36,827 nt of DNA from a virus. Its lineage: Duplodnaviria; Caudoviricetes. A model generated the notes under the pieces. That model worked only from the letters and a program-made list of their open reading frames with translations, was not told the DNA's origin and did not search any database. Location of the stretch: the IMG/VR virus record IMGVR_UViG_3300025150_000028, positions 1-36,827 of that record; one strand, 5' to 3'. Every line of letters starts with the position of its first letter. Positions within the stretch are counted from its first letter, which is position 1. Positions 1 through 36,827 of this stretch are shown piece after piece. A program made the position numbers and the translations under genes.

Positions 1-32
1 CAGCACAAACCATTGCAAAATTTAAGCACTCG

Positions 33-236
33 TTGTTTTATCTTAGAATAAAATACAGAAAACTAGACGCTAGATACCAATACCTTTTAACCATAATACC
101 AAAAAATCAACTCGAACAATCGCTAAAAGAAAACAAAGATTTACAATTTCGATACCAAATTAATGAAGTCGCCAACGAGATAAAAATTACTAAATCCCTC
201 ATTGATATCTTTACAAAAAGATTAAATAACGGATAA
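33..236 (+). CDS. Hypothetical protein, start uncertain (may begin before the window)
   Basis: 67-aa ORF from the track, no recognisable motif. Confidence 0.4.
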   Translation: MFYLRIKYRKLDARYQYLLTIIPKNQLEQSLKENKDLQFRYQINEVANEIKITKSLIDIFTKRLNNG

Positions 237-265
237 CACAATTATCCGAATGACATAATTAATTC

Positions 266-1128
266 CTAAATATTTAACATCCTTCTTTCAAGCTCTTCTT
301 TTAGTTTGTCCCTAGAAGAAACATTATCAACCTCTATAAATGGATTTTCTTCTGGATCGCTTTTGTGTTTTCTGTCGTATCTTTTATTATGTTTATCTCT
401 AAAAACATTGATTCTCTTTTTTCCACATTTATAAAGCTCATCCTGTATTTTTGCCCACTCTTTAGCTTTTTCTCTAATTAGGGGCTCCACCCTCAGAAAT
501 CTTTCATAATTAGAATGCTGTAAGGAGTGACAGTTTTTGCAAACAACAATACATTTTTTAAGCTCACTTTTAATTTCTTCCCCCGAAACACTAAATCTTG
601 GATACTTTGACCTTTTAGAATAAACACTTGATATGTTAAATTTCTTCTCGAATTTAGGTAAATGATGGAAGTGTAAACTTGACAGATTCTCATAATCCGA
701 ATCTAGTTTTGTATCATATCCACAGAGAGTACAATAATCAATCCCGCCGCAGACTCTTAATAATTCCTTTTTGGACACAGAATTATCTATACAATGAACT
801 TCTGCATGACAATTACCACAACGAATTTCACATTTATCTACCTCTCTCTCTAATGCCTTCTTGGAACAATCGGGAGCATTACCCCTAATAATATTCGATA
901 TTGTTTCATTTTTTTCGTCGGATCTTTATGATGAAATTCTAAGATAATTGGATGCTTCATCTTACACCTAACACAACATCCTCCACCATATTCAATTGCA
1001 TACACTTTTTTGGCATATCTTAAAACATAACTGTTTTGAGTGTCTCTAAAATAGTTAGGAACCAATATTCCTCCGTCACCATATCTGTCATAACCTTCAA
1101 AAAGAGTTTTTTCCCAAAACCCATTCAT
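266..1128 (-). pseudogene. Tandem-HNH endonuclease gene split by a frameshift at an A7 run (909-915)
   Basis: ORF 850..1128 has CVRC..LEFHHKDP; its missing half (EVDKCEIRCGNCHAEVH) lies upstream of and in frame with ORF 266..778, which has a second CTLC..HFHH..CIVVCKNCHSLQH unit. Confidence 0.75.
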
Positions 1129-1360
1129 ATCGACACCTCCTTAAAAGCGGTTCTAAACAAACCTATTATACAGGAATCAAGAGAAAACTCAAGAAGATTA
1201 TCCCCCGAGATCTTTCCACCATTTTTGTAACTTTTAGCCCATTTTCTGACGAAATTAGTTTGTTATAATTGGCTTGCGATTATATTTTTTCGGACAAAGC
1301 GAACCAAATTCCCTCAAGGAAACAAATAAAACCTAAACAGGAGCTTACTTAGTTCTAACA

Positions 1361-1435
1361 TGGTTGCCTCGACGGAATTTGAATCCATAATACTGCTGTC
1401 AAAGAGCAGTGTGTTGCCAATTACACCACGAGGCA
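1361..1435 (-). tRNA. tRNA-Gln(TTG)
   Basis: Cloverleaf; anticodon arm CTGCT-CTTTGAC-AGCAG; TTCAAAT T-loop; encoded CCA. Confidence 0.9.
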
Positions 1436-1445
1436 ATAATTAAAA

Positions 1446-1544
1446 TGGCACGGGAACCAGAATTCGCATCTGGACACATAGCCGGTTAGAGCTATCATGA
1501 CGAGTTTAACAGACTCGCGCCTTACTAATTAGGCCAATTCCCGT
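1446..1544 (-). tRNA. tRNA-Asn(GTT) with a 27-nt variable region
   Basis: Acceptor ACGGGAA/TTCCCGT-G-CCA; CGAGT-CTGTTAA-ACTCG; extra arm ATAGC/GCTAT; T-loop TGCGAAT. Confidence 0.8.
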
Positions 1545-1553
1545 ATTAAAATC

Positions 1554-1630
1554 TGGTTGGTCCGAAAGGGTTTGAACCTTTAAGCCTTCTCGTTCAAAGC
1601 GAGATATGCTACCAATTACACCACGGACCA
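1554..1630 (-). tRNA. tRNA-Gln(TTG), second copy
   Basis: TCTCG-CTTTGAA-CGAGA; TTCAAAC T-loop; CCA. Confidence 0.9.
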
Positions 1631-1652
1631 TTTTTTCAAAGACCACATAAAT

Positions 1653-1685
1653 AAAAAAGCCTCCTGAACTTATTCAAGAGGCTTT
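1653..1685 (-). terminator. Intrinsic terminator of the Gln/Asn attenuator
   Basis: AAAGCCTCTTGAA-TAAG-TTCAGGAGGCTTT ending in a U run. Confidence 0.85.
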
Positions 1686-1706
1686 GCTTCAAATTTCTGA
1701 TTATTG

Positions 1707-1787
1707 TTAGAACAGAACACAATCAGACCAAAGCCTCTTAAAGCCTTGGTTCACCTGATTATTCTGTTGATTCATTCTCATTATCAT
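1707..1787 (-). CDS. Asn/Gln-rich leader peptide MIMRMNQQNNQVNQGFKRLWSDCVLF (start may be 1781)
   Basis: Translated by hand; SD-like AAGAAAGG; 8 of 9 consecutive codons are Asn/Gln; lies between promoter and terminator. Confidence 0.85.
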   Translation of the reverse strand: MIMRMNQQNNQVNQGFKRLWSDCVLF

Positions 1788-1812
1788 AAACCTTTCTTAA
1801 TCTTCTGAAGAT

Positions 1813-1841
1813 ACTTTACAACTTACTTTATCAAAAGTCAA
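1813..1841 (-). promoter_or_regulatory. Sigma70-type promoter of the Gln/Asn tRNA operon
   Basis: TTGACT-17 nt-TAAAGT with AT-rich upstream AAAATAATTG. Confidence 0.7.
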
Positions 1842-1856
1842 CAATTATTTTAAGTT

Positions 1857-2192
1857 TTATTTCATTATTTCTAATATCGAATTATTATAATCAACATTAA
1901 AATTACTGTCGAGGTTAAGATCTAAGTCGCCCAAAGTAACAACCCCATTTCCTGTTGTTTCATTCGTCTTTATCTTACTCAAATCAACAACAACTTCTTT
2001 ACTTTCTGCCGGACCACCATTAATCCCAGATATCGATATAGGAACAGTAACGGTTCCATATACATGTACTGATATATTCTTTATTCCCCACTCTCTCGTT
2101 TCAACATCTATTCTAAAATTAATTGACACTTTGCTGGATTCAATATCTAATGTGTCGCCAAATCCATACACATTAACATCTACAAAAGACAC
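1857..2192 (-). CDS. Hypothetical protein (frame is open upstream to about 2250)
   Basis: 111-aa ORF, beta-rich composition. Confidence 0.6.
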   Translation of the reverse strand: MSFVDVNVYGFGDTLDIESSKVSINFRIDVETREWGIKNISVHVYGTVTVPISISGINGGPAESKEVVVDLSKIKTNETTGNGVVTLGDLDLNLDSNFNVDYNNSILEIMK

Positions 2193-2238
2193 ATATTCAT
2201 TGGGGTCTTGATATGATCCTGCCGTTTTATTATACCAG

Positions 2239-2523
2239 TTAGTAATAATAATTCCTCCTCTTGGACATTATTCGAAAACCGACAACAATAACACCCAAGG
2301 CTAAACTTCCCAAAAGAATTCTTCTGTTCCTTTGTTTTTTATTTTCTGTATTTTTAACGGGGGACGACTTTAATGTACCAAATGAAACGAATTCAACCAT
2401 AGAAGTGTTGCCAGATATAAATTGAACTTGATCTTTAGATGGAATTTTAGTAGGTGCAATCGGAAAAGATGAACAACCAAGAAAAAAAACAATAGCCATA
2501 GTCTGAACAATAAATCTTTTCAT
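2239..2523 (-). CDS. Putative lipoprotein/membrane protein
   Basis: MKR + hydrophobic stretch + FLGC lipobox-like motif; C-terminal hydrophobic helix. Confidence 0.6.
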   Translation of the reverse strand: MKRFIVQTMAIVFFLGCSSFPIAPTKIPSKDQVQFISGNTSMVEFVSFGTLKSSPVKNTENKKQRNRRILLGSLALGVIVVGFRIMSKRRNYYY

Positions 2524-2599
2524 AATATGCTCCTAAATTTTAAATCTCACATATTATTTCAATAAGAAAACAGTATCTTCCTTCTACTTTTTAATAAAA

Positions 2600-2677
2600 T
2601 GGCGTCCCCAGAGAGATTCGAACTCCCGACCTAAAGATTAGAAATCTTTTGCTGCTATCCAACTGAGCTATGGGGAC
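2600..2677 (-). tRNA. tRNA-Arg(TCT)
   Basis: AAAGA-TTTCTAA-TCTTT; canonical D and T arms; CCA; TTGATT..TATAAT promoter-like sequence immediately upstream. Confidence 0.92.
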
Positions 2678-2727
2678 ATTTTCTATATTATACAGGATGG
2701 GTTGTGAAAATCAAATAAAAAACAGAA

Positions 2728-3036
2728 TTACTTTTTATGTCTTTTCTTTTCAACCAACATGAGAATTAAGGAACCCAATGTAGCCCCAGTAGCAGCCGAT
2801 ATTGCAACGAAAACCTTGGCCCAAATCCCATCAACAATAAAAAGATTAGCGATGACGGCAAAAGGTAGCAGTTCTTCTATCCATACTAAAACGCAAGTCA
2901 ATGTTACTTCCAAACGTTGTAACCCTAATATCCTCCGCAAAGCTATGTACCAAGATACAAAGCTTATCGCAAATGACAATAAACAAATTCCTATTGTCAG
3001 GAGGAGGCTCATCTTCTTTCTCCTCAATAATATCAA
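2728..3036 (-). CDS. Small membrane protein (about 3 TM segments)
   Basis: Three hydrophobic stretches, basic C-terminus. Confidence 0.65.
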   Translation of the reverse strand: MILLRRKKMSLLLTIGICLLSFAISFVSWYIALRRILGLQRLEVTLTCVLVWIEELLPFAVIANLFIVDGIWAKVFVAISAATGATLGSLILMLVEKKRHKK

Positions 3037-3099
3037 TCGGATGTGCTTCTCTTTGCATATCTATAATTTCATTCAAAAAATACAAACATATTCCTGCTA

Positions 3100-3321
3100 C
3101 TAAACGTCAGAAGCATCTCTCTGTTTAGTGTAATCCCTGCTCCGAATTACAGCGCTTTCTTCGTCCATTGCAAGAGTCCCAACATCAACAACTTCCCATC
3201 CATCATCCCATATACCGTCTTCTTTTATCTTAACAATAGCTTTAAGTCGAGAATACTTTTCAGGAATCCACGCCTGCTGATAAGCGGTCCCTTTTCTTAA
3301 TTTGCATTGATAATAATTCAT
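3100..3321 (-). CDS. Hypothetical protein (start MNYYQ; the longer track ORF overlaps a tRNA-like gene)
   Basis: GGAGG SD before ATG at 3321. Confidence 0.7.
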   Translation of the reverse strand: MNYYQCKLRKGTAYQQAWIPEKYSRLKAIVKIKEDGIWDDGWEVVDVGTLAMDEESAVIRSRDYTKQRDASDV

Positions 3322-3339
3322 AAGACCTCCGTTTAAAAA

Positions 3340-3436
3340 TGGTAGCGGAAGTTGGATTTGAACCAACAGTGAAGAGTAATGATCTCTTCTACCGGCGAAG
3401 TTTCCCCGGCGAGTTTGACGTTTCCTCTATTCCGCG
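3340..3436 (-). tRNA. Aberrant initiator-Met-like tRNA with a defective anticodon loop and an extra CAT-bearing arm
   Basis: Acceptor CGCGGAA/TTCCGCT-A-CCA (1:72 mismatch); CCGG-GGAAACTTCG-CCGG; GAAGAG-ATCATTA-CTCTTC; intact T arm. Confidence 0.6.
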
Positions 3437-3444
3437 ATTAAAAA

Positions 3445-3535
3445 TGGTGTCTCCGATAGGATTCGAACCTACATTTGCGATTAACGCCCTCTGGGTCCGT
3501 AGCCCAGTGTGCTCATCCAATTACACCACGGAGAC
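3445..3535 (-). tRNA. tRNA-Arg(ACG) with an 18-nt variable region
   Basis: CTGGG-CTACGGA-CCCAG; extra arm GCG-TTAAT-CGC; TTCGAAT; CCA. Confidence 0.88.
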
Positions 3536-4201
3536 ATAATCTTTCATGTATTTCCACCCACGCACTAGCCATTGAGTATATAAATTATGATTCTTCCCGT
3601 ACCACCCACACGCAAAAGGATGGTTCACTTCAACTAAGGTCATCTTTTTGTCACACATACCCATATCTATCGTCCCACAAAAATCATTAGGTATACTAAT
3701 GTCTATATCAGGAGCATCAGGACATTCTATCTCATCACCTAAATACCATTCTCCACATAAAATCTTGCCATTGGAAACATAATAGCGCCACTCATTGTCA
3801 AATTTTACTATATCTGAACACCAATATGGACCCTTCTTTTTCTTACGATATCCCCCATTAGTTACAAATCCAGTAAATCTTTTGTACCTATCTGATGGCT
3901 TTATAAAAACCTTTTTACCTAATGGCCATTCGTTAGATTCCCAAACTTTTCTGTGTAAGTATTCTTTTAAGAAATCAGGGTAATAATTTGGAACAGTATT
4001 TTTTCCCAATTTCTTCTCTACCCATTCTACGCTTCCAACACATATGTAATTTGCATCGCTTTTAGAATCATGTGACATTTTTTCTAACTTGTAAGGAATC
4101 CTATTCATGCCACAAGTATAAGCAACAGCCAAAAATTCTTTAGAGTTCTGATGCTCTCTTTGAATCAAAAATCCATCATATCCTAACATGTCTATTTTCA
4201 T
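3521..4201 (-). CDS. ATP-grasp domain protein (DUF4343/R2K-like)
   Basis: VFIKP, EWRYYV, TIDMG and LVEVN motifs. Confidence 0.7.
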   Translation of the reverse strand: MKIDMLGYDGFLIQREHQNSKEFLAVAYTCGMNRIPYKLEKMSHDSKSDANYICVGSVEWVEKKLGKNTVPNYYPDFLKEYLHRKVWESNEWPLGKKVFIKPSDRYKRFTGFVTNGGYRKKKKGPYWCSDIVKFDNEWRYYVSNGKILCGEWYLGDEIECPDAPDIDISIPNDFCGTIDMGMCDKKMTLVEVNHPFACGWYGKNHNLYTQWLVRGWKYMKDYVSVV

Positions 4202-4252
4202 AATACACCGATAGTTACTGACATACGCTCCATGCTAAAGCCACGGAGGTTC

Positions 4253-5311
4253 TTAGTTAGCAAAAGCCTCATTACATTTCGGCATTTGATTTTCTAATCT
4301 GAGGATATCAGTGTTCCTCTTAGTATTATCACTGTCTAATACTAAATGACCATTGCCTTCAGTGTTATTCAATAATTCAAATGCCGCTATATTAAAAGCG
4401 GCATTTGAATCCGCATGGTCAACGTGTCCACAACTACACTTGAATACTTTTCCATTCCTGTTTCCTATAACTCCACATCTACTACATCTCTGACTAGTAT
4501 ATGCAGGATTGATATAGATAACTGGTATTCCTAATATCTTGGATTTGTATTCTATCATTGTTTTCAACTGATAGAAGCTCCAACTATTTAAGGAATACTT
4601 GAATGACGATTGTGTTTTCTTGTTTCTTTTTTCTCTAATCTTACTCAACTCTTCTAACTTAATTCCACAGCTATTTTGTTGAGCAACTTGAACTATCTTT
4701 TTACTAATTTCGTGATTTAAGTTCTTAATTCTATTTTGTTCTCTTCTCTTGATTTTCTTTAGTTGATATTTTGCTCCTTTCTTTTGTAGTTTTGTTCTCA
4801 GGTTCTTGTATTTTAAGTGAAGATGATTTGCTTCTTTTCCTAATTTGATAACTTTTTTAGTTTTAGGAATTGCTACAACAGCACAGTGTCCAGTAGTATT
4901 TAAGTCTACTCCGATATAGTCTTTGGTTTTCATTTCCTGCTTGTTGAAAACTTCGCAGGAAATATAGCAATAAGTATTATCAACTTCTATCTGATTGATT
5001 TTAGTGAAGTTGTTAGGAAATTGATATTGTAGTTCTAGTTTAATTACTGGAACTTTGATTATTCTAGTTTCTTGGTTGACCTTAATACCTTGGTTAGGAA
5101 CAGTTAGTTTAACAGATTTAATTGATTTACACTTTTTGTTCTTTGAATATTTTTTCAGGATTTGGTTAGAGATTTGTGATTTTAGACCAAAGTGTTTTAC
5201 GTCTTTAGAACTTCTGGATTTAGTTTTAATAGCAAATGTAGCAATTTTTCGAGCGATATTTAGTTCGCTAGAAAAATCTTTGTTGTGCTTAACTTTGTAG
5301 GTTAGTATCAT
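4253..5311 (-). CDS. tnpB: TnpB RNA-guided endonuclease
   Basis: RuvC motifs IGVDLN, IKLEEL and HADSNAAFNI; TSQRCSRCG..CSCG zinc ribbon. Confidence 0.93.
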   Translation of the reverse strand: MILTYKVKHNKDFSSELNIARKIATFAIKTKSRSSKDVKHFGLKSQISNQILKKYSKNKKCKSIKSVKLTVPNQGIKVNQETRIIKVPVIKLELQYQFPNNFTKINQIEVDNTYCYISCEVFNKQEMKTKDYIGVDLNTTGHCAVVAIPKTKKVIKLGKEANHLHLKYKNLRTKLQKKGAKYQLKKIKRREQNRIKNLNHEISKKIVQVAQQNSCGIKLEELSKIREKRNKKTQSSFKYSLNSWSFYQLKTMIEYKSKILGIPVIYINPAYTSQRCSRCGVIGNRNGKVFKCSCGHVDHADSNAAFNIAAFELLNNTEGNGHLVLDSDNTKRNTDILRLENQMPKCNEAFAN

Positions 5312-5721
5312 TTGTTCTTTTGGTTTTCTATATATTTCTTAACTATTGCTAAAGTCACTGCTCCAACAGAAGAAATGAATCTGGAATTAGTCCAAAGAGT
5401 AGGAAGCCTTGATTTTAGTTCTGAGAATTGGTTTCTAAGTTCATGAGAAGTATAACCTTTGATTTTAGAAACAACTTTATATATTCCTTCTTTTGGATTA
5501 GTACTAATTATCAAGTGAACGTGGTCTAGCAAAACTTCCATATCAAGAACTTTGAACTTATATTCTTCTTGTTTTGAAAGAATTAACTCCTTAAGTCGTT
5601 TTGCAATATCTTCTGTCAAAACCTTTCTTCTGTATTTAGGACAGAAGATAACATGATATTGACAAGAGTAGATGAAATCTCCATCCGACTCATACTTCTT
5701 TTCGCTTTGTTGTATTTCCAT
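5308..5721 (-). CDS. tnpA: Y1 HUH transposase
   Basis: YHVIFCPKYRR, DHVHL (HUH), LW, YIENQ. Confidence 0.95.
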   Translation of the reverse strand: MEIQQSEKKYESDGDFIYSCQYHVIFCPKYRRKVLTEDIAKRLKELILSKQEEYKFKVLDMEVLLDHVHLIISTNPKEGIYKVVSKIKGYTSHELRNQFSELKSRLPTLWTNSRFISSVGAVTLAIVKKYIENQKNK

Positions 5722-5879
5722 ATACTAGTCCTTAATATCTTCTATTTATATTATACAAGAAATTAAGAAATATTCCTGCATAAAAGTGAAAATATTTTTT
5801 AGAGTAGGAAATGTTTGAAATTGACGGCATTCATCCCTATGCTGAAGCAACAGGGCTTTCTGCCGTTTTCCCTGTAAGT

Positions 5880-5961
5880 TGGCAAGTAGGTAAGGATTTC
5901 CACCTCTTTTTAATTAATTATGGTTCCGGAGTCCATAACTATACGACTTTACGCTCTACTT
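5880..5961 (-). tRNA. Degenerate tRNA-Arg(CCG)-like gene
   Basis: AAGTAG/CTACTT-G-CCA; TTATGG-A-CTCCGGA-A-CCATAA; eroded D arm; T-loop TGGAAAT. Confidence 0.5.
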
Positions 5962-5968
5962 ATAAAAT

Positions 5969-6045
5969 TGGTGCCGGATAAGGAAGTCGAATCCCTACAA
6001 ACACTGCGTATGAAGCAGTTGCACTAACCATTATGCTAATCCGGC
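5969..6045 (-). tRNA. tRNA-Met(CAT), elongator (Ile2 not excluded)
   Basis: ACTGC-TTCATAC-GCAGT; paired G1-C72; CCA. Confidence 0.85.
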
Positions 6046-6056
6046 ATATTTAAAAA

Positions 6057-6145
6057 TGGCACGGTGAGAGGGATTCGAACCCCCAATGAGTAATTACACT
6101 CGCAGGTTTTGGAGACCCGAGCCATACCAGTTTGACGATCACCGT
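6057..6145 (-). tRNA. tRNA-Trp(CCA) with an 18-nt variable region
   Basis: CGGGT-CTCCAAA-ACCTG; extra arm GAGT-GTAATT-ACTC; TTCGAAT; G-CCA. Confidence 0.88.
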
Positions 6146-6152
6146 ATAAAAA

Positions 6153-6228
6153 TGGTGGGGACGCCGGGAGTCAAACCCGGAACGATAACCTTAGAAGGGT
6201 TTCAGATATTCAGTTTCACCACGTCCCT
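6153..6228 (-). tRNA. tRNA-Arg(TCT), divergent copy
   Basis: AACC-CTTCTAA-GGTT; A1/C72 mismatch; T-loop TTTGACT; CCA. Confidence 0.7.
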
Positions 6229-6237
6229 ATTTTAAAT

Positions 6238-6312
6238 TGGTACTCCTGCCCAGAATCGAACTGGGAACAATTTTTTAGGAGAAAACTATGATGTCCGTTT
6301 CACCACAGGAGT
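6238..6312 (-). tRNA. tRNA-Arg(CCT)
   Basis: GTTTT-CTCCTAA-AAAAT; TTCGATT; CCA. Confidence 0.85.
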
Positions 6313-6315
6313 ATT

Positions 6316-7149
6316 TTAAAAACCCCATGAACTCTTATCGTAAATTGTTTTCTTCGTTATTAGTTTAATTTTATGAGGAAATGCATCCAATTTACGCTGG
6401 TCATTTTCTACGAAGTACCCTTTTGTTTCAACCCATAGGTCTAAGTCTTTAATATAAAAGTCTGGTACATAATTTGCGGCTCGTTCTATTCCATCTTCGA
6501 TTTTTCTATATGGAAATCCCTTAGTGTTTTTAGTCCATGCATATTTCTTCTCGTCCAAATATTCTGCCACAATAAATTCGTAAGAACTGTCCATCCAAAC
6601 TTCCCCCGCTATTGGAGAATTATACCATCCAGACTTGAAATTTCTAACCGATCCCGGATGATATCCACCCTGACCGGGCCGCTTACGAGAACATTCTTTA
6701 GAACAATATTTTTTATATCCATGGTTTTCTTGACACTGAGATATAATATAGTTTTTACCACAAACGGGACAAATTTTGTTGACTGTTTTTTTATTTTTTT
6801 TAGCCACATCGATGCCTTTTCTAAGCCCCCACATCTTCCCTTTTAAGTAAGCCGTTTTGCATGATTCACTAGTCTTTTTAAAAACCTCTGGACGATTATT
6901 AATCCTATCTCTATTTGTATGTTTGGCAGAACAAGAAGAACCACAAAAAATATTTTTTTCATGTGGTTTACATTGAAAATCTTTTTTACATTCCAAACAT
7001 TGTCTAGTTTCGGATTTAAATCCCTGTCTGGTTTTTATCTTCCATATATTACAACACTCACTATTACAAAAAACCCTTCTATTTGATGGTTTGTATGTAA
7101 TATCTTTTCCGCAAGTTCGACATAAAAAAATCATATTTTTATATTTCAT
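6316..7149 (-). CDS. Zinc-finger repeat PD-(D/E)XK endonuclease (putative homing endonuclease)
   Basis: Three CxxC..(F/Y)CxxxC repeats; C-terminal DSSYE..YVPDF..WVETKG. Confidence 0.75.
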   Translation of the reverse strand: MKYKNMIFLCRTCGKDITYKPSNRRVFCNSECCNIWKIKTRQGFKSETRQCLECKKDFQCKPHEKNIFCGSSCSAKHTNRDRINNRPEVFKKTSESCKTAYLKGKMWGLRKGIDVAKKNKKTVNKICPVCGKNYIISQCQENHGYKKYCSKECSRKRPGQGGYHPGSVRNFKSGWYNSPIAGEVWMDSSYEFIVAEYLDEKKYAWTKNTKGFPYRKIEDGIERAANYVPDFYIKDLDLWVETKGYFVENDQRKLDAFPHKIKLITKKTIYDKSSWGF

Positions 7150-7231
7150 ACTTACATACTTACATACTCCAACGGACTCGACCTCAATCCCTTCTTGAAT
7201 TTTAATTTATTTTAGTAACCAGATCGAAACT

Positions 7232-7308
7232 TGGCGGGGACGACGAGGCTCGAACTCGCAACTTTCAGATCGACAATCTGATGCGCTAACCAATTGCGCC
7301 ACGTCCCC
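7232..7308 (-). tRNA. tRNA-Asp(GTC)
   Basis: TCAGA-TTGTCGA-TCTGA; canonical arms; G-CCA. Confidence 0.95.
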
Positions 7309-7311
7309 AAT

Positions 7312-7393
7312 GCATGTTTTACCGATAAATACCGGCCAGACGCTCACTCAGTTTCGCGGCTGCAAGAATTTTTAATCTTGCTTTTTAACATGC
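7312..7393 (-). ncRNA. Candidate multi-branched small RNA between tRNA genes
   Basis: Closing stem GCATGTT/AACATGC; internal GCAAGA/TCTTGC and two weaker hairpins. Confidence 0.4.
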
Positions 7394-7398
7394 TAAAT

Positions 7399-7484
7399 TG
7401 GTAGCGGAGGTTGGAGTTGCACCCACATGACTTTTCAGCACCGGGTTATGAGCCCGGCCCAGCACTACTACTGGCTGCTCCGCA
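7399..7484 (-). tRNA. Initiator tRNA-fMet(CAT) with a 14-nt variable region
   Basis: CCGGG-CTCATAA-CCCGG (three G-C pairs); 1:72 mismatch; T-loop TGCAACT; A-CCA. Confidence 0.8.
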
Positions 7485-7494
7485 ATTAAAAAAT

Positions 7495-7569
7495 TGGTAG
7501 CGGGTGTGGTAATTGCAACCACAATCTTTACGTTATGAGCGTAAAAAGCTACTCTTGCTCCATCCCGCA
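7495..7569 (-). tRNA. fMet-derived tRNA(CAT) lacking the three anticodon-stem G-C pairs
   Basis: TTACG-CTCATAA-CGTAA; acceptor TGCGGG/CCCGCT-A-CCA; T-loop TGCAATT. Confidence 0.75.
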
Positions 7570-7766
7570 ATCACTTAAAGCAACTTATAGTTTACATTAA
7601 TGGTCTTTATGCAAACTATATTATACATTATCGCGCCATATCTTATTGTCGCTAAGTCGTCTTATTTGGCGCATAGTCTTTTTAGCGACACATCCATTAA
7701 CCTATTACTATCAATGTATTTGTGTATTATTTTTGTGCCACTTAAATCGTCTTATATGGCGCATTA

Positions 7767-7841
7767 TGGTACTCCTTAAAGGATTTTAACCTTTAACTAT
7801 GGGTTCGAAGCCCATTATGATGTACGTTTCACCAAAGGAGT
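7767..7841 (-). tRNA. tRNA-Arg(TCG)
   Basis: ATGGG-CTTCGAA-CCCAT; T-loop TTAAAAT; CCA. Confidence 0.82.
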
Positions 7842-7849
7842 GTTGTTTT

Positions 7850-8030
7850 TTCCATCTCCTGAAAGCCGCTTCGGTGCAATTTTAGGTAAGATTTGCAAAA
7901 CTCCATCTTTTTATTTCCGATATTGCCCATCAGGAGAGAACACGGAACTTACTATTCGAGCGGCGATACATCTTCTGAAGATTTTGCCATAATCCAGATA
8001 ATGTTATGGCATATCAGTCAGAAGATACTC
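7850..8030 (-). ncRNA. Candidate pseudoknotted RNA at the head of the Arg/Met/Asp/Trp operon
   Basis: Hairpin ATCTTCTGA..TGCCATAA/TTATGGCA..TCAGAAGAT; GCCGCT/AGCGGC; loop TCTCCTGA complementary to downstream TCAGGAGA. Confidence 0.55.
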
Positions 8031-8071
8031 AACCCATCCTTCAATTGTCAAAGAACAAAACATACAAAAAC

Positions 8072-8110
8072 AAAAAACCCGAAGAATTCTATTAGGAATC
8101 CTTCGGGTTT
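8072..8110 (-). terminator. Intrinsic terminator of the Arg/Met/Asp/Trp attenuator
   Basis: AAACCCGAAGGATTC-CTAATA-GAATTCTTCGGGTTT plus U run. Confidence 0.88.
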
Positions 8111-8134
8111 GCTGTCTTAACCCGTTGCGCCGTT

Positions 8135-8209
8135 TTAGGCAGAGCGGGTCAAGAGGATGTCCCCGAAGGTCATCCTATCCCACATTCTATCCTGTCTGCG
8201 CGAGTGCAT
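8135..8209 (-). CDS. Arg/Asp/Met/Trp-rich leader peptide MHSRRQDRMWDRMTFGDILLTRSA
   Basis: Translated by hand; SD AGGTGA 8 nt before ATG; RRQDRMWDRM run. Confidence 0.85.
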   Translation of the reverse strand: MHSRRQDRMWDRMTFGDILLTRSA

Positions 8210-8264
8210 TTTCGATATCACCTATCAATTTATTATTTTCAACTATATTTATCTTTCTTGCTAT

Positions 8265-8293
8265 ACCTTACAATTTCCTGCATATAAAGTCAA
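8265..8293 (-). promoter_or_regulatory. Sigma70-type promoter of the Arg/Met/Asp/Trp operon
   Basis: TTGACT-17 nt-TAAGGT with upstream AAAATAATTG. Confidence 0.7.
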
Positions 8294-8320
8294 CAATTAT
8301 TTTAAATTTTCTTATGAAAT

Positions 8321-8809
8321 TTATTTTACCATAAAAACAACGCCCAAAGCTCTATCCAGTAAAACGTCATGATCCATATAGAACTTAATATCTTCTTTCA
8401 CTGGGCATTGTTTTTCAAAATCAACTTCTATCCATTTTGTACCTGATGGCATATTCAATTTTTCATGAATCTTATCTATCATACAAACCATACCGATGTC
8501 AACTATATTTCCTTCTTTAGATCTTTCTGGGCTACTTCTATAATCGACTGGGATAAGGGCTTCTTTTCTAAGCATTATTCCTGTTTGTTCTTTAACACAT
8601 CTAACGGCGGCAAATTGTATAGTTTCCATTCCAGCCTTAACTATACCTCCGGGAAATCGGTATAATCCATTTTCTTCAACAGCCAACACGCCATTATCGA
8701 CAACTATAACCGTTGAAGCTGTTAAAAGGAACATAGGGCATTGATAGAGGTAGAGTGGCTGATTTATACTGACAGATTGTAGTTCCATGTTATTGCTCAT
8801 ATTTACCAT
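8321..8809 (-). CDS. Nudix-fold protein with a degenerate Nudix box
   Basis: FPGGIVKAGMETIQFAAVRCVKEQTGI; C-terminal FYMDH. Confidence 0.75.
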   Translation of the reverse strand: MVNMSNNMELQSVSINQPLYLYQCPMFLLTASTVIVVDNGVLAVEENGLYRFPGGIVKAGMETIQFAAVRCVKEQTGIMLRKEALIPVDYRSSPERSKEGNIVDIGMVCMIDKIHEKLNMPSGTKWIEVDFEKQCPVKEDIKFYMDHDVLLDRALGVVFMVK

Positions 8810-9114
8810 TCTGTACTTGCAAATAAGCTAGGTACGTCTTTATTATCGATTCGTCTTTGCAGTTCTTGTTTAAAAGTAATGATTCCAATTAATGGTTCTT
8901 CTGAATGGTACTTATATCTATTTATTTCTTCTTCGGTTAATTGTAGTGGTGGTTCGGTGTCAAATTCTTCTGCCGTGTCTTTGCCGACGAATTTAATATA
9001 ATTTTCTGTGGCTGCTTCTGGAGAATAATCGCACCACCAATCATAGTCGTTCATTCGGTAGACACGAGCTTCGCTATTTTCTATACCTAGAGCAGCGTCT
9101 TCGGAATGGCCCAT
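8803..9114 (-). CDS. Hypothetical protein
   Basis: 103-aa ORF with GGAG SD. Confidence 0.7.
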   Translation of the reverse strand: MGHSEDAALGIENSEARVYRMNDYDWWCDYSPEAATENYIKFVGKDTAEEFDTEPPLQLTEEEINRYKYHSEEPLIGIITFKQELQRRIDNKDVPSLFASTEW

Positions 9115-9238
9115 AGTTATCTCCGTTATTATAAGTGGTTCAAACTATTACCTTTGAGAATAAGTTTTATGGTAACATTTTTTATTCTGGAAGCGTAAAA
9201 CCAGACATCTTTAGTGTCTGGGATGTAAGTGAGCCATT

Positions 9239-9442
9239 TTAATACTTACATAGAATATCTGAACAATTACCGTTTGTTTCTTTTATCACGATGCTTTTTT
9301 TACCATCTTTCTGAACTGCCGCAATAAACGTAGCATTAGGATCATTAGTTAAAATAGTATGCATAAAATCTAATGCTTGTTCTCCCATATGTTCTCCACT
9401 ATAACTTTTAAGATTATAACTGATTTTTGTATTTTGTTTCAT
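9239..9442 (-). CDS. Hypothetical protein
   Basis: 67-aa ORF, tightly packed with neighbours. Confidence 0.6.
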   Translation of the reverse strand: MKQNTKISYNLKSYSGEHMGEQALDFMHTILTNDPNATFIAAVQKDGKKSIVIKETNGNCSDILCKY

Positions 9443-9444
9443 TC

Positions 9445-10341
9445 TTATTTACTCCTTGTTTTCGTATTTATTGAATGAATGTTATTGTTCCATAGGTCGT
9501 CGCCGTATATTGAGTGTTTCATATAGATAATATTTCCGTCTTGTATATCAATGGTAGAATAATAAACCCTGTAATCTATTTGTCCCGACTGAACGCAAAT
9601 TGTTTTTTCTACGTTATTAAACCAAACATATCCATTATAATGTGGAGATTCATGAATGTGTCCGTGAATGGTTAAAAGGGGTTGATTTTCCTTAATAAAT
9701 TTCAGGACAGCATGACTTCCTACCCTATGCCCGTTAGCGCACACATCAAGGTTTAAATTAGAAGGAGGGGCATGAATTAACCATATGCTCTTACTCATAT
9801 TCTTTACTTGGTCTTTTAAATCCATTAAAACGTCCCATATCTTCTTTTTTTCACGAAGATAAACGGCATAATTTTGTATTGTGGTCATTTTATTTTGGTC
9901 ATTAACTAATAATGGATCGCAATATTGAATCGATGACATTCTAAGATCGCTGCTAGTCTCTCCTCTACACCAAAACTTATAGCCAAATGGATAATCGGGA
10001 ACATATGGCATTCCGATAAATTCATGACCATCTATTTCTATAACTTTCTCTGATACAAAGTGTAAAAGCCCATCTTGATCAGCTTTCTCCATCATAGGAA
10101 TTATTCGTTGATTATCGTCATTTCCTAACATAAGAACCAGTTTAGCGCCAGTGTCTTTTATTTTCTTGGCGTATTTGATAATTTTTGGAAAGAATTGGGC
10201 TTGGTCGGTTATTCTTGTGTCTTTAGGAAACAGATCTCCGGCAATAATTATGATATCAAATGGATTGGTTTGGCAAACTTTTATCAAATCTTTCCATTTT
10301 GAAGGGGCTTGGTGTATATCAGATGTGGCTAGGATTTTCAT
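9445..10341 (-). CDS. Calcineurin-like metallophosphoesterase
   Basis: SDIH, AGDL, LGNDD, IHAPP and HGHIHE motifs. Confidence 0.9.
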   Translation of the reverse strand: MKILATSDIHQAPSKWKDLIKVCQTNPFDIIIIAGDLFPKDTRITDQAQFFPKIIKYAKKIKDTGAKLVLMLGNDDNQRIIPMMEKADQDGLLHFVSEKVIEIDGHEFIGMPYVPDYPFGYKFWCRGETSSDLRMSSIQYCDPLLVNDQNKMTTIQNYAVYLREKKKIWDVLMDLKDQVKNMSKSIWLIHAPPSNLNLDVCANGHRVGSHAVLKFIKENQPLLTIHGHIHESPHYNGYVWFNNVEKTICVQSGQIDYRVYYSTIDIQDGNIIYMKHSIYGDDLWNNNIHSINTKTRSK

Positions 10342-10610
10342 TTGATATTTCTAATAAACTCGTCTGGAGTTAATGCAACATCGTTTTGTTTGATTTTGTC
10401 ATAATATTTAGCATTGCCCTCTTCTCTAACCATAACAAAATACCGAATATCTATTCCGCTCATTTCTTCGACTACACCATGTTTGTCAATTTGAGAATAG
10501 GAACGGGATTCAGTTATCTCAATTTTATCAATGATGGTCTTTATTATTTTTCTATCTGAAATAACATAAACTTCTTGCCCAATGTCATATTTTACATCGT
10601 ATGTTTTCAT
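10338..10610 (-). CDS. Hypothetical protein
   Basis: 90-aa ORF, ATGA overlap with next gene. Confidence 0.7.
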   Translation of the reverse strand: MKTYDVKYDIGQEVYVISDRKIIKTIIDKIEITESRSYSQIDKHGVVEEMSGIDIRYFVMVREEGNAKYYDKIKQNDVALTPDEFIRNIK

Positions 10611-10627
10611 TGTCGTATGTTTCCATT

Positions 10628-11374
10628 TTAGAACATTGAAGTTTGACGACTCTTAATTCCATAACTTAATTCAATCCAGCAAGTAAAGCCTTCGGGTATT
10701 TCATATTCTTTTGAAACTTCTTTTGTTCTTGGGTCTTTAATTTGAACCCCTACATCAAAAGCCTCATATTCAAACTTAGGAATTGCAACTTTACCATCAA
10801 ACTTCTGAAATTGCAACAACTTTACGCCTTCATCTATTTTAGCCAAGATTTTTTCTTGAACCTTAGACTTGCTTGCATCAGTCTTTAGCTTATCCTTTTT
10901 TGAAATCAATTCCCTAATTTGTGCATCGATTTCAAACGCTTTAACCTTATTCTCTGGATTAGGTATTATTTTCTCGTAATAGAATATCATCCTTTCAAAG
11001 AGCTTATTCATGGACTCTTCATCTCGAACCATATCTTGATGAGCCCTATCCGTTACATCATTCAATATTGTACGACATTCCGTTATTTTTTCAAGTTCAG
11101 AATTAGACATTCTCATTCTATCTTCTGGAATGGATCTATATAAATCCTGAAGCTTCTTTGTTTCTTGCATGCCTTCACTTGCGTCTAAAACCAAGTCTAA
11201 TTTAAAGACCTTCATGTTGTCGTCAATGAAGTTTTCTACATTATTTGTTACCCACTCAAGGACTTCTGATGCAACTTTTTTAGTATCTATTGTTTTAGAG
11301 TCTGAAATAATTGACTCTATTAATCTTTTCTCACATTTAGTCTGCATTTCTGGTAAACTCCTTTGATGTTTCAT
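10628..11374 (-). CDS. Hypothetical helical protein (start uncertain)
   Basis: 248-aa charged ORF. Confidence 0.7.
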   Translation of the reverse strand: MKHQRSLPEMQTKCEKRLIESIISDSKTIDTKKVASEVLEWVTNNVENFIDDNMKVFKLDLVLDASEGMQETKKLQDLYRSIPEDRMRMSNSELEKITECRTILNDVTDRAHQDMVRDEESMNKLFERMIFYYEKIIPNPENKVKAFEIDAQIRELISKKDKLKTDASKSKVQEKILAKIDEGVKLLQFQKFDGKVAIPKFEYEAFDVGVQIKDPRTKEVSKEYEIPEGFTCWIELSYGIKSRQTSMF

Positions 11375-11867
11375 TTGAGAAAAATGTATTCTTACTCATT
11401 TTAACGCCGCAAGAAGGACAATCTATTCCATCAGCTTCTTCCATAAGATTAGCGAATGTCTTCATTTTAACATTACAAGTAGGACAAACGCTATTTTCAA
11501 TTTTAGATTCAGAAATGAGTTTATCAAGTATTTCAGATATTTCATCACCCGTTTTTGTATCTTGTTCGTAGGGATCAATCATAAGGTCAAATGTTGCCAA
11601 GTATTTACACTTCTGACACCACATATTTATTCTATATCCACATATGGGTATTTTGTTTACATTAGGAAATGTAATAATGGCATATTTTCTTCCTTCATTA
11701 TCCCTTCTATCAATCAGTTCTTTTTGAAACGCCTTATTGATCCTAACGTTTTTAGCCGCTATGATTTTGTTAATATCTCCCAAAGGCCACGGCGCTATCA
11801 AAACAATACCTTTTTTATAATGTTCGCATTTTTCGTTATCGCAAGTGAAGTCACATCCTGATGCCAT
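11337..11867 (-). CDS. Multi zinc-ribbon protein
   Basis: CDNEKC, CQKC, CPTC, CPSC; AGGAGG SD. Confidence 0.7.
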   Translation of the reverse strand: MASGCDFTCDNEKCEHYKKGIVLIAPWPLGDINKIIAAKNVRINKAFQKELIDRRDNEGRKYAIITFPNVNKIPICGYRINMWCQKCKYLATFDLMIDPYEQDTKTGDEISEILDKLISESKIENSVCPTCNVKMKTFANLMEEADGIDCPSCGVKMSKNTFFSNETSKEFTRNAD

Positions 11868-11879
11868 ACTAACCTCCTT

Positions 11880-12314
11880 TTATAAATCATTCTGATGATT
11901 TTTTACGTATGTTTTATTTTCTTCGCTATCTATTCCGTTAAAAACTGAATTAATAACTTCTTTCGGTGGAACATAGCCGTGTTTAAGTATATAGTGTTCT
12001 ACCCGATCAGGGCTAACATAAACTTTCCCGCCATATTTGAATTTTAGACTACAAGAACCCATTTTTTCTCCGCAAATTTCACAATCGTGACGCCCCATAT
12101 ATCCGTCAACCTTCTTAACTTGACTTATTTTACTAACGAATTGACTTATTTGATCTTCTGAGTCCCAAGATGATTCAGATTTATTAACCTTATTACCAAT
12201 CCATCCCCATGAAAAAAATATTCCCTTTTTTCCACTATAATCTCTATTAACTCCATCGGGTATAAACATGATTATTCCTATTCTACTTCCAAATCGATAA
12301 AGGTTTTTATCCAA
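11880..12314 (-). CDS. Hypothetical Cys/His metal-binding protein
   Basis: GRHDCEIC..SP..VEHYILKHGYVPP. Confidence 0.65.
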   Translation of the reverse strand: MDKNLYRFGSRIGIIMFIPDGVNRDYSGKKGIFFSWGWIGNKVNKSESSWDSEDQISQFVSKISQVKKVDGYMGRHDCEICGEKMGSCSLKFKYGGKVYVSPDRVEHYILKHGYVPPKEVINSVFNGIDSEENKTYVKNHQNDL

Positions 12315-12355
12315 ATATTCTTGAATACATTATACAACAAAAAGAGATTTATCTA

Positions 12356-12796
12356 ATGAAAATATATAAAATAGCCCAAGCAAAACAAACAAAAGAACAA
12401 CAGGAAATCACTGGTTCCATTGCTCAAGTCCAAGATTCTATCGCCCTAATTAATAAGTCTATTGAAACATTACAAATTGACAAAATCAACGACCTGTTCA
12501 AAAAAGACGGGATAATTAACGCCTTACAGTCTGGAAGTATCAGAAGATTAGATCAAAACAAGGTAAATCAAAGCCTACAAGCAATGGCGGCAATAGCAAC
12601 AAGCTCTCTGGCTATTAATCAGGCATTAAGAGTTATAGAACAAAACGGAGGCGATGTTAATACGGTTATGGGAATGTCGGTACAAGCTCTACAGGTCGGA
12701 AACTATAGTGCATTTCAAGCTACAATGGCAGATTTCCAATCTGGTCTGACTGGAATGACAGGAACAACGCAAAATATAACGCTAAATCAAGTGTAG
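12356..12796 (+). CDS. Hypothetical Gln/Ala-rich helical protein (rare plus-strand gene)
   Basis: 146-aa ORF filling an otherwise empty interval. Confidence 0.7.
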   Translation: MKIYKIAQAKQTKEQQEITGSIAQVQDSIALINKSIETLQIDKINDLFKKDGIINALQSGSIRRLDQNKVNQSLQAMAAIATSSLAINQALRVIEQNGGDVNTVMGMSVQALQVGNYSAFQATMADFQSGLTGMTGTTQNITLNQV

Positions 12797-12980
12797 CAGC
12801 GGCAGGTTCTAAGTAGCCAGCTTTATGTTTTTCAACCCACCATTTATCTAAGCACCGACCCGATCATTATAGGATAACTGACATCCTAGATCTGTTTGGC
12901 TTACTCCATCCTTGGTACGAACGAGTTTCCTCTCCCAGTGGTCAGTTACGGAGTGCTGAGCTTCCTCTACCACATTGATT
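12785..12980 (-). ncRNA. rnpB: RNase P RNA, minimal and apparently circularly permuted
   Basis: GAGGAAGCTCAGC pairing with GCTGGCT (P4, bulged U); P5 ACTCCGT/ATGGAGT; P6 AACTGAC/GTCAGTT; AAGCCAAA..GGGTCGGT (P15/L15); AGATAAATG; AACATAA. Confidence 0.85.
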
Positions 12981-13009
12981 ATCGTATTATTTTTCAATAC
13001 TCTTGTCAA
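12981..13009 (-). promoter_or_regulatory. Sigma70-type promoter for the RNase P RNA
   Basis: TTGACA-17 nt-TACGAT; predicted start about 12974. Confidence 0.75.
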
Positions 13010-13238
13010 CATTATTCCTAGCCAAAATAGATGCATTTCTCTTGGCTATTCTTATGTTTCTAGCAGCAATTCTAGCAGACCTAGCCTCTATTCTAATTTG
13101 TCTAGGAGTTTTGGGTGTAATCGAAGATGATTTTGGATCAATTTGGATCTTCTGCTTCTGTGCCTGTAATTTAGCTTGCATTGCCGCTCTTGCCTTACCA
13201 CAACCTGAGCATCCCATATTATGTCTCCTTCTTATCAA
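12987..13238 (-). CDS. Small basic protein (likely start MGCSGCG)
   Basis: AGGAG SD before the second Met; Arg/Lys/Ala-rich. Confidence 0.65.
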   Translation of the reverse strand: MIRRRHNMGCSGCGKARAAMQAKLQAQKQKIQIDPKSSSITPKTPRQIRIEARSARIAARNIRIAKRNASILARNNVDKSIEK

Positions 13239-13935
13239 ATATATATTTTTTATATTCTTCTAGAGAAGTTGTTTTAAGTGTTCCTTCTTTAAGTCCCTTA
13301 CGACGTTCCTCCATCATTTTTAAAAGTTCTTCAGATTTAGCGTCTCTATCTTTTGGAGAACCACAGAAAGTAAGTTCCCAAAATATAGCGTAAAGCAACT
13401 CAATTAGGGTTATCGATGGAGTAAAATCTATATTATCTCCTTGGCTAGTCTCGTCGTCACAATCCATAATATAAAGTTTTTGGGACATTCTAATCTCATA
13501 GTCAGCCAGCTCATACATAGGAGAAAACTCAATGGCATAATTCTCTCTGAAGTCTTTGGGTAATTCTTTTTTCATATGCCCATACATTTTAACCATATCA
13601 TCTGAATAACAGTTAATAATACCAACGCCATTAAGCCCCCAAGAATTGCTACTTTCTTTTTCGCCGTCATAAGTTCCCTTGTTCCCAGTCCAGCAAATTT
13701 CGAGATATTCCATCTTGCCATCATCGGTAAATGGTTTGCTATCTATTTCTTTACAAAGATCATCTATGTAAGGGCAATGTAATATAGATTCAAGAATTTT
13801 TAGTGGTATTTCTGAATCTGAACAAGCTTTCAAAACATCCCTCAAGGTAAAAGGATGCGAGAAGTCAACGACCCTGATTAAATCATCAAGATCGAACTTC
13901 ATTCTAGGCATTATTTTTATGTTATCGTTTTCCAT
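13219..13935 (-). CDS. Hypothetical acidic protein
   Basis: 238-aa ORF. Confidence 0.75.
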   Translation of the reverse strand: MENDNIKIMPRMKFDLDDLIRVVDFSHPFTLRDVLKACSDSEIPLKILESILHCPYIDDLCKEIDSKPFTDDGKMEYLEICWTGNKGTYDGEKESSNSWGLNGVGIINCYSDDMVKMYGHMKKELPKDFRENYAIEFSPMYELADYEIRMSQKLYIMDCDDETSQGDNIDFTPSITLIELLYAIFWELTFCGSPKDRDAKSEELLKMMEERRKGLKEGTLKTTSLEEYKKYIFDKKET

Positions 13936-14645
13936 TATGATTTCTTTTGTTTCTTTTGTTTCTTTTGTTTCTTTGTCTGTTCTTTTTCATTTGTCGGATT
14001 CGTATCTATTTCTCCCTTCCAAAAACTAATCAAATTTTTGAGTTTTTGAATTTCTTCTTTTGAACCACTACGTAAAAAATCCCCGATATTAGCTTCGAGA
14101 TCCTTGTATTCTTTCCAAATCTTTACTGCTTCGGGTCTTTTCTTTTCCAAGCATTTTTCGCAGAGGTCATAAACCCAACTCCCGACACTTATCATATCAT
14201 GCTTACTTTCACCACATTCGGCACAATAATAGTCGCAAAGTTCTTCGGCTCTGCTAATCTCATTGTCTATGATCTCTTGCCAATGCTTATTGGAAACAGG
14301 ATCAATTTTCCTTAGTTTTCTTTGACACGTCTTAATCATACTTTCTGTGTAATGATAGAATCTAGCTCCGCCAAATTTTTCCTTTATTTGCGTAAAAATA
14401 GCTCGATTCTTAGATTGTTTAAACAGAAAATCAAGTCTTTCGCAAAGATTATCCAATATCCAATACCAACCCTTGCCAATATCAAATGACCAGCACATAC
14501 AAGTTTGAGACATAGGTAATTTTCTTTCCCTAAACATGACCGGATATTTCTCACACATATACTTATCATATTCTTCGTGAGACATTTTTAAAAACTTATT
14601 TTTTCTTTCATCAATTTCTTTAGAATAACAAATTATCATAACCAC
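13935..14645 (-). CDS. Hypothetical phage-type protein with zinc finger
   Basis: GW..QIKEKFGGARFY..CAECG..LCEKC. Confidence 0.75.
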   Translation of the reverse strand: MVMIICYSKEIDERKNKFLKMSHEEYDKYMCEKYPVMFRERKLPMSQTCMCWSFDIGKGWYWILDNLCERLDFLFKQSKNRAIFTQIKEKFGGARFYHYTESMIKTCQRKLRKIDPVSNKHWQEIIDNEISRAEELCDYYCAECGESKHDMISVGSWVYDLCEKCLEKKRPEAVKIWKEYKDLEANIGDFLRSGSKEEIQKLKNLISFWKGEIDTNPTNEKEQTKKQKKQKKQKKS

Positions 14646-14658
14646 TCCTTTTTAATAT

Positions 14659-15489
14659 TTAATTATATTTCAAAACCCATCCATTATAATTGGTGATTTT
14701 ATTTTGTAAAACCTGTCTCATAGTGTATTCAGATAAATCATATTTTTTTAATGTGCATAATAAGTTCCCATGAATTTTTATTATTTTTTTATTAGGCGAA
14801 ATAAGAATATACTTTTTTGCTGCCGGGTTTAAACTACCAACTCTAATATTTGACAAAAATGTCTTTACTTTTAATAAGGACATTCGATTATGTTTCCTCT
14901 TGTACTCCTTTTTATACTCTTTATAAGTAAGACCTGTTTTTTTAATATATCGTTCTATTGCTTTGTTGCGAATAATTTTTTTTGTTTTTTCAGTATGTTT
15001 ATGACAAAAAGTAATTATCTTGCCACTATTAATTATTTTTTTTCTAGTTTTACTCATTTTAAATTTTGATTTATTGGTATGTTTTTTACCATAAAAATTG
15101 TTTTTATGGCCAGACTGTGTTCCTTTTCGTATTAAAGATAAATACATTTTATGTTCATTTGTAAATCTATATTGGTTTCCACCCGTAGTTAAATTATATC
15201 CATTGGGACAAAGTGTTTTGTACTTTTTAATATAAAATTTCTCCATCTTGTTTAGTAAATTAAAATTTTTACAACAGTCAATGATTTCGATTTTAAAATT
15301 TTTTTGTTTATATTTTATAATTGCCTTGTGTAAATATGGCATTTTTTTAGATCGATTTAATAAATTTTTTGCATATCGACAATGATCCATCCATCTTTCT
15401 TTGATTGTTCTCGTTGTTAATCCGATATATGATTTTCCATTTATTTTATTCGTAATTTTATAAATTAAAAAATTACATAACTTTTTCAT
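14659..15489 (-). CDS. GIY-YIG homing endonuclease with NUMOD3-like repeats
   Basis: LIYKITNKINGKSYIG, ERWMDH, GYNLTTGG, FYGKKHT, HKHTEKTK; very AT-rich. Confidence 0.9.
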   Translation of the reverse strand: MKKLCNFLIYKITNKINGKSYIGLTTRTIKERWMDHCRYAKNLLNRSKKMPYLHKAIIKYKQKNFKIEIIDCCKNFNLLNKMEKFYIKKYKTLCPNGYNLTTGGNQYRFTNEHKMYLSLIRKGTQSGHKNNFYGKKHTNKSKFKMSKTRKKIINSGKIITFCHKHTEKTKKIIRNKAIERYIKKTGLTYKEYKKEYKRKHNRMSLLKVKTFLSNIRVGSLNPAAKKYILISPNKKIIKIHGNLLCTLKKYDLSEYTMRQVLQNKITNYNGWVLKYN

Positions 15490-15575
15490 TTATTTTTGCT
15501 TAAGTTTTAAGACTAATATGTTCGAATAAAGACACTGTTAACGCCAATCTCAAATGTTTTAAAACCAACTTATTT

Positions 15576-16055
15576 TTATGTGCATTGATTATCATATGGA
15601 AATTCAATCCATGTATTATCCGGTATTTCCTTAACAAAAAAATCAACAGCGTGTTTACTTCCGCTTTTTACAAAAACAGATGCAACATAAATTCTTATTT
15701 TATTACTGGTTTTATTTATTATTTTACTAATGTTTGAAATTGTTTTGCTTGTGTCTACTATATCGTCAATTAAAAGTAATGTACCTGATTCATCTGGTAA
15801 ATTATTAAATCTCATTGGAAGTTCTTGATATATACGATAGTCTCGACTAGTCTTACCTACATAAGAACTATAACCACACGAATATATTTTATCTATATTC
15901 AATTGATATGCAACAATTCCAGAAGGTATATACCCACCTCTAGGAGCAGTAACTATAACGGTTTTTTCACCAACATACCCTTTAAGAATATGGCAAAGGG
16001 AATAGCAATACCCTATATAGTCAGCCCATTCTATTTTAAGAATTCGGTTCGGCAT
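15576..16055 (-). CDS. Type I phosphoribosyltransferase (purine-salvage-like)
   Basis: PRGG, LLIDDIVDTSKT PRPP loop, WIEFPY. Confidence 0.85.
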   Translation of the reverse strand: MPNRILKIEWADYIGYCYSLCHILKGYVGEKTVIVTAPRGGYIPSGIVAYQLNIDKIYSCGYSSYVGKTSRDYRIYQELPMRFNNLPDESGTLLLIDDIVDTSKTISNISKIINKTSNKIRIYVASVFVKSGSKHAVDFFVKEIPDNTWIEFPYDNQCT

Positions 16056-16212
16056 TTCCCCTCTCCAATTTTTCTAGATGTTTTTTTAAAAAAATCTTAA
16101 AGCACCTAGATATATTTATTGCATATTTATCTCTCAATTTATTAAGCGTGTCGTAATCTTCTTGTTCCATAACCAAATCGTATCGATATCTTGCTTTTTT
16201 GTCTTTATTCAT
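16036..16212 (-). CDS. 58-aa possible ribbon-helix-helix regulator (not in track)
   Basis: Hand translation MNKDKKARYRYDLVMEQEDYDTLNKLRDKYAINISRCFKIFLKKHLEKLERGNAEPNS. Confidence 0.5.
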   Translation of the reverse strand: MNKDKKARYRYDLVMEQEDYDTLNKLRDKYAINISRCFKIFLKKHLEKLERGNAEPNS

Positions 16213-16281
16213 AACATATTATTCCACAAAAATACTCATAATTCCTTCTTATATTTTCAATTATATTTATATCGGAATTTT

Positions 16282-16455
16282 TTATCTTTCATCGCCTGAT
16301 CCACGTAAGGTTTTTCGTTTCCTTCTGTCAATAATCTTCTATACATTTGAATCTACTACATCTTGAAAATCTAATCCTAATTCATTTGCTTCTGCCACAA
16401 TATAAAAGGAATTATCTTTTACAAATTTCTGATATTTGTTAAAATGCATTATCAT
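16282..16455 (-). pseudogene. MazG-like nucleotide pyrophosphohydrolase remnant
   Basis: MHFNKYQKFV joined directly to FYIVAEANELGLDFQDVVDSNV*KIIDRRKRKTLRGSGDER; central acidic motifs missing; in-frame TAG at 16339-16341. Confidence 0.7.
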
Positions 16456-16692
16456 TTATCTCATCACTGCCATAAACTTCCTACCATTGACATCAAAAAA
16501 TTCATGCCTGACTTTTGTTTTCTTTACTTCGACCATAAATTGATGGAAAGCAATAGCATCGTCCTTAATCTTGTCAATATCAAAGAAACAACAATCTATC
16601 TTCTTATTGAATGGAGGCAGATAAAAATCACATTGATATTCAGCCTCAATATCGGCCAAAACACTCATCTGAATAGGAGTTAAAAATTTCAT
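16456..16692 (-). CDS. Hypothetical protein
   Basis: 78-aa ORF with ATGA overlap. Confidence 0.65.
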   Translation of the reverse strand: MKFLTPIQMSVLADIEAEYQCDFYLPPFNKKIDCCFFDIDKIKDDAIAFHQFMVEVKKTKVRHEFFDVNGRKFMAVMR

Positions 16693-16943
16693 TCCACATC
16701 ACCATTTTCTTCTCTGGCCACATCTTCCCTAATATCGAGATTCCTACGCCTAAATTCGTCTGCACAATGTTGAGCTGCATAAACGGTGTCGTGAAGAGTT
16801 GAATACCGAACATTTTTGTCTTTCATGAAAGTTTTCATCAATTTATAAATACAATACTCCAACTCGCCCTTGGTTTCTATGAACGGTATTTTATTCAGAT
16901 GATCATCAAATTTCGTTCTCATTGCTTTTTTAATATATGGCAT
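16689..16943 (-). CDS. Phage-type hypothetical protein
   Basis: MPYIK..GELEY..EFRRR..ENGDV pattern. Confidence 0.7.
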   Translation of the reverse strand: MPYIKKAMRTKFDDHLNKIPFIETKGELEYCIYKLMKTFMKDKNVRYSTLHDTVYAAQHCADEFRRRNLDIREDVAREENGDVE

Positions 16944-16950
16944 AATTCAC

Positions 16951-17418
16951 CTATAATTCATATATGTAAACTGAAACGTCTTGTTCACATAAATTTTCAA
17001 TGATTAATTTTTCAATTTCTTCCCATTTTCCCCCTGCTAACCCTGCTCCGATTTTTGGACCAACAACACTTGCCTCATATTTTTTTGCAACAACAGCAAC
17101 CTTTTTCAAACAAGAACCCACTGCGTCATAACGAATAGGAGGAACGCCGTTTGTATATCCCAAACTTTTTTGCCCAATCATATTCGCTACCACTGTCTCT
17201 TTATCAACCTTAACAAATTGAACGTTGCCTAACTTAAAATCATCCTTTTTAAACCATTTAACATAATCATCGTATGCACTCGGCCACTTCTTCCTTATCG
17301 CCAATGCTATGCCAGCACCCATCACACCTAAATCATTACAAACATGAACAATTATCTTTCTACCCTTAACTTCCAATGGATTAAGGGCATCTCCAGAAAA
17401 ATATGTAATTGGCTTCAT
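16951..17418 (-). CDS. Macrodomain protein (ADP-ribose-processing, TARG1/DarG-like)
   Basis: GDA, IVHVCNDLGVMGAGIA, PKIGAGLAGGKW. Confidence 0.9.
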   Translation of the reverse strand: MKPITYFSGDALNPLEVKGRKIIVHVCNDLGVMGAGIALAIRKKWPSAYDDYVKWFKKDDFKLGNVQFVKVDKETVVANMIGQKSLGYTNGVPPIRYDAVGSCLKKVAVVAKKYEASVVGPKIGAGLAGGKWEEIEKLIIENLCEQDVSVYIYEL

Positions 17419-17430
17419 GGCAAAAACATA

Positions 17431-17664
17431 TCAACATTCGTCTAATTCTGGCATCTTTATAAATCGTTCAGTCAATAATTTGCAGTCGCCACATCTCTGC
17501 GTCTTCCTATCAAAACCGTAAAGGTCATTACCAAACAATAAACATTTATAGTTACTAGTCCCATAAATAGACCCTTCTTTGTATTTGTAAGTACATTTCC
17601 CGCAAAGATGGTCATCTTCAGGGCAAATAACTATTTCGTACTTGATATTTTTAACCTTTTTCAT
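17431..17664 (-). CDS. Cys-rich hypothetical protein
   Basis: CGKC, CLLF, RCGDC. Confidence 0.6.
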   Translation of the reverse strand: MKKVKNIKYEIVICPEDDHLCGKCTYKYKEGSIYGTSNYKCLLFGNDLYGFDRKTQRCGDCKLLTERFIKMPELDEC

Positions 17665-17693
17665 GGTTCTTTTCTTCCATTATACAGAAATAA

Positions 17694-17725
17694 TAATGGG
17701 GGCAGAAATAAATCTACCCCCCATT
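17694..17725 (-). terminator. Hairpin/terminator after the Ro60-like gene
   Basis: TAATGGGGGTAGA-TTTATT-TCTGCCCCCATTA followed by TTATTT. Confidence 0.65.
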
Positions 17726-17743
17726 ACTTCACTCTTTCTATAT

Positions 17744-19324
17744 CTAACCCTTCTTAGACTTAGACTTCGAAAGCCTCTTCTTTACGCTTTCTTTTGGTTT
17801 GTCTACGACCTTCTTTGGCTTCTTTGGCTTCGGATTTCCATCAACCTTAGTCGGATCAGTAACCGCATACTTCTCGATTGCCCGATCCAAAATCGCCATA
17901 GGCGTAAAGTCCTTACCACCCAGAACGGCCGACAGCAAAGACGGACTAAAGCCACTAACCATACCAACGTCCTTATGAGTTTTGTCAGACGGAGAGCCAT
18001 CATATGCCGATAGGTTCCAGTATACAATCTTAGGACGACTATATCCAGCCTTCTCCCAAGCCAACATTCCCGCCTCTACCGAAGTCATGTCGTCAACAGT
18101 TCCTTCGTCAAACTGCATATCAGAGATAATCAACAAACAGTTAGGTATCTGATCTTCCTTAGCGTTAAACATCTTTGCAGCATCCAAAATCTGATCCAAT
18201 GCCGCACGAACATTAGTAGGGCCGCACCACCCATCGTTATACTTTTGTGCCGCTATACTAAAAGTATCGTTCTTCCAATCTACAAGTCGGCTAGTAGAAG
18301 AAAATGGAATGAACTTTCTATAGAAAGGATTCTTTGATCCCAATCTATCTGAGCAATACAGACCCAGACTCAACGAAACATCAATGGCTTTTACACTTCC
18401 ACTCACAGGTGTGTCCATTGATCCGCTAAAGTCACAAATGGACATAATTCTCATGTTCGTCCCGTTCATGTAATCAGGTAACGCAGCAAACTGAGCGTTC
18501 GCCAACTCGCTATCCTTGTAATTAGCTCCACTGCCCCTTCTACTAGAAGTAAAACCATGAAACCCTCCGACACGTTCGCTCAAATCTGCATATAGAGTCC
18601 TGAGGACATCATGAGGAAATAGAACGGAAGCGTTCACCTTAACCTCATTACCATCCTCGTCAACACCCTTAGCCAACGCAGCCTTCCACTGACCGAAACG
18701 AGTGCTGTCGTGTTTACCAAAGGCATTGTTGTAGCGAGCCATAGCAACAGATGGAATCTTGTTATAGTCAATCTGTTCCCAGTTCTTCTGACACATAACG
18801 GTTTCCACAACATGCGTATTAGAAACCAGAAGTTTTCTGAAAGTCTTCGGGTCCATCTTCAAGACCTTACGCATCTTGTTAAACACCAGAGGATTCTTGT
18901 CGCCACGAGGACACCACTTAGCCGCCAACTGATGCCCGTCCTGAATCGCTCTTGCCCAGAAATCGAGAGCCAACTTCTCGCAAGGAGTATCAATCAGAGC
19001 CTCCAAGTCATCCCAACGGCCAACCTCAGGAATCCAATGCAAGTTAGCCTCAACCCACTTGCTATCGGTCTTAGCCAACCAGTTTAGAATCTCCCTGAAT
19101 CCGCTTCTGTTTCCAGCACCACCACGGCAATCTCTCAGCCACATCGCCAACTGCATCGCTTTGTAACTGTTCATAACCCAAGCAGGCTTATAGAGTTCCA
19201 GCGCCGTACTCTCTCCACCGTAGTACGTTCCCTTTCCCTTAAACATGGAACCTGCCTTGCTGAAAAACTCCAGCAAGGTGTTGCCTGAATTTTCATACGC
19301 CCAGTCATTATTACCAGTTCTCAT
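17744..19324 (-). CDS. TROVE/Ro60-like protein with vWA domain (DUF2828-like)
   Basis: RDCRGGAG, GRWDD, AAKWCPR, DFSGSM MIDAS motif, IISDMQFD, IVYWNL, VSGFS; AAGGAGG SD before ATG 19324. Confidence 0.85.
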   Translation of the reverse strand: MRTGNNDWAYENSGNTLLEFFSKAGSMFKGKGTYYGGESTALELYKPAWVMNSYKAMQLAMWLRDCRGGAGNRSGFREILNWLAKTDSKWVEANLHWIPEVGRWDDLEALIDTPCEKLALDFWARAIQDGHQLAAKWCPRGDKNPLVFNKMRKVLKMDPKTFRKLLVSNTHVVETVMCQKNWEQIDYNKIPSVAMARYNNAFGKHDSTRFGQWKAALAKGVDEDGNEVKVNASVLFPHDVLRTLYADLSERVGGFHGFTSSRRGSGANYKDSELANAQFAALPDYMNGTNMRIMSICDFSGSMDTPVSGSVKAIDVSLSLGLYCSDRLGSKNPFYRKFIPFSSTSRLVDWKNDTFSIAAQKYNDGWCGPTNVRAALDQILDAAKMFNAKEDQIPNCLLIISDMQFDEGTVDDMTSVEAGMLAWEKAGYSRPKIVYWNLSAYDGSPSDKTHKDVGMVSGFSPSLLSAVLGGKDFTPMAILDRAIEKYAVTDPTKVDGNPKPKKPKKVVDKPKESVKKRLSKSKSKKG

Positions 19325-19361
19325 CGCTGTTCCTCCTTGTTTTATCGTCATTTATCCAAAC

Positions 19362-19392
19362 AAAAAGGCTGATTACCTTTCGATAACCAGCC
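19362..19392 (-). terminator. Terminator between the small RNAs and the Ro60-like gene
   Basis: GGCTGGTTATC-GAAA-GGTAATCAGCC-TTTTT. Confidence 0.8.
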
Positions 19393-19414
19393 CGCACAAA
19401 ATCCTAACTTTGGA

Positions 19415-19481
19415 CTTGAACGGGTTGGCTTTTTTACTTATGTTAGAAGTAGTTTTTTGCTGAACCCAACCGTTTATCAAG
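19415..19481 (-). ncRNA. Y-RNA-like hairpin 1
   Basis: AACGGTTGGGTTCAGCAA ... AGCCAACC-C-GTT, one-base bulge. Confidence 0.6.
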
Positions 19482-19489
19482 CTCTATAA

Positions 19490-19593
19490 AATTCAACAGG
19501 TTGATTCAATTTTATTTTACTGAGTTTTATTCTCGGCCGCCAGTTTCCCAGCGTATCATGTTTATTTGTTGCCGAAACCAACCGTTATGAATT
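19490..19593 (-). ncRNA. Y-RNA-like hairpin 2
   Basis: AACGGTTGGTTTCGGCAA ... AATCAACC-T-GTT; starts at the predicted TSS. Confidence 0.6.
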
Positions 19594-19601
19594 CTGTTAC
19601 A

Positions 19602-19630
19602 ATAATACCCACATATCGTTACAAAGTCAA
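19602..19630 (-). promoter_or_regulatory. Sigma70-type promoter
   Basis: TTGACT-17 nt-TATTAT. Confidence 0.7.
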
Positions 19631-19639
19631 CTCTTATTT

Positions 19640-20353
19640 TTAATTTTCTTTCACTGAACTCTTAAAACTCTCAAAATTAGCTCGAAATTCGCTCATTAAA
19701 TGATTTTTCAATACGGCTCTATAACTGGATTCAGATGAATAAGTTGAACTATATGCCTGTATTTCATCTTCCATTACGTTTTTACAATATCCAAGTAAGG
19801 TCAGAGTTTCAAACATAACCTTCTTTTCTTGTTCTTCTAAATTTTTAGCTATCTTTTTGCAGCTTCTCTTATATTCTGGATAGAAACGATAAAAAGAGTG
19901 GGCTAATTCGTGACTAATAACGTTCTGAAGATCACTCGAATTCTTATGAACGCCAATAATGTAAATTTTATCTGCATTTTCAAAATTTATTTCCATTTTT
20001 TCTTTAGTCATCAGTTTTCCAACCAATCCAATAAAATGCTTCTCTCTTTCCCTAAGGTGATCTCTATTTTCACCACATTTTGAAATCCACTTTTTCAAAA
20101 CGTCTCCCGGGATATTAAAGCCATTCCACATCGACGGATAACTAAAATTACCACAATGACTTAGACTCCAATAATCCATAAACTCTTCCAAGGTAAAATA
20201 CTTATTTCTAAATTTGGGACTCTCATAAAATTCCTGAATGCGAACAAGCGACATACAAAGTTCATATTGAGTTGGATAAGTAAGGAGATAAACATGAGGA
20301 AAAATAATTTGCGATTTTACTTTCATATCAAACCTCCATTCCATAGACGGCAT
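19640..20353 (-). CDS. Hypothetical protein with HExxH motif
   Basis: RIQEFYESP, WNGFNIP, SHELAH, DEIQAY. Confidence 0.7.
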   Translation of the reverse strand: MPSMEWRFDMKVKSQIIFPHVYLLTYPTQYELCMSLVRIQEFYESPKFRNKYFTLEEFMDYWSLSHCGNFSYPSMWNGFNIPGDVLKKWISKCGENRDHLREREKHFIGLVGKLMTKEKMEINFENADKIYIIGVHKNSSDLQNVISHELAHSFYRFYPEYKRSCKKIAKNLEEQEKKVMFETLTLLGYCKNVMEDEIQAYSSTYSSESSYRAVLKNHLMSEFRANFESFKSSVKEN

Positions 20354-20399
20354 TCATTGATTTCTTAATGTTAGTTATAGTGGACTTCAAATCCCTTTA

Positions 20400-22289
20400 T
20401 TACCCAATCAATTTATTTTTAAGTTCAATGTATCTTTCCGTATAAGTAATCCCAACTTGCGCTTCCCTGTGATCGAAACCGAAAGCTCTTCTACTTACGG
20501 CAACAACTGGAGGAGCCTGAATTCTTTTAGCAACAGCAAGTCCCTGATAGCAGTTCCACCATCTTTCCAAATCATCTACAAACTTCTTCTCGTCATAATC
20601 AAAAAGATACATGATACTTGCCTTGTTGAACCATCCAAGCTCTTTTTCTAATGTTCCAAAACCGGCCAATGTCCAACTTAAAATATCTTCAGGAGTTACC
20701 CTGTTCCATCTTTCAACCCAAGACGAAAAAAGTAGGTCATGATAAGCATAATTTAAAGGGTCTCCCTTACCCTTTGTTACGTCTTGCTTATCGCTTAATT
20801 CGGCAGACGGAACAACATTAATGCTTTCTTCGGGAATAACATTTTTTACGTTCACATTAAACCATTTTGCCATTTCGTAAACCTGAGTCTTCCAAAGATC
20901 GGCAATAGGAGCAAGAAATCCACCTAAATCTCCATACATTGTCGTATAACCAACTGTCATTTCGGATTTATTGGCGTTACAAGTAAAAACACCACCAAAC
21001 CAAGCCGCCCAAGCCGAAAGAATTCTGCTTGATCTGTCTCTCGCCTGAACATTTTCCATCATAAAAGAAGTAAGTCCGGGAGGATTGTTTTTATACACGC
21101 CATCTTTCGAACTATAATCAAAGATATTATTTGCATCTATCTGTTCGTTGGTTAGATTTACACTTTTTTCAATTTGAGTAACCGCATATTTACAACTCAA
21201 ATTTTTAGCAAGCTGAGACGCGGCATTCTTTGTTAAATCAGAATTGAATTTACTAGGCATATTAACAAGTAAGATATTTCTAGGAGGAAGTATCTCACTC
21301 ATAATCACAGCAACAAGAGCCGAATCAATACCTCCAGATGCCCCAACGACTACTTTATCAATCCCAAATCTTTCCATAAACTTTTTGGTCGTATACTTAA
21401 CTGCTTCATAGATCTTGCCAATATCGTCTTTAAACTCAACGGAATCACCGAAACAACAATTGGTATTAATTTCTATGGTTTCAGCTAACTCAACAAAAGG
21501 CTTTCCAATATTTAATTGCAGTCCGCTCGAATCATAAATACAGCTTTCGCCATCAAAACTATAAATAGTCTTTCCATTATCCTGAATGCCAACACAATTC
21601 ACATAAACCATCGGAATATTATATCTAATAGACTTGTCTTGAAACACTCTGTTCCTTTTACTGTTTTTTCCTGCCGTAAAAGGAGAACAGGAAATATTAA
21701 CAATAATGTCAGACTTGGGAGCGAGTATTTTAATGGGTGAAATAGTATAGTCGGTGTCCCATGCATCTTCGCACAAAATACATCCAACCCTTAATCCATT
21801 CCCCAATTTGTAAGGGGCATAACCATCAGAGTTATCAGTGCGTTCGTCCTGAATAAGTTTGCGATAGCTATAGAAATGACGATTATCCTCGAACTCTCTG
21901 TATTCCGGCATCAGTGTTTTCTTAGTTGTAAAATCATAATTCGTATTAGTGTTAAACAATCCATTCTCGGCCACAAAACAGGCATTATATTTCCTAACTC
22001 TACCGTCCTCGTTCTTAAGCTTCCAATCAACATCGACATTACCGAATATAACCACAATACCTTCTGCCGACTCTTTTATACGGTCTCCCTGACTAACACA
22101 ATCCCTAAGGAAAGATTCTCGCTCCCACATATCTCCAATCATGTAACCGGGAATGGCCATCTCGGGAAACACAATTATCTGAGCGCCATCTTCCTTAGCT
22201 CCTTCAATCATTTTAAGCATTTTGTCGGCATTCTTCTTGGGAAAGCCGGGTTTAACTTCCATCTGTGCTAAACAAATTTTTGTTTTCAT
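20400..22289 (-). CDS. nadE: Glutamine-dependent NAD+ synthetase
   Basis: N-terminal nitrilase domain (VFPEM, K, LCEDAW); SGGIDS, ENVQARDR, NKSE, GYTTMYGD, PSAEL; likely start MKTKICLAQ. Confidence 0.95.
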   Translation of the reverse strand: MKTKICLAQMEVKPGFPKKNADKMLKMIEGAKEDGAQIIVFPEMAIPGYMIGDMWERESFLRDCVSQGDRIKESAEGIVVIFGNVDVDWKLKNEDGRVRKYNACFVAENGLFNTNTNYDFTTKKTLMPEYREFEDNRHFYSYRKLIQDERTDNSDGYAPYKLGNGLRVGCILCEDAWDTDYTISPIKILAPKSDIIVNISCSPFTAGKNSKRNRVFQDKSIRYNIPMVYVNCVGIQDNGKTIYSFDGESCIYDSSGLQLNIGKPFVELAETIEINTNCCFGDSVEFKDDIGKIYEAVKYTTKKFMERFGIDKVVVGASGGIDSALVAVIMSEILPPRNILLVNMPSKFNSDLTKNAASQLAKNLSCKYAVTQIEKSVNLTNEQIDANNIFDYSSKDGVYKNNPPGLTSFMMENVQARDRSSRILSAWAAWFGGVFTCNANKSEMTVGYTTMYGDLGGFLAPIADLWKTQVYEMAKWFNVNVKNVIPEESINVVPSAELSDKQDVTKGKGDPLNYAYHDLLFSSWVERWNRVTPEDILSWTLAGFGTLEKELGWFNKASIMYLFDYDEKKFVDDLERWWNCYQGLAVAKRIQAPPVVAVSRRAFGFDHREAQVGITYTERYIELKNKLIG

Positions 22290-22353
22290 GTCAATATCCA
22301 ATCCAATCTTGATAATATTGTATAGAAATAGAGAAAGAATGCAAGAATAAAAA

Positions 22354-22737
22354 CTATCTATTTTTATATCTTGCACATGTGGATTCAACATCGATTCTTA
22401 GAAAAAGTTCGATGTTATAAGATCGATCATCCAAATAGAAATCGGCAAAAATTTTACGAGTAGAAAATTCCTCACCTTCAGCCATCCTGTCAGCCATATA
22501 TTTTACCTGTGAGGGAGTGTTTTGATTTATGGAATCAAACTCCAAACCAACTTCTTTACACCTAACTAAAGCTTCCTTCAAAGAGATGCCTTCCCGACAA
22601 GTCCATAAGGCGATTTCGGCCCCATTTTTCCTGAAGAGCTTAACCTTGTCAATAACATCTTGTTTGGGATCACCCTTTTCCGGCCAACTGCCCTCAAACA
22701 ATGTTCCGTCATAGTCTACGCTGAGTATAAATGACAT
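22354..22737 (-). CDS. Small HAD-superfamily hydrolase
   Basis: VDYDGTL, WTCR, KIFADFYLDDR. Confidence 0.85.
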   Translation of the reverse strand: MSFILSVDYDGTLFEGSWPEKGDPKQDVIDKVKLFRKNGAEIALWTCREGISLKEALVRCKEVGLEFDSINQNTPSQVKYMADRMAEGEEFSTRKIFADFYLDDRSYNIELFLRIDVESTCARYKNR

Positions 22738-22750
22738 AATATGTTTCCGC

Positions 22751-23245
22751 TTATGTCTTGCTATCTGCTACAGAGGATGCAGCCCATGCATCCGGCTTAA
22801 CCAAGGCTCGAAATCCTTGGCTAGCTACCAATCCAATTAACTCGTCCTTATACTGACCGGACTTAAACTTTAGACTCTGGTTAACATCCAAATGAATACC
22901 AATAACATTCTCCATTGGTATATGCTGAGTCAACCACCAACCAACCTCTAAAGACCTCATTGCCTCCATAAGCAATCTCTGCCTCAAAGAATCCATATAA
23001 GGTACAGAATCCCGGTGCAATACAACAGAACCACCCATTTTCATCCTATATGCAATAAGAACAGAAGTAAAAAGACAAATTCTCTTCTTAGAATAGTTTT
23101 GGCTATCCGTCCCAATAAAAAACAAATTATCTTTATTTTTAGACTTAATAAATTCTAAAATATCAACTTTGTTCTTCCCGTCATAAGATCTCCAAGCCCA
23201 CTCGTCAAAAGGCTTGTATCCATATCTTCCCTGCGAGTTCTTCAT
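22751..23245 (-). CDS. RNase H-like YkuK (DUF458) family protein
   Basis: IGTDSQ, RLLME, IHLDVN, KPDAWAASSVAD. Confidence 0.8.
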   Translation of the reverse strand: MKNSQGRYGYKPFDEWAWRSYDGKNKVDILEFIKSKNKDNLFFIGTDSQNYSKKRICLFTSVLIAYRMKMGGSVVLHRDSVPYMDSLRQRLLMEAMRSLEVGWWLTQHIPMENVIGIHLDVNQSLKFKSGQYKDELIGLVASQGFRALVKPDAWAASSVADSKT

Positions 23246-23289
23246 TATAACCTACCTTCCTACTTACTTATCTACCTCTAGCAAAACCA

Positions 23290-23490
23290 ACTTACATGCC
23301 AATATCTAAACCATATTCCAACCACGCTCAGTTGGGCAAATACGGGTATCATTCTAGCCTACGAGTTCCGGCGTCCTCAAAATCGTCCCGCATCGCTGAA
23401 GTCTTTAACCGCTTCATTGTAACGGTGCGATTATCTGCCCAACAATTGTCCACATGTTACGTACCCTCCGCTCCAATAACGCCCCCCCCT
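23290..23490 (-). ncRNA. Candidate structured RNA (GC-rich intergenic region)
   Basis: GTTGGGCAGATA/TATTTGCCCAAC 12-bp stem enclosing CGCACCG..CGATGCG and TGAAG/CTTCA. Confidence 0.45.
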
Positions 23491-24077
23491 TATGACCACA
23501 TATATTCTCTCAAATCAACAGCCATCTTCATATATTTTTTTTCTTCGTTAATCAGTTTATTTTTCAATTCATCATAACGGTCTAAAAGCCTATTTTCCTC
23601 TATAACCTCGCCTTCTGTCATAGTCCTTTTCTTACTAAAAAAATCGTCCGGTTTTTCTCTCAAAAGACTATTATATGTCGCCCAATCGTCAAGCGCTTTT
23701 TCAATTTCGTCTTCTCTTTTGGCATAATTCTTCCACCATTTATAAACTTCAATAATCTTATCGTCATTGGCAAACTGGTCTTCCAAACATTCACAATAAT
23801 CATCCCTGTAGTCTTCCGTGTCCTCTTCCCTTATTCTCTTAAACTCTTTGTCTCTATCTTCCTGACTCCAAATTCTCATGTCGTTCTCAACAAACCATTC
23901 AACTAAACCCATCACAGCATAAAGCATCCTTATATTCGTATCATACCAAGGACTAGGAGGCAATTTTGTCCTTACAATATGAAACTTATGCCCAAAAAAA
24001 CGATACCAAATAGGCTCAAAAATACTGTTTCTAAACCAATTACGAAACGCCCAATATTTTTTTGATAATTTATTCAT
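23490..24077 (-). CDS. Hypothetical protein
   Basis: 195-aa Trp-rich ORF. Confidence 0.75.
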   Translation of the reverse strand: MNKLSKKYWAFRNWFRNSIFEPIWYRFFGHKFHIVRTKLPPSPWYDTNIRMLYAVMGLVEWFVENDMRIWSQEDRDKEFKRIREEDTEDYRDDYCECLEDQFANDDKIIEVYKWWKNYAKREDEIEKALDDWATYNSLLREKPDDFFSKKRTMTEGEVIEENRLLDRYDELKNKLINEEKKYMKMAVDLREYMWS

Positions 24078-24128
24078 GAATATATCCTACCACATTTATT
24101 ACAAAAATCAAGCACAACCTTTAACTAT

Positions 24129-24521
24129 TTACCACCATAAGTCTCTAAAATGCTCGGCAAATAACTTCATCCCCTCAGTGTACTTATCCCAATTTTCTTT
24201 CTTCTCTTCTACAGTCAACTTATCGTAATCTCCAGACATGTCATCATCAATTTTTGTCCACTCTAAAGCAAATATAATCTTGTCTAAAATCTTCTCCCAC
24301 TCCTTCTCATTAGCCAAATTAGCCGGATAACCATTAGCAACCATCTTAAATCTCTTTAATCTAGGCAAAATAAATTCAACAATAACACTATAAAGAGACC
24401 AAGTTTCAGTATCACTAAAACCACACTCCTTTAACATTTTTAGATGCTTACTATAACGCTTGTCTTTTTTAGTGATATAAAGAGGCGATTTAACCGACCA
24501 CTTGCTCGTTAGCTTTTTCAT
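24129..24521 (-). CDS. Hypothetical protein
   Basis: 130-aa ORF with AGGAG SD. Confidence 0.75.
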   Translation of the reverse strand: MKKLTSKWSVKSPLYITKKDKRYSKHLKMLKECGFSDTETWSLYSVIVEFILPRLKRFKMVANGYPANLANEKEWEKILDKIIFALEWTKIDDDMSGDYDKLTVEEKKENWDKYTEGMKLFAEHFRDLWW

Positions 24522-24540
24522 TGTTTACTCCTGTTTAAGA

Positions 24541-24635
24541 TGGCAGAGCGAGTGAGATTTGAACTCACGGGTGAACTTTAAAGGCCCACCAATCGATTTC
24601 CAGTCGATCCCTTTCGGCCACTCAGGCATCGCTCT
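24541..24635 (-). tRNA. tRNA-Ser(GGA)
   Basis: ATCGA-CTGGAAA-TCGAT; long V arm; G-CCA. Confidence 0.92.
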
Positions 24636-24665
24636 ATTAAGTCCTGTGAAAAATATAAAATTTAC

Positions 24666-24754
24666 TGGCGGAGGCACTGAGGATCGAACTCAGATGTCCA
24701 CTTAAGGACGCCGCTTTAGCAGAGCGGTCCCTTACCAATTCGGGCCATACCTCC
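24666..24754 (-). tRNA. tRNA-Ser(GCT)
   Basis: CCGCT-CTGCTAA-AGCGG; long V arm; G-CCA. Confidence 0.92.
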
Positions 24755-24762
24755 ATTAAATC

Positions 24763-24857
24763 TGGAAGAGGGTGAGGGATTTGAACCCCCGCATGACGTT
24801 TTAAGCGCCATGTTCCGATTTCAAGTCGGATGCTTTTAGCCACTCAGCCAACCCTCT
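24763..24857 (-). tRNA. tRNA-Ser(TGA)
   Basis: TCCGA-CTTGAAA-TCGGA; long V arm; T-CCA. Confidence 0.92.
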
Positions 24858-25056
24858 AATTTCTCCAACCATCTTCCAAAATATCTTCTTTTAATCTCTT
24901 GGCTTGATTTGCCTTTTTCTTTTTACACCCCCAACAAATATCTCCCTTGTCTCCATAAATTTCCGCGTATTCAGCATAACTTAGGTCTTCGTCAATCATT
25001 GTTCTACAAACATCGCAAATTACTGCCCCGTCTCCATCATTAAATTTGTATGCCAT
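24856..25056 (-). CDS. Small zinc-finger hypothetical protein
   Basis: FNDGDGAVICDVC..CWGC; AAGGAG SD. Confidence 0.7.
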   Translation of the reverse strand: MAYKFNDGDGAVICDVCRTMIDEDLSYAEYAEIYGDKGDICWGCKKKKANQAKRLKEDILEDGWRN

Positions 25057-25073
25057 AACACTCCTTAAAATAT

Positions 25074-25166
25074 TGGCGGAGGGTGAGGAGTCTGAGTCCC
25101 CAAGACCTTTTTAGGGGTCTCCGCTTTTCGAGAGCGGTGCAATTTTTCCATTTCTGCCAACCCTCC
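25074..25166 (-). tRNA. tRNA-Ser(CGA)
   Basis: CCGCT-CTCGAAA-AGCGG; atypical T-loop CTCAGAC; G-CCA. Confidence 0.85.
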
Positions 25167-25179
25167 ATAAAAAAATTTT

Positions 25180-25503
25180 TTAACTTTCCGTTACATTCCA
25201 TTTCTTGTCATATGCTTCTTTATTTACTCCAGCCTTTTTCAAATCTTCTGCAAACCATTCCCAATCTCTCTCGCAAAGCTGACCCTCATCTGCCGCCCAT
25301 TGCCAACTCCACTCTTTTAGCCCACACATCAACATTTCTTGTCCCAAATAAACCATCCTGCGACTTTTGTGATAATCCTCAACAGCTTTATTTATCGCCT
25401 CTTCATCGTTTTTCTTGTGAGCCTCTAGAATTTCGCCAACAGCTTCGTCAACACATATATCTATATCGTGAACTACAAACTCCAACCAAGACGCAGTACG
25501 CAT
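25180..25503 (-). CDS. Hypothetical protein
   Basis: 107-aa ORF with AAGGAG SD. Confidence 0.7.
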   Translation of the reverse strand: MRTASWLEFVVHDIDICVDEAVGEILEAHKKNDEEAINKAVEDYHKSRRMVYLGQEMLMCGLKEWSWQWAADEGQLCERDWEWFAEDLKKAGVNKEAYDKKWNVTES

Positions 25504-25519
25504 AATTACTCCTTAAATA

Positions 25520-26030
25520 TGGTGCCGGAGGCGGGATTTGAACCCACACACCCTTTCGGATAACAGATTTTACTTACCACTATAGCTTTCACTACCCGTT
25601 CGCTCGTCGCTACTAAGTTTGTGGTCTGGACTATGCCTTTACCATATTAAATAAGGGGACATCATATAACCTTTTGGCTTCATCTCATATGACTTTTTGC
25701 TAGTAGTCCGACTAAAGGTTTATAAGCCACATTGCCCTTTCGTCTTTCACTAACTTTGCCTTATTTAATTTAGGTAGCTGATTATAGTCTCTACACCTTC
25801 CCGAACTTGATAGATAATTCCACCCCTCTCTATCAGCACATTGGGTAGCCGTTGTCTTTCCAACTGTCATCGGGCTTGGCTCGGCGTTGGGGACATATGT
25901 TTACAGATTGCCAACCCTTTTGAGGTTAGTCATTGTTACCCGTTCACCGAATTTACAGCTTACTAACACACTATTTCTAGTATGCCGACCCCTACGAGTC
26001 TGTTGCGGCTGCCAATTACGCCACTCCGGC
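25520..26030 (-). tRNA. tRNA-Leu(TAA) interrupted by a group I intron
   Basis: 5' exon ends ACAGA-CT (25997-26030); 3' exon starts TAA-AA-TCTGT (25520-25572). Confidence 0.9.
25573..25996 (-). ncRNA. Group I intron (IC3-like), 424 nt, no ORF
   Basis: P1 GACTC-GTAG-GGGTC with U.G at the splice site; AAATTCGGTGAA, AACGCCGAGCCAAG, GTAGAGACTA, AAGGCATAGTCC; terminal G. Confidence 0.9.
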
Positions 26031-26050
26031 AATTTACTATCAAAGAACAT

Positions 26051-26137
26051 TGGTGCCATCGAAGGGATTTAAACCCTTACTCCATTTAAGGAACACGGTT
26101 CTGAGCCGTGCGCGTATGTCAATTCCGCCACGATGGC
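26051..26137 (-). tRNA. tRNA-Leu(CAG)
   Basis: CACGG-CTCAGAA-CCGTG; A-CCA. Confidence 0.9.
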
Positions 26138-26143
26138 ATTTTA

Positions 26144-26404
26144 TTATTCTGGCCATTTATCACTATTTTCTTCATCTGCAACAAGATATTCTCCCAGTAT
26201 TTTTTTCATACAATGCTGACAAATATCTAGCTTAAGGACATTCCCATCTCCAAAAACAGAACCGTATCCACCCTTAAACAACATCGAATAAATTTCTTGA
26301 ACCTCTTCCCAATCTTTTTTGCAATCATACACTTTTTTGCAAACATCGCAAGTAATACTTTCTGGAACTTTCTGTTCTACGGTTTGTGTGCTATATTTAA
26401 TCAT
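26144..26404 (-). CDS. Small zinc-finger hypothetical protein
   Basis: TCDVC..GGYGSVFGDG..DICQHC. Confidence 0.75.
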   Translation of the reverse strand: MIKYSTQTVEQKVPESITCDVCKKVYDCKKDWEEVQEIYSMLFKGGYGSVFGDGNVLKLDICQHCMKKILGEYLVADEENSDKWPE

Positions 26405-26571
26405 ACTAATCCCCTTTTCATCATGTTTAGCTTGAGTTTTGCTTTGTCGTATTTTTTCTTCGTTGCCTCGATTTCTTCTGGGCTAACACTCTGCTTAAAA
26501 TGTTCGCTATTTAGCCTCTTCTTAAGAAATTCAACATACTGCTCTTCGTGTTCTAGTTTGTTTACTTTCAT
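26401..26571 (-). CDS. 56-aa hypothetical protein (not in track)
   Basis: Hand translation MKVNKLEHEEQYVEFLKKRLNSEHFK..KAKLKLNMMKRGLV; ATGA overlap. Confidence 0.6.
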   Translation of the reverse strand: MKVNKLEHEEQYVEFLKKRLNSEHFKQSVSPEEIEATKKKYDKAKLKLNMMKRGLV

Positions 26572-26588
26572 TGCTTTTATCCTAAAGT

Positions 26589-26675
26589 TGGTGGGAGGAC
26601 AAACGGTTCATGTCAACTTCCATCTTAACCCGTTCATACCATGTTGACTTCAGGCAGGTTTTTAAACCCCCTCCC
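26589..26675 (-). ncRNA. CCA-ended tRNA-sized RNA without a cloverleaf
   Basis: GGGAGGG/TCCTCCC-A-CCA; GTCAAC/GTTGAC; no T arm. Confidence 0.55.
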
Positions 26676-26684
26676 ATTAAAAGT

Positions 26685-26772
26685 TGGTGGTAGTGGTGGG
26701 AGTCGAACCCACAAGGATATTTATATCCGGTAGATTTTGAGTCTACTGCGTAAGCCGTTCCGCCACACTACC
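26685..26772 (-). tRNA. tRNA-Leu(CAA)
   Basis: GTAGA-CTCAAAA-TCTAC; A-CCA. Confidence 0.92.
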
Positions 26773-26785
26773 TCATGACTAAATT

Positions 26786-26870
26786 TGGTGGGCATGACTG
26801 GATTTGAACCAGCACTCCTTTCGGAACCAGATTCTAAGTCTGGCGGGTCTGCCAATTTCCCCACACGCCC
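26786..26870 (-). tRNA. tRNA-Leu(TAG)
   Basis: CCAGA-CTTAGAA-TCTGG; A-CCA. Confidence 0.92.
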
Positions 26871-26877
26871 TTAAAAC

Positions 26878-26964
26878 TGGTGGTACTGAAGGGAGTCGAA
26901 CCCTCAATCTCTTACGAGCCTATACTCCTCAAGCATAGATGTATGCCAATTCCATCACAGTACC
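26878..26964 (-). tRNA. tRNA-Leu(GAG)
   Basis: TATGC-TTGAGGA-GTATA; A-CCA. Confidence 0.9.
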
Positions 26965-27030
26965 ATGGGTGGGAGGTTTCAATCGGGTATTACTACTCTA
27001 CGATTGATATTTATCCCACATACTTCTAAT

Positions 27031-27184
27031 TGGTGATGGGGGTTAGACTCGAACTAACATAGCCATTATGAGCAACCGAACTCATTATAGGCGGCGGATT
27101 TACATTTTATATTGCCGTAAACAACCCTTCTAATCGGGTTGGATGGTTTTTGTCCGCTGGGTTTGCCAATTCCCCCACCCTATC
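27031..27184 (-). tRNA. tRNA-Tyr(GTA) with a 47-nt insertion in the anticodon loop
   Basis: GCGGA-C-[27105-27151]-TGTAAA-TCCGC; intact D, T and acceptor arms; very long V arm. Confidence 0.72.
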
Positions 27185-27213
27185 ATCTAACTTCAATTAT
27201 CAAAGAACAAATA

Positions 27214-27300
27214 TGGTGGTAAGGGAGAGATTTGAACTCTCTAACCCGTAAAGGACCGGTTTTACAGACCGGCGCGGCTACCCATATCCGCCTCCCTACC
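27214..27300 (-). tRNA. tRNA-Tyr(GTA)
   Basis: CCGGT-CTGTAAA-ACCGG; A-CCA. Confidence 0.9.
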
Positions 27301-27320
27301 AAACTCAATGTTATTTTTAC

Positions 27321-27491
27321 TTATTTAACCAACCTTTCATTTTTCTTCAAGTTACATTCTATCGCATTTTTTAAATTATTCAAGGCATTTCTTTTTGTAT
27401 TTCCGGTTGCCTTCTTATGGATTTTTGTTGCTTCTGCCATATAGAAGGTTACGCCGTCGAACTCGTTTTTATATTCTTTCAACCTAATCAT
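27321..27491 (-). CDS. 56-aa HicB-N-terminal-like protein (not in track)
   Basis: Hand translation ..FYMAEATKIHKKATGNTKRNALNNLKNAIE..; ATGA overlap with the HNH gene. Confidence 0.45.
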   Translation of the reverse strand: MIRLKEYKNEFDGVTFYMAEATKIHKKATGNTKRNALNNLKNAIECNLKKNERLVK

Positions 27492-28630
27492 TTAAACATT
27501 CCGTCTCTCTTGTTTTTTGTAATTTCTTTCCAATTGATTTCTAATTTATTACATCTCTTTCTTATTGCATTATCTGATACTCCGTACATTTTCCCTATTT
27601 TCGTCATTGGAAACTTTGTTATTAAGTTTTCTAAATCATCCTTGCTAACATTAAACCTTACGAATAAAAAGTGTTTTTTAGGTATAGTGATATTCTTGTT
27701 TTCACATATTTTTCTGACAGCATCCGTAGAGATGTTAAATTTTGTAGCTATCTTAGTAATGGATTCCGTCTTAACCATGTCCTTCAGTTTGTCGTCATCT
27801 ATTTTAACATATTCCTTTTTATTACCAATTATTGTTTTTGAATTTTCTAAAATTATTTCTTGTTTTAAATTAAAATTGTCTTTCAAATATTTTTCTTTTA
27901 TAAGAAGTATTATCTTCGTGTTGTCATAATCAGAGTGTATAATTCGATGACAATTAGAACATAATAGCTCGCATTTATCAAGTTCTTTTTTTATTATTTC
28001 CCATTTTCTATTTAATGATGTCCCAATTGCCATCTCTTTATTGTCTTCTGAATGGTGAAATTCAAATGCCGCAAAATTAATGTCGTTAATTTCATAATTA
28101 CACTTTTTACACTTCCCGCCCAGATAATTTATTGCCTTTATTTTGCTTGCTCTCCTTCTTAATTTTGAAACACACGTATTGCAAATTTTAGGTCTATTTA
28201 ACTGAAAATCTGAGTATTTTTTATCACACAAACAACATTTGTCATATGATATGTTTTTTTTCTTTGCAAGCTCAATATCAATCCCGTATTCCCTACACCA
28301 GTATCTTATGGAGCCGTGTGTCAATCCCATTAGCTTTATCGTTCTATGTACTCCGTTATATTTTAATGTTTCTCTTAGTATTTTTTCATCTACTTTAATA
28401 TTCCTATATCTCTCTTGACTTTCTAATATTTTCATTCTTCTTATTTTTTCTGAAATCTGTTCTTTAGTTAATTTTATGTCTCCCGCCCATAGTCTTATGG
28501 TTCTAGTTTTTATTCCTAACAATTTGGAAATTTCACCGAACGTATTTCCCTCTAGCCTTAATTTTCTAGCTGTCTCTTTCATATGCTCTCCTATCTTGCT
28601 ATAAATTTCTTTATATGAAATATTATACAA
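27488..28630 (-). CDS. HTH-HNH-HTH homing endonuclease
   Basis: KAINYLGGKCKKC..FEFHH..ELDKCELLCSNCHRIIH; several HTH-like repeats. Confidence 0.85.
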   Translation of the reverse strand: MYNISYKEIYSKIGEHMKETARKLRLEGNTFGEISKLLGIKTRTIRLWAGDIKLTKEQISEKIRRMKILESQERYRNIKVDEKILRETLKYNGVHRTIKLMGLTHGSIRYWCREYGIDIELAKKKNISYDKCCLCDKKYSDFQLNRPKICNTCVSKLRRRASKIKAINYLGGKCKKCNYEINDINFAAFEFHHSEDNKEMAIGTSLNRKWEIIKKELDKCELLCSNCHRIIHSDYDNTKIILLIKEKYLKDNFNLKQEIILENSKTIIGNKKEYVKIDDDKLKDMVKTESITKIATKFNISTDAVRKICENKNITIPKKHFLFVRFNVSKDDLENLITKFPMTKIGKMYGVSDNAIRKRCNKLEINWKEITKNKRDGMFK

Positions 28631-28668
28631 GATAACTGAGTATAATTCCTTCTTTTATTTAGGAATTA

Positions 28669-28743
28669 TGGAGGGCCGCATGAGAATCGAACTCATGTTT
28701 GGAAATTTGCAGTTTCCCGTGTGAACCACTCCACCAGCGGCCC
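28669..28743 (-). tRNA. tRNA-Cys(GCA)
   Basis: GGAAA-CTGCAAA-TTTCC; T-CCA discriminator. Confidence 0.92.
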
Positions 28744-28800
28744 GTTTAATAAATTGTCAAAGAGCGAACCTTCAACCACTCAGCCATCCGTGCCTTTTCC

Positions 28801-29175
28801 TTACCAATCCTTTTCTACTATACTATCTATAATTTTGAAGTTCTCTTTATCCATCACGACATTCATTGTAAGTGTCGTAGCTGCTTCGCCAAAGTCTTTC
28901 GCATCGTTATACATACTGGTCCAGAAAGTTGATGTAAATGTTCCGTCAGCGTTCAGGACTGTTTTCTCAATTATCTCGTCTACTATTGGTTTAGTTTCGT
29001 CTCTCCATCCTGACAATTCCCAATCAATTGCCTTAGTTTCTTCTTTAATGCACAATCCCATCAATTTTGCCACTGCCATTTCTATTGTTGTTTCTTTTCC
29101 AAGTGTCATCATTCTCCAGTGTAAAATAAAGCTACTGGAACTCGAATTACTAACAAATCCTGTTCTAATCTTCAT
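28801..29175 (-). CDS. Hypothetical protein with MKIRTGFVSNSSSSSF N-terminus
   Basis: AAGGAG SD before ATG 29175. Confidence 0.75.
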   Translation of the reverse strand: MKIRTGFVSNSSSSSFILHWRMMTLGKETTIEMAVAKLMGLCIKEETKAIDWELSGWRDETKPIVDEIIEKTVLNADGTFTSTFWTSMYNDAKDFGEAATTLTMNVVMDKENFKIIDSIVEKDW

Positions 29176-29200
29176 ATTTATCTCCTTATATTTAACCAAC

Positions 29201-29233
29201 AAAAAAGCCCGTTAGATTTTCATCTAACGGGCT
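29201..29233 (-). terminator. Intrinsic terminator of the Ser/Leu/Tyr/Cys attenuator
   Basis: AGCCCGTTAGAT-GAAA-ATCTAACGGGCT-TTTTT. Confidence 0.9.
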
Positions 29234-29254
29234 GAGTCTTTCCCATCTCTTTTT

Positions 29255-29338
29255 TTAGGTAGAGAAAACCCCACTCAGCCCGTTACTTAGATAACAGGAT
29301 GACAAGCTTAACGAACTGCTGAGTGACAGGTTTTTCAT
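29255..29338 (-). CDS. Ser/Leu/Cys/Tyr leader peptide MKNLSLSSSLSLSSCYLSNGLSGVFST
   Basis: Translated by hand; SD TAAGGT; 15 consecutive codons that are only L, S, C or Y. Confidence 0.9.
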   Translation of the reverse strand: MKNLSLSSSLSLSSCYLSNGLSGVFST

Positions 29339-29391
29339 ATCTATTACCTTATTCTTTATTAACGTAAAAATTCCTTCATCTAATTTTCAAT

Positions 29392-29420
29392 ATCCTACTC
29401 GTTAATGATATTAAAGTCAA
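29392..29420 (-). promoter_or_regulatory. Sigma70-type promoter of the Ser/Leu/Tyr/Cys operon
   Basis: TTGACT-17 nt-TAGGAT with upstream AAAATAATAG. Confidence 0.7.
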
Positions 29421-29452
29421 CTATTATTTTCAATTTTCTTTCACTAAAAAAT

Positions 29453-29575
29453 TTATGGATGCAACTATCATGTCTTTAGAGGCGAATTAATCGATGGAGG
29501 ACTAGCTAAATCTTTCCATCAACTACGGTATCTAGAAAACCAACCGCTACTGTTCCACAACAATCGCATCCATAA
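29453..29575 (-). ncRNA. Candidate rod-shaped small RNA
   Basis: About 20-bp terminal helix TATGGATGCGATTGTTGTG/CATGATAGTTGCATCCATA (G.U-compatible on minus strand); TGTATAAT directly upstream. Confidence 0.6.
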
Positions 29576-29588
29576 TCATTATACAATA

Positions 29589-30167
29589 TTATGTATCTTT
29601 TGTTTTGCCGGACATGATTTTTTTTGCAATATCTACTATTTTTTTATCTTCGGGGAAATGGGGTTGTTTTCGTTTTTGTTTCACTATTTCTTCTTCGTCA
29701 TCATTTTCGTCGTCATCTGGAATCATTTTATCAAGAAGGTTGTCGCAAATAACTATATCGAGTCCTTCCATTGAAGCTAATATAACGGCATTAAAGAAAT
29801 TGACATTGGCTAAGCTATCGAGTTCTCCGTTATTGTCTGATATAACTAATCTAACGAGCAATACGTCATCTTTTAGTTCCGGGGCATATACGGAATCCAT
29901 AATAACTCCGGAAAGAAATTTATCCTGAGATTTCCAAGAGTCAAGCATTGTTTTATATATTCCCAAAATATTTGTATTTATATCATACTCGCTATTTTTA
30001 TCCATGACATAACTAATCAGCTTTGCATTTTCTTTAGAGATTGGGAAGAATAGCATTAGTTCTCGGTCAGATGAGCAAGCCAATATAACCGACGGTCCGT
30101 TATATCCGTCCTCATTAACTTCTACGCACTTCATTATTGAGAATCTATTCATGATCTTATTATACAA
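29589..30167 (-). CDS. Bifunctional nuclease (DUF151)-like protein
   Basis: PSVIL..LFFPI..A, AVILA..IVI pattern; divergent. Confidence 0.5.
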   Translation of the reverse strand: MYNKIMNRFSIMKCVEVNEDGYNGPSVILACSSDRELMLFFPISKENAKLISYVMDKNSEYDINTNILGIYKTMLDSWKSQDKFLSGVIMDSVYAPELKDDVLLVRLVISDNNGELDSLANVNFFNAVILASMEGLDIVICDNLLDKMIPDDDENDDEEEIVKQKRKQPHFPEDKKIVDIAKKIMSGKTKDT

Positions 30168-30168
30168 A

Positions 30169-30444
30169 TTAATCTAAAGGAATCAATTCAAAATCGTCTC
30201 CGGTTCTGGGTTGAGAAGCGGATATGGATTCTGCATTTCCGGACGGTTCTATATCGATATTATTTCCTATTATTCCCTTGTTATAAGATAGTCCACCATA
30301 GGCCGGTTTTGACCAATAGGTGGGTTGGTTTCTATAATAGGGATGTGGTTCAGGGATTACTATGTAAGCTGGTCCTGTTTCGTCCAGTTGTTCCATAGGC
30401 AGTTGATAGCCGCTGAACTGATAATTGACATCTGCATCTGTCAT
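30169..30444 (-). CDS. Hypothetical protein
   Basis: 91-aa ORF. Confidence 0.65.
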   Translation of the reverse strand: MTDADVNYQFSGYQLPMEQLDETGPAYIVIPEPHPYYRNQPTYWSKPAYGGLSYNKGIIGNNIDIEPSGNAESISASQPRTGDDFELIPLD

Positions 30445-30710
30445 TATATTAGGTCCATGGTTGTAATGGTCATGGGGGCTGGTTTAGAGGTATCGACGTT
30501 CATTCTAGTTGCTGAAAAACGGTAATAGTCTTGTATTCTTCTTTGGTATTCTTCGGGAAAGCTATCTAGGGCAACTAAATTCTGATAGACATTAAGGGTA
30601 TCGACTTGCAATTGGAGGGTATCTTCTGGGATTGCGAAATAGTTTAAATCGTCTTTTAAATCAGCTTTAGTGAGTGGTGGTCGGCTCGTATTTAGTGGTC
30701 GGCTTGCCAT
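30444..30710 (-). CDS. Hypothetical protein
   Basis: 88-aa ORF. Confidence 0.65.
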
Positions 30711-31737
30711 AAACGTCCCTCATAAGCTTGACTAGTTTTTCTTTATCCTCTTCGCTTATTTTATTCTTTGGGATATCTATGAAAACCTTTATGAAAGCGT
30801 GTTTATCGTCTGTGATTCCCTGTTTTTCTATTTTATACAGGTATCCAGAGTTTTTAGATGAATCGAGTTTAAATTCTACTTCTTTACATCCGAGTATATT
30901 GACTTTAATTTTCTCTTCTGCTAAAACTGAATCTATGGTTGCATTAATGGAGGCATAGATATTTCCGTCTCTTAGTGTTATTCCCTTATAATTTTGGGGG
31001 TAGTCGATAATAATATAGGTATCTCCAACTGTTTTTCCCCCCCCATAATAAACTTCATTTCCCTTGCCTTTAATTCTTAGGGCAGACATGGGATTAAGTC
31101 CGGCGGGTATATCTACGGACAATTTTTCATTTATTTTTTTAAATCCAGTTGAGCCACATTTTTCACATGGATCCGTTTTTTTACCCGTTCCTTTACATTC
31201 GCTACAAGTAGTATTAAAGACGACATTATTTTGAACGCTAAAAAAGACATTCCCGAGTCCATTACAAGTACGGCATTTATCTTTAGAATTAATTCTTCCC
31301 TTTCCGAAACACTTATCACAAGCAATAAATCTGGTAAAATCGATTTGGGCTTTTCCTCCTTTAATTATATTTTCCATCCCGATTCTATAAGCGATTCTAT
31401 TATCTGGATTAACTGCAAATGAGTTATCCACTGTAAATCTCATATTTCCGAATATATTAGACGCAGTAGTGAATGAAGAGAATGGGTCAAAATGGGCAGC
31501 TCTCATCCCTCCGTTGTCATAAATTTGCTTGGCGTCAGAATCGGAGAGAGTGGAATAGGCTTCTGATATTTCTTTAAATTTTTCTTCGGCTTCTTTATTG
31601 TTTGGATTTTTGTCGGGATGATACTTGTGTGCCAGATTGCGATAAGCTTTTTTTATACTTTCTTCATCGGCATTTTTTTCAACGCCTAGAATCTTATAAT
31701 AATCTTTGCCATTTTTATTCATTATTTCTTTTTGCAA
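30667..31737 (-). CDS. dnaJ: DnaJ chaperone
   Basis: J domain with HPD; four CxxCxGxG-type repeats. Confidence 0.93.
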
Positions 31738-34010
31738 ACAAAATTGTCATTTTCTACCGATATAAATATAATACATCCCGAACCTCTTCCGGTTAATGCA
31801 TCTGAAACACAGGGCTCAATTTTCTTGGCAATTAAACGATTTAAAACGGTAGCATTAGATCCGTGTTCTTCTTTGCTAAGTTTAAGAAGCAAGTCATAAA
31901 TAGTATCTGTAAACTCCATTGTAAAACCTCGATCAGTCAAGCGGGATCCTATTTCGTCCATTCGCATCTTAATTATTTTTTTAAGATCGTCGTCGGAAAG
32001 TGGCATAAACGGTACGAATTCATCTACTCGATTAATAAACTCTTCTCCATATTGCTCTTTACAATAAGTGATTAGTTTACCCTGAAGTTCTTTAAATGGA
32101 TCTTTGGCAATTTGTTCCGAGAATCCAAGCGAACCCTTTGTATCTCCAGATCCCATCCCAAAATTGCCCGTCATAACTAAAATTACATTCTTAAAATCTG
32201 CCTTGTTTCCGCTTGCATCTGTCATTTCTCCATCTGACATAACTTGCAGAAATAGTTTTAGAACGTCGGGGTGAGCTTTTTCCAATTCATCCAACAAAAC
32301 AATACAATAGGGTTTTCTTTTAATTTTATCTATGAACAAGTCTCCTTCTTGAAACCCAACATACCCCGGAGGGCTTCCAATGAGTTTACTGACAGAGTGC
32401 TTTTCCGAAAACTCTGTCATATCCAATTTGATAAAAGAAGAGTCTTTTCCGAATACGGCTCTTGATAATTCTTTAGCCATATAGGTTTTCCCCGTTCCAC
32501 TTTTACCTCCAAAAACAAAGCTACCGATTGGTTTAATTGGGTTTCTTACGCCTGAATAAGCATTTTTCAAAATTCTACAAACTGTCTCGATTGCATATTT
32601 CTGCCCAATAACTTTTTCAGACAGTATTGATTCAATCTTTACTATTCTCTCGTTATCATCCCAAAGAATAACCTCAATTGGAACCTGACATAATTCACTT
32701 ATAACATTGGCTATATCTTTTCCTGTTATAATTGGTTTTTGGGACTTATTATTTTCCCATGCATGTTTGGCGCAACTTGTATCAATGACATCAATTGCCT
32801 TATCGGGAAAGTTTCTGTCGGGCAAATACCTTAAACAAAGATTGATAACGGAATCGACAGCATCATCCGTAATAATACATTTGTGATATTCCTCAAACTT
32901 CGGTTTAATTCCAGCCAATATTTGATGCATTTGTTCTTTGTTGGGCTCTTCGACTACAATTTGCTGAAATCTTCTTTCCAGAGCGCCGTCTTTCTGGAAG
33001 TATTTCTTAAAATCATCCATTGTTGTTGCCCCTATACATCTCAAATCGTTACGGGCTAAAAATGGCTTAAGTATATTTGATGCATCTAACGACCCTCCAG
33101 ATGCAGAACCAGCCCCAACAAGAGTATGGATTTCGTCTATAAACAAAATACAATTTGTGCAATTTTGAACTTCTTTTACTAGAGTATTAATTCTCTCTTC
33201 GAATTCTCCCCTATATTTAGTTCCAGCAACAAGACTAGAAAGATTAAGAGAATATACTCTACATCCTATTAATTGTCTTGGGATTGCGCCGCTGACTATT
33301 CTCTGAGATATTCCTTCCACAACAGCCGTTTTACCTACTCCCGGTTCGCCTATTAAAATCGGATTGTTTTTACTTCTTCTACAAAGTATAGTAATGGCTG
33401 ATTCAATTTCCTTGTCTCTAGCCAATATTGGATCTAACTTGTTCTCCTTGGCAAGTTGAGTAACATCAGTACAAAATGATTCTATAGCTGAATGCTGTCC
33501 CTTTGAACCTATTTTTTTAGAGTCGCCAGCAGCAACGGGAGATTTCATTTTGTTTATATTGCCCAAAAATGCTTCAATATTAAATCTTTCCTTATCCATC
33601 GTTTCTTTTATGAACGGAGACACTTTCATTAAGGCAATAAGTAAATGATGAGAGCTAATATATTCGCTTGAAAATATTTCTACCCTAATCTTATTGGCTA
33701 TTTTACAAGCTTCAACGACCTGTTTAGATATGGTTAAATCTTCATAATTTGGTTCAGACTTTGCCGCATTAACATTTCTTTTTGACATAAGTTCTTTCTT
33801 GAATATAGCCAAACATTTGTCTAAATTTACCCCCATATCTGACAATGCAGACGTTACTTCGTTAGCGCCAGTAGTTAACATTCCCACCATAAAGCTTTCG
33901 GGATAAATGCAATCTACTTTTGCGTTAATGCTAGCGGCTTTAGCAAAAACAACAATTTGGTTTACGGTGTTGTCGAAGCGTTCATACGCTTTTTTTTCTT
34001 TATCTGCCAT
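31722..34010 (-). CDS. clpA: Clp/Hsp100 AAA+ ATPase (ClpA-like, no obvious middle domain)
   Basis: [41 protein letters not shown]. Confidence 0.85.
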
Positions 34011-34019
34011 ATATCCCTT

Positions 34020-34232
34020 CTAAGAGCAGAATTCGCCCTCGTCGCTTTCGTAGTTTAGAAAATCCATTATTTTTTTATTATCAGTTCCAGTCAATTCGCT
34101 ATAAACGCTAGCAACATAGTCCTTGCAAGTAGGAGTCATATCCACATACCGACCCACAACCAATTCGCCATTATCATTTATTTTAATGATTGGTCTACCT
34201 TTTTCATCTTTAAATATAACTTCTTTTTCCAA
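34020..34232 (-). CDS. Hypothetical protein
   Basis: 70-aa ORF, TTG start with GGTG SD. Confidence 0.6.
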   Translation of the reverse strand: MEKEVIFKDEKGRPIIKINDNGELVVGRYVDMTPTCKDYVASVYSELTGTDNKKIMDFLNYESDEGEFCS

Positions 34233-34239
34233 GATTCAC

Positions 34240-35343
34240 CTATATTGTATCCGCTTCGAGAACGCTAATTGACGGGTTGAAATTTTTTGGAATAAAATCG
34301 CTTCTGCCAGTTTCTACTATTTCTCTCAATTTACTAATGATAACATCTTTATCTCTTTCGCCCTTCATCTTATCTACCTCGTTCTCTAAGTCTTTTAATA
34401 GGGAAGAAACCTCATTGTCGTCATAGAAATTAAGAAGCTTTACCTTTTTTATCATTCCTTTTATCTTATTAACTTGTTGATGGGTTACTTTTCCTGTTTT
34501 AGAATTTTTCCCCATAGATTGTAAAACAGAATCGCATAATTCTCCGACATACGATCTCATACTAATAACGGTTGACTCAAGAAAACTATCTATGAGTTCT
34601 TTTTTCCTCTGAATATATTCTTCTGATATCCTTCTCTTCGTCTGTTGATCTATTTGCGAATTAAACCTGTCCATTTCGGTCTGTCGCTTAATCTGTTCTG
34701 CTTTGGCTAAATTATCTTCAACTAACGAAGGCATCGGTATAATGAAATATGTTGTATTATACCTAAAGCTACTAACTATTTCTTCGCTAGGAGGTATTTT
34801 CTCAACAATCTTTTGCACAAAGTCTGATACAAATGATTGTGTTGGCTCTGACTTGTCTTGAGGATATAGCCTAGCCCATACGTCTTTAGCCATATTTTTA
34901 TATTCATCCCTAACTACAGACAAAATACTATCATATCGACTTCCTATTATTCTAGCCTGTTCGAACCAATCTTTTCGGATAATGTTGTTTTCCCGTTCCC
35001 ATTCATCAAACGCAGTAAATGGAACAAACTTGCCCCAAACCGTATCAAAACTATAATTGTCTAATAATAGTCTAGCTCTTCTTTCCAAGTTTTCAACATT
35101 TGTTATTTCAGTAGGAGGAAATAATTTATGCTCACCCAATTCCATATATTTCTTGTGAAAATTAAACGAATCTTCATCGACGAACTTCAATCCTAGCATT
35201 TCGGGAGTGAGTCTGGTTTTAGCTCTCCATCTAGATATAGACAATTTGACAATAACGCCCCTAGACATCAAAGCAAGAGCCCAATCAGAACGAACTTGCT
35301 CGACTTCAATAGGATTATTGTTTATAGAAATGGTTTCAGGCAT
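34240..35343 (-). CDS. Hypothetical helical protein (possibly DUF3150-like)
   Basis: 367-aa ORF; WRAKTRL..LG..LG..KL.P pattern. Confidence 0.65.
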   Translation of the reverse strand: MPETISINNNPIEVEQVRSDWALALMSRGVIVKLSISRWRAKTRLTPEMLGLKFVDEDSFNFHKKYMELGEHKLFPPTEITNVENLERRARLLLDNYSFDTVWGKFVPFTAFDEWERENNIIRKDWFEQARIIGSRYDSILSVVRDEYKNMAKDVWARLYPQDKSEPTQSFVSDFVQKIVEKIPPSEEIVSSFRYNTTYFIIPMPSLVEDNLAKAEQIKRQTEMDRFNSQIDQQTKRRISEEYIQRKKELIDSFLESTVISMRSYVGELCDSVLQSMGKNSKTGKVTHQQVNKIKGMIKKVKLLNFYDDNEVSSLLKDLENEVDKMKGERDKDVIISKLREIVETGRSDFIPKNFNPSISVLEADTI

Positions 35344-35344
35344 A

Positions 35345-36052
35345 TTAGACCGCCGTACAATTCTCTCTAAACATTTTTTCTAATCTCTTGGGACAAATTT
35401 GATTAACTGTAGCCATATCAGATTTTCCCGGAACTTTTCCATACTGTTTCAAAAAAGAATACATGAGCCTATCGTCATTATATTCGGTTGTTTCTCTATA
35501 AAGAACCGCCCCAGAAGACCCTAAGCGACGATGAAAAACCATACAATTATTATCTACCATTTCATAAGGAACTTTTCTTTTTGGACTATCACCTATGCTC
35601 TCAAATTCATCAATTCCAAAGCAAATTAACGGATCTCCTCCCCAAACTTTTCTTTTGCAATATGCCCAAGCCTTGCCTTCTACGGCTTTCATCATAGTCG
35701 CCAAATGATCGTCAGCAAACCAAACATCATCATCCATAAAAGTAATATATTCTGTTTTTGCCAACATTAAACCGACAGACCTTAACGATGACCCAAACGC
35801 CACTCCCTGAACAAATGAACCCGGGATAACTACGCTATATCTGCAACTTCCATTAGAACAAAAATTAAGATCGAATGGATTTTTGGTTCTCATCGTTTTT
35901 GGGTCTGGATAAAGAAAATCTTCATCTCTTTTGTCGTCCCACAAAAGTATGTGTTCATATGCAACGCCTTGATTATTTAGCGATTCTATTGCCTTAAATA
36001 AACTTTTCTTTCCAGTAGTAGGGGTTATAATTGTTATAGACTGATCGCTCAT
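35345..36052 (-). CDS. Glycosyltransferase family 2
   Basis: ITIITPT, YITFMDDDVW (DxD), DD near the C-terminus. Confidence 0.85.
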   Translation of the reverse strand: MSDQSITIITPTTGKKSLFKAIESLNNQGVAYEHILLWDDKRDEDFLYPDPKTMRTKNPFDLNFCSNGSCRYSVVIPGSFVQGVAFGSSLRSVGLMLAKTEYITFMDDDVWFADDHLATMMKAVEGKAWAYCKRKVWGGDPLICFGIDEFESIGDSPKRKVPYEMVDNNCMVFHRRLGSSGAVLYRETTEYNDDRLMYSFLKQYGKVPGKSDMATVNQICPKRLEKMFRENCTAV

Positions 36053-36199
36053 AATTATACCATATTTTCTCTAACATAATTTAATTGTTTAGAATTCAAA
36101 AACAAACGGATAAATTCAAATTTTGCACCCAGCACATTCTCAACATATCGTTTCTTATCAAAAATTCCTTCTTTTATTTAAAAATATTTTAGCCATTGT

Positions 36200-36827
36200 T
36201 TACGTTCCTTTTTGCAAATCGAAGCCCGGCTGAGGTAATTGTGGAATTTTATTAGGTAATCCGTTCTGATTAGGAATTTCCGTTTTAACAACATTAACAT
36301 CCCACATATTATAATCAGTCTTCCCAATATGCCTTAAAACAATGCTTGTATCAGCGTAAATCTTCCCCCCGATTCTCTTCCATCTCTCTGCAAATGACCA
36401 ATCTTCGGACAAATATTTTCTGAATGGCAATTTTATATTGGGAAAATCTCCATCTTTTAGATCGTAAAGCATGGGAATATACAATCCATGTATTTTCTTT
36501 CCAGAAGCATTATCGTCACCATCATAATCAAGTTCGGGATAAGCCAAAACCATTTTCTCAACCGCTGACCTTTTCAAACACCAGCATCCAGTTGATAACC
36601 ATCTCATTTCTATTAAACCGGTGTCAAAATCTGGATTTTGACCATCCATAGTAATAGAAGAGCTTCTCCTAACCCCCGGCTTTTTAATGGCATACAATCC
36701 GCCACAGAAATCTACGTCATGAGATAATAATTTCGTAAATATATTATTGTTTGGAAATGCATTTACTATTTCTATGTCAGAATCTAGCGACATAAAATAC
36801 TCACAATCCGGATAGTCATGTAAAAAA
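36200..36827 (-). CDS. GT-A fold glycosyltransferase-like protein, 5' truncated by the window edge
   Basis: SLDSDI, GGLYAIK, STGCWC, YLSEDWSFAERW..GG..AD..LRHIG. Confidence 0.75.
   Translation of the reverse strand, partial: FLHDYPDCEYFMSLDSDIEIVNAFPNNNIFTKLLSHDVDFCGGLYAIKKPGVRRSSSITMDGQNPDFDTGLIEMRWLSTGCWCLKRSAVEKMVLAYPELDYDGDDNASGKKIHGLYIPMLYDLKDGDFPNIKLPFRKYLSEDWSFAERWKRIGGKIYADTSIVLRHIGKTDYNMWDVNVVKTEIPNQNGLPNKIPQLPQPGFDLQKGT

Follow-up and report, generated by a model that had tools for sequence, protein, structure and literature searches.

Leader-peptide attenuators of amino-acid operons include trpL, hisL and the multivalent thrL and ilvGMEDA leaders. In pheM-pheST, in thrS-type control and in the T-box riboswitches, tRNA status governs genes of the translation apparatus through termination or antitermination; T-boxes bind uncharged tRNA directly, without a translated leader, and act on genes for synthetases and for biosynthesis. 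The tnaC and mgtL leaders are uORF-dependent Rho attenuators. In E. coli, pheL-pheA is a leader-peptide transcription attenuator of an amino-acid operon, as set out in the available text of PMC3082878. The Anabaena trn operon, under TrcR, is accessory, normally silent and switched on under translational stress, according to the available part of PMC10272220. When and why phages use their own tRNAs is a long-standing question, and the accessible portions of two papers present them as counter-defence, replacing depleted or cleaved host tRNA (PMC10264068), and as a means of rescue in the case of PARIS and T5 tRNA-Lys (PMC11464382). In the 36,827-nucleotide stretch analysed here (the window), which comes from an uncultured groundwater phage, each of three tRNA blocks is headed by a short leader ORF.

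Three tRNA blocks and their leader units

ARAGORN finds 23 tRNA genes in the window, all on the minus strand (as are the unit features below) and grouped by amino acid. Block 1 (1361..1630) consists of tRNA-Gln(UUG), tRNA-Asn(GUU) and tRNA-Gln(UUG). Block 2 (2600-7841) contains five Arg, three Met, one Asp and one Trp tRNA by ARAGORN; its proximal part (5969..7841) runs Arg(UCG), Met(CAU) twice, Asp(GUC), an HNH gene (7149-6316, minus strand), Arg(CCU), Arg(UCU), Trp(CCA) and Met(CAU), and past an IS200/IS605 element (4253-5721) lie the distal tRNA-Arg(ACG) (3445-3535) and the last gene, tRNA-Arg(UCU) (2600-2677), whose gating is uncertain because it has a promoter-like site of its own (2714-2687). 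Block 3 (24541..28743) comprises tRNA-Cys, an HNH gene, Tyr, Leu(GAG, UAG, CAA, CAG, UAA) and Ser(CGA, UGA, GCU, GGA); ARAGORN lists Cys, Tyr, four Leu and four Ser, and the fifth Leu is a tRNA-Leu(UAA) with a 424-nt intron (25520-26030). The sorting by amino acid asserted by the first-pass annotation thus stands as stated, with the HNH gene and the IS element as additional tenants of block 2.

The same architecture occurs three times, as that annotation had also proposed: promoter motif, Shine-Dalgarno sequence (SD), short ORF, antiterminator strand within the ORF and U-tailed terminator. The promoters lie at 1813..1851 (shared motif 1851-1836, -35 TTGACT at 1841, -10 at 1818-1813), 8265..8303 (-35 TTGACT at 8293, -10 at 8270-8265) and 29392..29430 (-35 TTGACT at 29420, -10 at 29397-29392), with a 17-nt spacer and weak -10 boxes that match at 3-4 of 6 positions. 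The shared 16-nt motif occurs four times against 0.32 expected, for a pattern derived from these same sites. Its fourth copy, likewise accompanied by a terminator, stands before a Ro60-like gene with no tRNA, and was rejected as a codon-matched tRNA leader; in this unit a multi-strand switch is combined with an ORF that is weak and no longer than 10 codons.

Between promoter-like site and genes, every unit has an SD and a short ORF 7-8 nt behind it: a 24-aa N/Q leader, MRMNQQNNQVNQGFKRLWSDCVLF (1707..1781, SD at 1795-1790; an alternative in-frame ATG at 1787 would give 26 aa, but is too near the SD), a 24-aa R/D/M/W leader, MHSRRQDRMWDRMTFGDILLTRSA (8135..8209, SD at 8223-8218), and a 27-aa L/S/C/Y leader, MKNLSLSSSLSLSSCYLSNGLSGVFST (29255..29338, SD at 29351-29346). 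Intrinsic terminators with stems of 13, 15 and 12 bp, each followed by a U tract, lie at 1650..1685, 8068..8110 and 29200..29233, ahead of the genes; their hairpins (1685-1656, 8110-8075 and 29233-29206) rank among the longest-stemmed U-tailed ones in the scans. The statement that they directly precede tRNAs has to be amended for the L/S/C/Y unit, in which a gene for a 124-aa hypothetical protein (28801..29175, minus strand) comes first; this gene is missing from the corresponding place in the related loci L097 and L079, and is therefore likely to be a passenger.

Motifs that resemble the consensus of rrn-type boxA antitermination elements, and that we call boxA-like, lie between the unit 1 terminator and the first tRNA (1634..1644), behind the unit 2 terminator (8056-8046), ahead of tRNA-Cys in block 3 (28765-28755) and further into block 3 at 27208 and 26048. 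The pattern, derived from these same sites, matches seven times where 0.26 would be expected; every match is on the minus strand and five are outside genes and before tRNAs. A similar motif is present in 6 of 14 related leaders.

The leaders show no likeness to one another beyond chance, as had been claimed, and each is nonetheless enriched in the amino acids of its own downstream tRNAs. Within codons 2-15, a range picked after the leaders had been seen, cognate residues number 8/14, 9/14 and 12/14 in units 1, 2 and 3 (P 5e-5 to 3e-7), compared with 0-2/14 for the amino acids of the other blocks, giving a diagonal 3x3 match; over the whole ORF the counts are 8/23, 11/23 and 18/26 (P 4e-4, 3e-4 and 1e-7). 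Base shuffles of codons 2-15 equal the observed counts at p 2e-5, p 2e-4 and in 0/50,000 cases, and the other two reading frames contain 1-3 cognate residues. Isoacceptor coverage is most detailed in unit 3, where every one of the 11 downstream tRNAs has a codon of its own among codons 4-18, and where the five Leu codons in the control stretch correspond to five different Leu anticodons (P=0.017). For Ser and Arg, coverage is within chance (P 0.35 and 0.43), and the unit 2 leader has no CGA or CGG codon for the first tRNA of its block, Arg(UCG).

Predicted antiterminator strands occupy 1728..1742 in unit 1, beginning directly after the N/Q stretch, 8162..8176 (codons 12-16) in unit 2, and 29273..29285 in unit 3, where the strand repeats the 3' arm of the terminator. 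Equally strong complementarity arose in 0/300, 1/300 and 0/300 codon shuffles, respectively.

Conservation and variation in other phages

The leader ORFs, whose loss in homologous loci would have counted against the first-pass proposal, are kept in the relatives L097, L079 and L107, with synonymous change in the orthologous leaders of L097 (MRKMSLSLSSLSLSCYSGNGLSVALHF) and L107 (MRDMRGDRRDTLYGFLAYADVCL). The relatives exhibit three-strand covariation; in L079b, the same two bases are altered in all three strands, once the antiterminator has been shifted by one column in a realignment by eye. In the split cluster of L079, tRNA-Cys belongs to a unit of its own, and Cys is absent from the Tyr/Leu/Ser leader ahead of the antiterminator. 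Composition tracks other tRNA sets too, in L054, in the L286 family and in Caulobacter phages.

Permutation of tRNA sets gives p=1e-5 over 12 rows and p=2e-4 over the nine non-window loci, where the leader usually follows a differing tRNA set, with misses. Three of the positive rows come from orthologues of units in the window, so that the rows are not independent. The filter for these relatives was fixed after earlier leader results were seen, and L072 and L073, which are the window's own sequence, were excluded from all counts. Ten of the 12 relatives that passed the filter have an antiterminator stronger than codon shuffles; upstream of it, enrichment in cognate residues (P<0.05) is found in only six. 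It is not significant in L079a, L154, L190 and L210, the L206 block serves the full set of 20 amino acids, and the L180 leader has 0/14 cognate codons; the L154 and L180 blocks were ended early by weak hairpins. The claim that composition follows tRNA content mostly holds, as in the split cluster, L054, L286 and the Caulobacter phages, with misses such as L180.

A search by RNA structure alone returned 18 viral loci, five of them directly before tRNA-Cys/Val/Leu blocks, and all five have L/V/C-rich ORFs (three distinct peptides); in bacteria, 3/120 loci are near tRNA and none has such an ORF. A Y/R/Q/F/V/I/N leader that varies in frame and has the geometry of the window units is conserved among the Caulobacter phages CcrBL9, phiCbK, Rogue, RB23 and BL10, and in phiCbK the design is present and unannotated. 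Leaders of the kind predicted by the first-pass annotation for Gly/Ala/Val/Thr/Pro/Lys/Glu/His/Phe/Ile clusters are present in other phages. A terminator-less variant, in which a codon-matched ORF is followed by a C-rich tract, occurs in L015 and at CcrBL9 gp149.

A clear unit was present in only one of the eight cultured-phage stretches first screened, and none in the examined stretches of DSS3P8, PaP1, GAP32, STWB21, Aeromonas 65.2 and 4_4572 or in a T5-like stretch. Two candidates were rejected on unsupported antiterminators: an S/F-rich ORF with terminator 1.7 kb before the Ser/Phe tRNAs of Vibrio 2.275.O (117/300 shuffles) and a second L301 leader, for F/E/D (189/300). Among the cluster heads in eight stretches of five further viral records, one has a codon-matched leader (L156, which is L015) and the remainder have none. 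Protein scans of viral contigs with ClpA-like, NUDIX and Ro60-like queries returned no relatives, and the scan with the 124-aa protein returned 28 mostly distant loci, of which one, L015, was useful. The Atlas classes a neighbouring protein no more finely than Uroviricota. A tRNA-Arg(UCG) pattern search had 0 matches, and the contigs of four DNA runs, which are short fragments, showed no variant over the leader beyond position 9000.

A predicted switch and competing explanations

Promoter-like site, SD, ORF, cognate stretch, antiterminator complementarity, terminator and tRNA block can be read directly in the sequence. Folding predicts that antiterminator occupancy drops to about zero where the cognate stretch ends in 13/13 leaders, positives chosen by hand, so that the strand would be free while a ribosome is on the control codons and covered afterwards, consistent with the covariation; in their predicted geometry, the three units match a functioning attenuator. 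We consider it probable that each unit is a ribosome-mediated transcription attenuator gating one amino-acid-sorted tRNA block, and that the units act as a tRNA-supply homeostat. With a ribosome held on any cognate codon, the antiterminator strand would stay available for pairing with the 5' arm of the terminator, permitting read-through into the tRNA genes, while a ribosome past the cognate stretch would cover the strand and let the terminator form. The boxA-like motifs behind the terminators may aid transcription through the non-coding block. Transcription-translation coupling in the host is assumed. Feedback would be negative, because new tRNAs would speed decoding of the same codons, each block shutting itself off. 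Leader conservation, composition that mostly tracks tRNA content and the predicted switch geometry support the first-pass proposal of leader-peptide attenuation of tRNA genes.

What might trip such a switch? Starvation for an amino acid would not be relieved by extra tRNA, so a likelier adaptive trigger than starvation or uncharged tRNA is the loss or absence of isoacceptors, through degradation or cleavage of host tRNA or in hosts that have too little of an isoacceptor. Defence against anticodon nucleases may be the purpose of the units.

Real attenuators could also serve as general sensors of translation health, opening at ribosome stalls of any kind, under drugs or when initiation fails, with the codon match serving only to tune them. 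The ribosome-free equilibrium fold, kinetics aside, mostly favours antitermination (antiterminator 0.49-0.99 occupied in 12/13 leaders), leaders before the all-amino-acid clusters of L152, L154 and L206 draw on almost the full range of amino acids, and L180 combines a good antiterminator with a leader from which the amino acids of its first two tRNAs are absent. However, a general sensor has no need of three unrelated leaders with a diagonal match, nor of a composition that moves with tRNA content, and we regard this reading as unlikely.

Somewhat less probable still is that the attenuators are ancestral and here partly bypassed or vestigial, most tRNAs being driven by internal promoters borne by HNH or IS elements. 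Such insertions do lie in the blocks, and promoter-like sites inside block 2, a TTGACA-18-TATCTT directly behind the unit 2 terminator that overlaps the boxA-like motif (8051-8022) and those at 6646 and 2714, could bypass that terminator. Yet each of the three leaders remains intact, its complementarity close to perfect, a scan for promoter-like sites found none within blocks 1 or 3, and promoter-like matches overall are at chance (73 vs 74 expected).

We give little credence to functional peptides, or to ligand- or tRNA-binding riboswitches of T-box-like type, that would control the terminator without ribosome stalling. The multi-strand switch of the fourth same-promoter unit, with its weak ORF, would suit such control; against it, the window contains no match at gathering score to a T-box, riboswitch or leader family of Rfam (the T-box model has no match at E<=1 either), the peptides share nothing and vary freely among cognate residues, and the cognate stretch stops at the ribosome-footprint boundary. 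Chance or base composition in AT-rich intergenic DNA ahead of ordinary terminators is largely refuted already and scarcely credible: although Ser and Leu have many codons, and among 218 short ATG ORFs in the window five reach P<1e-3 for any amino-acid set (the three leaders, each top for its own set, and two plus-strand ORFs of the other 215), shuffles that keep the base composition argue against it (p<=2e-4 each), as do the position of the leaders, their diagonal match, their conservation and the covariation.

Relation to known attenuators and to phage tRNA biology

A literature search that covered subscription papers thinly found no description of attenuators on phage tRNA genes, in agreement with the first-pass impression that such control is apparently undescribed; in the available text of PMC10264068 and of the huge-phage survey PMC7162821, "attenuat" and "leader" occur 0 times. 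If the attenuator reading is correct, phage tRNAs are made on demand upon failed decoding of specific codons, which would favour replacement, a counter-defence, over constitutive codon compensation, would explain the sorting of tRNA genes by amino acid, and would carry a textbook mechanism over to a target without report in the literature searched. The idea is directly testable in the laboratory phage phiCbK, whose host is tractable, and such leaders could serve as reporters for tRNA-cutting defence systems. A wider and more tentative conjecture, which we hold to be possible but rather doubtful, is that large phages maintain a tRNA homeostat with codon resolution, sorting operons by amino acid for isoacceptor-sampling leaders, so that they switch on only those tRNA families that are missing from the host or have been destroyed by it, that two wirings arose (intrinsic terminator with early control codons, and Rho-type with C-rich tail), and that the leaders map the tRNAs under attack in a host.

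The accessible text of PMC10264068 and PMC11464382 treats tRNA sequence and rescue, not control, and supplies the likely selective reason for the phage units. Like the Anabaena trn operon, the phage blocks are accessory tRNAs predicted to be switched on by translational stress; trn differs in having a protein repressor acting at initiation and a single 26-gene operon, with codon-family resolution not described in the available part of PMC10272220. As in pheM-pheST, thrS-type control and T-boxes, the phage units would control translation-apparatus genes by tRNA status, but unlike T-boxes, none of which was found in the window, the phage leaders are short ORFs. Rho attenuators of the tnaC/mgtL type are a possible model, by analogy, for the terminator-less L015 and CcrBL9 gp149 variant, whereas the three window units use intrinsic terminators.

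Closest are the pheL-type attenuators, with which the units share an SD, a short ORF with control codons, a 2:3 antiterminator set against a 3:4 U-tailed terminator, and a predicted read-through upon stalling on control codons; with the thr and ilv leaders they would share multivalent sensing. The dominant 1:2 pause or protector hairpin of amino-acid attenuators, by which termination occurs in the absence of translation, is clear in some phage units only (it forms when the N/Q unit is folded at full length, and it dominates in L107). Unlike amino-acid attenuators, the phage units reside in a phage, in three copies that would sense up to four amino acids each, and their synonymous codons are spread across isoacceptors rather than run together. 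The downstream genes are tRNAs and passengers instead of biosynthesis or synthetase genes, which places the units outside the classical attenuator class: their output is not an enzyme or synthetase, it would be the sensed molecule itself.

Codon-matched leaders of three tRNA blocks

What precedes the tRNA genes of this 36,827-base virus record, found in sequencing runs of groundwater or aquifer DNA? Nearly all of the 50 ORFs scanned lie on the minus strand, and their products, which include HNH and GIY-YIG nucleases, an IS200/IS605 pair, NAD synthase, macro domain and NUDIX proteins, a Ro60-like DUF2828 protein, DnaJ and a Clp ATPase, fit a piece of a large tailed phage. ARAGORN places 23 tRNAs in three blocks grouped by amino acid, N/Q (unit 1), R/D/M/W (unit 2) and L/S/C/Y (unit 3), and to these is added tRNA-Leu(UAA) (25520-26030, minus strand), whose anticodon loop holds a 424-nt intron, probably group I, with no match in an Rfam search; the intron at the related locus L097 is 404 nt. 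Upstream of each block is a TTGACT promoter with a common upstream motif (4 copies in the window against 0.32 expected, for a pattern drawn from these sites), followed by a Shine-Dalgarno (SD) sequence, an ORF of 24, 24 or 27 codons and a U-tailed terminator (12-15 bp). The first-pass annotation had claimed both the sorting by amino acid and the repeated architecture, and both are borne out; the three-unit observation is real. An IS200/IS605 element (TnpA and TnpB; 4253-5721, minus strand) lies within the R/D/M/W block, with the distal Arg tRNAs on its far side, and promoter-like sites at 8051, 6646 and 2714 in this unit might allow bypass of its attenuator.

Cognate residues, those of the amino acids served by a leader's own block, fill 8/14, 9/14 and 12/14 of codons 2-15 in units 1, 2 and 3 (P = 5e-6, 5e-5 and 3e-7; base-shuffle p of 2e-5, 2e-4 and 0/50,000), and each of the other two sets has 0-2 residues there. 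Over the whole ORF the counts are 8/23, 11/23 and 18/26. Of 218 short ORFs, the best for each set is its own leader, and 2 other ORFs also reach P<1e-3. As first proposed, the leaders are unrelated in sequence to one another yet each is enriched for its own tRNAs' amino acids. Each of 11 tRNAs has a codon in the L/S/C/Y control stretch, whose five Leu codons match five Leu anticodons (P = 0.017). For Ser and Arg, isoacceptor coverage by the leaders shows no excess over chance, and tRNA-Arg(UCG) has no codon of its own in the unit 2 leader.

The predicted switch

A strand in the second half of each ORF pairs with the terminator 5' arm, and 0, 1 and 0 of 300 codon-shuffled ORFs (units 1-3) pair as strongly. 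When RNA was masked codon by codon for an assumed ribosome footprint of 13 nt from the A-site codon start, equilibrium folding kept the antiterminator with the ribosome on the cognate stretch and lost it just past that stretch in 13/13 leaders, namely the three of the window and ten relatives picked by hand. Ribosome position on the leader would set the choice between antiterminator and terminator, and, if the leader is translated and transcription and translation are coupled in the host, tRNA supply would feed back negatively onto its own block. Because the ribosome-free equilibrium fold mostly keeps the antiterminator (0.49-0.99 occupied in 12/13 leaders), an untranslated leader may leave the switch open as well. 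Anatomy, codon match and conservation can be read directly in the sequence. It is quite probable that the units function as leader-peptide attenuators of phage tRNA blocks, and the rest of this phage would be expected to carry leaders for the remaining amino acids.

Related loci, cultured phages and other RNA elements

We gathered 285 loci via the protein family beside Ser tRNAs, further regions and a boxA-like pattern. In these an automated scan identified 51 terminators no more than 1.2 kb from a tRNA, and 29 of the 51 also have a short ATG ORF. A filter set after that scan from the window's model, requiring at most -15 kcal/mol, an ORF of 18-45 codons and 10-30 nt between its stop and the stem, retained 15 rows, 3 being the window units. 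A supported antiterminator is present in 10 of the 12 others. That leaders should be conserved holds for L107 and L097, orthologues of units 2 and 3 with synonymous changes; that composition should track tRNA content holds for six of the 12 (L054, L079b, L097, L107, L216 and L277), which are enriched ahead of the antiterminator; L079a, L154, L180, L190 and L210 show no such enrichment. The L206 leader heads a block serving all 20 amino acids. Permutation of tRNA sets gave p=1e-5 across the 12 rows whose sets are restricted and p=2e-4 across the 9 non-window rows; the rows in both tests are not independent, some being orthologues. The L152, L154 and L206 leaders, upstream of large mixed tRNA clusters, have 35-45 codons and sample nearly all amino acids; in L152 and L154 the antiterminator lies in a C-terminal stretch conserved between the two. 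In L079, tRNA-Cys has a separate unit, the Tyr/Leu/Ser leader's control stretch is without Cys, and two bases co-vary across the antiterminator and both terminator arms. A pattern of the RNA strands only matched 18 viral and 120 bacterial loci; 5 of the viral matches immediately precede Cys/Val/Leu blocks, all with L/V/C-rich ORFs lacking an SD (3 distinct peptides), and such ORFs are missing from the 3 bacterial matches that lie close to a tRNA. Leaders of this kind are absent from many other tRNA clusters screened.

Among eight cultured-phage stretches screened, one, from Caulobacter phage CcrBL9, has a clear unit: 11/16 residues ahead of the antiterminator are cognate (P=0.002, leaving aside a tRNA-Tyr that went uncalled), 0/300 shuffles give as strong an antiterminator, and the unit matches 38 phage records. 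All four phages compared, phiCbK, Rogue, RB23 and BL10, keep the ORF, apparently leaderless start, terminator and geometry; changes among their leaders are synonymous, with a one-codon deletion in two. In CcrBL9 and phiCbK the ORF has 31-32 codons. The suggested scan for a short ORF and terminator before other tRNA clusters finds them in these five phages. Directly after the phiCbK attenuator (about 1710-1790 of L432) is an unannotated tRNA-Tyr(GUA)-like gene, matched by the leader's Tyr codon and called by ARAGORN in RB23. Since phiCbK carries the same design, the hypothesis is directly testable there. CcrBL9 gp149 (7745-7980 of L424) is 33/38 cognate to a Pro/Thr/Lys/Leu/His/Ala/Ser/Trp block (P=7e-8; the stretch matches 11 phage records), and the final 16/16 codons of the L015 leader (8815-9015) are L/S/C/Y. 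Because a C-rich tract after the ORF replaces the U-tailed terminator in both, their sequence suggests a Rho-dependent form of the codon-matched leader.

Window 11-mers resembling the boxA consensus have 7 matches against 0.26 expected (the pattern being drawn from these sites): five pattern matches lie outside genes before tRNA genes (1644, 8056, 26048, 27208 and 28765, minus strand), one within a tRNA and one within an ORF; a similar motif is 3' of 6/14 related leaders. A fourth promoter copy with a 235-nt leader (19360-19640, minus strand) precedes the Ro60-like gene (DUF2828, phrog_850; 17744-19351). This leader, for which an Rfam search gave no match, has an ORF of 10 codons behind a poor SD; its near-identical strands at 19586 and 19474 can each pair with a third at 19430, which can also pair with the terminator 5' arm (duplexes of -12 to -15 kcal/mol), and as folded it looks like a switch of another kind. 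Two tRNA-shaped RNAs ending in CCA (3340-3436 and 27031-27184, minus strand) have anticodon arms of abnormal form, and a branched insertion is present in one of them; near the position of the second, relatives L083 and L094 carry Leu(AAG). Just upstream of tRNA-Cys, a 5' half-tRNA (28766-28795, minus strand) continues straight into a boxA-like motif, likewise in L079 (about 820-850), and L097 has a complete tRNA-Cys with an identical 5' end; the half-tRNA is possibly a remnant of a replaced ancestral gene. Two non-coding spacers of the R/D/M/W block (7575-7765 and 7845-8045, minus strand) fold much more strongly than their base shuffles (z of about -4.5 and -3.0), with no match in Rfam.

Purpose and comparison with known systems

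Depletion and cleavage of host tRNAs in the course of infection have been described (PMC10264068, PMC11464382). Because extra tRNA cannot relieve amino acid starvation but does relieve tRNA loss, we favour a tRNA-supply homeostat as the purpose of the units. A T-box reading of the leaders was dropped, since Rfam T-box models have no match in the window. Known leader systems for comparison are trp, his, thr, ilv, pheM, tnaC and mgtL, and the window units resemble multivalent leader-peptide attenuators in their ribosome-binding site and short ORF, matching control codons, intrinsic terminator and predicted antiterminator, and differ in the class of regulated gene, for they head tRNA genes. A 1:2 protector hairpin is present in the full-length fold of the N/Q unit and dominant in L107. 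In the literature searched we found no report of attenuator control of phage tRNA genes, and the available portions of PMC7162821, PMC4810235 and PMC4807359 contain no account of it. The pheL leader, as described in PMC3082878, follows the same ribosome-position logic; its ribosome-free default may differ from that of the leaders folded here, whose antiterminators are mostly occupied at equilibrium. The nearest functional analogue is the Anabaena trn operon, which, according to PMC10272220, is controlled by a repressor.
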